From positions 1,536,001 through 1,600,000 of the forward strand of contig NZ_CP157522.1 of NCBI RefSeq assembly GCF_049075655.1: a stretch of 64,000 nucleotides of DNA, in the 5' to 3' direction. The position numbers and the translations under genes are program-made. Positions 1 to 64,000 of this stretch are shown here, piece after piece. The notes under the pieces were generated by a model. The model had not been told where the DNA came from. It searched no databases and saw nothing but the letters and a program-made list of their open reading frames with translations. Source of the stretch: Methanothermococcus sp. Ax23 (GTDB lineage Archaea; AGJL01; Methanococci; Methanococcales; Methanococcaceae). The stretch's first letter is position 1; the number at the start of each line of letters is the position of its first letter.

Positions 1-264
1 AACAGAGATAAAAATGTAAAACAGATGATGCCTATCATAATGAAAAATCCAGAGTTTAGAAAGTATGGAAAGGAGATTCCAAAACTCATAAACGAAATAA
101 TGAAAATTGGAATAAAACCAATCATCGATGAAGTTGCAGTATTAAAGGATGCAAAGGAATTCCTTGAAAAAGAATTTGGATGCGAAATCATTATAAACGG
201 CGAAGATAAAGCAAATAAAAAGAGATTCGCAATGCCACACAAGGTTGCCATCTATATGGAGTAG
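1..264 (+). CDS. leuS: Leucyl-tRNA synthetase, C-terminal end (partial, runs off window start)
   Basis: C-terminus ...FLEKEFGCEIIIN...KKRFAMPHKVAIYME resembles the archaeal LeuRS tail. Confidence 0.75.
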   Translation, partial: NRDKNVKQMMPIIMKNPEFRKYGKEIPKLINEIMKIGIKPIIDEVAVLKDAKEFLEKEFGCEIIINGEDKANKKRFAMPHKVAIYME

Positions 265-560
265 TTTAATCTCTAAATATAATTATTTATTTTAATTATT
301 TAATTTAGTTATTTTTAAGTATTCCAATTCATTTTTACTTCTTTTAAATATTTATACGCTAAAAAAGGTGGGATAATGATAATAGAACATATAATAACGG
401 CGATTTTAGTAATATTGATATTGATTGTAATGATAAAGATAGTAGTATCTGCCATAAAAACCGCCTTTAAATTGGCGATAATGGGATTTTTGTTCATAAT
501 ACTGCTTTGGATTGTATTGAAGTTTATATTTTAATTTTAATTCAATTTTTTGGTGAATTT

Positions 561-1301
561 ATGGATAAAAATGGAGATAACTGCACCAACATTAACAATT
601 TAAAATTAGACAAAACCCAAAGGGTTTTGTTGCTCGAACCTTCGGTTCGAATTATTAACGAATTTAAAAATCATCCTATAATACATAATTTAGTAGATTG
701 GGAGATGCTAAACAAAATATTAAAAGAAAATAACATAAAATTAATAGATTTTGTAGGTAAAGGGCATCGGGGAGTAGTTTTTAAAGGTTTAATGGATGAT
801 AAATTAGTTGCAGTTAAGGTGCCGAGAGTTGGGGCTAAAAATACAATCCACCATGAAGGAAGCATTTTAAAAGAAATTAACAAATTTGGAGTAGCCCCGA
901 TAGTTTATAATTTTTCAGAGGATTTTCTTATTATGGAATTTGCAGAGGGCATTAGCTTAAAGGACTATATGAACCAAAATGATATTGATAAAAAAGAACT
1001 TTTATGGATTATTGAAGAAACTCTTAGACAGTGTTTAAGGCTCGATTTACATAAAATAGACCACACAGAGATTCAAGGGGGAAAGCATATTATCATCAAC
1101 AAAAATATTAATAAAATATACATCATAGATTTTGATAAGGCGAAAAAAAGGAGAGCTCACAACTTCACAAGTGCCATGGCATTGTTTTTTGGTAAGTGCT
1201 ATATAGCAAATAGGGTGAAAGATGTATTAAATATCTCTGAGGATGAAGAAAGCCATATTATGGAGCTCGTAAAACTGTATAAAAAAATAGTTTTAAAATA
1301 A
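561..1301 (+). CDS. Predicted Ser/Thr protein kinase (archaeal, RIO-like fold)
   Basis: GKGHRGVV Gly-loop, VAVK lysine, IIDFD motif; GGTGA RBS before ATG 561. Confidence 0.75.
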   Translation: MDKNGDNCTNINNLKLDKTQRVLLLEPSVRIINEFKNHPIIHNLVDWEMLNKILKENNIKLIDFVGKGHRGVVFKGLMDDKLVAVKVPRVGAKNTIHHEGSILKEINKFGVAPIVYNFSEDFLIMEFAEGISLKDYMNQNDIDKKELLWIIEETLRQCLRLDLHKIDHTEIQGGKHIIINKNINKIYIIDFDKAKKRRAHNFTSAMALFFGKCYIANRVKDVLNISEDEESHIMELVKLYKKIVLK

Positions 1302-1328
1302 AAAAATAAAATAAATAAACGGGAGATT

Positions 1329-1781
1329 ATGGGAAAGAAGTATTTATTAATTTTATCATGTTCAAAAACTAAAAAGAACATTGACCGAGCTCCTGCAATA
1401 GAGCTCTACGATGGTATGTATTACAGAGTTTTAAGAAAAAATTTTAATTTAAAAGATAATAAAAATTTAGATATTTTAATATTATCTGCAAAATACGGTT
1501 TAATAGATTCCAATGAAATAATTGATTATTACGACCAATTAATGACTTCAAAAAGGGCGGAAGAATTAAAAGATAGTGTTAAATCAAAATTAAAAGAAGT
1601 TCTAAAAAATAACAACTACGATGAAATATTTATCACCATGGGGGCAACATACGAAAAGGCATTTGATAGTGAATGTAGGGAGCTCCTACAAAAATACAAC
1701 ACTCACTGGATTGAGGGCATGATTGGGGAGAGGCTTCAACAATTGAAAAAATGGTTAATATCCATTAATAATGATAAATAA
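1329..1781 (+). CDS. DUF6884/YaaA-like protein, a family often associated with TGT/DpdA loci
   Basis: LILSCSKTK...PAIELYDG...ILSAKYGLI...YYDQ motif pattern. Confidence 0.7.
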   Translation: MGKKYLLILSCSKTKKNIDRAPAIELYDGMYYRVLRKNFNLKDNKNLDILILSAKYGLIDSNEIIDYYDQLMTSKRAEELKDSVKSKLKEVLKNNNYDEIFITMGATYEKAFDSECRELLQKYNTHWIEGMIGERLQQLKKWLISINNDK

Positions 1782-1787
1782 AATAAA

Positions 1788-4106
1788 ATGCAGAATAGTG
1801 ATAATATGACATTGGAACTAAATGAATTTATAAACTCTATTGAAAATATATTGGGGTATGAGCTCAACACCAAACAGAAAGATGCCATACTTCACAAGGA
1901 TAATCCACTATGGGTTGTAGCAGGTCCTGGCTCCGGTAAAACTGAGGTTTTAGTGGTAAGAACTTTAAAGCTTATTTATGTGGATGGTGTAAATCCAAAA
2001 TCCATAATATTAACCACATTTACGAAAAAGGCTTCCCAAAATCTATTTAATAGAATTTTAAATTATTCAAATAAACTATGTGATATACATCCAAAATTAA
2101 AGGAGCTCAACATTGATATTCATAGCTTGAGAGTTGGAACACTTCACAGTTTATGCTCTGATATTATGAAGGAATATAAGTATATTGATTATGAAAATTA
2201 CAAACTAATGAATGAGATGGAAAATTATCTTTTTATATATAATCACTGCGAGCTCGTAAAGAACGGGGAGTTCTATAAAGAAGAATTATGGAAAAAATTT
2301 CAATATTTGGTTAAAAAATGGAACGCAGATAATAAAGAATGGTACATTGATACCAAAGATAAGGCAAGATTGGCTAAGGCAACTATTACATTATTTAATA
2401 GAATTGTAGAGGATAGGTTGGATTTGAATAAAATGAAGGTGAGCTCTAAAAAACACCACAGAATATTGGCAGAAGAATATGAAAAATTCATTGATAAATT
2501 GGAAGAATTTAAACTATGCAATTTTGCCACTGTGCAGTTAAAATTTTTAGAATTTTTAGATTCTGAGGACGGGGATTTATTTTTAAATGGTGGTGGGCAC
2601 AATCCAGAATTAAAATATATTATGGTGGATGAATACCAAGATACAAATCCTATTCAAGAGGAAATATATTTTAAATTGGCAAAGCATACTGAAAATAAAA
2701 ATTTATGTGTTGTAGGGGATGATGACCAGGCGTTGTATAGATTTAGGGGCGGGACTGTTGATTGTATGGTAAGGTTTGGTGATTCCTGCGAGAAAAAGTT
2801 GGGAATTCCAAAGGAGAATGTGAATAAAATATTTTTAAACTTAAATTATAGGTCTCATAAGGATATTGTAAAGTATTGCAATGATTATATAACATCCTTT
2901 GAGAAGTTAAAAAATGTTGAAATGGAAAAAGCAAGAGTTAAAGGTAAGCCACCATTAAAACCAGAAAAATCAATTAATGAAACATATCCTGCTTTAAACT
3001 ATCTCAAAGAAGAAAAAGATGAAGAATTAGCAAAAAAGGTTGTAGATGCTGTAAAATATTTTAAAGAAAATAGCATTATTGAGGATTACTCCCAATGTGT
3101 GTTATTAATCAAAAGCACAAGGGAAATAGATTATAAAGGAGAAAAGACCTTTATAGGACATGCTGTAAGTGAATTAACCAATAAGGGCATTGAAACATAC
3201 AATCCAAGGTCAAAGAACTTTTTAAGTCAAGAAGAAATAAAATTGGCATTGGGGGCATTCATATCTATTGTAGATAACGATTTGTATGTTCTGGAAAATA
3301 AACTGAGCTCTGAAAATATAAGCTCCGTTGTTGTAAATTGGTTTAATGAATATGAAAAAAATAAAGATAAATATCTAGAATTAAAGGAATATGTTGATAA
3401 ATCTGTCGAGAAAATCAAAAGTATGAAAGCAGGGAACTGGACAAATGCAACTATACAAGACATTCTTTATAAAATATTTGCATGCAGTCCTTTTTCAGAG
3501 TGGATGGATGACACTGAAAAAAGTTGTAGATTGGCAAAACTCACTCAAATATTTGATAGTTATTCATCAATACCTATGGATAATCCAGAGGTAAGCAGGG
3601 GAGCTCTGAAAATTGATTCGGAAGAGGATGGAAAAATTGACACTTTGTGGTTAATAAACTTTTACGGTTCTCTTGTTGGGCACTTTGTAAATGGGATGGA
3701 CGATTTAGAGGATGAGGAAGTAATAATTCCAGATGGGAAATTTCCTATTATGACTGTGCATCAGGCAAAAGGTTTGGAATTTCCAATAGTTTTCGTATAT
3801 GTTGAGAATTGGAAGGCTGAAGCAGATGCAGGCGCAAGATTGGAAGGGGAATTTTCAGAATACACAGATTTTAAAAGAATTACAACTAACCAATTCATAA
3901 AAACTAATCAAGACATGGTAAGATTTCACTATGTGGCATACTCACGAGCTCAGTATGGACTCATACATTTGTGGAGCTCCGAAAATTTGGAAAAGAGAAA
4001 GAGGAATAAGAGCAAATTGTATGGATTTATAAAAGGAAAACCAAATAATCTTGTAAGATATATTAAGAACCTCTATAATGGGAATGGTGCTAATAATACT
4101 TTATAA
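1788..4106 (+). CDS. UvrD/REP-family (SF1) ATP-dependent helicase
   Basis: AGPGSGKT, TFTKKA, VDEYQDTN, VGDDDQALYRFRG, NYRS, MTVHQAKGLEF, YVAYSRA motifs. Confidence 0.93.
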   Translation: MQNSDNMTLELNEFINSIENILGYELNTKQKDAILHKDNPLWVVAGPGSGKTEVLVVRTLKLIYVDGVNPKSIILTTFTKKASQNLFNRILNYSNKLCDIHPKLKELNIDIHSLRVGTLHSLCSDIMKEYKYIDYENYKLMNEMENYLFIYNHCELVKNGEFYKEELWKKFQYLVKKWNADNKEWYIDTKDKARLAKATITLFNRIVEDRLDLNKMKVSSKKHHRILAEEYEKFIDKLEEFKLCNFATVQLKFLEFLDSEDGDLFLNGGGHNPELKYIMVDEYQDTNPIQEEIYFKLAKHTENKNLCVVGDDDQALYRFRGGTVDCMVRFGDSCEKKLGIPKENVNKIFLNLNYRSHKDIVKYCNDYITSFEKLKNVEMEKARVKGKPPLKPEKSINETYPALNYLKEEKDEELAKKVVDAVKYFKENSIIEDYSQCVLLIKSTREIDYKGEKTFIGHAVSELTNKGIETYNPRSKNFLSQEEIKLALGAFISIVDNDLYVLENKLSSENISSVVVNWFNEYEKNKDKYLELKEYVDKSVEKIKSMKAGNWTNATIQDILYKIFACSPFSEWMDDTEKSCRLAKLTQIFDSYSSIPMDNPEVSRGALKIDSEEDGKIDTLWLINFYGSLVGHFVNGMDDLEDEEVIIPDGKFPIMTVHQAKGLEFPIVFVYVENWKAEADAGARLEGEFSEYTDFKRITTNQFIKTNQDMVRFHYVAYSRAQYGLIHLWSSENLEKRKRNKSKLYGFIKGKPNNLVRYIKNLYNGNGANNTL

Positions 4107-4125
4107 ATAAATATTTGGTGAAAAT

Positions 4126-5061
4126 GTGCTATTTGAGACGCTTAACAAATATAAATCTTTAAAAATAAAAAAAGAAGAAGATAATGATAAAATAAAACAA
4201 AAATACAGCATTACCGCAGATATACTATCCTTTCAAATATGTAAAAGGCAGTATGGATTTAACACAGTTAAGGGGTTTAGCAATACTCAGGAAACTCAGG
4301 AATGGCATGGAACCTTAATTCATCAGGTTTTAAGCAGATTGCATGGAAAATATCTACATAATGTAAAGCTTAAAAATAAAGGAATAATTGGAGAAAAAGA
4401 TTTAATACCAACAGATAAAGATGTAGAGGAGCTCTTTAAAAAAGCAAATGAAGTTTTAAAATCAAGAGGTATTAAACCAAAAAGTAGGGAAAATGAGGAA
4501 AAAATACTAAATCTTTTAAAAATATTTAATAAAAGGGAAGGGAAAACACTATATCCAAGGATTGTTGATTCTGAGTTAAGATTGCAGGCAGATATGGGGG
4601 ATTACATACTATACGGGGTAATAGATGTCGTTGTTGAAGGGAATGAAGGCATTGAAATATGGGATTACAAAGGAATGAAATTTCCAGATTTAAACCGAGA
4701 CTGGGGAAAGAAAAAACTCAGAAGATATGAATACCAAATGCTTGTTTATGCCGAGCTCTACAAACAGAGGTTCGGGAATTACCCTTCAAAATGTGTTTTG
4801 TATTTTATGAATGAGCTCACTAAGGGGAGCCCCCCTTATTTGAAATATGTGATTGATTTTAACGATAAGAATAATATTGATAAAATTAAAGATGCAATTG
4901 AAGATTTTTCAAATACTGTTAAAAAAATAGAATACTGCAAGGAAAACAACAATTGGACTATTGATGAAAAAGAAAAGCCAGACAAAGAAACCTGTGATGT
5001 TTGCGATTTAAGATGGAGTTGCCCCGCAGTTAAGGGAAAATATGAGATAAAACCCCTTTAA
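4126..5061 (+). CDS. PD-(D/E)XK (RecB/AddB/Cas4-like) nuclease with probable Fe-S/Zn Cys cage
   Basis: N-terminal Cys (FQICKRQY), GTLIH, GVIDVV, IWDYK, QMLVYA, C-terminal CDVCDLRWSC. Confidence 0.85.
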   Translation: MLFETLNKYKSLKIKKEEDNDKIKQKYSITADILSFQICKRQYGFNTVKGFSNTQETQEWHGTLIHQVLSRLHGKYLHNVKLKNKGIIGEKDLIPTDKDVEELFKKANEVLKSRGIKPKSRENEEKILNLLKIFNKREGKTLYPRIVDSELRLQADMGDYILYGVIDVVVEGNEGIEIWDYKGMKFPDLNRDWGKKKLRRYEYQMLVYAELYKQRFGNYPSKCVLYFMNELTKGSPPYLKYVIDFNDKNNIDKIKDAIEDFSNTVKKIEYCKENNNWTIDEKEKPDKETCDVCDLRWSCPAVKGKYEIKPL

Positions 5062-5078
5062 ATAAGGATAGAATATTA

Positions 5079-5171
5079 GACAAAATCACTTCGTGATTTT
5101 GTTGTTTGTCCAAGCGAAGCGAAGGACAACTTAAAACCGTAGGTTTTAGGTCGCTTGCTACCGCAAACGAT
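5079..5171. repeat. Stacked short-hairpin repeat cluster (copy A)
   Basis: acaaaatcac-ttc-gtgattttgt; ttaaaacc-gta-ggttttag; tcgcttgc-tacc-gcaaacga; right half matches the reverse complement of the cluster at 14326. Confidence 0.8.
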
Positions 5172-5258
5172 AACACAACTGGCAATGATAAATCTAATAT
5201 AACTTATTATTTAATTAATTAATAAAATTTATACTAACTATTACCTATCGGTGTAATA

Positions 5259-6521
5259 ATGATAAGATATTTTTTACCAGACTGGGAAGACAGATTAGAC
5301 CCAAATTTTGATTTTATAAATGATGAATACTCAGAAGAACATAAAACGAATCCCTATGAAAATGATGTGTATGCTCACCAAATTTTTAAAGAGCCCCCTT
5401 ATGATGGTATTTTATTTAGTTTAAGCGTTTTTAAGTCTAAAATCTCATTAAACAATAAAAAAGAAATTTACAAAATAAGAAATCATACGAGCATAAAGGA
5501 TTATTTAAAAATCCCTAAAAACTCAAATTTAGAAGTAATGGGAGACTGTGGAGCATTTGGATATGTAAATGAAAAAGAGCCACCGTTGCCCTTTTACAGC
5601 GTTGAAAATGTTGCCAAATTATACCATAAATTAGGTTTTGATTATGGAGTAGCTCCTGACCATTTAGTAGTGGATAAAATAACGATAAAAGACGAAAACG
5701 GAAAGAAAAAGAAAGTTCCTCTTACTCAAAAAGAGAAAGATTATAGGATAAACCTTACTTTGGAAAATGCTGAAAAGTTTTTAAAACTACACAATAAAAA
5801 AGGATACAACTACATACCCATTGGGACAGCACAGGGTTATGATGTGGAATCCTATAAGAGCTCCGTTAAATCACTTGTTGATATGGGTTATAATTACATT
5901 GCTCTTGGAAGTCTTGTAGGTTATAAGACCGAATTTATATTGAACATACTTCATGGAATACAGCCTGTGATAAGTGAAGACATAAAAATCCATTTATTTG
6001 GTGTTGTAAGAATAGGAGCTCTGAAAAAATTTGAAGAGTTGGGAGTTAAAAGTTTGGACAGCACCTCATTTTTAAGAAAGGCATGGTTAAGGTCAGGTCA
6101 AAATTATATGAAAGATGGTAAAGGGTATGCTGCTATAAGAGTTCCCTATACTTCAAATCCGAGAACTACGAAGAAAGTATTGGAAAAAGGATATTCAATG
6201 GAGTATTTAAAAGAGTTAGAACGCCGAGCTCTGAAAACACTGTTAGATTATGAAAAGGGACTGATTGATATAGATAAGACTCTTGATATTGTAATGGAAT
6301 ATGATAAATTATTTTTAAGAAACTCGAGAGATGGGAAAAATTTAAGGGAAAAATATTATAAAACTTTAAAAGATAAACCTTGGGAATCCTGCGAATGCCC
6401 CATATGTAAAGAACTGGGCATACATGTGGTGATATTTAGGGGAACCAATAGGAATAAGAGAAGGGGATTTCATAATGTATGGGAGCTCAGGCGGATGATG
6501 AAAGGCAATCAAAATGTCTAA
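5259..6521 (+). CDS. dpdA: tRNA-guanine transglycosylase-like protein of the DpdA type (probable 7-deazaguanine DNA insertion)
   Basis: YFLPDWEDRLDP N-terminus, MGDCGAF, PDH, GTAQG, IALGSLV, IHLFGV, SLDSTS, Zn site CECPIC...RGFHN. Confidence 0.8.
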   Translation: MIRYFLPDWEDRLDPNFDFINDEYSEEHKTNPYENDVYAHQIFKEPPYDGILFSLSVFKSKISLNNKKEIYKIRNHTSIKDYLKIPKNSNLEVMGDCGAFGYVNEKEPPLPFYSVENVAKLYHKLGFDYGVAPDHLVVDKITIKDENGKKKKVPLTQKEKDYRINLTLENAEKFLKLHNKKGYNYIPIGTAQGYDVESYKSSVKSLVDMGYNYIALGSLVGYKTEFILNILHGIQPVISEDIKIHLFGVVRIGALKKFEELGVKSLDSTSFLRKAWLRSGQNYMKDGKGYAAIRVPYTSNPRTTKKVLEKGYSMEYLKELERRALKTLLDYEKGLIDIDKTLDIVMEYDKLFLRNSRDGKNLREKYYKTLKDKPWESCECPICKELGIHVVIFRGTNRNKRRGFHNVWELRRMMKGNQNV

Positions 6522-6881
6522 TTATTTATGCGAAAAAAGAGAGCAACTCCAAAATTGTTGTTTTATGCATTAGAGTATGTTTTATGAGAAAATACATACC
6601 AATAATGTCTGACCTACTCCAACGAGTGAACTCGTTGGGTTCTCGCTTACGGTAGTAAGCGAGCAACGAAATCACGAAGTGATTTCGTCTAATTTTAGTA
6701 GGGTTTAACCCTACACGGGTGGCCAAGCCCACTACCCCTACCCATTAATGGGTTCAGGGCTACGCTATGCACTTCCAACCACTACCAGCGGTAGAGTTTT
6801 CACTAACCCTACCCATAGATACTTGGACTGGTAGCGTTACTTACTACTAATCTTCATATATTTATATTTTACTACTTACTA

Positions 6882-7926
6882 GAGGTTGTCGAAAAATATT
6901 AAATTATCAATAACATATAATACATGTTATGAAGGGGAATATAAAAAAGAAAATAGAAAAGAAAAAGACCAATCCTAAGACAAAAGGATACTGGAGAATA
7001 TACGACCTTAGATATAAGAAATACGACCTAAGAACTACTTATACGTTGATTTTATCCATTACAAACATGCTGAATCGTCCTTCTACCGAAGGACGAAAGG
7101 TTGGTAGGGTATCTGCCCTACCCTATAATGAATATGTGGTAGTTCTAATATTAAAACATATCTACAAACTAAGTTTAAGGGATTTAGAGACACTCTCAAA
7201 TACATTACATAACAAACATATTGACCATTCCACATACGGTAAAGCATTCAAGCGAATAGATACCTGGTGGTTATCTACCTTACTTACTTTTACATATGTA
7301 ATTATAGATAATCTACTAACTCAGCCCTCCAACAAACTATATATGGCAGACTCAACAGGAGTTTCCATAAATAGGTTATACTATGAGTGCATTCACGGAG
7401 GGAAACGTACTAAACGATTGGTGCATGATAAATTGCATGTTCTAGCATCATACTATCCAGAACAAGGATATATTCCAATAATCTCCGCCCGTTGGGGCGG
7501 AGGTTATAGTTCCGATAGTGCCAACCTATTGGAAATGGTTAAACAGATTGATTTTTTAGATAATGAATATCTACTGGCTGATGGAGGATATGATTGCTGT
7601 GAATTGTTTGAATATTTACTACAACACAATATCACTCCAATAGTTAAAACAAAAGAATTCAAGTGGAAGTATCATATTAGCAAAGTTAGAAAAACCATTA
7701 AGAGCATGTTTAACAAGGATTGGTATCGCCTTCGGGGGATAGTAGAATCCATATTTGGAGGGCTGGAGACTAAAAACAGGTTAAAATTAGATGACAGGTT
7801 GGCGGATAGCAGATGTAAAAGCACTATCGCAGTAGCGATAGTGCATAACATATTAACACTAATGAGGATATTAGTATTAACATATGATACCAAATAAATT
7901 TACTAATTCAATTATTCGACAACCTC
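6882..7926 (+). mobile_element. Complete insertion sequence (IS5-like DDE) with 16-bp terminal inverted repeats and 9-bp target duplication
   Basis: TIR gaggttgtcgaaaaat (6882) / attattcgacaacctc (7911-7926), 15/16 match; TSD tacttacta at 6873-6881 and 7927-7935. Confidence 0.92.
6929..7897 (+). CDS. DDE transposase (IS5/IS4 superfamily)
   Basis: LSLRDLE and DHST helix region; ADSTG, KLH, LADGGYD, YRLRGIVESIFG catalytic motifs. Confidence 0.9.
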   Translation: MKGNIKKKIEKKKTNPKTKGYWRIYDLRYKKYDLRTTYTLILSITNMLNRPSTEGRKVGRVSALPYNEYVVVLILKHIYKLSLRDLETLSNTLHNKHIDHSTYGKAFKRIDTWWLSTLLTFTYVIIDNLLTQPSNKLYMADSTGVSINRLYYECIHGGKRTKRLVHDKLHVLASYYPEQGYIPIISARWGGGYSSDSANLLEMVKQIDFLDNEYLLADGGYDCCELFEYLLQHNITPIVKTKEFKWKYHISKVRKTIKSMFNKDWYRLRGIVESIFGGLETKNRLKLDDRLADSRCKSTIAVAIVHNILTLMRILVLTYDTK

Positions 7927-8041
7927 TACTTACTAGCCAATATAATGTCCGCCTCTCATCCAATCTCGTAAGAGATTTTACAAAACTATGTTTTGTATAA
8001 CGACTGAAGTCGTTGGCTTTCCCGGCGGTTTATCGTAAATA

Positions 8042-8533
8042 TTATTTATTATCACCATGGTCAGATAAGATAGTAACATCGAATTCACAACAGTCATCTC
8101 CATTTGCATAACATTTTGTCTCCACAACTTTAACTTTTTTATCCAATATGGACTCTAAACATCCAGCAATAATTCCTGCTTCAAAATAACATATTGGTTT
8201 ACCTAAATTAGGCAATCCTGCGCAATCGATACATTCCCTGATTCTAAATTTTAACGGATCCTCACTAACTACGCTTAAAATTCCGATACCCAATTCTTTA
8301 AAAAATTCTTTCATATCATCTATTGATTTAATACCAATGTTTTCTCCAAAATGCATTCCCGCAAAATACAACTTAGATGCTGCATTAAATCCCAAATACT
8401 CAATAATTGAAAGTTTGAGTGCTCTAATCAATGAAACATCAGCTTGCCTACCCAGTGTAGGTCTATCTACATTACATATTTCTTCAAAACTTAGTTCTAA
8501 AATGTCTGATTTTTTCACAATATCCCTCCCCAA
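8042..8533 (-). CDS. V4R domain protein
   Basis: ECIDC...ICYFEAGIIAG...ETKCYANGDDCCEF. Confidence 0.85.
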   Translation of the reverse strand: MGRDIVKKSDILELSFEEICNVDRPTLGRQADVSLIRALKLSIIEYLGFNAASKLYFAGMHFGENIGIKSIDDMKEFFKELGIGILSVVSEDPLKFRIRECIDCAGLPNLGKPICYFEAGIIAGCLESILDKKVKVVETKCYANGDDCCEFDVTILSDHGDNK

Positions 8534-8723
8534 TCACGCGAATTTCAAACATTTTAATTTATGTGTGTCGTATATATAAATATTATGGGATTATGACATA
8601 TAGCTATCCAATTTATTACCATAATGGATTGTTAAGTTCAAACTATTCATATCTAAATTTATTAAATAAAATTATATATAGTATCAAATGGATAACTATA
8701 AAATAAAATATAGAGGGGATATT

Positions 8724-9488
8724 ATGGTAAAAATTATAGAAAAAATAATAAAAGATGCAGAGCCATTAAAAGATGCTATATTAATAGAGGGCCTTCCAGG
8801 AATAGGTCATGTAGGTAGAATAGCCGCAGAACATTTAATTCATGAATTTAATGGAGAAAAAGTTTTAGAACTTTATTGTGATGATTTTCCACCGCAAGTT
8901 TTGGTTAATAATGATGGAACAGTTGAATTTATGAATAATGAATTTTATTTAATAAAAGAACCAGTTCCCATGGTCGTAGTTCTTGGAAATACTCAAGCAC
9001 TTTCACCTGCGGGCCAATATCAACTTTCTCAAAAAATCGTAGAAATTGGTATAAGATACGGTGCAAAAATCACCTATACATTAGGGGGATTCGGCATAGG
9101 GCAGATAAAAGATACACCAACAGTTTATGTAGCTTCAACATCAAAAGAATTAGCCGATAAAATAAGCGAGCTCGGTGCTGAATTTAGACAGGATGGTGGA
9201 AGTATTATAGGAGCTGCTGGTTTGATGCTCACATTTTCAAAATTAAATGGCATTGAGGGGGTATGTCTTATGGGAGAAACTCCTGGATACTTGGTAGACC
9301 CAAAATCTGCAAGAAGAGTATTGGAAATACTTTCAAAGTTTGTTGGATTTGAGATTAGCATGAAAGAACTTGAAGAAAGGGCAAAAGAGATGGAAAAGTT
9401 CCTTGAAAAAATTAGAAAGTTCGAAGAAGAGGCATTGCAACAGCAGCAGATTCCTGCAAGTGAAGATGATTTAAGATATATAGGATAA
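8724..9488 (+). CDS. Proteasome assembly chaperone (PAC2) family protein
   Basis: IEGLPGIGHVG, FPPQV, TLGG, IIGAAGL, LMGETPGYLVDP. Confidence 0.88.
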   Translation: MVKIIEKIIKDAEPLKDAILIEGLPGIGHVGRIAAEHLIHEFNGEKVLELYCDDFPPQVLVNNDGTVEFMNNEFYLIKEPVPMVVVLGNTQALSPAGQYQLSQKIVEIGIRYGAKITYTLGGFGIGQIKDTPTVYVASTSKELADKISELGAEFRQDGGSIIGAAGLMLTFSKLNGIEGVCLMGETPGYLVDPKSARRVLEILSKFVGFEISMKELEERAKEMEKFLEKIRKFEEEALQQQQIPASEDDLRYIG

Positions 9489-9568
9489 ATGAAATAATTA
9501 TTATTTTTTAAAATATAATATATATAGTATATATTATTTCAAAAAACTCAATAGATTTTATATATAAT

Positions 9569-10348
9569 TCAATATTGGTTTTTGTTTTTAATGTCCTTAA
9601 AATAAAGACCATGTTCTTTAAGGAATACTGAGACCTGCTCTTTTAAATAATCATCACTTGAAACAATGCCATGAGGGTAAATATAAACCTTATTTTCAAT
9701 ATTTATTCTTGGATGATTGAGTTCAAGTTGCACATCATCTAAAAGGCATTTTTTCAGATGATTTGTAGTTTTTGTTAGATTCAAGAGCATGGGAGGATTG
9801 TATGGTGGGTTATTTTTTGGCAGGTTCCATCTTGTGCCGTAATATATAACATAACTGGGGTTTATTAGAATAACAACTTCACCATGTATTTCCAAAACAA
9901 GAGTCCATGAAAACACACCTCTTGTGAACCCCAAAAGCCTCCCGAGGTAGGTTGTTTTTGGGTTGTTGTAGCAAACCTTCAAAGTTCGTCCAACAATCCT
10001 TGAAAGTGCTTCTTTTGTATGTATGTTTTTTGGATTTGTGGGCAGGGAAGTTTTTGGGAGTATATTTATGGGGATGCATTTTTCTGGTTTAATCATATGA
10101 AGTGCTTTTAAAGGATAAAAATAACAATGATTCTTTTTATTTAGCATCACAATGCCTTCCATTAATCCATTGAAATCAGATTTTATAATCTTGCCCCTGT
10201 ATGTATTAAAGGACTTATTAAGTGTAAATTCTGCAAATATGTCATTTTTTAATACATATTTTGGTTTCAAAGTAAAAACCCCCAATATTATTAAAATTAT
10301 TTTAAATCGCTCATTTTTTAAATTTTGATAACGTGTATTTAACACCAT
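9569..10348 (-). CDS. Hypothetical protein (start uncertain)
   Basis: 259-aa ORF filling the gap between genes; no recognised motif. Confidence 0.6.
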   Translation of the reverse strand: MVLNTRYQNLKNERFKIILIILGVFTLKPKYVLKNDIFAEFTLNKSFNTYRGKIIKSDFNGLMEGIVMLNKKNHCYFYPLKALHMIKPEKCIPINILPKTSLPTNPKNIHTKEALSRIVGRTLKVCYNNPKTTYLGRLLGFTRGVFSWTLVLEIHGEVVILINPSYVIYYGTRWNLPKNNPPYNPPMLLNLTKTTNHLKKCLLDDVQLELNHPRINIENKVYIYPHGIVSSDDYLKEQVSVFLKEHGLYFKDIKNKNQY

Positions 10349-10408
10349 ATTAAATTAAAAAATTAAAATATTGTATATAATATAAATAATATATGTAATA
10401 TATAATAT

Positions 10409-11314
10409 TTATTCAAATAATTCTCTTAATTTTATCTGGAATTTACCTAATTTTCCACCGTAGTTTCCTGCTGTGATTTTCTTAACTCCTTTAACAGTTG
10501 TAGCTGCTAAAATTCCTGCCTTTGTAGCTTCTTTAACTGCTTCTTCATCAACACCATCGATTACAATTTCATAAACTCCATTTACATCTTCTGGAACTTC
10601 TGAATCTTCAACAGCATCCTTTAATGTTGGGCACATTTTGTGGTTTGTTGTAGCAACCATGAAGTTGTATTTTGGATTTGAAGCTCCTACTTTACTTCCT
10701 GATGCAACAATTCCACCTGGGAATGGTGTAATGGTTTTTTCTACTGCGTTTATAGCATCTATTGCAGCTTCTGCTGCTGTTAAAGCTGTCATGTTGCTGT
10801 CAGCCATTATAAAGAAGTTTCCTCCTGCAACTCCTTTCTTAATACCCAATTTGCTTTCAACTACGAATTCTCCACCCATTACTGGTATTTTATAAACTGT
10901 TCTTTCTCCAACTTTGTCTTTTTTCTCGTATCCATCTCCGAAGAATTTTAATTTAAACCCTACTTTTAACTGCTCATCAGCATCTTCTCCCATAGCATCA
11001 AATACTGCTGTTGTAGGTGCTGTTAAAACACACTGTCCCAATCTTTCCAACAACTGATGTTCGAGCTCGGATTTTTTAGGGTGGCATATTTCTATAATGT
11101 ATCCTGGTCTTCCATCTGGTGTTTCTGTTGGTGGAACATATTTTTCAATACCTGCTTCTGCTGGACACATGATAACTGAACATCCAAATCCTGTTGCTTC
11201 TGTTGCTGCTATTTTTGCAAGTCTTTCTGTTGCTGCTGTAATTAAAACTCTTGAAACCCATATTGGGAATGCTTCTGCAAATGTATCTTCTATAAATACA
11301 CCATTTATTTCCAT
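10409..11314 (-). CDS. ftr: Formylmethanofuran:H4MPT formyltransferase
   Basis: [16 protein letters not shown]...[12 protein letters not shown]...[10 protein letters not shown]. Confidence 0.97.
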
Positions 11315-11568
11315 GATTTCACCTTTTTTATCTTTTATTTATTTTTTATATTTTTATATTTTTATTTTATTTTTCTTCTTTTTTATCTTTTTTCTAATGT
11401 ATATTTATATAATGTATATCGCTATATTGATAAACCATAATGAAGCAAACATTCATTTATGGTTTTACTTCTTATTTTTTAAATACTAAATATTAACAGT
11501 ATAAAATTAATTAAACTAATATTAATAATTTATTATTTAATTTTTTAATTATTATTTATTTTAATTTT

Positions 11569-12360
11569 TTATTCATCATCAGTATTTTTTGCAGTATCCA
11601 ATACAGTATAACTTATCTTATTTTTATCCAGTACCTTCACAATCTTTTCAGTCATCTTCCCAGTAATGAGACATAAGACATCACAACCTCTATTGCAGGC
11701 ACTCACAACCCCTTCCGGAACTGCAAATCTTATATCTGGATTGATACCCAATTTTTTAGATACTACATAGGATATAGTTCCCATACTTGCTGTTACTGCA
11801 TCTTTATTTTCATCAAATATGTTTTTGATTAAATTGTAATCCACGTTCTGAGAACCTCCTTTAACCTTTGGAGGTATCTTTAATATAATAACCTTTCCTT
11901 TTTTTATTTCTATCATGCCTGTTATGTCAGTTATGGCGATATCTTCCCCTTTTTTACCGCCTTCAACAACTTTTGCGGTGGATTCTGATTTAATAGATTT
12001 TGAGGCGTATAAATGTCCTTTTTTCATGAATAAATATGCTTCATCCCCTTCTTTCAAATCTTCATAGGCGATGGCAGGCCATATTTCTTTATATCTATAT
12101 ATATCCTGATTTACATCGTTTAAATAATTTTTAAACTCAGAAATCCATGTTTTTAACGCCCTCATTCCTTTATCTGTAAGGACATATTCCCCTCGACCTC
12201 TTGATTTGATATAATCCTTCTTTAAAAGATTTCTTATATGTTCAGAAACTCCCTGAACTGTTATGCCTAAAACTTCTGCTATTTCTTTCTGTTTTATATG
12301 TGGCTGTTTTCTTACAATTTCAGAAAGTATTTGAAACTCAGTAATATTCCTCTTCTTCAT
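11569..12360 (-). CDS. Winged-helix transcriptional regulator
   Basis: QKEIAEVLGITVQGVSEHIRNL HTH; GGTGA RBS before ATG 12360. Confidence 0.8.
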   Translation of the reverse strand: MKKRNITEFQILSEIVRKQPHIKQKEIAEVLGITVQGVSEHIRNLLKKDYIKSRGRGEYVLTDKGMRALKTWISEFKNYLNDVNQDIYRYKEIWPAIAYEDLKEGDEAYLFMKKGHLYASKSIKSESTAKVVEGGKKGEDIAITDITGMIEIKKGKVIILKIPPKVKGGSQNVDYNLIKNIFDENKDAVTASMGTISYVVSKKLGINPDIRFAVPEGVVSACNRGCDVLCLITGKMTEKIVKVLDKNKISYTVLDTAKNTDDE

Positions 12361-12679
12361 GTTATCACCAAATGAAACGAAAGTGAGCTCTGAAAGAACA
12401 ATAGGTTCGCAAAAATATGAAATAATTTTTAATTGCTTCCAATTATATGAAAACCTTTTCGATTTTATGCTCAAATTGGAGATTTATTCAACAGCAAGTG
12501 TAATGAGCACACGAGACTATAAAATCCCATGGATTTCATTTAATCACCAATATTATTTATATTATACATGACAATAAACTATTATTATTATATTATTGTA
12601 TTTTAGTTAATAAAGATATGTTTATTATAATTTATATATTTATTCAAATTATGTTTATTTACAACACATTGGTGATGAT

Positions 12680-13477
12680 ATGGTGGATATTCTTTTGGTA
12701 AATGATGATGGGATATACTCGAATGGATTGCTGGCGTTAAAATCTGTTTTAAAGGAGGAGTTAGATGCTAATGTTGTAATTGTAGCTCCAACAAACCAGC
12801 AAAGCGGAGTTGGTAGGGCCATTAGTCTATTTGAACCTTTAAGGATAACCAAGACAAGACTTTCTAATGGAGATTACGGTTATGCAGTTTCAGGGACTCC
12901 CACAGACTGCGTAATATTGGGAATTTATAAAATCTTAAAAAAGATTCCTGATATAGTTATTTCGGGCATAAATGTGGGTGAGAATTTAGGGACTGAAATA
13001 ACGACTTCTGGAACACTTGGGGCAGCATTTGAAGGGGCTCACCATGGGGCAAAATCCCTCGCATGTTCATTACAAATTACTGCTGACCATTTGAAATTTA
13101 GGGAAGGGGAAACACCAGTGGATTTCATCACACCTTCAAAAATTACATCTAAGATTGTTAAAAAATATCTCGATGGTAATTTTCCATGTGATGTGATTAA
13201 TTTAAATATCCCTGAGGATGCGGACGAAAATACGCCAATAGAAATTACAAAATTGGCAAAAAAGATGTACACCACCCATGTGGAAGAAAGAACCGACCCT
13301 AGAGGGAGGGATTACTACTGGATAGATGGTTATCCAATAATGGAAGAAGAGGAGGGGACAGATGTATATGTTCTGAGAAAAAAAGGTCATATATCATTAA
13401 CACCCCTCACCCTGGATACTACCATAAAAAACCTAAATGAATTTAAAGATAAATATGAAAAAGTATTAAATTATTAA
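12680..13477 (+). CDS. surE: 5'/3'-nucleotidase SurE
   Basis: LLVNDDG, QQSGVG, GTPTDCV, SGINVGEN, SGTLGAA. Confidence 0.95.
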   Translation: MVDILLVNDDGIYSNGLLALKSVLKEELDANVVIVAPTNQQSGVGRAISLFEPLRITKTRLSNGDYGYAVSGTPTDCVILGIYKILKKIPDIVISGINVGENLGTEITTSGTLGAAFEGAHHGAKSLACSLQITADHLKFREGETPVDFITPSKITSKIVKKYLDGNFPCDVINLNIPEDADENTPIEITKLAKKMYTTHVEERTDPRGRDYYWIDGYPIMEEEEGTDVYVLRKKGHISLTPLTLDTTIKNLNEFKDKYEKVLNY

Positions 13478-13555
13478 TCTAATTTGCACAATGTGATGAT
13501 ATATTTAAGTTTATATATTTAATTTATTATTGAATAATTTAAATGCGTGATATAC

Positions 13556-14236
13556 ATGTGGGAAAAATTAAGTAATTTAAAAAAATTTTATGTGAAAAAG
13601 AGCAGTAGAAAGGGAACCGATAGAATGGCACTTTTGATAGATGGTCCAAATATGTTGAGAAAGGAATTTAATATAGATTTGGATAAAATAAGAGAGGTTT
13701 TAGATGAATTTGGAAGCATTATAATTGGGAGGGTTTATTTAAATCAGTATGCATCGGATAAATTAATCGAGGCTATTGCAAATCAAGGTTTTGAGCCAAG
13801 AATCTCAGCAGGAGATGTTGATGTGGAGATGGCTGTGGAGGGAACAGAGCTCATATTCAACAATAACATTGATACCATTGTTTATATGACTAGGGATGCA
13901 GATTTCCTCCCTGCAATTAGAAAGGCTAAGGAACACGGTAAAAAGATTATAGTAATAGGGGCAGAACCTGGTTTCAGCACGGCAATTCAAAATATAGCAG
14001 ACCATGTAATTAAAATAGAAGAAGATTTTGAGTTGGATAGGGAAAAATTAGAACAAAAAAAGAAGGATAAAAAGAACCATGATGATAAAAAAGAGAGAGA
14101 AAAAGAATATAATAAAAGAAACGATGAAAAAGAAGAATATGATAATAATGAGGAACGGGATTTCTACAATGAAGAAGAGGGATATAATAAGGATAAATCG
14201 TCAATTATGAATAAAATAAACTGGTTTAAAAAATAG
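13556..14236 (+). CDS. NYN-domain protein (TIGR00288-like) with charged C-terminal tail
   Basis: IDGPN, DVDVEMA, TRDADFLP. Confidence 0.85.
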   Translation: MWEKLSNLKKFYVKKSSRKGTDRMALLIDGPNMLRKEFNIDLDKIREVLDEFGSIIIGRVYLNQYASDKLIEAIANQGFEPRISAGDVDVEMAVEGTELIFNNNIDTIVYMTRDADFLPAIRKAKEHGKKIIVIGAEPGFSTAIQNIADHVIKIEEDFELDREKLEQKKKDKKNHDDKKEREKEYNKRNDEKEEYDNNEERDFYNEEEGYNKDKSSIMNKINWFKK

Positions 14237-14325
14237 ATGGCATATAATTAATGAATAATCCAAAAAATAAATAAAAAAATAGTAATAATAAGCAAATAAG
14301 AAATAAAATAAATCAATTTTACTAT

Positions 14326-14413
14326 TTGCTTGCGGTAGCAAGCGACCTAAAACCTTTGGTTTTAAGTTTTACTCATTTCATTCGTAAATGCAATAAAATG
14401 CGAAGCATTTTAT
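14326..14413. repeat. Stacked short-hairpin repeat cluster just downstream of mrtA
   Basis: tgcttgc-ggta-gcaagcg, ctaaaacc-ttt-ggttttaa, ataaaatgc-gaa-gcattttat. Confidence 0.8.
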
Positions 14414-14420
14414 CTATTTT

Positions 14421-16079
14421 TTAATGATTTCCGGGAATAATTAAATCCCTTTCACCCGCAGGTTCAAACTCCCTCAGAGCTCCTTTTGCAATGCACTTTC
14501 TTGGCCACTTAAAGTCAAATACCAGGTGCTTATCTGCAAATGCTACTTTAACAAGTGGGTTAAAGCAGAAGGCGTCTCCTCTTGCAGCGTGTGGTGCCTG
14601 GGCTATACCTGTATATTCTGGCTGATGTCCTACATTCATGGCATAGTTTGGATAGTTTGGACCTCTTGCCTCATGCAATGCACCTTCGTCAGCTCTAATG
14701 GATACGGAGTTTGCTGCTCCACACTGGTCTTGTAAGTCATATCCATAGAACCCCAATCTACTGTGGTATTCTTTGTGTAATATCTGGCTTAGATACCATC
14801 CATTAATTCCAGCATTTGAATTTCCTGTGGCAAATGCAACGGAACAGCCTGCTGCTGCTGCAACAACTCCTGTCCTCTGAGAACCTCCAAAGTGGTCTTC
14901 CAATAATGTAGGGTATTCATCATACTGTTCCATACCATACAATGTTACTTCTGTCGCAATATCCCTCACAACATCCATCGAAGCCTCTACACCACACATC
15001 CCATATTTGTCTTCCACATAATCCTTTCCATAATACACAAAATCATCCAAAATATCATCTGTATAGGTCGCACTTGCATACTGTGTAAATCCTACCCCTC
15101 CTGACATGTAGGAGCCAAGCCATACTTGGTCGTAGAATGTTGCCGCAGCTCCGATTACCTCCAAGGTCACTTCCGCAGGGTCATCACATACCCTTGATGT
15201 TTGAATTATGTCGGCAAATACACCGAATGGAACTCCCCCTGGTTCATTTGCCCCTCTTGCCCTTCTTGCAGGAAGTATTGTTCCCATCTGGATAACATCT
15301 GCGTGTTTTGCCGCATATGAGAAATCAGCAATTGCAGCTTCCCCAGCACAGAGTTTGTATGCCGTAATAAATGACATTCCAATCTGCATAGCAGACCATC
15401 TTGAAACTGTTCCACCATCACAGCACCTTACAACTACTGTTGGAACCCTTGAAACCTGATATGTTTTATTTCCAATGTATTTTTTTAACATCTCTGCCTG
15501 TTCTTCTGGGAACTCTTTGTTTATGTCGATTAAAAATCTTTTGTCGAGCTCATCTGCTAATTCATCATTTCCTGTAAATATTTTTGCATAGCAATCCCAA
15601 ACTAAACCTGGATGAACCTCAACCATGTGCTCCTGAACAACGGCACCTCCTGGCAGTGCGTGATTAACTGTTTCCATATATTCGTTTATTGTTTCAGGCG
15701 TAACCTCTACACCGAGCCTTTTTTCAAGAACAGCATGTCCTGTGTCCATACCTACAATGACCGTCCTTTTAATATCATCTACAAGCTGCTGAATTGCCGC
15801 GTTATTACAAAAGTGCAAATCATCTCCTTCCACATACTCGTCTGTTCCAGATATTTTATAGGTCATTAATGTTCTTTGTCCCAATGGAACTCCAATATCT
15901 GGGTTGTATCCGGGAATTCCCCTTTTTGATGTTATTTCCTGAGCTGCTTCATAGAACTCTCTTTTTCTTGCAGACTGTTTCCATCCTCCGAAGCAGTAAA
16001 AGCTCGTGTATTTTTCTTTTGGGTCTTCTTCGAATTTTTCCTTCAACGCCTTTAAGAACAATTTCTTTTCAGCATCCAT
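14421..16079 (-). CDS. mrtA: Methyl-coenzyme M reductase II alpha subunit
   Basis: [50 protein letters not shown]; operon order B-D-G-A without mcrC. Confidence 0.95.
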
Positions 16080-16882
16080 TATTCCTCACCTAATCTCTTT
16101 TTCAAATCGTGTTTAAATGCGTTCATTCCAAATCCGCCTTCACTCCTTGCCACATGTATTGTTTCAACAACCTCTAATGCCTCTTTGTCTTCCCTCATTC
16201 CAATATTGTCCTTTCTATAAATGGTCGTAATTTTTGCAAGATATTCTTGTGGAAGCGGTTCTCCAACATCTACTGGTTCATCCAAAGGTATTCCAACTTG
16301 TTCCTTTACATACAGAACATGCCCTGTTTTTTCATCGTAGATGTATCTCTGCAATCCATCAAACATGAGCCCATTTTCATCTAACCTCAATGAGTGCCCA
16401 TGCACAGTAGCTCCTCTCATACCACATGTTGCAGGGTCAAAGATTTCTGTTTCAACTAACCACTTTGAAATCTTTTCCAAGTCGAGCTCCCTTATTTCAA
16501 TAACCTGCCTTCCTGAGAGTGTCCCAGTATCTACTCCCCTAAATCTCCACATGTATGTTCTAGCTCTATCATAAGGTTGAGCTGGTGCGTTATACATAGA
16601 ATCTGCAAACTGAATATATCTAACCCTTATACCTTCTTTTGCTCCTTCAATTGGTTCTACAAGGTCTTTAATTGCATCCTCTTCAAAGTCCATTTCTTCC
16701 AATGGTGGGTGAACTGTTCTATAACTTTCTCCGGGGTTTCTATGTCCCAGAACTCTGACCAAATCATCATCTGAAATTTCCCTTAGTTTTTTTAATTCAC
16801 AGTTCGGGTCCATGTGCTTTCTTCTATTTTCACCTATTATCGTTTCCCCAGGGTAAAACTGCGGTTTATAATTCCCTTTCAT
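16079..16882 (-). CDS. mrtG: Methyl-coenzyme M reductase II gamma subunit
   Basis: [39 protein letters not shown]. Confidence 0.95.
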
Positions 16883-17377
16883 TTAATCACCTTTAATCAT
16901 CTTAACTTTATCAGAAGTTCTTGCAGTAGGGTCAGCCATTCCTATTAATCTAGGGTCTATTTTATCCTCAAACCCTTCTCCATACTTTAAATAGTCGGAA
17001 ACTGTTGGTTTTACTTTTGTAAATGCTCCCAAGTTCAAATTATAACCGAATGGGAATGCTTTTTTACATATTTCATCTAATTTTTCTGAGAGCTCTACAC
17101 TTTTTTCGTATGGAACTGTGATGATGAATTTCCCAACCTTAACGGTTAGTTCAACATCTTTCCCATTAACATTGATGACTTTCCTATCTGGATGATTTAC
17201 AGGGGTGCCTCTTGCAGGTCCGTAATAAACATATTTTGGTAAAGATTGACCATGAATAATTACCCTTATTATGTCCTTTCCAAGACTATAAATTGAATTT
17301 AACACTCTTTCAGTGGTTTCGGGCTTTAAATATCTGTAAGGGAATATTTGAATATCTACGGCTTTTATTTCTTCCAT
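16883..17377 (-). CDS. mrtD: Methyl-coenzyme M reductase operon protein D
   Basis: IFPYRYLKPETTE, HGQSLP..YGPARG; lies between beta and gamma genes. Confidence 0.92.
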   Translation of the reverse strand: MEEIKAVDIQIFPYRYLKPETTERVLNSIYSLGKDIIRVIIHGQSLPKYVYYGPARGTPVNHPDRKVINVNGKDVELTVKVGKFIITVPYEKSVELSEKLDEICKKAFPFGYNLNLGAFTKVKPTVSDYLKYGEGFEDKIDPRLIGMADPTARTSDKVKMIKGD

Positions 17378-17440
17378 AATTTCACCCATGAGCTTTAATA
17401 ATAAATATGTAGCAAGATAATGCACTAAGAAGGTTAAATT

Positions 17441-18775
17441 TTAAAGTTTATCTCTAATCTCTGAGACCCCCAAGGCAACATGCTTCAACGGCTCCCTCAG
17501 ATAGTCAATGGCACTATAAACCATACCTACCAATGAAGATGTTTTTTCAACGGAAAACATCTGAGTTCCTGCATCAAGGCACATGGCAGCGGCGGCACAT
17601 GGAATGGCAAATCCTTTACTATGTCTTGTAACTACGTGGTTTCCATGGAATGTTCCTGGACCTCCACCGCCGTAGATAGAATGACTGAAAAAGCTGAAAC
17701 CTACCCCAGTTCCCTCTGTTCTACCGAAATCAACACCCGGCAATCCAGTTTCATATTCAAGAATATCGTTGTAATAAAGCACCGTTGAAGCTACACCCTG
17801 TGCAGCCCTTGCTGCCCCAACATTCACCATAATGGATGCAACCAATCCCGCCGCTGCATAAGCATTCCACAATGCCCAGTCAGCAGGTTCATAAACTACA
17901 AATCCCGATGGCATGGTTTTTGATGGTTTAATTACTTTGTCCTCCAGAGCTCTTTCAACAACTGATGCTACAACAGTTCCCACTGTTCCGCTTTTACCGT
18001 TTTCTTTAACAATCTCATAAACAAGGTTGTTAGCGTTCAATCCTTGGAATGCTAAACCAAGTAAGTGGTATCTTTCAAATGCACCTACTGCATCCCCTGT
18101 TTCAAACATTGCCGTTTGTTCTAAAATGGATGACAACGCCACGGCATTTAATGTCTTTTTTCTTGTGATTGCCACGACGTGGTTTGCCATGATATTTCTC
18201 AACCCATATCCGAGACCTTCAAGCATTACAGGCGGACCAAGCAATGCCGCAATATTTGCACCGTGGAAATCTATTGATTGAGGATATCTTCCCAAAACCG
18301 CAGTTTTAATATTTGGTGCATTAAACATATTCACGTCAAAAGTATCAACTATTGACTGAGTTACCGCAGCTCCTGTGGCTAAGGTGGATATCGTATAATC
18401 GGCAGCTACTTTTAACCTCTTTGAAGGCAGCTGAACAAGCATTTGATTTCCATTGTTAATCAATTTAACAACTGTATCGTCCCCATCATGCACTTGAATC
18501 AGTTTTTTTACCTTTTCTGCAATAATTTCGGCATTTTCTACTATTGGCAAATCGAGCTCTCTCCCAGGGCAAACGCATGCCTTACCTCCAATTGCCCCAC
18601 TTTTTAGTGCATTCTGAATTCCAGACAGATTTACTGCAACAGACCTCTTAACATCGCCAATTATTTTCTCCACCGTTGGATTGATAATTGGGCTTATGGC
18701 GTCCAGTGGCACATTTTCTTCAAGAAGTTTTCCCTTCTCATCATACAAATCTATTTTATCTTCATATATAGTCAT
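17441..18775 (-). CDS. mrtB: Methyl-coenzyme M reductase II beta subunit
   Basis: [29 protein letters not shown]. Confidence 0.95.
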
Positions 18776-19678
18776 TCTAACACCTTAGTTTATACTATTT
18801 AAATAATAACTTTTTGTATAATTATAATATTTAGTATATAATATTTTCTATTAAATATTAAATAAATAAGATTATATACTGAAAAAATATTAAAACTATC
18901 ACACTGCAAAATAAATTACAATATTGACCCATAATAAATACATTAAAACATCGGCTAAATTGCTTTAAAAATGGCATTTTTTTGTGATATAGACATTAGA
19001 CATCATGCTGACCGACAACATTACTTCTAAATTTTGCAGATGCACAATAAAAACTAAAAAACTAAAATTTAGTATTTCCACATGTTTAGATTCACTCTTA
19101 GTTGTATGTGATAAATTGGAATATATTAAAACAATAATCAAAACTGCCCATTTTTACCTCCACTGTTTGTAGAATTAGATGAAATTCCAAGGAATTTCAT
19201 ACTATTTGATAGATAAATTCGTGGGTTTTTGCATTATGCAAAGCGAGAAGTTTTACAGTAATAGTGAAGTTATATTATAAAATCCCGGGGCTTTATTCAA
19301 TCACTAATTTATCAATTCTTCGCTTAGCTTAGGAACTTCGTGGAAATACCATAGTAAGTTTTATGGATTGTTATTAATTTAGAGTGGCAAAGTTTAGAGT
19401 GGTTTATATTTGTTAGATTTGTGGTTCCTATGGTTTTTGACCCCCCAAATTATTATTTACAATAACTTATATATAATACTTTCTATCTATTTTGTAATAT
19501 TATTAATGAATTGGTTATACAATAATAATATGAAATAATTAAAATAATAAAATAAATATGAACATTTGAATAAATATTAACTATAATAGTATGATAGACA
19601 TTGAAGTTATGGAACTAAAAGTTAGAATATAGATTCCAATATATTATCAAATTAAATAAAATAAAAAAACGGTAAAAA

Positions 19679-20830
19679 ATGGATATCATGAACGCCATAG
19701 AAAAAATACAAAAAATAAGGAATGAATTGAACAGTTATTTTTTAGAAAGGAAGGAAGAGATAGACATCGCTCTAACTTCAATTTTGGCAAATGAGCACTG
19801 TATATTTTTAGGAAATCCGGGTGTTGCAAAATCCCAGTTAATCAGAGCGATTTCTTCCCATATATCTGATGCAGATTACTTTGAAAAACTCATTACACGA
19901 TTTTCAACAGAGGACGAGTTATTTGGTCCTTTAAGCATTAAAGAACTTAAAGATAATGATAGATTCACTAGAAAGACGGAAAATTATATGCCTGATGCAG
20001 AAATTGTATTTTTAGATGAGATTTTTAAGGCAAACAGTAGCATATTAAATGCACTGTTGTCCATAATAAACGAAAGAATATATCACAATGGTGATGAAGT
20101 CCAGGGAGCTCCCTTGATAAGTTTGTTTGGAGCATCCAATGAACTGCCCGAAGAAAATGGATTGTTTGCCTTTTATGACAGATTCTTGTTTAGGAAAATC
20201 GTTAAAAATATAAACAGCCGTGAAAATTTAAAAAAACTAGTTTATTTAGATGAGGATTATATACCAAAAACAAAGATTACCGTAGAGGATATTAAAAGAT
20301 TACAAAAAGAGGTTGAAAAAGTTAATATCGACGGTATTGTCGATTATCTGCTGGATATAAAAATGAAATTGAACCACCACAACATATTTATATCCGACAG
20401 ACGGCTTAAAAAATCCATTAAAGCCGTAAAAAGCTATGCATTGTTAAATGGAAAAAAAGAAGCTGATGAAAATGATTTAGAAATATTAAGACATATATTT
20501 TGGGACGAAGTGGAGGACTACCTTACAGTATCAAAGGTTATTTTTGAATGTTCAAACTCATATTCTCAGAAGGCATTGGAAAAGAAAGAGATTTTGGACA
20601 ATCTAAAAAAGGAATTAAAATACATCAACACTAAAAAAATCAAAAATTGCGGGAAGGATTATAACAAACTTATTGAAATGCTCTGCAAGGTTGGATATAT
20701 AAAATTAGAATTGAAAAAAATGAGAAGTGAGGCATCATCAAACGGCAAATCCTCGGAGGTTATAGATAACATATTAAATGACTGCAAAGAGTTTGATAAA
20801 ATCATTGAGGGGTTGCTGAATGAATTATAA
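19679..20830 (+). CDS. RavA/MoxR-type AAA+ ATPase
   Basis: GNPGVAKS, ELFGP, FLDEIFKANSSILNALL, GASNELP, DRF, ISDRR. Confidence 0.9.
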   Translation: MDIMNAIEKIQKIRNELNSYFLERKEEIDIALTSILANEHCIFLGNPGVAKSQLIRAISSHISDADYFEKLITRFSTEDELFGPLSIKELKDNDRFTRKTENYMPDAEIVFLDEIFKANSSILNALLSIINERIYHNGDEVQGAPLISLFGASNELPEENGLFAFYDRFLFRKIVKNINSRENLKKLVYLDEDYIPKTKITVEDIKRLQKEVEKVNIDGIVDYLLDIKMKLNHHNIFISDRRLKKSIKAVKSYALLNGKKEADENDLEILRHIFWDEVEDYLTVSKVIFECSNSYSQKALEKKEILDNLKKELKYINTKKIKNCGKDYNKLIEMLCKVGYIKLELKKMRSEASSNGKSSEVIDNILNDCKEFDKIIEGLLNEL

Positions 20831-21455
20831 AAATAGAGATTACAAAAAAATGTTTAGATTGGATGACATATCAAAATTAAAGGCATTAAGTGAGATATAC
20901 AATAAAGATGTAGATGACATAATAGAATTAAATATCTTGGATGACATATTTACACTGATTAGGGAAACGCGGGAAAGGGATTTTGCTGACATTGTTTATG
21001 AATTTCAGACATTGGATACTAAAAATAGGGAAATAATATCCCTTGGAATAAAAATTATTGGAAAGGTTGGGGAAAAGTATGTGGAAGAGGTTTATAACTA
21101 CATACCATATCTTATAAAATCACTTGATAGTGAATTCGATATAATAAGACATGCCAGTGCCGGAGCTCTTGCAAAAATTCCCTCGAAATTAACAATATAT
21201 GCCTACCCAAAACTTATAAAAAATTTAAATGATGAAATTTATGCAGATGCCATAGTTTCTTTGATTTTTAAGACAGAGAATAAGGAGGCATTATTATTGA
21301 ATTTATATAAGAAATTTTGTGATGAATACTCGCCCCATGTTCTGCATATATTGAATAAAATCAAAGAACGAGATAAAAATTTAATAGAGGATTTTATGCC
21401 GTTGATTTTAAAGTATAGGGATAATCTTGGAGAAATAAGAAGACTGACGGATTAA
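20820..21455 (+). CDS. Hypothetical HEAT-repeat-like protein
   Basis: IPYLIKSLDSEFDIIRHASAGALAKI HEAT-like unit; overlaps the ATPase stop. Confidence 0.6.
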   Translation: MNYKNRDYKKMFRLDDISKLKALSEIYNKDVDDIIELNILDDIFTLIRETRERDFADIVYEFQTLDTKNREIISLGIKIIGKVGEKYVEEVYNYIPYLIKSLDSEFDIIRHASAGALAKIPSKLTIYAYPKLIKNLNDEIYADAIVSLIFKTENKEALLLNLYKKFCDEYSPHVLHILNKIKERDKNLIEDFMPLILKYRDNLGEIRRLTD

Positions 21456-21569
21456 TTAAATAGGATATTCCCTACGAATTAATTCTTTTAATAATATGCC
21501 ACCCTTACCGTCTTTTTATTTTAATCTTTTTTCGTTGTTATGTTGCTAATTATTCGAAAATTGTACTAA

Positions 21570-21598
21570 TATTCGAGTTTTGAACCAGAAAAGATATA
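21570..21598 (+). promoter_or_regulatory. Putative operator plus BRE/TATA upstream of the PepSY gene
   Basis: tattcgagttttgaaccagaaaagatata, near-identical to 22334-22360. Confidence 0.6.
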
Positions 21599-21663
21599 TT
21601 ACAGTCCCAATACACATAATAACGGGATTACGAAATGTAATCCTAAATACTGAGGTGAATTGA

Positions 21664-22218
21664 ATGAAGTCCAAAGGAATATTTGCACTACTGGCATCCC
21701 TTGCCTTGATGTGTGTTGGTGCGGTGTTTGCTATCAACACTTCAACATCCCCATCATTAGGCAACAGCACGGTATCAGCAGAAGAAGATGTGCAGTATCC
21801 AAACTACGTGGGAACTGTTAAAGCTCCCCAAACATCTGGAGATGAAACATCTGAAACGCAGGCATTGGCAAAATATGCTAAAATTACAGCTGAACAGGCA
21901 AAAAGTATAGCACTTTCAAAAGTATCTGGAAAAGTAGTTAATGTAGGGCTTGAAAATGAAAACGGGTATGTTGTATATTCGGTAGAAATCTCAACAATCA
22001 ATGGGATAAAAGATATTAAGGTAGATGCAGGGAATGGAAAAATATTAAATATTGACAGTTCAGACTCGCAGGAAACAGATAATGATAAAGAAGTAAATGA
22101 TGATGGAAAAGATGGAGATAAGGAAACAAACGACGATGCAGAATATAATGATAAAGAATTAAATGACGATAATACCCAAGATAAAGAAACAAACGATGAT
22201 GCTAATAATACTAACTAA
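21664..22218 (+). CDS. Secreted PepSY-domain protein with acidic DKE(T)NDD repeat tail
   Basis: Signal peptide; ITAEQAKSIALSKVSGKVVNVGLENENG..VYSVEI...VDAGNGKIL. Confidence 0.85.
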   Translation: MKSKGIFALLASLALMCVGAVFAINTSTSPSLGNSTVSAEEDVQYPNYVGTVKAPQTSGDETSETQALAKYAKITAEQAKSIALSKVSGKVVNVGLENENGYVVYSVEISTINGIKDIKVDAGNGKILNIDSSDSQETDNDKEVNDDGKDGDKETNDDAEYNDKELNDDNTQDKETNDDANNTN

Positions 22219-22333
22219 AAACATTGCTACTATTTTTAACATAATTTTATTTTTTTATCATAATTTTAACTGCATGTCATACCAAATTTAATTTTTTAAA
22301 ACACATATGGGGATAACCCCCAATATATAATTC

Positions 22334-22360
22334 TATTCGATTTTTGAACCAAAAAATATA
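22334..22360 (+). promoter_or_regulatory. Second copy of the putative operator/promoter motif, upstream of the PHP operon
   Basis: tattcgatttttgaaccaaaaaatata. Confidence 0.6.
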
Positions 22361-22426
22361 CTAAGTGTATTAAATAGACAATATTTTAAAATTAGAAAAA
22401 TTTAATTTATTCTGCACGGGGAAATT

Positions 22427-23323
22427 ATGAAAGCGGATTTACACATACACACAAAATATTCTGGAATTGGAGGATATTGGAAATTAAAATTTCCAGATTC
22501 CATAGAAGAGCCTAGAAATATTATGAAATATGCTAAAAAGAAGGATTTAAGTGTAATTGCAATTACAGACCACAATACTATAAGGGGCGGTTTGGAAACT
22601 AAAAAGTTCGAAAAAGAATTTGGAATCGATGTCGTCGTTGGAAGTGAGATAATAACAAAGGATGGAGAAATAATAGGATTGTATTTAAATGAGGAAATAC
22701 CGAAACACTTATCCGCTGAGGAAACCATTGAGAAAATTCACGAACAGGGCGGTTTGGCAATAGCTCCTCATCCATACAGTCCAATATGTAGTGCGTTGGG
22801 GGATAAAATCTTTAAACTAGACCTGGATGGTGTAGAGGCATTCAACGCATATCATAGAGATGGGATTATAAATAACTTTACCTTAAAAAAAATTAAACAA
22901 AATTTTTCTTCTACAAATAGTCATTCCAAATCTTTTGCATACATTGGAGGAAGTGATGCCCATATAGCTAGAATGGTGGGAAATGCATATACAATATTTA
23001 AAGGAGATTCCTCAGAAGAATTATATCATGCAATAATCAAAGGAGAAACATTTTTTTGGGGGAGCTCCACACCTTTATTGGATATCATACTTTGGAGTTA
23101 TAATATTGTTTATGCCTCTGAAAAAGAGTTAATAAAATCAATAATATTAAAAAATCCAACATTAAACATGAAATTAAACACAAAAATACTTGCAATAATT
23201 GGGGGGCTTACCTATCTATCCACACCTTTACCAATATTGGCAGGCTTATTTGGTAATTATTATTTAAAATATAAAGCGAAACATGAGGTTAAGGAACATC
23301 AAATATTGTATCATGAGGTGTAG
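22427..23323 (+). CDS. PHP-domain metal-dependent phosphoesterase
   Basis: DLHIHT, AITDHN, GSEI, APHPY, GGSDAH. Confidence 0.9.
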   Translation: MKADLHIHTKYSGIGGYWKLKFPDSIEEPRNIMKYAKKKDLSVIAITDHNTIRGGLETKKFEKEFGIDVVVGSEIITKDGEIIGLYLNEEIPKHLSAEETIEKIHEQGGLAIAPHPYSPICSALGDKIFKLDLDGVEAFNAYHRDGIINNFTLKKIKQNFSSTNSHSKSFAYIGGSDAHIARMVGNAYTIFKGDSSEELYHAIIKGETFFWGSSTPLLDIILWSYNIVYASEKELIKSIILKNPTLNMKLNTKILAIIGGLTYLSTPLPILAGLFGNYYLKYKAKHEVKEHQILYHEV

Positions 23324-23325
23324 AA

Positions 23326-23592
23326 ATGGACCTTGATGAAATTATAAGGCTTCTATCAAGTATTCTTGCATTAGGTATTTTTATCATCTCTACAATTGCC
23401 TACCATAGAGAACATAATAAAAAACTTCTTTTAGTTTCCGTGGCGTTCTTTTTTTATGCCGTAAAAGGATTTTTAAAAATTTCTGACTTAATTTTTCCTC
23501 AAAAAGGTGAATTTATAGATATCGTGGCAAATTTACTGGATTTTGTGATATTGCTATTGTTTTTTACTGCACTGGTTATAAAAAGTAGGTGA
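23326..23592 (+). CDS. Small membrane protein (about 3 TM helices)
   Basis: Hydrophobic 88-aa ORF tightly packed between the PHP and HTH genes. Confidence 0.7.
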   Translation: MDLDEIIRLLSSILALGIFIISTIAYHREHNKKLLLVSVAFFFYAVKGFLKISDLIFPQKGEFIDIVANLLDFVILLLFFTALVIKSR

Positions 23593-23595
23593 AGT

Positions 23596-24117
23596 ATGGA
23601 TGAGCTCTGTCTTGAAAGTAGAAAGAAAATATATAACTTGATAAAAAAATCTCCGGGAATACATTTTAGAGAAATTGAAAAAAGGTTAAATATGGCAGTT
23701 GGAAGCCTGCAATACCATCTTCACTATTTAGAAAAGAGAAATATTATAAGAAGCGAGCATTATGGGGATTATGTAAGATATTTCCCAAAAGACTGCCAGT
23801 TGGATGATACTGATAAAAAGATATTATCTTTTCTAAGGCGTAAAACTTCACGGCATATATTGCTGTATCTTTTAGAAAAACCTGCGAATCACAAGGAAAT
23901 ATCTGAAAATATAGGGCTATCCCCATCCACAATTTCATGGCATTTAAATAAACTGGTAGAAGCAGGAATTGTTGAAAAAACAAAAAAAGGACGAACTAGT
24001 CTATTTAAAGTTAATAATTCTGAACGAATAATTAATCTCTTGATAATATATAAAGAAAGTTTTTTTGATAAACTTGTTGATGGATTTGTGGAAATATGGG
24101 AGAATGCCGAATTATGA
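23596..24117 (+). CDS. Tandem winged-HTH (ArsR-like) transcriptional regulator
   Basis: PGIHFREIEKRLNMAVGSLQYHL and HKEISENIGLSPSTISWHLNKL. Confidence 0.85.
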   Translation: MDELCLESRKKIYNLIKKSPGIHFREIEKRLNMAVGSLQYHLHYLEKRNIIRSEHYGDYVRYFPKDCQLDDTDKKILSFLRRKTSRHILLYLLEKPANHKEISENIGLSPSTISWHLNKLVEAGIVEKTKKGRTSLFKVNNSERIINLLIIYKESFFDKLVDGFVEIWENAEL

Positions 24118-24186
24118 CATAATAACATTGCAATTAATCATAATCTGTATTCATTAAATAAAAATAAAAAAGAAATAAAATAAGCG

Positions 24187-25194
24187 GTGAGTTGTATGGA
24201 TTTATATCCGATAATGCAAAATATAGTAAATAATTATGGATATTTGGGAATTTTTTTGGTTTCATTTACAGAGGCATTTATCCAACCCATCCCACCAGAT
24301 ATTTTCATTATGGGAGCTCCCATGTTTGGATTGAGTCCAATATATTCTGCCATTGTGGCGTCAATTGGAACATTGTCTGGCGGATTATTTGGATATTTCC
24401 TTGGAGATAGGTTAGGACATCCTGCATTTTCAAGATTATTTGGAAAAAAATATTTAATAAAAGGAGAGCATTTTTTCGATAAATATGGATTTTGGGGAGT
24501 TTTTTTAGCTGGAATAACGCCCATTCCCTATAAAATCATAGCATGGTTGGCAGGAATTTTTGAAATGAATAAATCATTATTTGGTGCTGGAACATTTATT
24601 GGTAGGTTCCCAAGATTTTTGCTTGTGGCATATTTTGGATATGAGCTCAGAAATATTAATTTCTCATCATTGTGGGACATGAATATTCAATTATTTTACT
24701 TAATAAATTCGCATAACAATTGGATACTAGATAAATTCAACATATTGCTATCCCAAACCACATATATTGTAATTGGAATATTGACTCTTGCAATGTTTGT
24801 AAAATATAGAGATTTGGGCAAAAGAATTATAGTAGGTCTTGGAATTACCTTTTTAATAGTATTTCTATTAAAATTTGGAATCAACGAACCACGACCTTAT
24901 TTAAGCTTAGACGGAGTTCATTTACTATTAAATGAAGGAACCGAACCATCATTTCCAAGTAATCACACCACAATGAGCTTTGCATTATCTACAATGTTAT
25001 TTAAGTACCCAAACACAAAAAAGATTGGAATAATATTATTTATCTGGGCATTATTGGTTGGATACAGTAGGATATATACTGGTGTGCATTATCCATTTGA
25101 TGTGGCATTTGGTGCAATATTGGGGATTGCATGCGGTTGGTTTGTTATGAACTTTGAAAATATGAAGGATTATTTATTTAAGATTTTTAAGTGA
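24187..25194 (+). CDS. DedA/VTT (YqaA-like) - PAP2 phosphatase fusion membrane protein
   Basis: [12 protein letters not shown] and TPIPYK (DedA-like); [28 protein letters not shown] (PAP2). Confidence 0.88.
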
Positions 25195-25542
25195 TTATGA
25201 CGCAACCATTTGAGCTCCTGCTCTTTTAATCTTCAATGGCATTTTTATTTTTATTTCTTTTTCTTTTGATAAATTAAGGAGATTTGGTATTACTTCTATA
25301 ATATTATTCAATATTTTAAGAGATACCTCTTCTGGGACTTCATTAAACTTACTGTTTAATATCTTTCCCTTCACCGATATTTTAAATGGAAATTCCCCAT
25401 CAGTTTTCAAGCTGCATTTGTACTCAAATCCATCCTCTTTTTTACTATATTCTATATTCCAGTCCGTATCTAATTCCAATTCTGCCCCTTTTGGATTTTT
25501 TTCAGGTCGTTTTATACAGAGCTCCGATATTGTTAATATCAT
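25195..25542 (-). CDS. Hypothetical protein
   Basis: 115-aa ORF with GGTGA RBS. Confidence 0.6.
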   Translation of the reverse strand: MILTISELCIKRPEKNPKGAELELDTDWNIEYSKKEDGFEYKCSLKTDGEFPFKISVKGKILNSKFNEVPEEVSLKILNNIIEVIPNLLNLSKEKEIKIKMPLKIKRAGAQMVAS

Positions 25543-25637
25543 AATATCACCAAAAAATTTATAAATTTTAAGTAATATTATTATGCAATTAAGTATATAT
25601 AATTTATGATTTAATGTAATAATAGTATTACTAAATA

Positions 25638-26855
25638 ATGATTAATATTGGTTGTGATAATATGAATAATATGAATTGTAATGCAATAAAACATGATAAA
25701 TACGATAAACTCGTTTGGAATGAAAATAAGCACAAACTACCCTATCGTGCCCAATACTTGGATGAAAGTAGAATAGAAGATATATTTTATCTGTTTTTTA
25801 AATATCATGTGGAGGTTGTAAAACATGACTCCATTATAGACTCCATTATGAATAACAGGCATTACAAAAATATTAAGGTCATTACCAGTTTAGATGAGTC
25901 CTATTCAGTTATTGCCACATCTTACTTTTCTGAAAAATTCGATAAAAAAAAGAAAGAAGAAAAAGAAGATTATAGCGAAAACATGGTAAATGATATAAGC
26001 GATATTATGGAGGAGCTCGGTAGTTATATGGAGAATATCTCGTCATCAATAAATACCATCTGCGGCAAAGGTAATGGGGTAAAAAGCTATACAAATCCGA
26101 AGAAAAAAATGGAATTAGCAGAGGAGCTTTTAAAAAATAGGCAGTTAAATGAATTTATAGAAAAATTGGGGAAATTTAAAAGGATGGCATTGAGAAAGCA
26201 AAAAACAAAAATAAAACACTTCAATGGAGAGAAACACGATATAAAATATGGCAGTGATTTATCAAAATTGCTTATAACTGAGGTAAAAAACCTATCTGAT
26301 GAAGGTTTATATGTCGATTTTTTAAAAAGATTTTCAGAGCATAAATTGTTAAATTACGAGATTTTAAATCATGAAGATACCAAAGGAGATTTTATCGTAT
26401 GTTTGGATTTAAGCGGTTCTATGAGGGGAGCAAAAGAAATCTGGGCTAAGGCAATTGCATTATCCCTGTTGGAAATTCAGCTAAGGGATAAAAAAAGATT
26501 TATCTGTATATTATTTGATGATGATGTCCGAGAAATAAGAATATTTGATAAAAAACCATGTTCAGAGGATATTATTGAATTTGCTTCTATATTTTTTGGA
26601 GGAGGAACAAATTTCGAGAAGCCCCTTAAAAAGGCATTGGATTTCAATGGAGACATTGTATTTATAACTGATGGAGAGTGCGACATGCACTGGCAATTCC
26701 TTGAATATGTGGAAGAAGTTAAAAAAGGAAAAATCTTCACATTCTGTATAAACATAAGGCCTACTGTAAGTTTAAAAAAGATATCTGATAAAGTAATTAC
26801 AATTCATCAACTAACTTCAAGAGGAGCAGAAGAGTTATTTGATACTGTCATTTAG
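25638..26855 (+). CDS. ViaA-like VWA-domain protein
   Basis: MIDAS motif DLSGSM, GGGTNF, FITDG; usual partner of RavA-type ATPases. Confidence 0.88.
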   Translation: MINIGCDNMNNMNCNAIKHDKYDKLVWNENKHKLPYRAQYLDESRIEDIFYLFFKYHVEVVKHDSIIDSIMNNRHYKNIKVITSLDESYSVIATSYFSEKFDKKKKEEKEDYSENMVNDISDIMEELGSYMENISSSINTICGKGNGVKSYTNPKKKMELAEELLKNRQLNEFIEKLGKFKRMALRKQKTKIKHFNGEKHDIKYGSDLSKLLITEVKNLSDEGLYVDFLKRFSEHKLLNYEILNHEDTKGDFIVCLDLSGSMRGAKEIWAKAIALSLLEIQLRDKKRFICILFDDDVREIRIFDKKPCSEDIIEFASIFFGGGTNFEKPLKKALDFNGDIVFITDGECDMHWQFLEYVEEVKKGKIFTFCINIRPTVSLKKISDKVITIHQLTSRGAEELFDTVI

Positions 26856-26870
26856 ATGCGGTAGCATGCA

Positions 26871-27635
26871 CTAAATTTTAATATGATTTACAATATAATT
26901 TACCAAATCATCTATTTTATCAAACTTTAATGGATAGTTCATTTTAGGCCTTTCCACGATTATTGGAGTTGCATTTGCTTCAATAGCTCCCATTACCTTC
27001 TCATTTAGTCCGCCGCTGTTTCCGCTGTCCTTTGTAATTATTACATCGCAGTTATAATCCATTATTAAATATTTATTCAACTCTTTTGAAAATATTCCCT
27101 GCATGCTTATTATATTTTTTGAGGGCAATATATTCAAGGCATCATTTATAGATACTGGAAGCACCCTTGCTATTAATCTATCTTTACCAATTATTTCAGC
27201 AACATTTTTTAAGTTTTTTATGCCTGCCAAATACATTATATTTTTTTTACTCAGTTCAAGAGCTCTCACTGATGCCTCTTCAAAATCTTTAACATATATG
27301 GCATTTTCATAAATCTTTTGAGGTCGTTCATATCTAATGTATGGAATATTTAAATCTTTTGAAACTTGTAGAGCTCTCTTGGTGGCATTTACTGCAAATG
27401 GATGTGTGGCATCTATTAGGATAGATATATTATTGTTTTTAATTATATCTTCAAGAGTTTCATTGTTATCTTGCCTTGAAATTACTTTATTTGAATGTTC
27501 TTTTGCCAATTCACTGCCGTAATTTGTGGTTGTTGTGGTTATTGTATAGATACCATCTATTTTTTTTAATCCTTCTGCTATTTTGTTTGCGTCGCTTGTT
27601 CCTCCCATTATAAGAATATTTACAATATCTTGCAT
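26871..27635 (-). CDS. cbiJ: Cobalt-precorrin-6A reductase
   Basis: GGTSDA, IDATHPFA, RYERP, ITKDSG. Confidence 0.92.
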   Translation of the reverse strand: MQDIVNILIMGGTSDANKIAEGLKKIDGIYTITTTTTNYGSELAKEHSNKVISRQDNNETLEDIIKNNNISILIDATHPFAVNATKRALQVSKDLNIPYIRYERPQKIYENAIYVKDFEEASVRALELSKKNIMYLAGIKNLKNVAEIIGKDRLIARVLPVSINDALNILPSKNIISMQGIFSKELNKYLIMDYNCDVIITKDSGNSGGLNEKVMGAIEANATPIIVERPKMNYPLKFDKIDDLVNYIVNHIKI

Positions 27636-27798
27636 GAGCTCACCAAATTAATTTTTCTAAAAAAGATACTAATGTTAAATTATAAATAATGTTGATAAAA
27701 TAGAGCTCGTTGGAATATATTGGTGTCATGGGATACAATTAAAAATGTAAAATTAATATTAGATAAAATTATATAAAAAAGAAAAATTTATATTTTAA

Positions 27799-29949
27799 TT
27801 AATTATAGTATTTTCCGTTTACCCATGAATTGCTTATAACTATGTGCCCACTGTTTATTAATTCATCCAAATTATTTCCTGATAGTGTTTTAATATTTGA
27901 GTTTTTGATTGATATTTTACCGTTTTTAAGTTCCGTATATTTGAGTGTAGATACATTACAATTTTCAATATCTATTGTTGAGCCCCAATCTGGTAATGAA
28001 CCAATATCTAAACTGTCAATGTTTGAATTTTTTATCGTTGCATGACCTGAGTTTGAGACTCCTTTTATATTAACTGTTGATAGTGTGGAATCTTCAATCT
28101 CAACTCCATTCCAATTACATACAATTCCTGTTTTCACTGAACTTCCTAATGCCTCATCAATGTACAATTTTCCACCGCTTGTTATATCCCCTACATCAAC
28201 GGAAATTAGACCGAGGACACCTTCGATAGTTATATCTGCATTAACATTTCCATTAACAGTTAATTTTTCAAGTTTGCATCCATCTTCAACATATATTTTT
28301 CCATTATATCCTGTTGAACCTAGTATATTTATTTCCTTTAGGGAACTTCCATCTTTGACTTCAATATCACTACCACTTAATTCATTAGCTTCTAAGTAGT
28401 TTAAACTTGAAGAGTGTTCCAATAGTATTTTTGGATTTCCAGTTAATTTGTTAATTTTTATGCTGTTTATTGCCGTATTTTCAAAGTTAATTTCTGGACC
28501 TCCATCCATATTATTTATTACAATATCTCCAATTACTACATTTTTGAATTTCGGTTTTCCACCACCTACGATATTTCCAAGGTTCATGCTGGTTATTCTT
28601 CCACTTTCAAAGATTGTTTCTGCACCTCCTCCAAAATCACCACTATCGGTTTCAAATGTCCCTATGGAGAAGTTTTCAAACTTTAAATTTGCCCTTCCTG
28701 TTATTTTATTTACATAAAATGTTCCAATATCTGAATTATATATATTAAGATGAACTCCACCTCCAATTTCGGAAGCTCCTCCTTTTTTTCTTATAGTAAA
28801 TGTATCAATTTCAGGAACATCTATATCTAATTCACTACTGCCGTCAAGATAAGCCTGCAAGGATTCTATTTTTTGGAGATTTCCTAATTTATATTTTGCA
28901 CTTCCTGTTACATATATATCCCCATACACTGTGCCATTTGCATTATACTCATAATCCGAATACCCATTTGTTTTTAGTGAAATATCGCCTGATACAAACT
29001 CTGCGTCATCTGCATCTATCATGTCTTTTGTCAATACGCCTTCTGTATCTCCGGATAATTCTATATATAAATTACCAGCTCCGTTTGCATTGTTATTGCC
29101 CTGAACAGATATATTTACACCAATATCTACTGAAATATCATTATTGCTCTCATTTGATTCATTTACTACATTATAATAATCTACAACAGCTTTGAGTGTA
29201 TGATTTTCAATGGTGCGGTCCTTACCCTGATATTTATTTTGTTGTTGATTTTTGTTATTATTGCCATTATTTTGATATTGTTGCTGGTTTCCTCCTCTTG
29301 AAGTTTTAAGTTCATATTCAAAAGTAGCATACCACTGATTATCACCATCTTTTTGAGCAGTAACCTCATCAACCCATTTACCATTATCATATAGTGCTAC
29401 TTTAAAGTTCTTTGATACATTTCCAGCACCAATATTTTCAATATCCACACGTATTATTATATTGGCGTTGTTGTTCAAATGACCTCCTTTGTGTCTAAAC
29501 TGATTTGTTGATTGCTGATTATTTCCATTATTTTGAACATTTTCCCTATAACAGTGTCCTATTTCAGTTCCGTTTGAATATTTGACAACCATACTATTTG
29601 GAACCAAGTCAGGGAGAACATTTGTATTGTTGTTAGAATCTGACGTCTCACTATTGTTATTGGTATCGCCAGTATTATTATCATTAGTAGTAGTTGGTGA
29701 GCTCACATTCTCATTTTTAATTTTGGTATCGCCAGTATTATTATCATTAGTAGTAGTTGGTGAGCTCACATTCTCATTTTTAATAAATCCACTGAATGAT
29801 ATTTCTTTTATTCCTTCAACTTGAGTATTTTTAAAGCTTGGATTCTTAACCATTTCCAAACTTACAACAGTTCCTCCAAGAACCACGGCAAAAATTAATA
29901 ACATTAATTCAAGGGATAGCTGCCCTTTTTTGTGAAATATATTTGACAT
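27799..29949 (-). CDS. Large class III signal peptide (type IV pilin-like) surface protein with CARDB-like and repetitive beta domains
   Basis: KKGQLSLELMLL prepilin site; LPDLVP...IENIGAG...VVDYYNVVNESNESNN CARDB pattern; Gly/Ile/Asn-rich repetitive C-terminal half. Confidence 0.8.
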   Translation of the reverse strand: MSNIFHKKGQLSLELMLLIFAVVLGGTVVSLEMVKNPSFKNTQVEGIKEISFSGFIKNENVSSPTTTNDNNTGDTKIKNENVSSPTTTNDNNTGDTNNNSETSDSNNNTNVLPDLVPNSMVVKYSNGTEIGHCYRENVQNNGNNQQSTNQFRHKGGHLNNNANIIIRVDIENIGAGNVSKNFKVALYDNGKWVDEVTAQKDGDNQWYATFEYELKTSRGGNQQQYQNNGNNNKNQQQNKYQGKDRTIENHTLKAVVDYYNVVNESNESNNDISVDIGVNISVQGNNNANGAGNLYIELSGDTEGVLTKDMIDADDAEFVSGDISLKTNGYSDYEYNANGTVYGDIYVTGSAKYKLGNLQKIESLQAYLDGSSELDIDVPEIDTFTIRKKGGASEIGGGVHLNIYNSDIGTFYVNKITGRANLKFENFSIGTFETDSGDFGGGAETIFESGRITSMNLGNIVGGGKPKFKNVVIGDIVINNMDGGPEINFENTAINSIKINKLTGNPKILLEHSSSLNYLEANELSGSDIEVKDGSSLKEINILGSTGYNGKIYVEDGCKLEKLTVNGNVNADITIEGVLGLISVDVGDITSGGKLYIDEALGSSVKTGIVCNWNGVEIEDSTLSTVNIKGVSNSGHATIKNSNIDSLDIGSLPDWGSTIDIENCNVSTLKYTELKNGKISIKNSNIKTLSGNNLDELINSGHIVISNSWVNGKYYN
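29660..29784. repeat. Exact 63-bp in-frame tandem duplication (21 aa)
   Basis: IKNENVSSPTTTNDNNTGDT occurs twice; DNA copies start at 29661 and 29724. Confidence 0.92.
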
Positions 29950-30049
29950 AATACCACCATATATAAAAAGTATAACCATTATAATTTATGTGTTGCATGA
30001 TATTTATATCTTGTCATAACGATGAATATAACTTATAGCAGGTGATATT

Positions 30050-31675
30050 TTGACTAATAACTTAGATGAAAAACTTGTTGAGATTTTGAGCATACTTTCA
30101 GAATATGATGAACCAGTTGGTGCCAAAACCATAGCAAACGAACTTAAAAGACGAGGTTATGAGATAGGGGAACGAGCAGTGAGATATCATCTTCAATTAT
30201 TAGATGAAAAAAACCTCACTGAAAAATTTGGATATTCTGGAAGAACCATTACTGAAAAAGGATTGGAAGAACTCAGTAAAGCAAATATATCATATAGAAT
30301 TGGCTCAGTATTTTCTCAAATAATGGAGAAACTTTATTTATCAAATTTCCCAACGAAGGTGATTATAAATAAAACTGTCTTTGAAGGAGATTATGAAATG
30401 ATAAGAGATTTGGTATTAAAAGTAATAGATAATGGATTCTCCATTGGCGATTATGTAAATATTAAAAAAGACAGTGAAAATCCGAACTTAATAAACATTG
30501 AAACATTATGTTCAATTACATTTGACAATTTTTTGTTAAAAAATGGCATACTTTCAATGCCAAAATATGGAGGTATTGTTAAATTTGAAGACTACGAACC
30601 GGTTTATTTTGAAGGAGTAATAGATTTTAGGAAATCATCCATAGACCCCTTAGAGGCATTTATTACTAGGGGAAAAACTGATGTATTGGGGATAATTGAA
30701 AATGGAGAAGGATATTTACCTGCCAATTTTAGAATAATTCCGAGCTCCATAATGGAAAAATTTGAGAACCTTTTAAAAAGAGATTTATTAAACGGTGTTT
30801 TAAGTTATGGTGAGGACAATGTATTGGGGCTCAGTTTAAACGAAGGAGAGATTGGTGTTGCCCTTGTTGGTGGTTTATCCCCAATATGTCCTGCTGTTGA
30901 AGATGGTTATCCTGTAAGAATTAATGCAGCCACAACCTTAAAGGATTTGTCCCTTATGGAAAAAAGAAATAAAAAATACCTGCATCCAATAAATAAGAGA
31001 GGGAAAGTTAAAATAATGCCTGTTTTATCAAAGATGCTGTCCATGCTGCATAATGTAAATTACGACATGGAAAGTGAAAAGGGAAATGTGCTTGTGAATA
31101 CCGGCTATGTTAATAAAAAATATGAAGATGAGGTTTTAGATGCGTTAAAAGAATGCTATGAAGCTAAAACAATAATATCCGATAGAATTGGAATAGAAAG
31201 AGCAGGCAATCAGATAGTAATAAACACATTATGTTCATCAACCATAGATGGTATTTTCGTAAAATACGGTGTTCCAATTATACCATATTACGGTGGTGTT
31301 TTGGAGCTCGGCAAAAATAGATTCATTGATATAATTTCCTATGAAGGAACATCATTGGACCCTCATGAAGTATTTTTTAACAGAGTCGATGGCGAAAAAA
31401 CAATTTTGTCGGGAGTAAGAAAAGTCCCAATGGCAGCAAGAGAAAGTTTAATTAACATCGCTGAAAAACTTAATTGGACGGGGATACTTGAAGTAGGAAA
31501 ACCAAACAATGATATTTGTGGAATAAAAGTTGAAAAAGGCATGTTTGGATTTGTAAGTATTGGTGGGATAAACCCATTTGTTATAATAAAAAATAAAGGC
31601 ATTCCTATTGAAATTGCAGCACTTCATGATATGAAAGAATATTCAGAATTAGTTCCATTGGAAGAATTATATTAA
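30050..31675 (+). CDS. nrpR: Global nitrogen regulator NrpR
   Basis: N-terminal wHTH (GERAVRYHL) plus two repeated NRD domains (TLCS..DG, GG, S.DP.E.F, GG..P). Confidence 0.9.
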   Translation: MTNNLDEKLVEILSILSEYDEPVGAKTIANELKRRGYEIGERAVRYHLQLLDEKNLTEKFGYSGRTITEKGLEELSKANISYRIGSVFSQIMEKLYLSNFPTKVIINKTVFEGDYEMIRDLVLKVIDNGFSIGDYVNIKKDSENPNLINIETLCSITFDNFLLKNGILSMPKYGGIVKFEDYEPVYFEGVIDFRKSSIDPLEAFITRGKTDVLGIIENGEGYLPANFRIIPSSIMEKFENLLKRDLLNGVLSYGEDNVLGLSLNEGEIGVALVGGLSPICPAVEDGYPVRINAATTLKDLSLMEKRNKKYLHPINKRGKVKIMPVLSKMLSMLHNVNYDMESEKGNVLVNTGYVNKKYEDEVLDALKECYEAKTIISDRIGIERAGNQIVINTLCSSTIDGIFVKYGVPIIPYYGGVLELGKNRFIDIISYEGTSLDPHEVFFNRVDGEKTILSGVRKVPMAARESLINIAEKLNWTGILEVGKPNNDICGIKVEKGMFGFVSIGGINPFVIIKNKGIPIEIAALHDMKEYSELVPLEELY

Positions 31676-31707
31676 ATAAATTTTTTTATTAAAATTTTAA
31701 AGATTTT

Positions 31708-33990
31708 TTATTGATATTTCATCTCTTTAATGATTTCTATAAATCTATTTAATACCTTTTCTCTTAATCCTTCAACAAACTTTAAACTTCCAGCACACTC
31801 GTGACCTCCGCCGTCTAAGGAAGCTTCTGGAATCTCTTTTATAAGCTGTTCTATTATAATATTTAGATTGAAGTTAAATCTTTCGCTAACTGCATCAGTT
31901 GCCCTAACAACACCAAAATCCGGACCATAAGATATTGTTATTATTGGTGTTTCTTCCCCGTATTTTTGAACTATGGAATCATGGGCAAAGCCACATGTTT
32001 TTCCAGGAGCGGGAAATGTGAATTTATGGGCATATTTTTCTACATCCAGTGTATTTAATATTATTCCATTATCAAGTTCTTCGGTTTTTATGGCAGGTAT
32101 TACCGCTTTCATTTGCCTATCTACCATTTGCATTGCTCTATTGTATAATATATCAATTAATTTTTCATGCCTATTTAGTTCTTTCTTATTTATTCCAAGT
32201 ATATCTTCTACAATACCTCTACCGTTCATGAATCTTAAATAAAATGCTTCGAAATCCATACATAATCCAATTTTATCTAAATCGTCTCTTGTATATTCTT
32301 TTCCGCTACCATATTTTTTACTGCATTCTGTTAAATCTTCCAATGCTATTTTTACATATTCATCTACTTCTTTTCCTTTTGCATGGTCTCCAACCACGGC
32401 TATGCCTGGAAGATGCTTTATTTCGTCAGTAACATCTTTGTTTATCATTCTTGCAACTTCCGTTGCTAAAACCCCTGCGGTTAAGTTGCTATCTCCACCA
32501 ACAAGGTATGGATTCACATGAGCTCTTACATATTCATCCACTTCTACCTTACCATCTACAACTTCTCCTGGATAGTGGTGGTCTATCACAACAACATCTA
32601 TATCGTATGCCTCAGCTTGTGATATTGCAGGTATATCCTCGTTGGTGCTTCCATTATCTGCCAATACAACCAATGGCATCTTTTGACCAAACCTTAACTT
32701 ATCCTCTAATGAGAATGCCAAGTCTTTTGTGATATCTTCCAATTCATAAAATGGTGCCTTAGATGGACTTCTCCTGAAATAGTGCCATTGTGCATCGGCA
32801 TCTATTGAAAATTCACTTAATATTGGGAGTATTGCCTTTTCAAGTGCTACACCTGCACAGTATCCGTCGGTATCTGCATGATGCCGTATAATCACAGGTT
32901 TTCCATCCAATATTGCTCTTCTTATTCTTTTTGCCACATCGGCCATTTTAGGCCTTAATTTTTCAAGTATTGGACTATCTACAAGGAATTCTATATCACT
33001 GTATGGTTCTGATTTTCTATCTAATTCTCTTTCTATTTTGTCCTTTACAATATCAGCTTTTTCTCCTTCGAGTTTTACCAATTTTATTCTTTCAATTTGA
33101 AGTTTTCCATCTCTTATGGAAACAGTCCCCACCACATCTACAATATCTCCTACCATTATTTCAGGGTGGGTTCTTAAACCTGCAACTTCAAATGCCGCTA
33201 TCCATGCAGTATCTGTTCCATCGGTGATGGTGAATATTGTTGGACCTGGTGTTTGAGTAATTTGGATAATTTCCCCTTGAATATGGACTACTTCATCCCT
33301 CATTTCAAGTATGCCTTTATCGGTGATTTCCTTTATTGTTGTTAATGGGATGCTCTTTTCAAGTTTTTCAATTTTATAGTTTGCAATTGGAATATATCTA
33401 AAATCAACCTCCCTCTTTTGCGGTTTTAATTCAGATACTTGCACAACAACTTCATCCCCTATCTTAAAGTCCCCTAATCTTTTTCCAACCATTTCACGAG
33501 CTCTCAACAAACCCCTTGTCTGGTCATTTAATGAAATGAAAACCCCATATTTTTCAGTTCTTGATACCGTTCCCTTGTAGAATTTACCCTCTTCTAAATC
33601 GTTCATTCCACATAGGTTGTCTAATATATAAACTGTTTTCAAGTTTTTCTTTTTTTCTTCTTCTTCCTTTTTACATTTAGCACATAATGTTTTATTTTTA
33701 TCCTGCGGATATTTACCTATATATTTATCGCATTTATCGCATTTTACAATTTTTCCACTTCCTCCACAGTAATCACAGGTGTCATATATTGGAATCTTTC
33801 CAGAGCCTTTACAGTTCGGACATGGCACCTCTGCAACATCTAAATCGTATTTAGATTTTTTAGAAACTCCCTTAAAGTGGGATTTTGTGTTAAATTCTTC
33901 AATATAGCCAGTTCCCTCACATTCAGGACATGATTCATACCCAACAATTTTTTTTCCTGTTCCTTTGCAAATTGGACATTTATCTATCAT
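31708..33990 (-). CDS. Archaeal RecJ-like DHH phosphoesterase with DnaJ-type Zn finger, S1 and OB domains
   Basis: CxxCxGxG repeats, S1 (YGVFI), HHADTDG, DNGS, IDHH, GGGHECAG. Confidence 0.9.
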   Translation of the reverse strand: MIDKCPICKGTGKKIVGYESCPECEGTGYIEEFNTKSHFKGVSKKSKYDLDVAEVPCPNCKGSGKIPIYDTCDYCGGSGKIVKCDKCDKYIGKYPQDKNKTLCAKCKKEEEEKKKNLKTVYILDNLCGMNDLEEGKFYKGTVSRTEKYGVFISLNDQTRGLLRAREMVGKRLGDFKIGDEVVVQVSELKPQKREVDFRYIPIANYKIEKLEKSIPLTTIKEITDKGILEMRDEVVHIQGEIIQITQTPGPTIFTITDGTDTAWIAAFEVAGLRTHPEIMVGDIVDVVGTVSIRDGKLQIERIKLVKLEGEKADIVKDKIERELDRKSEPYSDIEFLVDSPILEKLRPKMADVAKRIRRAILDGKPVIIRHHADTDGYCAGVALEKAILPILSEFSIDADAQWHYFRRSPSKAPFYELEDITKDLAFSLEDKLRFGQKMPLVVLADNGSTNEDIPAISQAEAYDIDVVVIDHHYPGEVVDGKVEVDEYVRAHVNPYLVGGDSNLTAGVLATEVARMINKDVTDEIKHLPGIAVVGDHAKGKEVDEYVKIALEDLTECSKKYGSGKEYTRDDLDKIGLCMDFEAFYLRFMNGRGIVEDILGINKKELNRHEKLIDILYNRAMQMVDRQMKAVIPAIKTEELDNGIILNTLDVEKYAHKFTFPAPGKTCGFAHDSIVQKYGEETPIITISYGPDFGVVRATDAVSERFNFNLNIIIEQLIKEIPEASLDGGGHECAGSLKFVEGLREKVLNRFIEIIKEMKYQ

Positions 33991-34153
33991 ACTACACCAC
34001 TTTAAATTTTAATAAAAATAGTAAAAAATAATATTTAAAATAATATATAAAATTCAATATATATAGAATTCCTTTATTATAAAAATTTAATTATAACTTA
34101 TAAAGATTAAACTATATAAATATACAAATCAAATAATAAATTATTTTAAAAAA

Positions 34154-34690
34154 TTATTCAATATAGTTATAACCTTTCTCAAAAGCCAATATATTCTTTT
34201 TTTCAGTGCCCTTAGGAACACTATCCAATACAGCTTTTTCCATGGCATCTTTTGAAACAATATTGGTTATTTTTGTGAGAGCTCCGAGCATTACAATGTT
34301 TGCAACTATTTTCAAACCAACTTCTTTATGGGCAATTTCCGTGAATGGAACTTGATATACGTTGAAATTATTTTCATAATCCTCAGGTATGGAGACAAGG
34401 TCTTTATCAACAATTACGCATCCATTTTCTTTTACATCCATTCCATATTTATCAAAGGCAGGTTGGGACATGCAAACTAATATATCAGGTTTTATTACCT
34501 TTGGAAAGCTTATTTCTTCCTCAGATATTACAACCTCAGATTTACTTGCTCCTCCTCTTGCCTCAGGTCCATAAGATTGTGTTTGAACTGCATTCTTGTT
34601 ATCGTAGAGTGAAGCACCTTTACCTAAAATCACACCTGATAGGATTATCCCCTGACCTCCAAAACCTGATAGTCTAATTTCTTTCCTCAT
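34154..34690 (-). CDS. korC: 2-oxoglutarate:ferredoxin oxidoreductase gamma subunit
   Basis: GFGGQGII, QSYGPEARGG, NIVMLG. Confidence 0.88.
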   Translation of the reverse strand: MRKEIRLSGFGGQGIILSGVILGKGASLYDNKNAVQTQSYGPEARGGASKSEVVISEEEISFPKVIKPDILVCMSQPAFDKYGMDVKENGCVIVDKDLVSIPEDYENNFNVYQVPFTEIAHKEVGLKIVANIVMLGALTKITNIVSKDAMEKAVLDSVPKGTEKKNILAFEKGYNYIE

Positions 34691-34780
34691 AATTCCACCT
34701 ATGTTTATTCACATGTTGGTATTTTTAATATTTTATTAATTTTATTTTTATGTTGTTTATAGAGTGATAATGATTATACA

Positions 34781-35578
34781 TTATTTCTGCAATATCTTTA
34801 ACTGTTCTATGAATTCTGGTTTTTCAATATCCAAAAACTCTCCTACAATGATTTTATTTTCCAACTCTTCCTCTGAGAGATTTTCAGCTTTTTTAATAGT
34901 TATTGAATTTTCTTTAAAGAATTTCATCATTTCAGCAGGATTCTTCGAAACATTAAATCTTCCGTAATATGTTGGACATTGTGCAATTACTTCAATAAAT
35001 GAGAATCCTTTTTTCTCTATTCCTTTTTTTATTGCATTTGATAACTGAATAGGATGTGCGGTAGTCCATCTAGCTACATGGGTTGCACCTGCGGCAATTG
35101 CCAACTTGCATAAGTCCATAGGATTTTCTGGATTTCCATAGGGTGCAGTGGTTGCCTTTTTTTCATGTGGTGTAGTTGGGGAACATTGTCCTCCGGTCAT
35201 TCCATATATGTTGTTGTTTATACAAATAACAGTTATATCTATGTTTCTTCTGCAACCGTGAATAAAATGATTTCCTCCAATTGCGGATAAATCACCATCT
35301 CCGGTAAATACAACGACCTTCTTATCATCTCGGGCAACCTTTACTCCTGTTGCAAATGCGATTGGTCTTCCATGGGTTGTGTGCAATGAATCACAATCTA
35401 AATATCCTGGAAGCCTTGATGAACATCCAATTCCAGATATTGCTATATAATCCTCGGAGCTCATGTTTAATTTTTCAAGGGCATTTGCAAAACAGTTCAA
35501 TATAATTCCATTTCCACAACCTGAACAAAATATGTGTGGGAGCCTATCTTCTCTCATATATTTTATTGCTGGATGCAT
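34781..35578 (-). CDS. korB: 2-oxoglutarate:ferredoxin oxidoreductase beta subunit
   Basis: FCSGCG, SGIGCS, HGR, GDGD, YGMTGGQ, QCPT. Confidence 0.9.
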   Translation of the reverse strand: MHPAIKYMREDRLPHIFCSGCGNGIILNCFANALEKLNMSSEDYIAISGIGCSSRLPGYLDCDSLHTTHGRPIAFATGVKVARDDKKVVVFTGDGDLSAIGGNHFIHGCRRNIDITVICINNNIYGMTGGQCSPTTPHEKKATTAPYGNPENPMDLCKLAIAAGATHVARWTTAHPIQLSNAIKKGIEKKGFSFIEVIAQCPTYYGRFNVSKNPAEMMKFFKENSITIKKAENLSEEELENKIIVGEFLDIEKPEFIEQLKILQK

Positions 35579-35657
35579 ATTATCACCATTATATAGTTTT
35601 AATTTAATATTTTTTTATAAGTAATATATGTTTTGGTATTATGGGATGAAGTTCCGT

Positions 35658-36443
35658 TTAGTTGTTCATCAACGTTGCATGGGAGAGCTCGAAAACTGCA
35701 CCGCCCAAATCATTTCCAATGTCCTGCAATTCTAAACCTTCTATTTCAATGTACTTATCCTCAATGGACATTACAACAGGCAAAAATTTATATGATATTT
35801 CTACGATATCGAAAGGTTTGCAGAACATTTCCACGGCTATTAATCCATAGAACTCCACATTTTTATATGGTCCTTCTTTTTCCAAGGGTTTTGTAATAAC
35901 TTTATTTACTGCTATATCGTCCCCTAATGATAACAATATCTTTTTAATTACATCCTCTTCGGAGCTCCCATAACCTTCAAAAACAGCCTTTACCTTTATA
36001 AGTCCTTCTTCCTGTAATGCAAATATGTCATCTTCATCATAAATGCCATTTTTATACCCTTCAATATCGACATTCTCTTCTTCCTTTATATGGACATTGA
36101 ACATGATGTTGTATTTTTCGCAGAATTTTTTAAAAAACTCAATTATATGAGCAATAGCTTCCCCAAATTCTTTTGAACTAATTTTTAATTTTGAAGGGCT
36201 AATAATATCTAAATCAGCACCATATTTCAGACAAAAATCAACATATTCTAAAAAAGAATTAAATACTATCTTCAATTCCCCGACTTTTGTATATAATCCC
36301 TCTCCATCATCTTCTTCATCTTCTATTGATAGTATTTCGGCGTTATATTTATTTTTTATATCATCCATTAGTTTTTCGAACTCCATATTTACAATATCCT
36401 TATTATTTCCTTTAATTTCTTGATAGGATATAATCTCTATCAT
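35658..36443 (-). CDS. Hypothetical protein
   Basis: Long acidic ORF with GGTGA RBS. Confidence 0.7.
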   Translation of the reverse strand: MIEIISYQEIKGNNKDIVNMEFEKLMDDIKNKYNAEILSIEDEEDDGEGLYTKVGELKIVFNSFLEYVDFCLKYGADLDIISPSKLKISSKEFGEAIAHIIEFFKKFCEKYNIMFNVHIKEEENVDIEGYKNGIYDEDDIFALQEEGLIKVKAVFEGYGSSEEDVIKKILLSLGDDIAVNKVITKPLEKEGPYKNVEFYGLIAVEMFCKPFDIVEISYKFLPVVMSIEDKYIEIEGLELQDIGNDLGGAVFELSHATLMNN

Positions 36444-36511
36444 ATTTTTCACCTAAAAAATAGAAAATAAATTATTAATTAATATAGGGGCGGGGATAAA
36501 TAATGAAAATA

Positions 36512-38128
36512 TTATTTCAATAAAGAATATCGCCCAATTACAAACTCCTTATCAAGTGAAGATAGGAAACTTCCCAATTTAGGTCCGTATTTCTTGCCGA
36601 GAAGTATTTTATAGGATGCCAAAAATGCTTCTTTTGGATTCAATTCCATTTCCTTTGCACTGTTGTATATTAACTCATGTATGGATAAGGCATCGAATTC
36701 AACTTCTTTCAATTTCTCGCCAAATGCTTTTATCCATTCCTTCTGTTTTTCATTTAATTCATCATACATTTCCTTTGCTTTTTCTAAATCTATTATTTCC
36801 AGCACTTCACCGTAGTTCAAAGCCCAGTTTCTAGCCATGTATAACCTTGCCTTCAATCTCTCAAAATCACTTTCTTTCATTGAATCGATTGACTCATAGT
36901 TATTTCTTTTAAGGATTTCCAGCACCTTATCCATGTTAATTTCTTCTTTTTCAGCATCATAGGCTATCTGAGATACTATTACACAGAATCTATATGGTAT
37001 TTGCAAAGGCAACTCATCAGGTATTTTTGGTGTTGAGAGCTCATACAATCTTATCTTATCCATTTCATTTTCATTCAATTCAATGCCTTCTTCTCTCTTT
37101 TTCATTAACTCGAAATATTTTCTTTCGAGCTCCTCATAATCATCTACAAGGTTAGGAATTGCCTTTAAATCAAAGTCGATATGTTTTGTAGGTTTGCTTC
37201 TCAACAGCAAAAACCTTAAAATCTCAGGGTGGCAGATTTTTACCCAGTCCTTAACTGCAAACACGACACCAGATGATGAAGACATTGGGACTGCCTTGTC
37301 CCCTATTTTCAACTGAATCCATTCGTAAATTATTTTTTCTGGTGCTTGATAGTTATATACTGCTCTGGCAATTTTAACTCCTGTATCATAAGAACCGCCG
37401 GATGTCCCGTGGTCTTTACCCATAGGCTCTGCTATTACATTGAATATGCTCCATCTTGCAGGCCAATCAACTCTCCAAGGGAGTTTTCCCCTACCTTTAA
37501 AGGGTTCTACTGTGTTTTTATAACCACAGGAGCATTCATAATCAACGGTTTTATTCTCACTATCGTAGTTAATTACCTTTGTTGTGCTTAATTTACCACA
37601 TTTCTCACAAACTATGTTTAACGGATACCAGTCTTCTGGAAGGGGTTCTTTTCTGTATTTATTTAATATATCCCTTATTTTATCCCTATTTTCCAGAGCC
37701 AATACTATTGTTTCGTCATAAAGCCCATTTTTATAGTTTTCATCAGCTTTATAGACGGTTAAATCAATGCCTAAATCATCCAAACTATCTACAAATGGTT
37801 TTAGGAAATGGTCCGCATAACTTTCACAGCATCCCTCAGGGCATGGAATTTCACTTATAGGCATGCCAACATATTTTTCATACTCATCTGGTAAGAATGG
37901 ATAAACCTTCCTAAGTGGGTCATAGGTGTCAGCAATGAATATGAGCTCCGCCTCAACACCATTGTTTAACAGTCCCTTATAAAGTGCATCTGCTGTGAGT
38001 GTTTCCCTTGCATTTCCTACATGTATGTGTCCTGATGGAGTAATACCACTTGCAACAAGGTATTTTTCAGGATTCTGTTTTTCTCTCTTTTTTATTATTT
38101 TTTTAGCCATTGCGTCAGCCCAATGCAA
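36512..38128 (-). CDS. lysS: Lysyl-tRNA synthetase, class I (TTG start)
   Basis: [37 protein letters not shown]. Confidence 0.96.
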
Positions 38129-38386
38129 ATAATCGCCTCCTATATTTATATTTCATATACTTTTAATTATAATTTATTTTATGGATAAATGTTATAATAA
38201 CATATAATTTATTTTATTAAAATTTTTCATCGTAAATTATAAATATTATAAAAACTCTCTTAATTCAAAACTTGTTTAACATATCATGAGCTCACATCTC
38301 ATGACAATGAGACATACTACAATAGCCTTTTTTAAGGTTGATTTAAATTATATCTTATAGTATATAAGATTATTTTTGATGATAAT

Positions 38387-38803
38387 ATGAAAGAATATAA
38401 ATCACCATCCTTAACTGTTGATGGTATAATTCAAATTGATGATAAAATCCTATTAATAAAAAGAAAAAACCCGCCCTTTAAAGATTCATGGGCATTTCCG
38501 GGAGGGTTCGTAGAATATGGAGAAACTACTGAAAATGCAGTTATGAGGGAAATCTACGAAGAAACCAATTTAAAGACCAAAATAAAACATCTCCTTGGGG
38601 TGTATTCAGACCCCAATAGAGACCCAAGGGGTCATACCGTTTCTGTTGTTTATATTTTAGAACATATTGAAGGAGCTCCCAAGGGTTCCGATGATGCCAA
38701 GGAGGCAAAGTTATTTAAAATCGAAGAGGTCAAAGATTTAGATTTGGCATTTGACCACAAAAAGATATTTAATGACTATTTGAAGTATTTAAAAAAGAAA
38801 TGA
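38387..38803 (+). CDS. Nudix hydrolase (ADP-ribose pyrophosphatase-like)
   Basis: Nudix box PGGFVEYGETTENAVMREIYEET; RDPRGH; LAFDH. Confidence 0.92.
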   Translation: MKEYKSPSLTVDGIIQIDDKILLIKRKNPPFKDSWAFPGGFVEYGETTENAVMREIYEETNLKTKIKHLLGVYSDPNRDPRGHTVSVVYILEHIEGAPKGSDDAKEAKLFKIEEVKDLDLAFDHKKIFNDYLKYLKKK

Positions 38804-38867
38804 GGAAATATAATAAAAAAATAATAAATAAAAATAAAATTAAACTAAAAAATAAAAAGGTGATAAT

Positions 38868-39185
38868 GTGGTAAAGTTTTGCCCTAAATGTAAAAATATA
38901 ATGCTTCCAAAAGATGGAAAATTAGTATGCACAGTATGTAAATTTGAAGAAGATTTGGAACAAACAAATGAATCATATGAATTAAAGGAAAAAATAGAAT
39001 CAAAGAAACAAGAAATTGTAGTAATCGAAGATGTAAATACATTACCAACTACAAGAATAGAATGTCCAGAATGTGGAAATATGGAAGCTTACTGGTGGTT
39101 ACAACAAACAAGATGTGCGGATGAACCTGAAACAAGATTTTACAAATGTAAAAAGTGCGGACACACTTGGAGAGAATATGATTAA
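38868..39185 (+). CDS. tfs: Transcription factor S
   Basis: FCPKC...C-terminal Zn ribbon QTRCADEPETRFYKC. Confidence 0.95.
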   Translation: MVKFCPKCKNIMLPKDGKLVCTVCKFEEDLEQTNESYELKEKIESKKQEIVVIEDVNTLPTTRIECPECGNMEAYWWLQQTRCADEPETRFYKCKKCGHTWREYD

Positions 39186-39190
39186 ATCAT

Positions 39191-39880
39191 TTATTTTTTA
39201 ATAATATTAATTCCATTTACTAATATTTTACCGGCTCTGCTTTTTTTACCTTCTTTTTCAACAAAAACTCTTAATTTTCCAGCTCTGCAAAAATGCTGGA
39301 CCCTTAAACCAATATCTATTAAGGTTTTTTCATTGAATTCTTTTCCAATAAATTCCTGCAATGTTTCGGAGCTCGAACCACATGGAGACTCCCTTATTAC
39401 ATCCATATCTTTAATTATATCATTATCCAAATAAATATTAACAATCGGTTTTCCAAAGTATTTTAAAAACTCTTTTAATTGCGGGTATTTATCCAACTTA
39501 TCTTTTAAATCATGTTCATCTAAATTACACATTAAATCTGGACAAATTACATTTCCAAAACTTTCAAGTTGTTTTTTAAACCCTTCTCCTCTCCATGCCC
39601 CCACGATTACAAAGATTTTTTTGTTCAATTTTTCATTAATATTATGTATTTCATTTATGAGAGCGTATGTTAAATCTGGATTTATAATATATGTAATTAT
39701 TACGTCATATTTTTTTAGCTCATTCAGCTGAGCTCTATCGATTTCAATATCTTCAAAATCCCCAGCATAATTTATCTTCAAAAAATCACAATTAAACTTT
39801 TTCCCAATGACTCCTGTGGCTCGGTCCCCATATTTTCCCTCTGAAATAATGGCAACATCCATATTTGCATTTATGTTCAT
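39191..39880 (-). CDS. DUF166-like conserved methanogen protein
   Basis: GKYGDRA, CPDLMC, FGKP, RESPCGS, QHFCRA. Confidence 0.7.
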   Translation of the reverse strand: MNINANMDVAIISEGKYGDRATGVIGKKFNCDFLKINYAGDFEDIEIDRAQLNELKKYDVIITYIINPDLTYALINEIHNINEKLNKKIFVIVGAWRGEGFKKQLESFGNVICPDLMCNLDEHDLKDKLDKYPQLKEFLKYFGKPIVNIYLDNDIIKDMDVIRESPCGSSSETLQEFIGKEFNEKTLIDIGLRVQHFCRAGKLRVFVEKEGKKSRAGKILVNGINIIKK

Positions 39881-39949
39881 AATTACACCGTGGCAAATTA
39901 TATGTTAAGTATATTTGGATATATAAATGTATGTGTCTAAAATAAAAAG

Positions 39950-40022
39950 TAGCCCGGTGCGGATTCGAACCGCAGTCCCCAGGTCCAAAGCCTAGGATGA
40001 TTGGCCACTACACCACCGGGCT
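39950..40022 (-). tRNA. tRNA-Gln (anticodon UUG), no intron, CCA not encoded
   Basis: AGCCCGG/CCGGGCT acceptor stem, TAGTGG D-arm, anticodon loop CTTTGGA, GGTTCGAATCC T-loop, T-run downstream. Confidence 0.95.
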
Positions 40023-40368
40023 AATTCCAATCCAATCAGAACAAACTCTAATAGGATAGTTCTCATATATATACTTTTCGGTAATTGGTATTTGTAAATG
40101 TATGAATATAGAATAAAGAAAAGATGGGTAATACCAAATATTTGGTTATAACTCACTATTATAAAAATATATCAATATTTATGTAGTTCCCCCATTTATC
40201 AGTATTATTTATTATAGTAATTACAATAATTGAAAACACCACTTAGTTTTTTATTAATTATTGTAGCATCCAGTATTTAAGCAAATAGAATAAAATAAAA
40301 AGCATGAAAAATAAAAAAATAAAATAATAAAAAATATTAATATATTTTTATATCTTTTCTGGGATATT

Positions 40369-41013
40369 ATGGCAACACTACATAAAATTTATACCCCAAG
40401 AATACTCAACACAGTTGAAATAATTGGAATATTATGCACAATTGAAATTCTGATATCTTTTATATTATCCACCTATAACCCCCCATATGAATATATATTG
40501 ATGGAGTTGGATTTTATATCTATTTCATTTCTTACTTTTGAGTTTTTTTATAAATTAATGGGGGCAAAAAATAAATTAAAATTTTTTAAAAATATATATA
40601 ATATAATAGATGCCATTGTTGTTGGTGCTTTTGCTTTATATTTATTACAAATGACCTCGACTACCGCAGTTGTTAGTTTGAGGATAATTAATGCAGTTAG
40701 AATATTGATATTATTAAGAGTAATAAAATTCAAACATCTTAACCTAAGCCGTGAGTCTATTAACTTTATAACCATATTAATATTTAGTTTTATATTATCA
40801 TGTTTTATATGGTTAGCTGAAAATGAGGTAAATCCAAAAATAAACAATTTTGCAGATGCATTTTACTTTACAGTAATATCTATAACCACCATTGGATATG
40901 GGGATATTACACCTCAAACCATGTGGGGAAAAATAATAATTGTTCTTGCAGTATTATATATTGTATCTGGACTAATAACAAGAGCTCAGAAAATATTTGA
41001 ATACAACAAATAA
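40369..41013 (+). CDS. Voltage-gated potassium channel (6 TM, MVP-like)
   Basis: TTIGYGD selectivity filter; S4-like LRIINAVRILILLRVIK. Confidence 0.92.
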   Translation: MATLHKIYTPRILNTVEIIGILCTIEILISFILSTYNPPYEYILMELDFISISFLTFEFFYKLMGAKNKLKFFKNIYNIIDAIVVGAFALYLLQMTSTTAVVSLRIINAVRILILLRVIKFKHLNLSRESINFITILIFSFILSCFIWLAENEVNPKINNFADAFYFTVISITTIGYGDITPQTMWGKIIIVLAVLYIVSGLITRAQKIFEYNK

Positions 41014-41072
41014 TAGAAAATAAAAAAATAAAAATAAAAAATAATAGTTAATTAAAAATTAAAAATAATTCA

Positions 41073-41993
41073 TTAGTTCGTATAATATTTTTCCAAAGGA
41101 GGAACTACCTGTTTCTTTCTGGACATTACGCCCTCTAAAAATATGCTGTTATTATCCAATTTTACATTAAATGCCTTTTCAAATGCTTCTTTGTTTCCAA
41201 CAACTAAAACTTCGCTTCCTTCTTTCATTATGTCGGTGATAAGGAACAATATTAAGTCATAGCCTTCTTTGAATTTTTCTTCAAGTGCGTTGTATATATC
41301 CTGTTTTTTTGCCTCAACTTCTGAAACATCTATTACTTCAACCTGTCCAATACCTATTTTTTTACCGTTAAATTCAAAGTCTTTGTAATCGATTGTTATT
41401 ATTTCCTCAGGGCTCATTTTTCCTACTGTGGATTTTGCTTTAAGCATCTCCATACCATAAGCATAAATATCTCCTATACCTGCAATTTCTGCAAGTTTTT
41501 CTGCGAGCTCTCTATCTGTATCTGTTGTTGTAACGGATTTGAATAAAACTGTATCTGATAAGATAGCTGAAAGAAGCAATCCTGCTAAATCAGGTTTTAA
41601 CTCCTTATTTTTTCCGCCAATGAACTCCATCATTCCCTTAAAGTATAATTCTGCTATTACTGTTGCCGTTGAACCTACTGGTTTTGCAATATACAATATT
41701 GGCTCTGAGGTGGTGATGCCGATTTTATGGTGGTCGATTATTCCAACAAGTTTTCCATTATCTAAATCATCCAAACTTTGGGATTTTTCAGAGTGGTCTA
41801 CAAGTATGAGCTCCTTGTCCTTTGCAGATTTTATCAATTCTGGTTCCATAATTCCAAATCTTTTTAACACAAATTCAGTTTCTGGGTTCAAGTCTCCCAA
41901 CCTTGCAGGAGCTCCGTCTAAAAAATGTGCCAAAACAATTGCTGAACATATACTATCAGTATCTGGGTTTCTGTGCCCTACAACATATATCAT
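41073..41993 (-). CDS. ppaC: Mn-dependent inorganic pyrophosphatase (family II)
   Basis: GHRNPDTDS, LVDH, IDHH, SRKKQVVP. Confidence 0.96.
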   Translation of the reverse strand: MIYVVGHRNPDTDSICSAIVLAHFLDGAPARLGDLNPETEFVLKRFGIMEPELIKSAKDKELILVDHSEKSQSLDDLDNGKLVGIIDHHKIGITTSEPILYIAKPVGSTATVIAELYFKGMMEFIGGKNKELKPDLAGLLLSAILSDTVLFKSVTTTDTDRELAEKLAEIAGIGDIYAYGMEMLKAKSTVGKMSPEEIITIDYKDFEFNGKKIGIGQVEVIDVSEVEAKKQDIYNALEEKFKEGYDLILFLITDIMKEGSEVLVVGNKEAFEKAFNVKLDNNSIFLEGVMSRKKQVVPPLEKYYTN

Positions 41994-42104
41994 AGTATCC
42001 TCCTTTGCTTTTTTATTTGATTTTTTCTTTATTTTTTCTTTTTCTTTTTGAAATGATTATAATTATGATATTAATATTTTTCTAATGCTTAGGTCATGCA
42101 ATTG

Positions 42105-42247
42105 GTTTTAAATGTTTCAAAGTATATCAAATGATATACTCATATAAACCAACTGCTTTATAAGTCTCATTGTTGGTTTCGTTGCCGTCCCCAACTCGAC
42201 TTATGGGGTGAGACCCGCACCCTCCTACCCGCTACTGGATTCACGGT
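42105..42247 (-). mobile_element. Possible IS607/IS605-type right-end remnant
   Basis: GC-rich structured stretch (minus: ccgtgaatccagtagcgggtaggagggtgcgggtctcacccc...gggg) followed by agtatatc/gatatact repeats; abuts the truncated livF. Confidence 0.35.
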
Positions 42248-42311
42248 TCGCTTGTGTTAGCAAGCGACCTAAAACCTTCGGTTTTAAGTTTTCCTCGCTA
42301 CTCGACGAAAA
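42248..42311. repeat. Stacked short-hairpin repeat cluster
   Basis: tcgcttg..caagcga-cctaaaacc-ttc-ggttttaag-ttttcc, same module order as at 14326 and 51560. Confidence 0.8.
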
Positions 42312-42558
42312 TGAACCTACGGCACAACTCTCCCCTAAACTTGCAGATGTAATATTTGATAAAATAGTAGAATTACGGGATGATTATGATATCACCCCCC
42401 TATTAGTTGAACAGAACGCAAAAAAGGCACTTGAAATAAGCGATAATGGATATATGTTTGTTAGTGGCAGAGTGGCATACGGAGGTTCTGCAAAATCACT
42501 TCTTGAACATGAAAAATTCCAGAGTTATTTCTTGGGAATTGTTAATGAAGATGTATAA
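42311..42558 (+). pseudogene. livF: 5'-truncated branched-chain amino acid ABC ATPase (LivF-like)
   Basis: EPTAQLSP...[18 protein letters not shown] retained; Walker A and signature motif missing and replaced by repeat DNA. Confidence 0.8.
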
Positions 42559-42655
42559 ATCATGTAAGAACTATAATTTAAATATATTTTAATGTATTAA
42601 TGTATTAGGCACATGTTTGACATAAATGATAACAATATAATATTACGGTGATATC

Positions 42656-43576
42656 ATGATGGGTGTTATTGAGGGAACCATTGTATGGTCCAATATTATG
42701 GTGTTGCTTGCCCTCGGTTTAACTTTAACATATATCACAACAGCAGTCCCAAATTTTGCTCAGGCATCTTTTGCTGTTGTGGGTTCCTATATTGCATTGA
42801 CATTGTTAAGGTTGGTTGGTCTTGACCCCTATCTTTCCCTACCCTTGACATTTATTATTGGAGGGGTTGTTGGATTATCTACCTACTATATAGCATTAAA
42901 ACCTCTTGTAAAAAGAAAGGCTTCAATTGAAATGCTTATGATAGCCACACTTGCATGGGATTTAATACTTCTTGGAGTGGTGGGGGCATACGCTGAAACA
43001 TTGAGCACTATTACAAAAAAAACAGAGACACTTTTTGTATTCACAAATATTGATTTTGAATTCTACGGCATACATGGTAGGTTGATAATGTCAACCCTTG
43101 TCGTGTTATTAACATTGGTCGGATTGTATTTACTATTATATAGAACGAAATTCGGTATAGCATTAAGGGCATCTATGGAAAATCCATCCCTTGCCGAAGC
43201 TATGGGGATAAATGTTGAAAATACGAGGTTGTTTTCTTGGTTTTTATCGGGAGCTCTGGCATGTATGGCAGGGTCATTGTTGCCATATTTGCAGGAAATT
43301 GTTCCACAAACAGGGTATTTTCTTATAGTGTCAATATTTGCCGCAAGTATTGTTGGGGGACTGCACCATATAGCAGGAGCTCTGATTGGTGGGTATATTA
43401 TTGGAATATCTGAATCCCTATTTACCTATGGACTGTCAAGTATATTTGGCCCGGAGGTTTTGGTGTATAATAAGTTAATATCTTTGGCTATAATGATAAT
43501 AGTGATATTATGTATTCCTAATGGGATAACGGGAACTAATCTATGGAGGAGGTTGGAAAAATGGTTGAACTTATAA
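42656..43576 (+). CDS. livH: Branched-chain amino acid ABC permease (LivH-like)
   Basis: ALGLTL..PNFAQ, RTKFGIALRASMENPSLAEAMGIN. Confidence 0.85.
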   Translation: MMGVIEGTIVWSNIMVLLALGLTLTYITTAVPNFAQASFAVVGSYIALTLLRLVGLDPYLSLPLTFIIGGVVGLSTYYIALKPLVKRKASIEMLMIATLAWDLILLGVVGAYAETLSTITKKTETLFVFTNIDFEFYGIHGRLIMSTLVVLLTLVGLYLLLYRTKFGIALRASMENPSLAEAMGINVENTRLFSWFLSGALACMAGSLLPYLQEIVPQTGYFLIVSIFAASIVGGLHHIAGALIGGYIIGISESLFTYGLSSIFGPEVLVYNKLISLAIMIIVILCIPNGITGTNLWRRLEKWLNL

Positions 43577-44595
43577 GTTTAATTTTATTTTTCTTTGGAT
43601 TGTATATGATAGTCTCACTGAGTCTAAATTTAGAATTTGGATACGGTGGAATACCAAACTTTGGGAGAGCTCTCTCTGTATTGGCAGGAGCAGTAGTAGT
43701 TGGAGGTATATTAAATAGGATATTTATATGGTATTTTGGAATTACGGGGGATTTCATCACCGCAAGCAGTATAGCAAGTTATAATTTAACAGAATTAATA
43801 GCTCAAAATCCACTTGTGGGGTTGGGCGTATTTCTACTGGCAGTAGTCATTGCCATGATTGTGGGATTGATAATAGGAGCTCTGTCAATTCTCCCAAGTG
43901 CAAAACTTAAAGGGGATTATTTGGGAGTTACCCTTCTGGCAATAAGTGAAGTGGCATTTTTTGTTAGCTACTACAACACAGACATTGTAGGAGGATACTA
44001 CGGTGTATCGGCACCAGATGTGTTGGCATTTGTTCCGGGAGAATATAAATTATATGCCTACTCCATATTGGCAATAACTATTGGAGCCATTGTATATTTA
44101 TTCACAAATAGGTTATTAAACAGCCCTTATGGAAGAATTTTAAGGGCTCACAGGGAGAATGAAGATATTGTAAAGGCATTCGGTAGAGATATAATGAAGT
44201 TGAGGATAAAAACAGTTGCATTAGGTTCAGCCCTTGCAAGTATTGCAGGTGTTCTTTACACATTTTACTCATCAAATGTTACGGCTAATGCCTTTACACG
44301 AGTAGAATGGACATTTTATCCATTTTTAATAATACTGCTTGGGGGTAAGGGAAACAACAAAGGTGTAGTATTGGGAGCTCTCATATTTGTGCTTGTTAGA
44401 ATGTTGCTTGAATACTATAAATTTGATATTAAAAACTTACTGCACCTACCATTTGAGGCGGTTTGGCTTCAATATATATTCTTTGGAGTCTTGGCACTAA
44501 TTGTGCTTTATTACAGGCCGGAAGGTATTTTAAAGGAAAAACCTATATTTACACCACCGATAAAATCTGCAATTAAGAAAATGAATAACGACTAA
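43561..44595 (+). CDS. livM: Branched-chain amino acid ABC permease (LivM-like)
   Basis: SLNLEFGYGG, KLKGDYLG, SPYGRILRAHRENE, LGGKG, RPEGI. Confidence 0.85.
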   Translation: MVELISLILFFFGLYMIVSLSLNLEFGYGGIPNFGRALSVLAGAVVVGGILNRIFIWYFGITGDFITASSIASYNLTELIAQNPLVGLGVFLLAVVIAMIVGLIIGALSILPSAKLKGDYLGVTLLAISEVAFFVSYYNTDIVGGYYGVSAPDVLAFVPGEYKLYAYSILAITIGAIVYLFTNRLLNSPYGRILRAHRENEDIVKAFGRDIMKLRIKTVALGSALASIAGVLYTFYSSNVTANAFTRVEWTFYPFLIILLGGKGNNKGVVLGALIFVLVRMLLEYYKFDIKNLLHLPFEAVWLQYIFFGVLALIVLYYRPEGILKEKPIFTPPIKSAIKKMNND

Positions 44596-44617
44596 AATAC
44601 ATCAATAGGTGAGATTT

Positions 44618-45049
44618 ATGGAAAAAAGAGAAACTGGCGAAAAAATACAATTTAGGGCAAAAAAAGGAAAATGGTTTGTTGTTAAAAAAATGGATATTGA
44701 TGAAAATACTGAGGACATAGAAGTTGCAAGGCTTTTAAACTCCATTGATGAAACCATTAATAAGAAGATAATAGAGTTCCTTCCATTTGATGTGAAGAAA
44801 CTTGAAGAAATAGCTGATGAAATATATCAAAAGAAAAAGGGCAGGGTTAAAGAAGAGGATATAGCAAACGCACTTGCAAAATTAAAATCTCCTTCAACAA
44901 CAAGAAAATTGAACAGCATAACAGAATTAAAGGAAGGTAAAGAGATATTGAAAATAATATTAAATAATATCATATTGGAAAGATTGGGCATAAAAACAAG
45001 ATTGGATACGAAATTAATAGATAAATATATGGAAAAAGCAAATGATTAA
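44618..45049 (+). CDS. Conserved archaeal protein (DUF2666-like)
   Basis: IQFRAKKGKWFVVKKMDIDENT pattern. Confidence 0.65.
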   Translation: MEKRETGEKIQFRAKKGKWFVVKKMDIDENTEDIEVARLLNSIDETINKKIIEFLPFDVKKLEEIADEIYQKKKGRVKEEDIANALAKLKSPSTTRKLNSITELKEGKEILKIILNNIILERLGIKTRLDTKLIDKYMEKAND

Positions 45050-45057
45050 AAAAATAA

Positions 45058-45087
45058 ATTATTATTATTATTATTATTATTATTATT
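45058..45087. repeat. (ATT)n microsatellite between convergent genes
   Basis: About 10 consecutive att units. Confidence 0.85.
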
Positions 45088-45134
45088 TATTGATTTTTTA
45101 TATTATTATTTTATTTTTTATTAATTTATATCAT

Positions 45135-46262
45135 TTATTGGAATAAAAACGGCATGCTGTCATCCACACCTGGAACAAAGTTTGTTGTTTTTCTTATTTT
45201 TAATTGAGTTCTATGATAAATATACGCCACTGGAATCTCCATTGGACATACGTCTTCACACTGACCGCAGTTTATACAGCTGAAACTCATGTGGGACAGT
45301 CTGATGCCTTGGAACATTACCGGGTCAGGTGGAATCTCTCCTTTATCCATGTAATCTTCATTTAAAGCACACTCCCTACAAAAGCATATTGGGCAGGCAT
45401 CCCTGCAACCGTAGCATTTTATGCACCTGTTCCAATACTCCTTCCATTTTTCAATGGAAGGGTATTTCTCTTCAAGCTGTTCCTTTTGAGCAGATTTAGC
45501 AAGGTTAATCATAATTTTTTCAATCTTTTCCCTAATCTTAATGCCCTTTTCAGAAGGGGTTTTGACCTTAATATATCCTTCTTTTTCAGCATTTTCAATT
45601 AACTCCCTTCCTTTTTCTGAACACACTTCAACAAAAGTCCATCCATCTTCTGCTCCCCAGTTTCCACAGGCAATATCTGCATTTCTTGGAATCTTTAATT
45701 CACATCTCTGGCAGTTTTTTCTCCTTCCAAATCCTTTCTCTTCTAAATCGTGTATTTTAATAGCTTTATGGGTCCCATCCTTTAATTCTATTATGAATTT
45801 ACCACTATCTATCTCTTCCTTGACAACATCCTCAGGATTTACGCCGTAAAACATCTCTATCATTTTCATGGCAGTAATTGGTGGAATTGTTCCACCGCAG
45901 TTTAAACCTATTGTGTAGATATTATCCTTATCTATCTGGTGTCTTTTTTGGAGCTCCTTTATAGCCATGGCATCACATGGCTTTACAGCTACGGCTAATT
46001 TTAAATCATTTAAATATTTGCTTATAATATTTCCAAAGTTTGTTGGAGCACAATGTAGAGAACCACATGTTTGGATGAGCTCCTCTGAGCTTTTTACAAG
46101 GGTGGGTATTCCATCATAAACATCTTCTCCCTTTTTTAGGGCTAAAACTCCATCCACAAGTTCTTTATCTAACAGATATTTGAATAATGCAGACACTGCC
46201 CCACCACATTCAGCATGTTTTAATATGTTCTCATCTGTTGATTGGATTAAAAGGTATTTCAT
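45135..46262 (-). CDS. fdhB: F420-dependent formate dehydrogenase beta subunit
   Basis: [32 protein letters not shown], two 4Fe-4S motifs. Confidence 0.93.
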
Positions 46263-46304
46263 GGTCATCACCATTTAAATATATAAAAAATAAAAAATTC
46301 ACGA

Positions 46305-48338
46305 TTATTGCTTATCAATTCTAACTGCACACACCTTGAATTCAGGTATCTTACAGTTGGGGTCCAGTGCAGTGTTTGTTAATATGTTTGCAGCACATTC
46401 TGCAAAGTGGAACGGCATAAACACCACACCTTTTTTAATATTTTTAGTGATTTTTGCCTTAACTTTTACCTCTCCTCTTCTCGATGAAACCCTGACTAGC
46501 TCTTTATCTTTAATATTTAATTTTTTGGCATCTTCGGGGTGTATTTCTACGAATCCCTCATTTATCTCCGATGTAATATGCTTACATTTTCTCGTCATTG
46601 TTCCTGTGTGGTAGTGGAATATGAGTCTTCCAGTGGTTAAAATCATAGGATATTCCTCATCTGGAAGCTCTGCGGCTTCTCCATATTCAACGGCAAATAA
46701 TTTACCTAATCCATCTAGCGTAAGGAATTTCTCAGTATGTAAAATTGGCGTTCCTTTGCTATCCTCTGTCTTACATGGCCAATGTATGCCATCTACTCCC
46801 AATCTTTTGTAGGTAATGCCCGCATACTGTGGTGTGGCTTTTCTAATCTCATTAAATATTTCCTCAGGGGAAGTATAATTAAACATATCGCCATATCCCA
46901 TTTTTTCAGCAAGTTTTTTAATTATAATCCAATCATCAAGGGCTTCTTCCGGTGGATTGACAGCTTTTCTTATCCTCTGAACCCTTCTTTCAGAGTTTGT
47001 AAATGTTCCATCCTTTTCAGCCCAGCATGCAGAAGGCAGAACAACATCTGCCAGTTGAGCTGTTTCAGTTAGGAATATATCTTGAACAATAAGGAAATCA
47101 AGGGATTTTAATGCATGCTCAACATGGTTTATATCGGGGTCAGAAACCATTGGATTTTCCCCCATTATATACAGGCATTTTAATTCATCTCCACATTTTT
47201 CAATCATTTCTGGAATAGTTAGCCCTACATTGTGGTTTAGTTCGGTATTCCAAAGTTCTTCAAATTTCTTATATACCTCAGGGTCATTTACCTTTTGATA
47301 ACCTGGATATACATTTGGTAGAGCTCCCATATCACAGGCTCCCTGAACATTGTTCTGCCCCCTCAATGGATTGACTCCCGTTCCTCTTTTTCCAAGATTT
47401 CCAGTTATCATTGCCAAATTACAGCAGCATTTAACATTATCTACACCATGTATGAACTGAGTCACGCCCATACAGTATAATATCGATGACTTTTCAGAAG
47501 TTGCATATAGTTTTGCCGCTTCCTCTATGAGCTCAGGTGAAACCCCACAAATCTTTGAAACATATTCAGGGGTGTATTTTTCCACAGTCTTTTTTAACTC
47601 CTCAAATCCTTTTGTTCTGTTTTTTATGAATTCCTCATCGATTAAATTATTATTTATTATAACATTTATCAAACCATTTACTATGGCAGCATTTGTTCCG
47701 GGAGTTATTTGGAGAAATACATCAGCCTGACTGGCAGTCATTGTTTTTCTAGGGTCAATAACTATAACCTTAGTTCCCTTTTCTTTTGCTCTAACTACCC
47801 TTCTTGCAATTATTGGATGCTGTTCAAATGTGTTTGAACCTATAATAAGTATGCAATTTGCTTCTTCAATATCTTCAATTGAGTTTGTCATGGCACCAGA
47901 CCCAAAAGCTTCCCCAAGACCTGCAACAGTTGCAGAGTGTCAAATTCTCGCACAATGGTCTATATTATTCGTTTTTATTACTGCTCTCGCAAATTTTTGG
48001 AATACGTAGTTATCCTCGTTCGTGCATCTTGCCGATGAGAAAAAGCCCACTTCATCGGGAGTATATTCCTTTAATTTACTTGCAATTAAATCCAAAGCCT
48101 CTTCCCAGCTGGATTCAACAAATTTACCATCTTTTTTAATTAATGGCTTTTTTAGCCTCTCATCACTATGAACAAATTCATAACAGTAATTCCCTTTAAT
48201 ACATACCTTTCCTTCATTTACTGGATGTCTTTTAAACGGATGGGTTCCTACAATTTTATCATCTTTTACGATTAAATCCACTCCGCATCCGCATCCGCAG
48301 TATGGACATACCGTATGGACCATTTTAAATTCGGTCAT
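46305..48338 (-). CDS. fdhA: Formate dehydrogenase alpha subunit, selenoprotein (UGA = Sec at 47940-47942)
   Basis: ORFs 47940..48347 and 46305..47891 are in frame; reads [18 protein letters not shown] at the Mo/W ligand position; CPYCGCGC Fe-S motif. Confidence 0.95.
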
Positions 48339-48410
48339 TATATCCACCTTTCTTTTAATTATTAGGTTATTAATTTATTATCATATTTGGGAAACTTTTG
48401 GTTTTTTCTC

Positions 48411-48444
48411 GGTTATCTACTCCGCAAGGGTTCGTAGATAACGG
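48411..48444 (-). promoter_or_regulatory. Archaeal SECIS element in the 5' UTR of fdhA
   Basis: Minus strand GUUAUCUAC-GAA-CC-CUUGC-GG-A-GUAGAUAAC: 9-bp stem, GAA/A internal loop, short GC upper stem. Confidence 0.85.
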
Positions 48445-48603
48445 GGTGCCTATATTATAAAAATTATTATTAAAATCAAAATAATGATAAAATAAAATAT
48501 TATGTTGAGTAATATATGCAATATATTTAAAGTATTTGGATGGTGACTCTATGGGCATGTGTCGGCAAATGCTTCATCCACAGATTTTAGAGGTACTGCA
48601 TAT

Positions 48604-49056
48604 TTAACATAGTCGTGTCAGTTCTCCTGTTTCAACATCTATAATATATCCCCTAACATCCACATCATTTGGAATTGCAGGATGATTTTTTATCAATTCT
48701 GCTCCTTTAATTATATTATCTTCTTCAGAATCAATTTTACCTAGCCACTGTTCTAAATTCGGGGTGAAATATGGATTTGCCCCTCTTTCAACCATTTTCT
48801 TTTTAATGTCTTCAACATCCACGGATTTCATGCCACAGTCTGTATGTCCAACAACCATGATTTTATTCACATCAAGCAGATATATAGCAACCACAAGAGA
48901 TCTTAATGTATCTTCCGTTATAATATTTCCAGCATTTTTAATGACCTTGGCATCCCCTCTGTCTATTCCAAGTTTTTCAGAGAGGAAGTTGACCAATCTA
49001 GTGTCCATGCAACTGACGATTGCAAGTTTTTTCTTAGGCTTTGCATCATCACCCAA
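48604..49056 (-). CDS. Beta-class carbonic anhydrase
   Basis: SCMDTR, KNAGN, GHTDCG. Confidence 0.92.
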   Translation of the reverse strand: MGDDAKPKKKLAIVSCMDTRLVNFLSEKLGIDRGDAKVIKNAGNIITEDTLRSLVVAIYLLDVNKIMVVGHTDCGMKSVDVEDIKKKMVERGANPYFTPNLEQWLGKIDSEEDNIIKGAELIKNHPAIPNDVDVRGYIIDVETGELTRLC

Positions 49057-49107
49057 AATATGACCTCCTTAAACCACATTATTCAAAATTGTTTATTGTA
49101 AACTGTA

Positions 49108-49662
49108 TTATTTATTACACTGGTATACTTTATTAACCCCAATTCCAAAAATTTTTGGTTTCCACAGTTTTGGTATTCCCATGAATCCAAAATATTTATA
49201 ATGCTTTGTTATAATCCCATACAGCTCTATTTTATCTCCTTTTTTTACCTCATCAGGCAAAGGGACAAGGAGAAGTGATAGTATTTCTCCCGTTTCATCC
49301 TTGATTTTAACCGTGGGTTTGGGGGAAACGCCATATATTATTTTTTCCACAGTTCCTATAACCTTAACTTGATGATTTAACATGTCCTTTGTAATATCCT
49401 TTATTTTGGTTGTGGATAAGTCTCTTTCATAATCTGGGAGTAGTTGTTGGGAAAGGTCGTTATTCATTTTTGAAATTTTCAAAGGAATGAGTGTCAGCGC
49501 TATAATAAATGGTATTGCACACAACAACACCCAAATATTTTTGGAAATTATTGTGGCCCATATTGTTATTGCAGACCAGACTATCAGGGATAATGTGGCA
49601 GAAGGCATTGTTTTTGCATGCTTTAAAGCATTGTTTAGATTAAATCTTTTTACCATATGCAT
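49108..49662 (-). CDS. Membrane-anchored hypothetical protein with OB-fold-like C-terminus
   Basis: Two hydrophobic helices, then VKVIGTV...IKDETGEI...KGDKIELYG. Confidence 0.6.
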   Translation of the reverse strand: MHMVKRFNLNNALKHAKTMPSATLSLIVWSAITIWATIISKNIWVLLCAIPFIIALTLIPLKISKMNNDLSQQLLPDYERDLSTTKIKDITKDMLNHQVKVIGTVEKIIYGVSPKPTVKIKDETGEILSLLLVPLPDEVKKGDKIELYGIITKHYKYFGFMGIPKLWKPKIFGIGVNKVYQCNK

Positions 49663-50464
49663 AGTAATACACCATTGCTACAAATATTACTGCCCCAATA
49701 ATGTTTCCTATTGTGGCAGGTAACTCGTTCCATAACCACCATCCCGAAAGAGATACATTTGCGCCAAGCATCATTCCAGCAGGGATGAAATACATGTTTG
49801 CCACGCTGTGCTCAAATCCAGATGCTACGAACGCCATTATTGGGAACCATATCATAAGGAATTTACCAAATACACTTGTTGCAGTTAAAGAACCCATAAC
49901 TGCGAGATTAACGAGCCAATTACATCCAATACCTTTTACAAGACAGGAGAGCCATCCCAACGCCCCTCCCGCCATGTATGGAAGGACTTTTGCTTCGGCT
50001 ATTTTAATTGCAGTCTGACCAAATGAATTGACTGCCCATTCGCCAGTTGTAGTATTAAATGACCTGAGCGGACCATATATCATTATTGCAACATATATCA
50101 GAGAACCAATAAGATTTCCAACATATACCCAGAACCAGACCTTTAAAAGCTGGGAAAATGACGCCTTTTTTTGAAATATTGCCACAGGTAGTAGCATCAT
50201 ATCCCCAGTAACAAGTTCCATACCAGTTAATATGATTAATATAAGCCCAACAGGGAACACTGCTGCACCTATAAGCTTTGCAATTCCCAATCCAAGGTAT
50301 TGGGATACTCCGGTGGAACATATTGTGCAAAGTCCGGCACCCATGGCAATATATGCTCCTCCCATGATTCCCCTTAACAAGAGCTGATTGGCCCCTAACT
50401 TCCCTTTATATCCCCCTACATTTCCTGCCAACTCAATTGCCTTATCAGGCGGGTTAAAATCCAT
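49640..50464 (-). CDS. fdhC: Formate/nitrite transporter
   Basis: FPVGLIL, ELVTGD, GNLIG, GIGCNWLV, FEHSVANM, GNIIG. Confidence 0.93.
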   Translation of the reverse strand: MDFNPPDKAIELAGNVGGYKGKLGANQLLLRGIMGGAYIAMGAGLCTICSTGVSQYLGLGIAKLIGAAVFPVGLILIILTGMELVTGDMMLLPVAIFQKKASFSQLLKVWFWVYVGNLIGSLIYVAIMIYGPLRSFNTTTGEWAVNSFGQTAIKIAEAKVLPYMAGGALGWLSCLVKGIGCNWLVNLAVMGSLTATSVFGKFLMIWFPIMAFVASGFEHSVANMYFIPAGMMLGANVSLSGWWLWNELPATIGNIIGAVIFVAMVYYYAYGKKI

Positions 50465-50732
50465 AGTATTACCTCCTTTCCAATTTTTGTTTATTGTGGT
50501 CTTGTGGGGTGCTAACCACATATATGAAATTTATTTATTATATAATTTTCGATTTAAATCATTTCAAAAAGTATAAATAACAGTTATTTTTTAAAAATAT
50601 GCAATTTAAAAGCATTAAATAATATTAAAAAAGAAATTAAAATTGATTACATCCAACAAAATAAAACTATGCGATATATAACTTGAAATAACTGCAAAAA
50701 CAACAAAAATTAAAAATAATTAAAATATTTTA

Positions 50733-50993
50733 TTAATAAACAGCCCACTGGCCTTCAATATCTTTGACCGCAGTGCCATATCCCATCAACTTTATGGTAT
50801 TTCCGTCGTGTGCTACAACAGTTTTAAACCCTATTATGGCAATAGCTTCCATAGACTTTGCTTTTTCTTCCATTAATTCCAACAATTTATCCATATCATA
50901 GCCCTCTACAACCTCTGAGACTATTCCTAAATAATAAAGTTCTACCCCTGGAATCTCATTTGTGGTTGTTATCAGGAATGAATCCAATTTCAT
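50733..50993 (-). CDS. YbjQ/UPF0145-like heavy-metal-binding domain protein
   Basis: ITTTNEIPG..YLGIV...AIAIIG...GYGTAVK. Confidence 0.75.
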   Translation of the reverse strand: MKLDSFLITTTNEIPGVELYYLGIVSEVVEGYDMDKLLELMEEKAKSMEAIAIIGFKTVVAHDGNTIKLMGYGTAVKDIEGQWAVY

Positions 50994-51074
50994 AAGGACA
51001 CCTCTGCTTGTGAATATGGCACCCCACAAATCCACATAATTATATTATTTTTCCTGTATATATATTTTTTGATT

Positions 51075-51450
51075 CTATTCAGTTTTTATAACCGGACCAA
51101 TCCTTTCGACACCTTCCTTCCAATAACAAATAGATTTGGAATGTCAAATTGACCGTAAATCTCCCAAAAATACCTATAAAAGAATTTCCTTTGATTTAAC
51201 GCCGAATTATCTGTAATTCAGGATATTTATCTCTATTTTTATCCACTGTGTAATTCAGATACTTGCTCATTGATATAATATTACCAACCAATATCTTTTC
51301 AAGTTTCTCTTTTTTCCAATATTATCTAAATATAAATCCATTTCAACTGTGATTATGGAGCTCATCACATTTATATTTGTTTAAAAAATATCATCTTAAC
51401 TGTGGAATTTGGGATTTTTTAATTTGTTAAAATAGCAATTGTTTAGGTTT
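51075..51450 (-). pseudogene. cas6: Decayed CRISPR-associated Cas6b endoribonuclease
   Basis: Manual translation: KKSQIPQLR*YFLNKY..DELHNHS*NGFIFR, then KLEKILVGNIISMSKYLNYTVDK, and after frameshifts DIPNLFVIGRKVSKG; stops, frameshifts and an internal deletion. Confidence 0.75.
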
Positions 51451-51475
51451 AAAAACTCTCCCTTTTCAATTTCAC

Positions 51476-51948
51476 GATTCCTTTGGCAGGAAGCCAACGA
51501 TTAAACAAAATCACAAAGTGATTTTGTAGCTCTCCGCTTCGCTCCGACTCCGCAACGAAGTTGCGACCTAAAACCTTCGGTTTTAAGTTTTCCTCACTTT
51601 CGTTCGGAAATGCTATAAAAATCCGAAGGATTTTATTCAATTAGCCGTTGGAGGAATGCCGAAAAATTTATATGTTGTATAAACTATAAATTGTAATAAG
51701 CCCTAAGGCACGAAGCTCGGTAGAGTGGATACGGTTGGAAGGGCTTTATTGGTAAATAATACAGGGCTGTCCGTCAGCCAGCCTAATGTCCTCCGCCCTT
51801 ATTATTGAGGGAGTTGGATTAAATAAAATCCCTACGGGATTTTATAGCATCAAAATCTTTGATTTTGAAGTTAAAATTGCGGAGCAATTTTATACTCTCC
51901 GCTTCGCTACAAAGGGCAAGCCAACGACTTTAGTCGTTGGTAGCTGAC
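51476..51948 (+). mobile_element. Non-autonomous IS200/IS605-type miniature element (family 2, copy 1)
   Basis: Preceded by TTCAC; left end ggcaggaagccaacg...cgttggaggaatgcc; TATA at about 51667; right-end hairpin ccaacgac-ttta-gtcgttgg-tagctgac; homologous to 63093-63373. Confidence 0.8.
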
Positions 51949-51968
51949 CATAGCTATTTAACAATTCC
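51697..51968 (+). ncRNA. Putative TnpB omegaRNA-like transcript (scaffold plus flank-derived guide)
   Basis: Structured segment downstream of a TATA box, conserved in the second copy with compensatory changes, ending at the element right end; transcript ends are inferred. Confidence 0.5.
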
Positions 51969-51992
51969 TCGGTCTTTGAAATGAGAGCTCCG

Positions 51993-52303
51993 CCGTTTAA
52001 AACTGTTTAGTTTTTTGTGAGTATTTGTGAGTGTATGGGAGCATTTAGTTTTCGAAATGTTTATATAGTGTTTTCATGCATAGTTTATAGTGTCAATCTA
52101 ATCAACCCCAAGACTTTCCTAAACCTCTTTTAAACATGTTAAAACATCCAACAAATTGTCGAATTGATGGGTGGAGCCGGGGTCCCCACGACAGGGGAGG
52201 AGACCGATGACATGCTCCCAATGAACCCAGAGGGATATGAGGTTGATGACGCCCAAGTCCAATGTGAGCATTTACTCACCAACGCTTACATTGGACAGAC
52301 CCC
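51993..52303 (+). mobile_element. Non-autonomous IS607-type miniature element (311 bp, copy 1)
   Basis: CC dinucleotide at both ends, tttgtgag direct repeats near the left end, TTTATATA at about 52060, GC-rich structured 3' half; inverted near-identical copy at 62584-62894. Confidence 0.75.
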
Positions 52304-52467
52304 ATAAATATATCTACTAATGAGTATCCTTTATCATTAATTAATCTAACTATATATATATATTTATAATTCCTTTTTCTGTTAATTATAAAAAAATGTT
52401 TGAAAGACCCACACCCATTAAAACAAGGAGAAAATAAAAAACATAAATCTATTATTTCTATTTTTAA

Positions 52468-53445
52468 TTATATACTCAGTAATGCAAAAATAACTCCCAC
52501 AAAAGCTATTATCGTTGTACATAGTGAAATAGGATATACCTGCCTAAATGTTAAAACTGGAGTATATGCACTCACAACTGAGCTCAGTATAGGAAACAGG
52601 AAAGCCACTGCAAAGTTTTCAACAATTGTTATTGGATTATTTACATCTGGTGCAATACCAAGATAAAGTGTTGCAAATAAACTTCCAAGTGTTATCATTA
52701 GGAGCTCCTTTACTGACAAATATATAGCCCTGTATCTTCCAGAGTATTCCATAGTTGGACCTTCAATAACATCCGCCTTGGTGTGCATAATTGAGAACGG
52801 ATAATCGTTTGTTAATATTATATATCCTATAAAGTATGCTATTGCTCCAAAAATTCCCCCAAGAGTAAATAAAAAATTGTTTCCAACGAGATTGGCTAAA
52901 TATATACTTTTGTGAGGTATGAACGGTATAAGGGTAGCAACATAAAATGGAAATGAGCCTATTGTAATCATTTTAAAAGCCCTGACTGCCCCCAACTGTT
53001 CGAGAGATATTTTTAGTGTGTTTAAAAAATTACTTCCCTTACATTCATCAACATACGGCATTCTAACTCCCATGACTGAGCTCGCAAGAGAACCCATAAT
53101 TACATAAGCCATTTCCTCCACTTTTAAAAGCCCAGCTATAAATATTAAATTAGAAATTACGGCAATTTTAGTAATTGATGTAGATGCAAGAATCAGCCAA
53201 ATTGCCACAAAACTCACAATAGGGAGAGTTTTATATAATCTTGGCATAATGCTGTATGGCTCTTCTGTTTTTTTTGCTAAAAACTTAAATAATGCCCAAA
53301 GTCCTGGCGTTAATATTGAAGGTCCTGTCCTTTGCTGAATTCTTGCCTGGATTTTCCTCTGAATTCCGGGAATCCATGTGGATACCGCAAATGCTATCAG
53401 TGGAATGCCCAGTATTGAGAGTATCTCTTCAATCATTGCATACAT
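52468..53445 (-). CDS. ehbO: Energy-converting hydrogenase B subunit O (NuoH-like)
   Basis: GIQRKIQARIQQRTGP, EGPTMEYSG; cluster context. Confidence 0.85.
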   Translation of the reverse strand: MYAMIEEILSILGIPLIAFAVSTWIPGIQRKIQARIQQRTGPSILTPGLWALFKFLAKKTEEPYSIMPRLYKTLPIVSFVAIWLILASTSITKIAVISNLIFIAGLLKVEEMAYVIMGSLASSVMGVRMPYVDECKGSNFLNTLKISLEQLGAVRAFKMITIGSFPFYVATLIPFIPHKSIYLANLVGNNFLFTLGGIFGAIAYFIGYIILTNDYPFSIMHTKADVIEGPTMEYSGRYRAIYLSVKELLMITLGSLFATLYLGIAPDVNNPITIVENFAVAFLFPILSSVVSAYTPVLTFRQVYPISLCTTIIAFVGVIFALLSI

Positions 53446-53460
53446 AAAAATACACCTCGA

Positions 53461-53907
53461 TTATTCTTCCTTTATAATTTTTGGAAGTGCCTGCACAATA
53501 CCTTGTATAATATCCTCAGGTCTTGGGGAACATCCTGGAACTTTAACATCCACTGGAATTATATTTTCAACAGGTCCATCTATAAAATCAGAAGTTCCCA
53601 AATCTCCGCCGATGTTTCCATACACTCCGCCCATCAATGCACAGCATCCTACTGCAACAACTGCCTTAGGTTCAGGTATTGCCTCGTATATTTTTTTAAG
53701 TGGTTCAGTCATTACCTTTGTAACGCATCCGCTTACAAGTAATATATCAGCCTCTCTTGGATTCCATGTTAAAAGGACGTTGTATTGCTCAGCATCATAA
53801 AATGGAGACAGGACACAATTTACAACCTCAATATCGCAACCATTGCATCCCCCGGTGTATGCCAGCATGACATGAATACATTTTTTCCTTGCATGTTCTT
53901 TTATCAT
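53461..53907 (-). CDS. ehbM: Ehb hydrogenase small subunit
   Basis: [33 protein letters not shown]. Confidence 0.88.
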
Positions 53908-54030
53908 GCATTCACCTTTTTTCTTTTTAATATCGTTCTTTCTTAATTTTTTTATTTTATTTCTTCTTCTTTATTCTTCAATATTATTTCTTATTAATTT
54001 TTTATTCTCTCCTTCATACTTTTTTCTTCT

Positions 54031-54537
54031 TTATTTCTTTTCTTCTTTAAGCATTCTCGAAAGATTTATTGAAAGAATATTTGCTATCTTTTTCAACTGT
54101 TCCTCTGGAATATCCACAGGTTTTTCAAACATTTTAGTTAAATCAACTTCAATATATTCATCCCCAACGTGCCTTGGATGAATGGGAGATATTTCATTAA
54201 ATATGGAAAATACCGGGCAGAAATCATGACAGTATAAACAATAGATACATCTTTCATCATCTATTACAGGAATTGATTTTTTTATGTAATTTTCAGTTAT
54301 TTTTACAGGCTCTATTCCCACCATCTTAATACATCCCGTTGGGCAGGCATTGGCACATCCTCTACATCCAATGCAGAGCTCCTCAAACACACTCCTTGGA
54401 AGCTTCACTCCTGATAGTATATTATTTCTCATTTCCATTGAAGTATATCTATCCGTTCCAAAAATTATTCGTTCCAGATTTTCATAAAATCCAGAAATGA
54501 ATATTTTTGCAAGATTTTTAAAAGATGGATTGTTCAT
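54031..54537 (-). CDS. ehbL: Ehb 2[4Fe-4S] subunit (NuoI-like)
   Basis: CIGCRGCANACP and CIYCLYCHDFCP. Confidence 0.82.
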   Translation of the reverse strand: MNNPSFKNLAKIFISGFYENLERIIFGTDRYTSMEMRNNILSGVKLPRSVFEELCIGCRGCANACPTGCIKMVGIEPVKITENYIKKSIPVIDDERCIYCLYCHDFCPVFSIFNEISPIHPRHVGDEYIEVDLTKMFEKPVDIPEEQLKKIANILSINLSRMLKEEKK

Positions 54538-54572
54538 AATATGCACCTTCAATAAGAATTAATCTTTTTATT

Positions 54573-56045
54573 TTATTTTTCAACCCATTTTCTGTATATT
54601 GAAATAGCATGAGTAGGGCAGATATTTGCACATGCTGAACAGAATTCACATTTATCCCAATCAAATTTACCCTTATCTACGGCATCATTTGGACAGATTT
54701 TGTTGCATAATCCACAAAATACGCAGAAATCAAAGTCAGTTCTAATAAATGAGTTGTCCCTATCGATAATATTTTTATATCCTGTGGTATTTGGAATTAC
54801 GTCTCTTGGGCAGTGTATAGCACAGTTTTCACACATTATGCAGTTCTCATCAAATACAACTTCTCTTTTAATTGATTTGCAGATTTCGTTTTTGAATTTT
54901 ATAATTTTCACAGTAATTGCATCCCTTGGACATACATTTGAACAAGTTCCGCATCCTATGCAGTTTTCATCCTTAATCACATCGAATCTTTTAATTTCCT
55001 CTATACTTATGGCATCCTTTGGACAGACATCTATACATATACCGCATAAAACACAACCACCATCTACAACTTCCCCTTTGTTAATTCTAACTCCCTGCGG
55101 ACATACATTTACACAGGCATTGCATAATTTACAGGAGCTTGGGTCATAAAGCACCTTGTTGTTCTCAATCTTTAAAGCACCAGCTGGGCATTTGTCGGCG
55201 CATAAACCGCAATTTATACAGTGTTTTAATGGTATGGTTTTTTTGTCCTCTTTAATTTTAACTACCTTAAAGTTTGATATTTGTAGGGCATCCTTTGGAC
55301 ATTTTTCAATACAGTTTCCGCACAATATACAGGTTTCAGTATCCACTTCACCACAGTTTATGGCATCCTTTGGACAGACATCTCCACAAATATTGCATCT
55401 TGTGCATCCATCTACTTCCTCTTTTTCCAATATCGTGTTTTTTGGACATAGATATACACATTTTCCACATTCTGCACATTTTTCCCTATCTATGTTTATT
55501 GAAACTCTAACTTCCATCAACCTAGAATTCGGTTTGCTCTCTATATGTCCTATATCACTTATTTCATTACCTTTGATTGTCCCTCTGTTGAACATACTTA
55601 AATATCGTTCTGCCAGAGCTCTGTTCTTTTTACTCTTCAAATCTTTTAGATTAAAATACATTCTTGCATCGTAGGGACAAACTTCGGCACATAATCCACA
55701 CATTACACAAATTCCATCAGGATATGAAAACTCCCTTTTATTGTTATTTACGATTTTTTCCTCTTTTTTCATCACAATTATATTTATTGGACAGGCTTTT
55801 TCACAGGTTCCACAGCCGTTGCATCTTCGCCTATCTACATAATATCCGCCAAATTCATTCTTTTTTATGGCGTTGTTTGGGCATTCCCTTGCACAAGTTC
55901 CACATGTGATGCAGGAAAATGCTTTATTATCCATTAATCTAATGGCATTTGTGGGACATACCTTCATACATTTTGAAGATTCCTTAAATGGACAAGTTTC
56001 GCACTTTTCAATGCCTCTACATTTGCTTATATCCGTTATAATCAT
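54573..56045 (-). CDS. ehbK: Ehb-associated polyferredoxin
   Basis: About 14 CxxCxxCxxxCP-type motifs. Confidence 0.85.
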
Positions 56046-56173
56046 AATATCACATAATATTATTTTACTATTTTAATTATTTTTTAACACATCTCGTTTA
56101 TTATTGGTCAAATCATTAATTAATCAAACATTAATAAATTAAAGGTAATCCAATAATATGCCGGCGTTTTTAA

Positions 56174-56425
56174 TTAATTCCTCTTAAACATCATATTTAT
56201 CAGATTTCCAAATAATAGCCCTACCATCGACAATATAAATGAATAAGACATTGGGAAATTATAGTAAGGGAGAGCTCCCAATAAATAGGCAACAAACACT
56301 CCTACAATTAGATAAAACAACATATTTAATTTCATATTTATCTTTATTCCTAGCATAAAGCCCACAAACATCCCCACCAATGGCAAAAACATGGTATTTA
56401 TTGTAATTAATCCATAGTTTATCAT
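56174..56425 (-). CDS. Small Ehb membrane subunit
   Basis: 83-aa hydrophobic ORF in the operon, GGTGA RBS. Confidence 0.65.
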   Translation of the reverse strand: MINYGLITINTMFLPLVGMFVGFMLGIKINMKLNMLFYLIVGVFVAYLLGALPYYNFPMSYSFILSMVGLLFGNLINMMFKRN

Positions 56426-56452
56426 AATATCACCATTTGCAATATATTTGCA

Positions 56453-57232
56453 TTAATCTGCAATGTTCTTCATGATGACCTTTTCACCAGTTAATAATGT
56501 AGTAATTGTAGATAATCCAGCCAATACCTTTAAACCCACTGCTGTGTTTAGATAAGGTATTATCCCAACATTTTCCAAACCTGCTGGTGATGGAAATATA
56601 TTCATCCCAAAGAGACTGTCAAAATTAAACAGGTAATATCCTGAAACCACAATACCCAATATTCCAAATATGAGAAATGTCAGAGCTCCGAAACTTTCAA
56701 GGGTTTCCAAAAATTTATGGTTGAAATTCATCGGACAATCTTTTATTCCAAATGAAATAATTGCCAATATGTAGGCGGCGGCTATCAATGAACCTCCTTG
56801 AAATCCTCCTCCTGGTGTGATATGCCCCCCAAGAATCACGACTATTCCAAGAATCATCAATATTATACTCATAGGCATTGCTAAAACTTTAATTATTGGA
56901 GTAAATCCTCCCATATCATCAATATTTTTAGCCAGTTTATCATTTTGATTTCCATAAACTTCTTTAAGAAATTCTGAATTAAACAGCCCTCTTCCAAACA
57001 CCATTCCTGTGACAAGAACTGAGTTAATCAATATCAAACATTCTCCAAGTGTATCAAATCCTCTCCAATCAAATAAAACTGCACTTACAAGATTTGGTAT
57101 AATATCGGTATGAGTATATATGGCATTTACTCCCTCAACTACATTTATACTATAAACGGAATAAAATATCGCCGCACCAAAGAACATAAAGGATAGTGAA
57201 ACTGCAATTTCCCTATTAACAGATACAGGCAT
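56453..57232 (-). CDS. ehbI: Ehb MnhB-like membrane subunit
   Basis: PNLVSAVLFDWRGFDTLGE, GGHITPGGGFQGG. Confidence 0.8.
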   Translation of the reverse strand: MPVSVNREIAVSLSFMFFGAAIFYSVYSINVVEGVNAIYTHTDIIPNLVSAVLFDWRGFDTLGECLILINSVLVTGMVFGRGLFNSEFLKEVYGNQNDKLAKNIDDMGGFTPIIKVLAMPMSIILMILGIVVILGGHITPGGGFQGGSLIAAAYILAIISFGIKDCPMNFNHKFLETLESFGALTFLIFGILGIVVSGYYLFNFDSLFGMNIFPSPAGLENVGIIPYLNTAVGLKVLAGLSTITTLLTGEKVIMKNIAD

Positions 57233-57305
57233 AATATCACCAATGAACATAAATATTAAAATTTAATATTAATATATAAATATATATTTATTTTTGGTAT
57301 CTTTT

Positions 57306-57614
57306 TTATTTGGCAAAGTATATTACAACCGATAGAATGCCAACAAACATAGATATCCAGAATAACTGCATGTTTATATGATTTGAATTTTCCTTATTGA
57401 ATTTAAATAACATAGGCATGAATGAAATGGCAATTCCGATTATGGAAACTCCCATAATTGCAAATAATATGTCGCTGAATACCCGAGATAATAGCAATAC
57501 GGACATAACTAAAAAACCATATAAGGTTAATTCGCCAGTTAGTCCTGCACCAACGGATATTCCGTCCCCATGTTCTTCTTTTTCCATTTCCTTTTGAAAT
57601 TTATCATATTCCAT
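57306..57614 (-). CDS. Small Ehb membrane subunit (EhbG-like)
   Basis: Hydrophobic ORF between the MnhD-like and MnhB-like genes. Confidence 0.6.
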   Translation of the reverse strand: MEYDKFQKEMEKEEHGDGISVGAGLTGELTLYGFLVMSVLLLSRVFSDILFAIMGVSIIGIAISFMPMLFKFNKENSNHINMQLFWISMFVGILSVVIYFAK

Positions 57615-57688
57615 ACAATACCACCACAATTATTTAATAACATATTGTTTCAGCCAACTTAATCAATGCATGACACCTATAACTACTA

Positions 57689-59134
57689 TTAAAATGTCCA
57701 AATTCTTCCAATTTCATTTGCATAAGGAGCTATTTGATTTACTACAATATCTGGATAGATACCCAATATAATACATAATATCGTCAATACCGCTAATGAG
57801 AATATGGAGTATCTTGAAACCTTAATATTTTTATATTCTTCAATCTGCTCTTCACTACATGGTTTTAAGAATATTAAGTAAAATGCCTTCATCATTGAAA
57901 CGAATGTTCCTACACTAACCAATATCATTATAACTGCAAGTTCTGGCATATTTACACTCATAGCCGCTTCTGCAAGTAATAATTTACTTTGAAATCCATT
58001 AAATGGTGGAACACCACTTATTGCAAGTTTTGCACATAATATCATAAATGCAACTGTTGGCATAATAGGTAAAAGCCCACCAAGTTTTGCCAAATTTGAT
58101 GAATGTTTTTGACTAACTATGTGAGCTCCTAAGAACAATGCACTCTTATAAATAACGTGGTTTATTGCATGGAATATTCCTGCTATAATGCCCAATGGTG
58201 TTCCAATGGCAAGCCCTGCTGCAACATAACCCCCTTGACTTATGGCGTGATATGAAAGAAGTTTTTTATAATCACTTTGCAACAATGCCATCACAACACC
58301 AAATACCATCCCAAATATTGATAATGCAATCAATGCACCATGGGCAGTGTTGAAGTAAGATAGACCGCCGAATAATTTGAAGATTACAAGCATTACTGCC
58401 ACAAGGACAAACTTTGAATATGTTTGCAACATTGAAGCCACAAATGGTTTTGCCCTAGCATATATATCCGCTTTAACTGTGTGAAATGGTGGAAGACCGC
58501 CACCATAGCACAAACCTATAATTAACATCAATAATCCGCCATATATAGTAGGAGTTGCCGGATTATTTGCAAGATAGTTGTGCATGTCGCTTATATTAAG
58601 GGTTCCTGTTGCAGATAGTAAAAATGCTATACCCAACAATAACAATGAACCAGCCACAGTTCCCATTATCATATATCTAAATGCCGCTTTGTATGCCTTT
58701 TCTGTTCCAGAGGCTATTACCAATCCTGTTTGAGCTATTGCCGCAATCTCATAAAATACATATATATTGAAAAGGTCATCTGCCAAAACCACTGCTGAAA
58801 CACTGGCAAGTCCCATTAATAGCAAGGATACAAATAATCCGTTTAATTTTTTTTCACCCATTCCAGCAATAAGCACCAATGAACCTATTAACATTAATGT
58901 GAAAATCATTACCTGCTTTGCTGGATTGAATATATATGATATTCCCGAGATTAACCCACTTTCTACACCATGAGCTCCGAAGAAATATGTTCCATAGCCC
59001 CCAAGGAATGGAAGAATTACAAGAGATAATGCCATCAAAAGTGCTAAAATTCTAATTGCCTTACTTTTATAAATATAATTAAAGATTATCGCCATAATTA
59101 ATGGAAACACTACAATTAACGGTAGCAGATTCAT
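57689..59134 (-). CDS. ehbF: Ehb ion-translocating subunit (MnhD/NuoL-like)
   Basis: DDLFNIYVFYE, LPPFH, KKLLSYHAISQ, HVIYKSALF, GVPPFNGFQSK. Confidence 0.85.
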   Translation of the reverse strand: MNLLPLIVVFPLIMAIIFNYIYKSKAIRILALLMALSLVILPFLGGYGTYFFGAHGVESGLISGISYIFNPAKQVMIFTLMLIGSLVLIAGMGEKKLNGLFVSLLLMGLASVSAVVLADDLFNIYVFYEIAAIAQTGLVIASGTEKAYKAAFRYMIMGTVAGSLLLLGIAFLLSATGTLNISDMHNYLANNPATPTIYGGLLMLIIGLCYGGGLPPFHTVKADIYARAKPFVASMLQTYSKFVLVAVMLVIFKLFGGLSYFNTAHGALIALSIFGMVFGVVMALLQSDYKKLLSYHAISQGGYVAAGLAIGTPLGIIAGIFHAINHVIYKSALFLGAHIVSQKHSSNLAKLGGLLPIMPTVAFMILCAKLAISGVPPFNGFQSKLLLAEAAMSVNMPELAVIMILVSVGTFVSMMKAFYLIFLKPCSEEQIEEYKNIKVSRYSIFSLAVLTILCIILGIYPDIVVNQIAPYANEIGRIWTF

Positions 59135-59170
59135 TCTTTTCACCATATTATTTTACTAAATAATTAAACA

Positions 59171-59530
59171 TTAATCTTCCTTTAATATAATCGACGCTTT
59201 AAGAGTTCTATATTTTTTATAAAATACTATGGAGAGTGCAAGCATTATAGCAAGCATTGAAGCTTCAATAACAATATTTGTTAATACAAGGGCATGAGGG
59301 AGTGGATAAACTGCTTTTGTGGCAAACACTGTAAATTCCAAACTGGGCATTTTAATGGGAACGATTCCGCCAGTCTTGTATCCGATAGCAATCAATGTTA
59401 AATTTACCCCATTTCCAAGTGCAGACAGGGCTATAATTTTTTTTAAAACATTATCTACAAAGAAAACACCATATAATCCTACAATAGCCAAAATCCCCGC
59501 GGCTATAAATGATGCAAGTTGCAAATCCAT
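59171..59530 (-). CDS. ehbE: Ehb MnhC-like subunit
   Basis: NVLKKIIAL, PLPHALVLTNIVI. Confidence 0.8.
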   Translation of the reverse strand: MDLQLASFIAAGILAIVGLYGVFFVDNVLKKIIALSALGNGVNLTLIAIGYKTGGIVPIKMPSLEFTVFATKAVYPLPHALVLTNIVIEASMLAIMLALSIVFYKKYRTLKASIILKED

Positions 59531-59760
59531 ATTCATCACCAAAAAGGAAAAATTATTAATAAGAAAATATAATAATGATAATAAATATAACAATTCAAAT
59601 TTGTATTTGTTCATTATATTGTGGCACTGATATGATGATATATGATATAATGATGTATGAACCTATAAATAATTTGTCATTAATTATAATGATAAATATT
59701 TTTTAAAATATATAAATATTATGGTAATGAATCAGAAGCATTAATTTTATCGTCAAAAAG

Positions 59761-60309
59761 GTGAGAACTTTGGATATAAAACCGATTTTAGAGGAATATT
59801 TAAAAGATTGCAAAAAACTCGCCATAATGGGCATTGGAAATACTATGAAAGGGGATGATGGCTTTGGCATATTAATAATTGAAAATTTAGTAAAATACTA
59901 TAAAAATAAATATAATCTAAATCCCAACAATGAAGTAAATAAGATAGGAGATAAAATTATACTTCTAAATTGTGGGGTGGTTCCAGAAAATTTTACAGAT
60001 GTTTTAAAACGAGAAAATCCGAGTAATATATTGATAATTGATGCTGCATTGATGGGAGAGGTGCCTGGAACATTAAATATCGTGAATAGTGAAGATATAT
60101 CAGAAATAGGATTTTCCACGCACTCATTACCTATGAGCGTAATAGTTAAATACTTGACACATTATATAAATACCGAAATACTTATAATAGGTATTGAACC
60201 AGAAAATATAGATTTTGGAAAACCATTATCAAAAAAAATTTATGAAAAAAATTTAAAATTTACAGAGATGCTTATCGATTTATTAGATTCTTTTTTGGAA
60301 AATAGATAA
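59761..60309 (+). CDS. hycI: Hydrogenase maturation protease
   Basis: GIGNTMKGDDGFG, PEN, IIDAA, STHSLP. Confidence 0.9.
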   Translation: MRTLDIKPILEEYLKDCKKLAIMGIGNTMKGDDGFGILIIENLVKYYKNKYNLNPNNEVNKIGDKIILLNCGVVPENFTDVLKRENPSNILIIDAALMGEVPGTLNIVNSEDISEIGFSTHSLPMSVIVKYLTHYINTEILIIGIEPENIDFGKPLSKKIYEKNLKFTEMLIDLLDSFLENR

Positions 60310-60355
60310 ATTAATTAAATTAATTAAAATAAAAATTAATTAGCAAGGTGAATAA

Positions 60356-62440
60356 ATGTTTTCCATTAAATTTAAAACAACAGATGAACTGCCGGAGCCT
60401 TCGCCACGATTAATAGACCAAATAATAGGTCAGGACGAGGCTCTTAATATTGTATTAAGTGCAGTTAATAATAAAAGACATGCACTGCTCTTGGGAGACC
60501 CAGGAGTTGGTAAATCCATGATGGTTAAAGCAGTAGGGGACCTCATAGAAAAATCCAGCTCCGACTTTAAACCATATACAATACTAGCAAAACCAAATTT
60601 AAAAAACTCTGAAAAACCCATTGTAGAATTAATTGAGGGCCCTTATGAAGAAAAGGTTGAAGTTACAAAACCAAGTGTAGTTAAACAGCCACCGAACATA
60701 TTAACTATGATATTATTTATGATTGTATTCACTGCAATTACATCATATTTAATGAGGGGACTTCCAGAATCAAAGGTCCTTGGTGTAATAGCAACCGTCT
60801 CAATTGTAGCATTTGCCTTAGCATTTGTGGTTATTTTTTTAACGATATTTGGAGCCACAAAAGGTTCCATGTCAAATACAGTTAGCCCTATGGACTTAAA
60901 ACCTGTTGTGCTTTATGAATGCAAAAAACGACCTCTTGTGAGGGCAAGTGCCTATAATGTAACTAAACTATTAGGAGATGTTAAACACTGCCCTCTTGGA
61001 GGTAAGCCACCACTTGGAACTCCACCCCATAAGAGGATAATTCTTGGGGCAATACATGAGGCACATAAAGGAATTCTCTATGTAGATGAGATAAAAACCA
61101 TGCCACCAGAAGTTCAGGATTATATATTGACCGCATTACAGGACAAGCACCTTGCAATAAGTGGTAGAAATCCAAATTCAAGTGGGGCAACTGTTGAAAC
61201 AAATCCAATACCTTGTGATTTCACATTGATAATGTCGGGGAACATGGATGATGTTAATAACCTAAGAGCTCCGCTACTTGATAGGGTTGATTACAAAATT
61301 GTTCTTAAAAATAAAATGGAAAACACTCAGGAAAACAGGGACAAATTATTACAGTTTATAGTTCAGGAGATAAGAAATAACAATTTAAATCCAATGACTT
61401 ATGAAGCATGCTGTGAAATAGTTAAAATAGCCCAGTTGCTTGCAGGTTCAAAGGATAAATTAACTTTAAGGCTGAGAAGATTGTCAAATATTATAAAGAT
61501 GGCAAATGACATTGCAATGGGTAGAAATATAAAGGATATAATTAATGAGATGTCAGAAGCTGGGGTCGAAGAAATAGAAAACGAAGCTAAGGGACGTGAA
61601 GAGACAGCAGAAGATGATAAAAAACTAAAAAGCATCATGGGAGTGCTAAATAAAATAACAGAAAAAGATAAGGTGGAAAAAGAAGGAATGGAAAAAGGAA
61701 ATCCTACAATTAAAAAAGTTCAGAAGCACTCAGAAAAAGAAAAAATCTATATAGATATTGAACATGTTGCCGCTGTTGTAAATACAGGTATATACAGCAT
61801 GACCAAACAAGTGGCTATCGACTACCTGAGGAACTTTAAAAGATATAAAAACATCGTTCCAAATGATACTCCAAAGGTTGGTGTTGTGCATGGTCTCGCT
61901 GTGCTTGGTTCCGATGGTATCGGAGATGTAACAAAAATAATCACTCAAATAATTGATTCAAAGAACCCGAATACTCATTTACTAAACATTAGTGGTGACC
62001 TTGCAAAGCACAGCATTACTTTGGCATCTGCATTATCTAAAAAATATGTATCTGAGGGTAAATTACCTTTAAAATCAGAGGAAGATATTGATTTAAATTC
62101 AAAAGAAATATATATACAATTTAGTCAATCCTACTCAAAAATTGATGGAGATAGTGCAACTGCGGCGGTTTGCCTAAGTATAATTTCATCACTCCTGAAA
62201 ATTCCATTGAAACAGGATTTTGCAATAACAGGAAGCCTCGATTTAAACGGTAATATACTTGCCATAGGCGGAGTAAATGAAAAGATAAATGCCGCAAAAG
62301 AATATGGATTTAAAAGAGTAATCGTCCCAGAATCGAATATGATTGATGTAATAGATACGGAAGGAATTCAGATAATTCCTGCTAAAACCTTGGAAGAAAT
62401 AATTCCTCTAGTATTTGAAAGCAATCCCTTAAAAAATTAA
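60356..62440 (+). CDS. lonB: Membrane-anchored archaeal Lon protease (LonB)
   Basis: IIGQDEA, GDPGVGKS, two TM helices inside the AAA domain, AHKGILYVDEI, DGDSA, IGGVNEKI. Confidence 0.95.
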   Translation: MFSIKFKTTDELPEPSPRLIDQIIGQDEALNIVLSAVNNKRHALLLGDPGVGKSMMVKAVGDLIEKSSSDFKPYTILAKPNLKNSEKPIVELIEGPYEEKVEVTKPSVVKQPPNILTMILFMIVFTAITSYLMRGLPESKVLGVIATVSIVAFALAFVVIFLTIFGATKGSMSNTVSPMDLKPVVLYECKKRPLVRASAYNVTKLLGDVKHCPLGGKPPLGTPPHKRIILGAIHEAHKGILYVDEIKTMPPEVQDYILTALQDKHLAISGRNPNSSGATVETNPIPCDFTLIMSGNMDDVNNLRAPLLDRVDYKIVLKNKMENTQENRDKLLQFIVQEIRNNNLNPMTYEACCEIVKIAQLLAGSKDKLTLRLRRLSNIIKMANDIAMGRNIKDIINEMSEAGVEEIENEAKGREETAEDDKKLKSIMGVLNKITEKDKVEKEGMEKGNPTIKKVQKHSEKEKIYIDIEHVAAVVNTGIYSMTKQVAIDYLRNFKRYKNIVPNDTPKVGVVHGLAVLGSDGIGDVTKIITQIIDSKNPNTHLLNISGDLAKHSITLASALSKKYVSEGKLPLKSEEDIDLNSKEIYIQFSQSYSKIDGDSATAAVCLSIISSLLKIPLKQDFAITGSLDLNGNILAIGGVNEKINAAKEYGFKRVIVPESNMIDVIDTEGIQIIPAKTLEEIIPLVFESNPLKN

Positions 62441-62583
62441 TTAATATTTTTATATTTTATTTTTTTTACAACTTCACCATACGGTAATTTCCTTCCGTTT
62501 AGGAACCTATATATAGGAAAAATAATGTAATTAATAAAATATTTTTAAAAAATTTTATTGGTGAATAAAATGGATGAAGTTTT

Positions 62584-62894
62584 GGGGTCTGTCCAATGTG
62601 AGCGTTGGTGAGTAAATGCCCACATTGGACTTGGGCGTCATCAACCTTATATCCCTCTGGGTTCATTGGGAGCATGTCATCGGTCTCCTCCCCTGTCGTG
62701 GGGACCCCAGCTCCACCCATCAATTCGACAATTTGTTGGATGTTTTAACATGTTTAAAAGAGGTTTAGGAAAGTCTTGGAGTTGATTAGATTGACACTAT
62801 AAACTATGCATGAAAATACTATATAAACATTTCGAAAACTAAATGCTCCCATACACTCACAAATACTCACAAAAAACTAAACAGTTTTAAACGG
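62584..62894 (-). mobile_element. Non-autonomous IS607-type miniature element (311 bp, copy 2)
   Basis: Reverse complement of 51993-52303 with a handful of substitutions; GG at both junctions. Confidence 0.8.
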
Positions 62895-63092
62895 CAAATG
62901 TGTATATTACAAAAGAGAATGGAGAAAAAGAGAAATTTGATTTTGAAATTGTAAAGGAATCCCTAAGAAACGCTGGAGCGGATGAATCCCTCGTAGATGA
63001 TGTAATAAAAAGAATTGAAAATAGAATTCATGATGAGCTCACCACAGCAGAATTAAAGATGATGATTATAATGGTATTAAGAAGAATAAATA

Positions 63093-63373
63093 GTCAGCTA
63101 CCAACGGATAAATCCGTTGGCTTGCCCTTCCAACTCCCTCAATAATAAGGGCGGAGGACATTAGGCTGGCTGACAGGTCAGCCCTGCATTATTTTAATAA
63201 TAAACCCTTTCTAACCGTACCCACTCTATTGAGTTTCGTGCCTTAGGGTATGATTAATACTATTACATCTATATTATATAAATTTTTTTGGCATTCCTCC
63301 CATCTCGTAAGAGATTTTACAAAACATTGTTTTGTATAACGATTGAAATCGTGGGCTTCCTGCCTAATAATTC
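63093..63373 (-). mobile_element. Non-autonomous IS200/IS605-type miniature element (family 2, copy 2)
   Basis: Minus strand: TTCAC target, left end, TATA, structured segment, ccaacgga-ttta-tccgttgg-tagctgac right end; no target duplication. Confidence 0.82.
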
Positions 63374-63419
63374 GTGAAGTAGCTCAGCAATATACTACAA
63401 ACCATTCATAAATCTTATT

Positions 63420-64000
63420 TTATTTTTTATGGGTCAATTTATAAATTAAATTACTTAATTCCACTATTTTTTTAATATTTAATTTAAAAACCCTCTCGTT
63501 TAAATCAAATTCTGATAAGTTATTCAATATATCTTTCAGCTCATCACGATTTAAACCAATTTCATGAGATGAGTTGATAAGTGCTTTTTTAGCAGTTTTG
63601 TTTTTATGTTGGAATAGAGCTCTCACTACCTTCTCAAAAAATTCTTCATCTTCTAAATGGAAAAGTTCATTAGGCTCTTTTTTGGTAATTCTTACAATTG
63701 CAGAATCTACTTTTGGTTTTGGTGAAAATGCAGATGGTGGAACTTTACATATAAATTCTACATTTGCGTTATATTGCACAGATACGCTTAATCTTCCATA
63801 TTCTTTTGTTCCTTCCTTTGCCACCATTCTTTTAGCAAATTCATATTGATACATCAAAACTGCAACCTCAAAATCAGTTTTTAGAAATTTAAATGTAATC
63901 GGGGATGATATTTGGTAAGGTAGATTTGCTACTATTTTGTTAAAATTTAATTCATTTAGATTAACTTTTAAAGCATCATTCCAAATTACATCAACATTTG
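63420..64000 (-). CDS. rsmA: 16S rRNA adenine dimethyltransferase (partial, start outside window)
   Basis: [10 protein letters not shown] upstream in frame; [26 protein letters not shown]. Confidence 0.93.

Follow-up and report, generated by a model that had tools for sequence, protein, structure and literature searches.

GAGCTC as a highly iterated palindrome of a heat-loving methanogen and a possible mark of self DNA

The hexamer GAGCTC is, in a heat-loving methanogen, an archaeal counterpart of the HIP1 palindrome of cyanobacteria. As judged from genome comparisons, a fixation bias at the DNA level acts on this word alone, in its exact form, and not on its surroundings. In the preferred reading, to which we give a probability of roughly 0.45, GAGCTC, with gGAGCTCc as its preferred form, is an archaeal member of the highly iterated palindromes (HIPs), is under such a bias and is read as a mark of self DNA. 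The window (the whole stretch of DNA analysed, 64,000 nucleotides) contains exactly 87 copies, the first at 1153 and the last at 63617-63622, compared with a mean of 3.95 (sd 1.75, largest 8) in 100 shuffles that preserved its dinucleotides. This bears out the original prediction of about 87 copies and an over-representation of about 20-fold; the GC content, estimated there at 31%, measured 32.9%. The sites as a set, and three that lie apart from genes, are as follows:

1153..63622, no strand: GAGCTC copies, n=87, one per 736 bases on average (coordinate list, shuffles and frame split)
27703..27708, no strand: intergenic GAGCTC, outside called ORFs
38288..38293, no strand: intergenic GAGCTC, outside called ORFs
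51985..51990, no strand: GAGCTC in a 1.4-kb stretch without an ORF of at least 90 aa and without an Rfam match

The whole genome to which the window belongs (G000) has 2089 copies against about 125 expected. This 16.7-fold excess ranks the word first among the 4096 hexamers and lies above the level of at least 15-fold that marks hyper-abundance in HIPs. With genes called by an ORF heuristic (at least 90 aa, longest first) and not taken from an annotation, the sites of the window fall 34 times in the frame GAG-CTC, 33 times in xGA-GCT-Cxx and 13 times in xxG-AGC-TCx, and seven (27636, 27703, 38288, 51358, 51985, 56272 and 63035) are not wholly within a called ORF. The predicted occurrence in all three frames and in non-coding DNA, including 27703, 38288 and 51985, is thus confirmed. 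Shuffling of synonymous codons within genes, genome-wide (n=30), left 190 copies (at most 218), whereas the ORFs actually contain 1942, each frame being raised about 8-13-fold over the shuffle, so that the excess survives the proposed check for an effect of codon or amino-acid usage. Glu-Leu pairs are spelled GAG-CTC in 1097 of 3931 cases genome-wide (66 expected), and 621 of 863 [RG]-A-[LPHQR] tripeptides contain the word. Odds ratios by frame are 40.9, 33.2 and 13.2 genome-wide. Non-coding DNA of the genome holds 144 copies (8.1 expected, 17.7-fold), and a 7.7-kb plasmid holds four (0.35 expected). These figures show a bias that is roughly equal in every frame, in non-coding DNA and in the plasmid, with the odds raised about 13- to 40-fold; as in HIPs, the excess depends neither on the reading frame nor on whether the DNA is coding. 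That usage of amino acids, codons or codon pairs, or else the copies of a dispersed repeat, produced it as an artefact has practically no chance of being true. A fourth-order Markov model does leave an excess of just 1.6-fold, but the model already includes GAGCT and AGCTC, which are found mostly inside the word. The artefact is refuted by the synonymous shuffle, by the spread over three frames and non-coding DNA, and by flanks whose conservation stops at one base; moreover, congeners of similar proteome hold 4-115 sites.

In a quasi-independent fit to the table of Glu-Leu codon pairs of G000, the cell of the motif stands at 69-fold and the remaining cells lie between 0.73 and 1.07. A depletion of one-mismatch neighbours, raised as a possibility at the outset, is not general: GAACTC/GAGTTC have an observed/expected ratio of 0.88, and in the Glu-Leu table GAGCTT alone is low, at 0.73 in G000 and 0.52 in the enriched genome G013, but 1.30 in the part of the enriched relative G012. 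Low GAGCTT would agree with a correction of T:G mismatches as well. Outside the hexamer there is a graded preference for G at -1 and C at +1. Occupancy of Glu-Leu pairs is 0.77 with G..C flanks versus 0.13 with A..A, and GGAGCTCC stands at 105-fold; no conservation of the flanks extends beyond this preference.

Retention of the word was compared between G000 and G012, whose identity at 4-fold sites is 0.666. GAG was retained in 171 of 197 cases within the word versus 532 of 1097 elsewhere, CTC in 173 of 201 versus 64 of 251, GCT in 92 of 97 versus 511 of 748, and AGC in 27 of 29 versus 187 of 394. Codon retention is thus 86-95% inside GAGCTC and 26-68% outside, a difference of the kind reported, in the available accounts, for HIP1 and other HIPs, whose conservation between genomes exceeds that of synonymous sites nearby. 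Non-coding copies were retained in 8 of 14 cases versus 0.32-0.35 for controls, suggestive of conservation there as well. By our own arithmetic from the retention figures, existing sites would be lost roughly fifteen times more slowly than under neutrality. Divergence at 4-fold sites is 0.28-0.37 in all distance bins, from 1-3 to more than 768 bases from a shared site. Retention confined to the word, with unchanged divergence 1-3 bases away, points to a fixation bias, selection or drive, acting on the word at the DNA level. The retention data fit selection and conversion or repair drive alike. Tripeptides carrying the word in frame 1 were identical in the genome G005 in 106 of 261 cases versus 54 of 89 for those not carrying it; the corresponding figures in frame 2 are 27 of 83 versus 201 of 446. 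The lower identity of the motif tripeptides indicates that residues were altered to create sites and, within the reach of this comparison, shows a bias strong enough to change amino acids. The directional gain for which orthologues were to be checked therefore takes the form of sites that are actively kept, many of them made through residue changes.

The spacing of the sites along the genome is Poisson-like (mean 797 bases, CV 1.09, variance/mean 1.04-1.21), and no spectral peak reached the 95% permutation threshold, the best being 0.83 of it. Occupancy per gene is binomial (z sd 0.98), and it is flat along the chromosome, across both gene strands and within genes; intergenic sites are distributed relative to gene starts as background. 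The word is absent from young DNA, as in an island at genome 799-816 kb (z -4.4) and an 11-kb gap at 113.8-124.9 kb. These observations bear on the idea that an abundant DNA-binding protein organises the chromosome or nucleoid through the word, whose density selection would keep, a chromosome-architecture reading given for HIP1 in the available part of Xu et al. 2018 (PMC5861425). Conservation of sites beyond neutral, described for HIP1 in the same source, agrees with it, and the graded flank preference resembles that of a binding protein more than that of a restriction enzyme. However, neither the Poisson-like spacing nor the lack of a spectral peak is what this idea would lead one to expect (HIP1 is described by Xu et al. 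as periodically distributed, unlike GAGCTC); the plasmid is likewise enriched, and positions in G013 largely differ, with 193 of 601 Glu-Leu sites of G000 in common versus a baseline occupancy of 0.19. An architectural role is on these grounds quite unlikely.

Enrichment is found in five of 40 Methanococcales genomes. Among congeners, enriched genomes hold 1321-2089 sites versus 4-115 in the others; G012 (99% complete) holds 2070, and the enrichment is 10.8-fold in G013 and 20-fold in the G012 part. The depleted congeners avoid AGCT words generally. The genus avoids a number of words to an extreme degree, among them GATC, GTAC, CTAG and ACGT, which suggests that it carries many restriction-modification systems. 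Restriction-site avoidance was rejected for GAGCTC, since the word is enriched in G000 and its depletion is confined to the congeners with a general avoidance of AGCT words. Close strains may be available, since 82-87% of the words sampled from an 8-kb stretch of the window are contained in sequencing runs labelled with single organisms.

The left part of the window carries both a concentration of sites and a region devoid of them:

1153..6488, no strand: dense stretch, kinase-like gene and Dpd cassette, 20 sites in 5.3 kb
1329..6521, plus strand: Dpd-like cassette, comprising genes for a DUF6884/DpdC-like protein, a UvrD/AddA-like helicase, a PD-(D/E)XK nuclease and DpdA
6882..7926, plus strand: IS element, DDE transposase ORF at 6929-7897, without GAGCTC

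The 20 sites between 1153 and 6488 match the roughly 20 predicted for 1.1-6.5 kb; none lies within 6489-9167. The stretch at 1153-6488 ranks second in density among the 5.4-kb stretches of the genome (the sliding window at genome position 1537000 has 19 sites, the maximum being 20), and its seven genes (G000_1440-1446) have 27 of 51 synonymous opportunities filled versus 17.8 expected (z +2.88). DpdA was identified by NF041059 (426.6 bits, cut-off 200). The cassette occupies the identical chromosomal place in G013 and lies beside the same neighbours in G010, which together with the occupancy supports the long residence suggested earlier. The relaxed constraint offered as the other cause of the density is not needed, the density coming mostly from many Glu-Leu opportunities and somewhat raised occupancy. 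The IS element, which recurs in the genome in at least four other full-length copies (96-100% identity) and in fragments, does lack the word as stated, but the absence is uninformative because its ORF offers just one synonymous opportunity.

If this 7-deazaguanine cassette wrote or read GAGCTC, it could drive the excess. DpdA is present in three of the five enriched genomes (G000, G010 and G013) versus one of 26 other genomes searched (G028), the cassette region is unusually dense, and its helicase and nuclease resemble the AddAB-type enzymes that read Chi. Nevertheless, the link, ventured in the original prediction as speculation, is contradicted by G012, which has only 172 bases at the place where G000 holds four cassette genes, the IS element and a V4R gene (in G012 the closest homologue of the latter lies elsewhere), and yet keeps its 2070 sites. 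Private sites in 226 kb of aligned genes number 72 in G012 versus 80 in G000, so that there is no sign of decay of the motif in G012. Furthermore, G003 (enriched, 90% complete) gave no DpdA match, G028 has DpdA but no excess (130 sites), and the DpdA targets given in the published work available are short (GA, GGC). A driving role of the cassette is thus highly improbable, and GAGCTC was rejected as a Dpd modification target, DpdA not being present wherever the motif is kept. We infer that the bias is not one of codon usage, of a repeat element or of classical restriction avoidance, and that it does not depend on the DpdA cassette.

In E. coli, very-short-patch repair by Dcm and Vsr raises CCWGG, protecting the exact methylation site and depleting its deamination neighbour. 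GAGCTC resembles this case in showing a fixation bias specific to one word, but the effect is an order of magnitude larger and one neighbour only is mildly low. A methylation-coupled, biased mismatch repair, either of this type or as in Elhai's HIP model, would require that an orphan methyltransferase mark GAGCTC and that a mismatch-nicking enzyme restore or create the word, the excess being a functionless by-product. HIPs are linked to cognate methyltransferases, and such a ratchet is proposed, in the available part of Elhai 2015 (PMC4390886). Also in keeping with it are the confinement of the excess to the exact word, the low values of the deamination neighbour GAGCTT in G000 and G013, the abundance of restriction-modification systems judged from word avoidance, and the presence in each enriched genome of one or more DNA methyltransferases, whatever their family. 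Against this, the C5 methyltransferase family PF00145 gave no match over cut-off in four enriched congeners (G000, G003, G010 and G012), Vsr was found in none of the five enriched genomes, MutS_V and NucS in none of G000, G012, G010, G013 and G008, and a SacI-type nuclease in none of the enriched genomes searched. No methyltransferase family (PF00145, PF01555, PF02384 or PF02086) is common to all five: the PF01555 match of G012 is weak only (26.9 bits with its neighbours) and resembles matches present in most of the searched genomes, and G010 is without a strong PF02384 match and without a PF02086 match. Enzymes of different families with one specificity could still serve the five genomes. The 300-aa and 700-aa PF01555 genes of G000 contain no GAGCTC and look recently acquired. 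Finally, GAACTC/GAGTTC are not depleted, the G012 part shows no deficit of GAGCTT, and divergence at 4-fold sites does not fall near sites as site-anchored repair predicts. The modification-directed process initially envisaged is left with no carrier gene, and repair of this kind appears unlikely.

In the accounts available, HIP1 (GCGATCGC) and the alternate cyanobacterial HIPs are, like GAGCTC, short GC-rich palindromes at least 15-fold over expectation, at about one per kb, lying in all frames and in spacers and present or absent among relatives; HIP1 too has a 6-base core with a preferred G...C outer pair, and its mechanism is debated. Unlike HIP1, GAGCTC is archaeal and a hexamer, with the spelling of the SacI site. 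Unlike HIPs, the enriched genomes are without a common cognate methyltransferase family and without the MutS or Vsr of Elhai's model, and relatives depleted in the word avoid its inner AGCT. The HIP1-like character first claimed holds as a frame-independent, genome-wide palindrome excess beyond codon and amino-acid usage.

The DUS of Neisseria and the USS of Pasteurellaceae have a density of about one per kb. Like GAGCTC, they occur within genes in every frame, at some expense to the proteins, and are missing from newly arrived DNA, and they can accumulate by drive alone; the density and spacing of GAGCTC fit such a "one per kb" self mark. Chi, which is asymmetric and oriented with replication, is likewise an over-represented self mark, sparing DNA from a helicase-nuclease (RecBCD/AddAB), as GAGCTC might; the window does contain genes for a helicase similar to AddA and for a PD-(D/E)XK nuclease, but G012 keeps the motif without having this pair. 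It speaks against a self mark that Chi and the known uptake sequences exceed GAGCTC in length and are not palindromes; uptake sequences have 9-12 bases, whereas GAGCTC is palindromic and has six, with a weak outer G/C. A search of 40 Methanococcales genomes gave no homologue of ComEC (PF03772), so that an uptake channel of bacterial type would be lacking; the literature searched yielded no uptake or transformation data for these organisms. HIP1 itself is proposed as an uptake signal in the available part of Rodriguez-Cruz et al. 2026 (PMC13756078), and better transformation with HIP1 is reported in what is available of a 2024 preprint (10.1101/2024.09.10.611283).

In the preferred reading, GAGCTC as a self-DNA mark, the bias would be exerted by a putative sequence-specific, probably homodimeric DNA-reading protein that favours DNA with the word over DNA without it. 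It would take the form of a drive like that of DNA uptake sequences or Chi, in which uptake, recombination or escape from degradation favours word-carrying DNA, and the word would thereby accumulate to about one per 800 bases. A bolder proposal, conceivable but doubtful, is that GAGCTC is the first archaeal self-DNA recognition or uptake-type signal, driven separately into up to three Methanococcales lineages by a transferable putative reader, which would make word-carrying DNA likelier to be imported, recombined or spared.

No description of such a palindrome excess in Archaea was found in the literature searched. Thirty years on, the origin and upkeep of HIP1 are still debated between methylation-coupled repair, nucleoid structure and DNA uptake. 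The archaeal case removes two usual suspects, no MutS/Vsr genes and no shared methyltransferase family having been found, and its constraint is confined to the word itself. The on/off contrast among congeners, 1321-2089 versus 4-115 sites, provides a handle on the HIP question.

A direct count finds exactly 87 copies of the hexamer palindrome GAGCTC in the window (G000:C1:1536001-1600000), from 1153 to 63622, bearing out the original manual count of roughly 87 sites and the large excess; 100 dinucleotide-preserving shuffles gave a mean of 3.95 (sd 1.75, largest 8). The genome, G000, comprises a chromosome of 1,662,948 bases (31.9% GC) and a plasmid of 7,732 bases. It carries 2089 copies where base composition predicts about 125 (16.7-fold; 19.7-fold under a first-order Markov model), the highest observed/expected (O/E) ratio among all 4096 hexamers. 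Under a fourth-order model the residue is only 1.6-fold, because the pentamers GAGCT and AGCTC occur mostly within GAGCTC. The tetramer AGCT has an overall O/E of 1.03, with GAGCTC accounting for 2089 of its 5055 copies; the other NAGCTN words range from 0.3 to 1.3, and CTCGAG, the word reversed, has 8 copies. Many short palindromes are extremely avoided in genome and window alike: GATC (157 copies, O/E 0.03), GTAC (0.07), ACGT (0.10), CGCG and GCGC (0.13), CTAG (0.14) and again CTCGAG. The genome also has many words of the forms GTNNAC and CTNNAG, palindromes and non-palindromes, at 0.04-0.14. Judging from word counts, this avoidance suggests a heavy past of restriction systems, readers of degenerate sites included.

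The excess is independent of coding. In our own ORF set (at least 90 aa, longest first; 1560 ORFs covering 86% of the chromosome), the 2085 chromosomal sites fall 1096 times as GAG|CTC (Glu-Leu), 621 times as xGA|GCT|Cxx (frame 1) and 224 times as xxG|AGC|TCx (frame 2), with 144 outside ORFs. Within-gene synonymous shuffling leaves 84.6, 80.4 and 25.1 sites in these frames, a total of 190 (largest of 30 shuffles, 218) as opposed to 1942 observed in ORFs; the excess thus survives a codon-shuffled null that is itself conservative, since 1097 of the 2844 CTC codons lie within GAGCTC. GAG-CTC spells 1097 of 3931 Glu-Leu pairs (66 expected), and the word is present in 621 of 863 [RG]-A-[LPHQR] and 224 of 1166 x-S-S tripeptides. 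With codon frequencies taken from outside the word, the three frames show its odds increased by factors of 40.9, 33.2 and 13.2. There are 144 copies in non-coding DNA against 8.1 expected (17.7-fold) and 4 on the plasmid against 0.35. The frame independence initially proposed, extending to non-coding DNA, is thereby confirmed, and the similar excess in all frames, non-coding DNA and plasmid shows one force of similar size at work in every context.

This force is confined to the exact hexamer. Glu-Leu codon pairs form a 2 x 6 table; with its motif cell left out, a quasi-independent model fits well (chi-square 9.4, 4 df), and GAG-CTC stands at 69 times that fit. As the motif cell alone is raised, the favour must be limited to the precise word. 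The depletion of one-mismatch neighbours suggested earlier holds for GAG-CTT, the sole low cell (0.73), and fails for the other Glu-Leu cells, which fit well. The bases next to the word exert a graded effect: Glu-Leu pairs followed by C have an occupancy of 0.56 and those followed by A one of 0.18; flanked by G..C (n=185) the figure is 0.77, by A..A (n=546) 0.13. Enrichment reaches 105-fold for GGAGCTCC, about 26-33-fold with a single favourable flank and about 8-12-fold with neither. Flanks past position -4 are at background, save for a mild T excess at -5, which rules out a longer dispersed repeat as the source of the word.

Orthologues were compared over all of G013, 380 kb of G012 (both enriched relatives) and 800 kb of G005 (a depleted congener), using reciprocal best hits and codon-wise alignment. 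The comparisons with G000 comprised 1206, 226 and 561 aligned pairs, whose identity had a median of 76.0, 88.8 and 72.5%, respectively. Identity at 4-fold sites is 0.666 between G000 and G012, and codons inside the word are kept well above the outside rate.

Codons kept between G000 and G012.
GAG: 171/197 inside the word, 532/1097 outside
CTC: 173/201 inside the word, 64/251 outside
GCT: 92/97 inside the word, 511/748 outside
AGC: 27/29 inside the word, 187/394 outside

At conserved Glu-Leu positions, 162 of 188 GAG-CTC pairs of G000 are also GAG-CTC in G012, where the product of the outside rates is about 12%. From these figures we estimate that GAGCTC may be lost at near 7% of the neutral rate. 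Divergence at 4-fold sites is 0.28-0.37 in all distance bins, from 1-3 to more than 768 bases away from a shared site, with no local drop in any bin between these two genomes, so that the constraint falls on the six bases without a local fall in mutation. Of 14 sites that could be aligned in non-coding DNA, 8 are kept versus 0.32-0.35 for control hexamers, a suggestive result only.

Frame-1 motif peptides are conserved towards G005 in 106/261 cases versus 54/89 for non-motif peptides, and towards G013 in 234/525 versus 101/176; frame-2 figures are 27/83 versus 201/446 and 63/174 versus 557/1000. This lower conservation implies that many sites arose via residue changes. Motif and non-motif Glu-Leu pairs are conserved alike towards both genomes. 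About 192-193 of 601 Glu-Leu sites are common to G000 and G013 (baseline occupancy 0.19), where independence predicts 115 and stratification by flank 147, a figure inflated by small strata. Common flank context accounts for part of this excess; some of the shared sites may be inherited. By our arithmetic, about 68% of sites should be shared if they were inherited at the G000-G012 turnover rate; the observed share is 32%. In G013 the orthologous hexamer is identical in 396 cases and differs by 1, 2 and 3 letters in 96, 438 and 450.

Enrichment is found in 5 of 40 Methanococcales genomes: G000 (2089 copies), G012 (2070), G010 (1645), G013 (1515) and G003 (1321). The others have 4-229 copies each, the most depleted congeners 4-16 (G005 14, G008 9, G002 16, G007 4). 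These congeners avoid AGCT words generally, not GAGCTC in particular; they have 12-33 copies of AAGCTT versus 253-325 in enriched genomes. G005:C1:1-800000 avoids every AGCT-containing hexamer (AAGCTT 0.04, GAGCTC 0.05, TAGCTA 0.19), and its top over-represented words are GAGGAG/CTCCTC and AGGAGG, at 9-10-fold. A single 760-aa protein is 98% identical to that of G000 in G003, 95% in G012, 84% in G008 and G002, 80% in G013 and 78% in G010. If this order reflects descent, the enrichment would be polyphyletic, a reading based on these identities and the assigned genus labels.

Methylation-coupled biased mismatch repair, as in Elhai's model, would create the word by a modification-directed process, one of the possibilities originally raised. 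In profile searches, PF00145 had no match over the cut-off in G000, G003, G010 and G012, and PF01555, PF02384 and PF02086 enzymes vary between genomes, none being common to the five enriched ones. The PF01555 genes of G000 contain no GAGCTC and one adjoins a site-poor gene, suggesting recent arrival. Vsr was not found in the five enriched genomes, MutS_V and NucS_C were not found in G000, G012, G010, G013 or G008, and ComEC was not found in any of 40 Methanococcales genomes; the routes needed by Elhai's or a VSP-type model are therefore not visible, and none of these families tracks the enrichment. These results speak against methylation-coupled repair, which we regard as unlikely. A search for a RE_SacI-type nuclease also gave no match, a weak blank given that the control matched in no genome. 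A search for genes that G000 and G013 share and the 800 kb of G005 lack left 644 candidates, mostly core; neither a synteny filter (38 genes) nor a G012 filter (69) made the set informative. The methylome of Methanococcus aeolicus PL15/Hp (1,677,738 bp, 29.9% GC; by these figures not one of the five enriched genomes) lists CTAG, GTNAC, ACGT, GCACY and CGAG in the section used here, GAGCTC not being among them (PMC10113651).

A link to the DpdA cassette had been floated as speculation. The relevant window features are:

507-1301: kinase-like protein, 264 aa, weak Bud32-like and MAD6-like kinase matches, directly upstream of the cassette
1329-6521: Dpd-like cassette of DUF6884/weak DpdC-like (150 aa), UvrD/AddA-like helicase (772 aa), PD-(D/E)XK nuclease (311 aa) and DpdA (420 aa)
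5259-6521: DpdA (NCBIfam NF041059, 426.6 bits, cut-off 200; PADLOC DpdA, 411 bits)
6882-7926: insertion sequence (IS), 1045 bases, at least 4 other complete copies (96-100% identical)
14421-18775: mcr operon without mcrC, order B-D-G-A, MCR-II type

DpdB of bacterial Dpd systems is ParB-like; no such protein was detected among the five scanned (the cassette four and the kinase-like neighbour). The same four genes occupy the same place in G013 (77-85% identity, adjoining V4R, PAC2 and FTR genes) and have the same neighbours in G010. In G012 the kinase-like and PAC2 genes are separated by only 172 bases, with neither cassette nor IS between them, and the nearest V4R homologue is elsewhere. Both G012 (78%) and G013 (54%) retain the kinase-like protein, whether or not the cassette accompanies it. 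G012 nevertheless holds 2070 sites, with 72 private sites in aligned genes versus 80 in G000, and G028, of the Methanocaldococcus family, has DpdA and no GAGCTC excess. The cassette is therefore not the cause of the signature and is rejected as its driver. From its position in G013 and G010 and its occupancy (z +2.88), it is a long-term resident carrying the genome's signature, in line with the long residence first suggested. The IS sits in a dispersed repeat of about 155 bases (halves at 6801-6882 and 7926-8000), each half matching about 15 to 25 other places in G000, usually adjoining each other. The mcr operon DNA is 79-81% identical to three sister-family genomes and only 72-76% to most congeners, which seem to have the mcr paralogue alone; G003 has this operon at 92%. 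The McrA-II protein of G000 is 97% identical to a Methanothermococcus record, in keeping with the assignment of G000 to that genus.

The distribution along the genome is without structure. Gaps between sites are Poisson-like (mean 797, median 532 versus 552 exponential, CV 1.09; variance/mean 1.04-1.21 in 5-20 kb bins), and all periods stay below the 95% permutation threshold. Occupancy per gene follows a binomial (z sd 0.98). Occupancy is flat between 150-kb segments of the chromosome (0.24-0.32), equal on the two gene strands (0.278 and 0.281), and dips only slightly at either end of genes (first and last tenth) and where GC3 is lowest (bottom quintile). Intergenic sites match the non-coding background relative to gene starts, with no promoter-relative placement. 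That nucleoid structure keeps the word seems improbable, more so than methylation-coupled repair.

The closest kind is the cyanobacterial highly iterated palindrome (HIP) family and, as far as the portions of that literature used here describe it, the likeness to HIP1 originally drawn is upheld in size of excess, frame independence, conservation, patchy distribution and the G...C outer pair. The differences are the domain Archaea, another word, and the lack of a common methyltransferase, MutS and periodicity. Literature searches turned up no description of a word of this kind in Archaea. Taken at sequence level, GAGCTC is a real, strong, DNA-level iterated palindrome, kept by fixation bias on the exact word. 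We favour over its rivals, at a probability of roughly 0.45, the reading that GAGCTC would be a self-mark read by a putative protein.

Three regions of G000 are poor in the word:

G000:C1:113848-124946: gap of 11 kb
G000:C1:799418-816163: island with 14 of 110 opportunities filled versus 34 expected (z -4.4)
G000:C1:1342927-1355393: island almost free of the word

All three are probably recently acquired DNA, and GAGCTC occupancy could act as a clock of residence time.

Follow-up and report, generated by a model that had tools for sequence, protein, structure and literature searches.

The window analysed here is a 64,000-nt stretch of the Methanothermococcus sp. Ax23 genome (C1:1536001-1600000; host genome G000), which is 1.67 Mb long in 2 contigs, with 32% G+C and a completeness of 98.9%. 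It contains two protein-less elements of the IS200/IS605 type: copy A, 473 nt long on the plus strand (51476..51948), and copy B, 281 nt long on the minus strand (63093..63373). Each begins directly 3' of a TTCAC target, or transposon-adjacent motif (TAM), read directly from the sequence at 51471..51475 (+) and 63374..63378 (-). The original prediction had placed both copies, their TTCAC motifs and their 3' flanks at these positions, and direct reading found all of them there. The ORFs near the copies, judged by eye from their translations, have what we take to be an archaeal, methanogen-like look, presumably including a 694-aa Lon-type protease, membrane hydrogenase subunits and a formate/nitrite-transporter-like protein. 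Among the 17 sequencing runs listed as holding the region, which are labelled as hydrothermal-vent metagenomes or metatranscriptomes, 4 are RNA metatranscriptomes.

Both copies share one arrangement. In copy A, a BRE/TATA-like box (gAAAAATTTATAT; 51661..51673, +) with a putative promoter function precedes a divergent spacer of 28 nt between TTTATA and the scaffold (51673..51700, +), in whose last few bases transcription is predicted to start. The spacer is followed by the 5' module of the scaffold (51701..51762, +), with a closing stem CCCU/AGGG, a hairpin CUC/GAG and a variable hairpin, and by a predicted omegaRNA core (51763..51948, +), with stem 1 and its pseudoknot strand, stem 2, stem 3, a terminal hairpin and the tail GCUGAC. 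The right-end hairpin gccaacGACtttaGTCgttgg and the tail tagctgac occupy 51920..51948 (+). In copy B, the box (AAAAAATTTATA) lies at 63277..63288 (-), and an uninterrupted scaffold of 156 nt (63093..63248, -) comprises the 5' module and a complete predicted omegaRNA core. As originally described, TTTATA (51667-51672 in A; 63282-63277 in B) is followed by exactly 28 nt and then by ccctaaggcacgaa, with ccctaagg at 51701 and 63248. Immediately beyond the right ends, the flanks at 51949..51968 (+) and 63073..63092 (-) would be the sources of the guides; the 16-mer of the former is unique in the genome, and the latter falls within the 3' end of an 81-aa ORF on the opposite strand.

There is no protein-coding gene between the ends. 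The ORFs of at least 40 aa in copy A are only 53 and 63 aa long; both overlap nested insertions that are absent from the other copies, and the longer one extends past the left end. The basic mini-element is either 241 nt (A-type) or 281 nt (B-type) long, and copy A is an A-type mini-element that has been invaded by a separate hairpin-rich repeat, with ~144 nt in the loop of its left-end hairpin (approximate limits 51500..51643, +, from comparison with the uninterrupted copies c165 and c591) and 94 nt (51819-51912) between stem 3 and the 3' strand of stem 2. Because of the 94-nt insertion, a MAFFT alignment of A and B matched the interiors but not the right ends; the insertion may also impair the binding of TnpB. 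The nested insertions are arrays of short modular hairpins with A4/T4-flanked stems and the motif CTCTCCGCTTCGCT, which occurs at 6 genomic places, and the same scaffold junction has been invaded in other lineages (the C1:1458065 region and the metagenome loci L068, L079 and L083). A further repeat of ~315 nt, found 44 nt past copy A (51992-52305, +) and ~325 nt from copy B (62455-62768, -), carries a TTTATATA box of its own and is GC-rich in its 3' half. It has ~10 more dispersed copies in the genome, with identities of 87-100% (most 96-100%), no evident gene and no match in Rfam at E <= 1, and it may be another non-coding mobile element or an RNA gene family.

A 25-nt stretch of the core occurs eight times in the host genome, in seven protein-less copies and one full-length element; the protein-less copies other than A and B lie at C1:77941 (+), 165392 (-), 591072 (-), 1266269 (-) and 1457766 (+; start of the left end). 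Copy-to-copy matches reach E 1e-145, and three copies are mutually 98-100% identical, so that part of the conservation reflects recency. With up to 3 mismatches allowed, the 25-nt core did not turn up in any of the class's 39 other genomes, so that its recurrence in the host greatly exceeds chance, and a DNA search of 40 relatives returned copies of the family from the host genome alone.

A tnpB with the same right end, as sought from the original prediction, is present in the single full-length element of the host genome (C1:372244-373553). Its left end is identical to that of copy B (79/79), its last 93 nt are 96% identical, and subterminal hairpins at both ends are common to it and the mini-elements; besides the left end, the two forms can be aligned over the last ~95 nt only. 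The tnpB frame (C1:372403-373485; 360 aa) looks intact, matches PF07282 and PF01385, and runs ~25 nt into the conserved core, which itself ends at the right end of the element (373553). Against solved TnpB and Cas12f chains, the best match is 9nzq (7e-30), and the relationship to the ISDra2 TnpB is only distant (8bf8; E 1.4e-12). What we take to be the three RuvC motif stretches and the zinc finger align to the solved chains; since the RuvC stretches are conserved relative to solved Cas12f, the cognate TnpB does not look nuclease-dead. In a protein search across the phylum, the nearest non-self TnpB is 35% identical, which leaves no close full-length relative for comparison.

The insertions are not accompanied by a target duplication, in agreement with the earlier reading: the flanks of copy A are contiguous in two sister species (G010 and G003), and those of copy B in one (G003). 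The copy A site reads ...caatttcat joined directly to cataatttt... in both sister species, with the element missing, and the copy B site reads ...acttcgc joined to tgtttattc..., with 281 nt missing; in the host, the insertion of copy B replaced the last 11 codons of the 81-aa ORF. The empty orthologous sites carry TTCGC (B site, L111 in G003), TTCAT (A site, L133 in G010) and CTCAT (A site, L134 in G003), and the would-be targets there differ at several bases, in too few cases to tell chance from escape.

Further, a search of metagenomes with a 21-nt core pattern yielded 30 stretches, consisting of 11 complete mini-elements, 1 mini-element cut at a contig end, 6 of the full-length type (1 complete) and 12 cut within the element. 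The flanks of the metagenome copies map to five places in the host genome that lack the element. At 523796/523797, both flanks lie on one contig (L080) and map to adjacent host bases; at 464285/464286, the 5' flank lies on L070 and the 3' flank on L065, L082 and L085; and the remaining three sites, 1562740/1562741 (window 26740/26741), 1298058 and 1524306, are each identified by one flank only. For example, window positions 26736-26741 are empty, with TTCAC followed directly by attctgtat..., and contig L059 has a mini-element at exactly this point. TTCAC precedes four of the five empty sites and ATCAC one; overall, (T/A)TCAC precedes 8/8 genomic copies and 5/5 empty sites. Insertion after (T/A)TCAC without duplication, at sites that are empty in relatives or in the host, implies that the family has recently been mobile in the population. 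In three contigs (L064, L070 and L077), a mini-element has the 5' flank of one site on its left and the 3' flank of a different site on its right, which may be due to recombination between dispersed copies or to misassembly. The Y1 transposase (PF01797) has no match in the host genome at E <= 1; it is found in 6/39 other genomes of the class, with intact 144-aa frames in 3. With no Y1 transposase in the host, empty sites would rarely arise there, and the guides would be without anything to cut.

The fold of the core, obtained by folding and by direct reading, consists in order of a hairpin GGCUG/CAGCC with GUCAGC in its loop, a stem UGUCC/GGGCA, a composite hairpin, the right-end hairpin with a UUUA loop, and the tail GUAGCUGAC; the full-length element has GGACA in place of the stem strand GGGCA. 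The last 6 nt of the mini-elements are complementary to the loop GUCAGC of stem 1, forming a pseudoknot. Counted from the right end, the UUUA loop occupies -20 to -17, and the 3' strand of stem 2 lies at about -36 to -31 (GGGCA at -35 to -31). The available text of Nakagawa et al. (2023, PMC10097598) describes the ISDra2 omegaRNA as a 116-nt scaffold with four stems and a pseudoknot, which forms between -5 to -3 and -103 to -105, the latter lying in the interval enclosed by the strands of stem 1; the UUUA tetraloop occupies -20 to -17, and -36 to -31 make up the 3' strand of stem 2. The core therefore resembles the ISDra2 omegaRNA, as far as it is described there, in its stems, in the pseudoknot between pre-guide nucleotides and the stem-1 loop, and in the positions of the tetraloop and stem 2; it differs in its length (~95 nt versus 116 nt) and in its TAM ((T/A)TCAC versus TTGAT). 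Judged by sequence and predicted fold, a complete TnpB omegaRNA core makes up the last ~95 nt. At the gathering score, Rfam reports one tRNA only in the window; at E <= 5, it returns only chance-level matches to unrelated families at four loci holding mini-elements and the full-length element, and none to HgcC. An RNAalifold consensus of the archaeal copies, which paired the 5' module with the core, was rejected, as UGUCC/GGRCA is the pairing favoured by the full-length element and by the bacterial copies.

The right-end hairpin contains the compensatory difference reported initially (ccaacGAC/GTCgttgg in A versus ccaacGGA/TCCgttgg in B), and its variants across the copies are GAC/GTC, GGA/TCC and GAT/ATC. 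The accompanying statement that other differences fall in loops is correct in part; several are single-sided G-U/A-U or C-G/U-G changes inside helices. When 15 distinct archaeal mini-element scaffolds are considered alone, 96.0% of the cells pair, and double-sided changes are found only in the right-end hairpin (2/48 pairs), a number that 426/500 shuffles reach; the count of doubly changed cells and the covariation score exceed 500/500 shuffles, and six more pairs vary on one side with pairing kept through G-U. A covariance model was built from the archaeal mini-elements, and 18 sequences were aligned (13 mini-elements, 2 full-length elements and 3 bacterial copies). Across the 3' half and the pseudoknot, 10/35 pairs change on both sides, compared to 3.1 +/- 0.9 in shuffles, so that the covariation originally looked for is present, in an alignment that is fitted to the model, contains few independent lineages and takes most of its signal from the 3 bacterial rows. 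Out of 500 shuffles, 0 reach 10 pairs, slid controls yield 0-2, and 97.8% of the cells pair. The doubly changed pairs are located in stem 1 (1), the pseudoknot (1), stem 2 (1), the composite hairpin (2) and the right-end hairpin (5), where the reading of the covariation is affected by the hairpin's second role as a DNA signal for TnpA. The pseudoknot covaries between GUCAGC:GCUGAC and GUCAAC:GUUGAC, with G-C changed to A-U in 3 sequences.

The bacterial copies originate from a scan of genome contigs with the 21-nt core, which found one more stretch, in a metagenome-assembled genome (MAG) labelled Trueperaceae; a penicillin-binding-type ORF adjoins one copy in it, which fits a bacterium. This MAG has three protein-less copies (L088, L090 and L091) with the same 3' architecture, and L088 follows TTCAC. 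Together with L122 from a related genome, these protein-less elements have the TTCAC target and the 21-nt core in common with the archaeal mini-elements, the core being exact in L088 and slightly varied in the others; these similarities hint that the guide-only form has spread across domains. No cognate tnpB was found in the MAG; the TnpBs present are only 27-30% identical, with different 3' ends. The covariance model matches 6/101 genomes around the bacterial MAG, and among 7 further bacterial loci, 5 overlap the 3' end of a TnpB-like ORF, 1 is a protein-less copy and 1 is unclear. In a plasmid collection, the one match is a 34-nt hairpin at the 3' end of a haloarchaeal 'transposase' gene.

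The host genome also has a second, larger IS605 family, which uses a TTAC target and has ~89% of the left end in common, with a different scaffold. It comprises 27 mini-elements (283-405 nt) and 10 full-length elements, besides 1 left end that lacks a right end. Its layout is the same: the mini-elements have a TATA-like AAA(A/C)ATAAATAT ~24 nt before a conserved structured segment, which joins the last ~110 nt of the full-length element. In the window, at ~7935-8034 (-), a left end of the TTAC family is followed by unrelated palindromic sequence, and not by a scaffold or a tnpB.

The initial identification is borne out: the elements are of the IS200/IS605 type and protein-less, and they possess a promoter-like box together with a scaffold of the omegaRNA type, which extends to the right end and stops there. 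The best explanation is that both copies are PATE-type (MITE-like) non-autonomous derivatives of a tnpB-only IS200/IS605 element (IS1341-type), and the sequence comparisons indicate that the family is very probably one of omegaRNA-bearing PATEs served by one TnpB. Each copy retains the left end, the BRE/TATA-like box, a compact predicted omegaRNA of ~155 nt (a ~60-nt 5' module and the ~95-nt core) and the right end; the distance of the box from the scaffold would put the transcription start a few bases upstream of the latter. Insertion would proceed as a single strand 3' of (T/A)TCAC, without duplication, by a Y1 TnpA acting in trans. Each copy would then be transcribed across its right end, and the one cognate TnpB (C1:372403-373485) would take up the RNA, in which ~16 nt of the adjoining flank would serve as the guide. 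The complex would cut alleles in which TTCAC is joined directly to the flank, that is, an empty or excised site, and recombination with a filled copy would restore or spread the mini-element. We consider such homing or retention in trans to be the likelier mechanism, with appreciable doubt; the lack of a Y1 match in the host and the 94-nt insertion in copy A count against it.

The pattern of conservation bears on whether the box and scaffold have a function. The 12-nt box (A/G)AAAAATTTATA is identical at 11-12/12 positions between lineages, the 5' module at 35-43/44 and the core at 57-64 of 62-65; in contrast, the spacer between different lineages is identical at 10-23/28 positions, rising to 28/28 for the near-identical pair B and L062. 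The spacer length is 28 nt in five lineages and 27 nt in one. An archaeal TATA box lies ~25-30 nt before the transcription start, and at this usual distance the start is expected 0-6 nt before CCCUAAGG. A conserved box and scaffold around a divergent spacer is the pattern to be expected if both a promoter and an RNA were under selection; recency and recombination are alternative causes. The elements could instead be inert, or MITEs that do nothing but transpose: recent products of internal deletion whose ends are still recognised by the transposase, with a box and scaffold that have no RNA function. The near-identity of three copies, the insertion polymorphism that indicates recent spread, and the limitation of archaeal double-sided covariation to the hairpin recognised by TnpA all agree with this explanation, and the retained promoter could be a by-product of a deletion beside the left end. 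However, between B and the A-type the spacer falls to 10/28 (36%) while the box stays at 11/12 (92%), the 5' module at 37/44 (84%) and the core at 62/64 (97%), at a fixed spacer length, and the ~95 nt of core that are kept extend far beyond the terminal hairpin. Moreover, bacterial protein-less copies have the same architecture with covarying helices and pseudoknot, and the single-sided changes keep pairing through G-U, which fits RNA over DNA. On this evidence, we regard inert elements as unlikely, though deserving serious consideration.

The origin of the 5' module enters the same comparison. It has no BLAST-level counterpart in the full-length element; the B-type module is colinear with the RuvC-II coding segment of a metagenome full-length copy (score 40.6 versus 26.6 +/- 3.7; 0/500 shuffles), and the A-type module gives no significant match to the tnpB coding sequence (27.9 versus 20.5 +/- 3.1, maximum 34.6). 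These alignments are suggestive of a derivation of the 5' module from tnpB coding sequence, and the colinearity of the B-type module with an internal coding segment fits a deletion relic, as inert elements would contain. The bacterial mini-elements have a similarly arranged 5' module, with a hairpin that covaries between CUC/GAG, CCC/GGG and CCCU/AGGG; MAFFT misaligned the bacterial 5' halves, and the modules were therefore compared by eye and by single folds only. By the precedent of ISDra2, whose 5' region (-231 to -117) is described as dispensable for cleavage in the text available (PMC10097598), the 5' module would lie outside the minimal core.

A structured RNA could also act without TnpB: it might read out into the neighbouring gene and have an antisense or regulatory effect there, or it might occupy the hairpin-binding site of the transposase as a decoy. 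Transcription of copy B would run antisense into the 3' part of the 81-aa ORF, and the accessible part of one study reports that a PATE-derived RNA of Halobacterium is expressed, that its overexpression altered growth, and that a role as a TnpA competitor was proposed (PMC4615843). But the conserved part corresponds to the complete TnpB-binding core, with the geometry of the solved omegaRNA, an intact cognate tnpB is present in the genome, and the flanks differ at every copy with no feature in common, making an action without TnpB improbable. The same source describes sotRNAs and HgcC (RF00062), small structured RNAs from the right ends of IS1341-type elements in archaea, including Methanococcales; the HgcC RNAs, which are small, GC-rich and found in Methanocaldococcus, have a tetraloop like that of the right ends, to whose hairpins the authors linked them (Gomes-Filho et al. 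2015, PMC4615843). The mini-elements resemble these RNAs, as described there, in their origin from IS1341-type right ends, and differ in that they have no HgcC match at E <= 5.

The guides of omegaRNA-bearing PATEs would be taken from the flanks, and the original prediction allowed that they might regulate targets elsewhere. This suggestion did not hold up in the host genome: for the 8 guides taken from the flanks, a scan of the 6,674 TCAC sites gave no adjacent match elsewhere with <3 mismatches in 16 nt, and each 16-nt flank is unique. The ISDra2 TnpB, in the portion of the study available, does not tolerate double mismatches in guide positions 1-12 (PMC10097598). With this intolerance and no near match, the own empty allele of each copy is the only foreseeable target per guide. 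For the cognate TnpB and the 8 guides, neither an inactivated RuvC nor a TAM-flanked genomic target, the two marks of a TldR-type system, was found. Thus, although one nuclease gene faces seven guide cassettes and added target sites have been raised in print (at least in the available text of PMC10691335), a host-domesticated repertoire of TnpB and dispersed guides that regulates or cleaves genomic or foreign targets in a TldR- or defence-like manner is very hard to reconcile with the absence of such matches, with RuvC stretches conserved relative to solved Cas12f, and with copies that are polymorphic between strains and absent from sister species, unlike a fixed host function.

A more far-reaching form of homing in trans is conceivable, at rather long odds: the mini-elements might be free-standing, guide-only drive cassettes, in which one nuclease is served by at least seven independently transcribed omegaRNA genes with their own BRE/TATA promoters, a 5' module that is possibly an accessory RNA domain, and spread by the cutting of empty alleles. 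If so, each omegaRNA would have its own promoter and would not be carved from tnpB mRNA; the 5' module, perhaps exapted from the RuvC-II coding segment, could be required for stability or for loading in trans; and the cassettes would spread in a recombining vent population without a resident transposase, through incoming or sister DNA.

The mini-elements can be compared with several described systems. Palindrome-associated transposable elements (PATEs) were originally defined in Haloquadratum (PMC3119063); according to the accessible text of Meers et al. (2023, PMC10055086), they 'often encode omegaRNAs', which depend on a TnpB supplied in trans. Like PATEs, the mini-elements consist of the ends of a tnpB element fused with the gene deleted, have no ORF and are dispersed after a fixed short motif. 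They differ in their precisely defined interior, with a BRE/TATA-like box at a fixed 28 nt, a 5' module and a full core, in their filled/empty polymorphism in natural sequence data, and in residing in a genome without a Y1 transposase. Standalone omegaRNAs, according to the part of PMC10691335 that summarises Altae-Tran et al. 2021, are mobilised, lack an effector or transposase, and occur in the same genome as effector loci; they are reported there to work in trans and to add target sites. The mini-elements are likewise mobilised and without effector or transposase, with an effector locus in the same genome; the differences are that they belong to a TnpB system in a methanogenic archaeon and that their function is putative. 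The standalone examples that Altae-Tran et al. tested in 2021 were reportedly of the IscB/IsrB type. Compared to ISDra2, the RNA of a mini-element would be transcribed from its own box, and not from within or after a tnpB reading frame.

Overall, the literature already contains both protein-less IS605 elements and standalone omegaRNAs that rely on TnpB in trans, as the available portions of these sources state, and a literature search on standalone omegaRNAs found no further paper; the mini-elements do not reveal a new mechanism. They represent a clean, well-bounded archaeal guide-RNA-only transposon, with exact ends, filled and empty alleles, a single partner nuclease and a ~155-nt scaffold behind a minimal promoter-like box, and they open the way to a direct test, in a methanogen, of the published proposal that standalone omegaRNAs act in trans. 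They could also supply a short natural omegaRNA expression cassette for archaeal TnpB tools.
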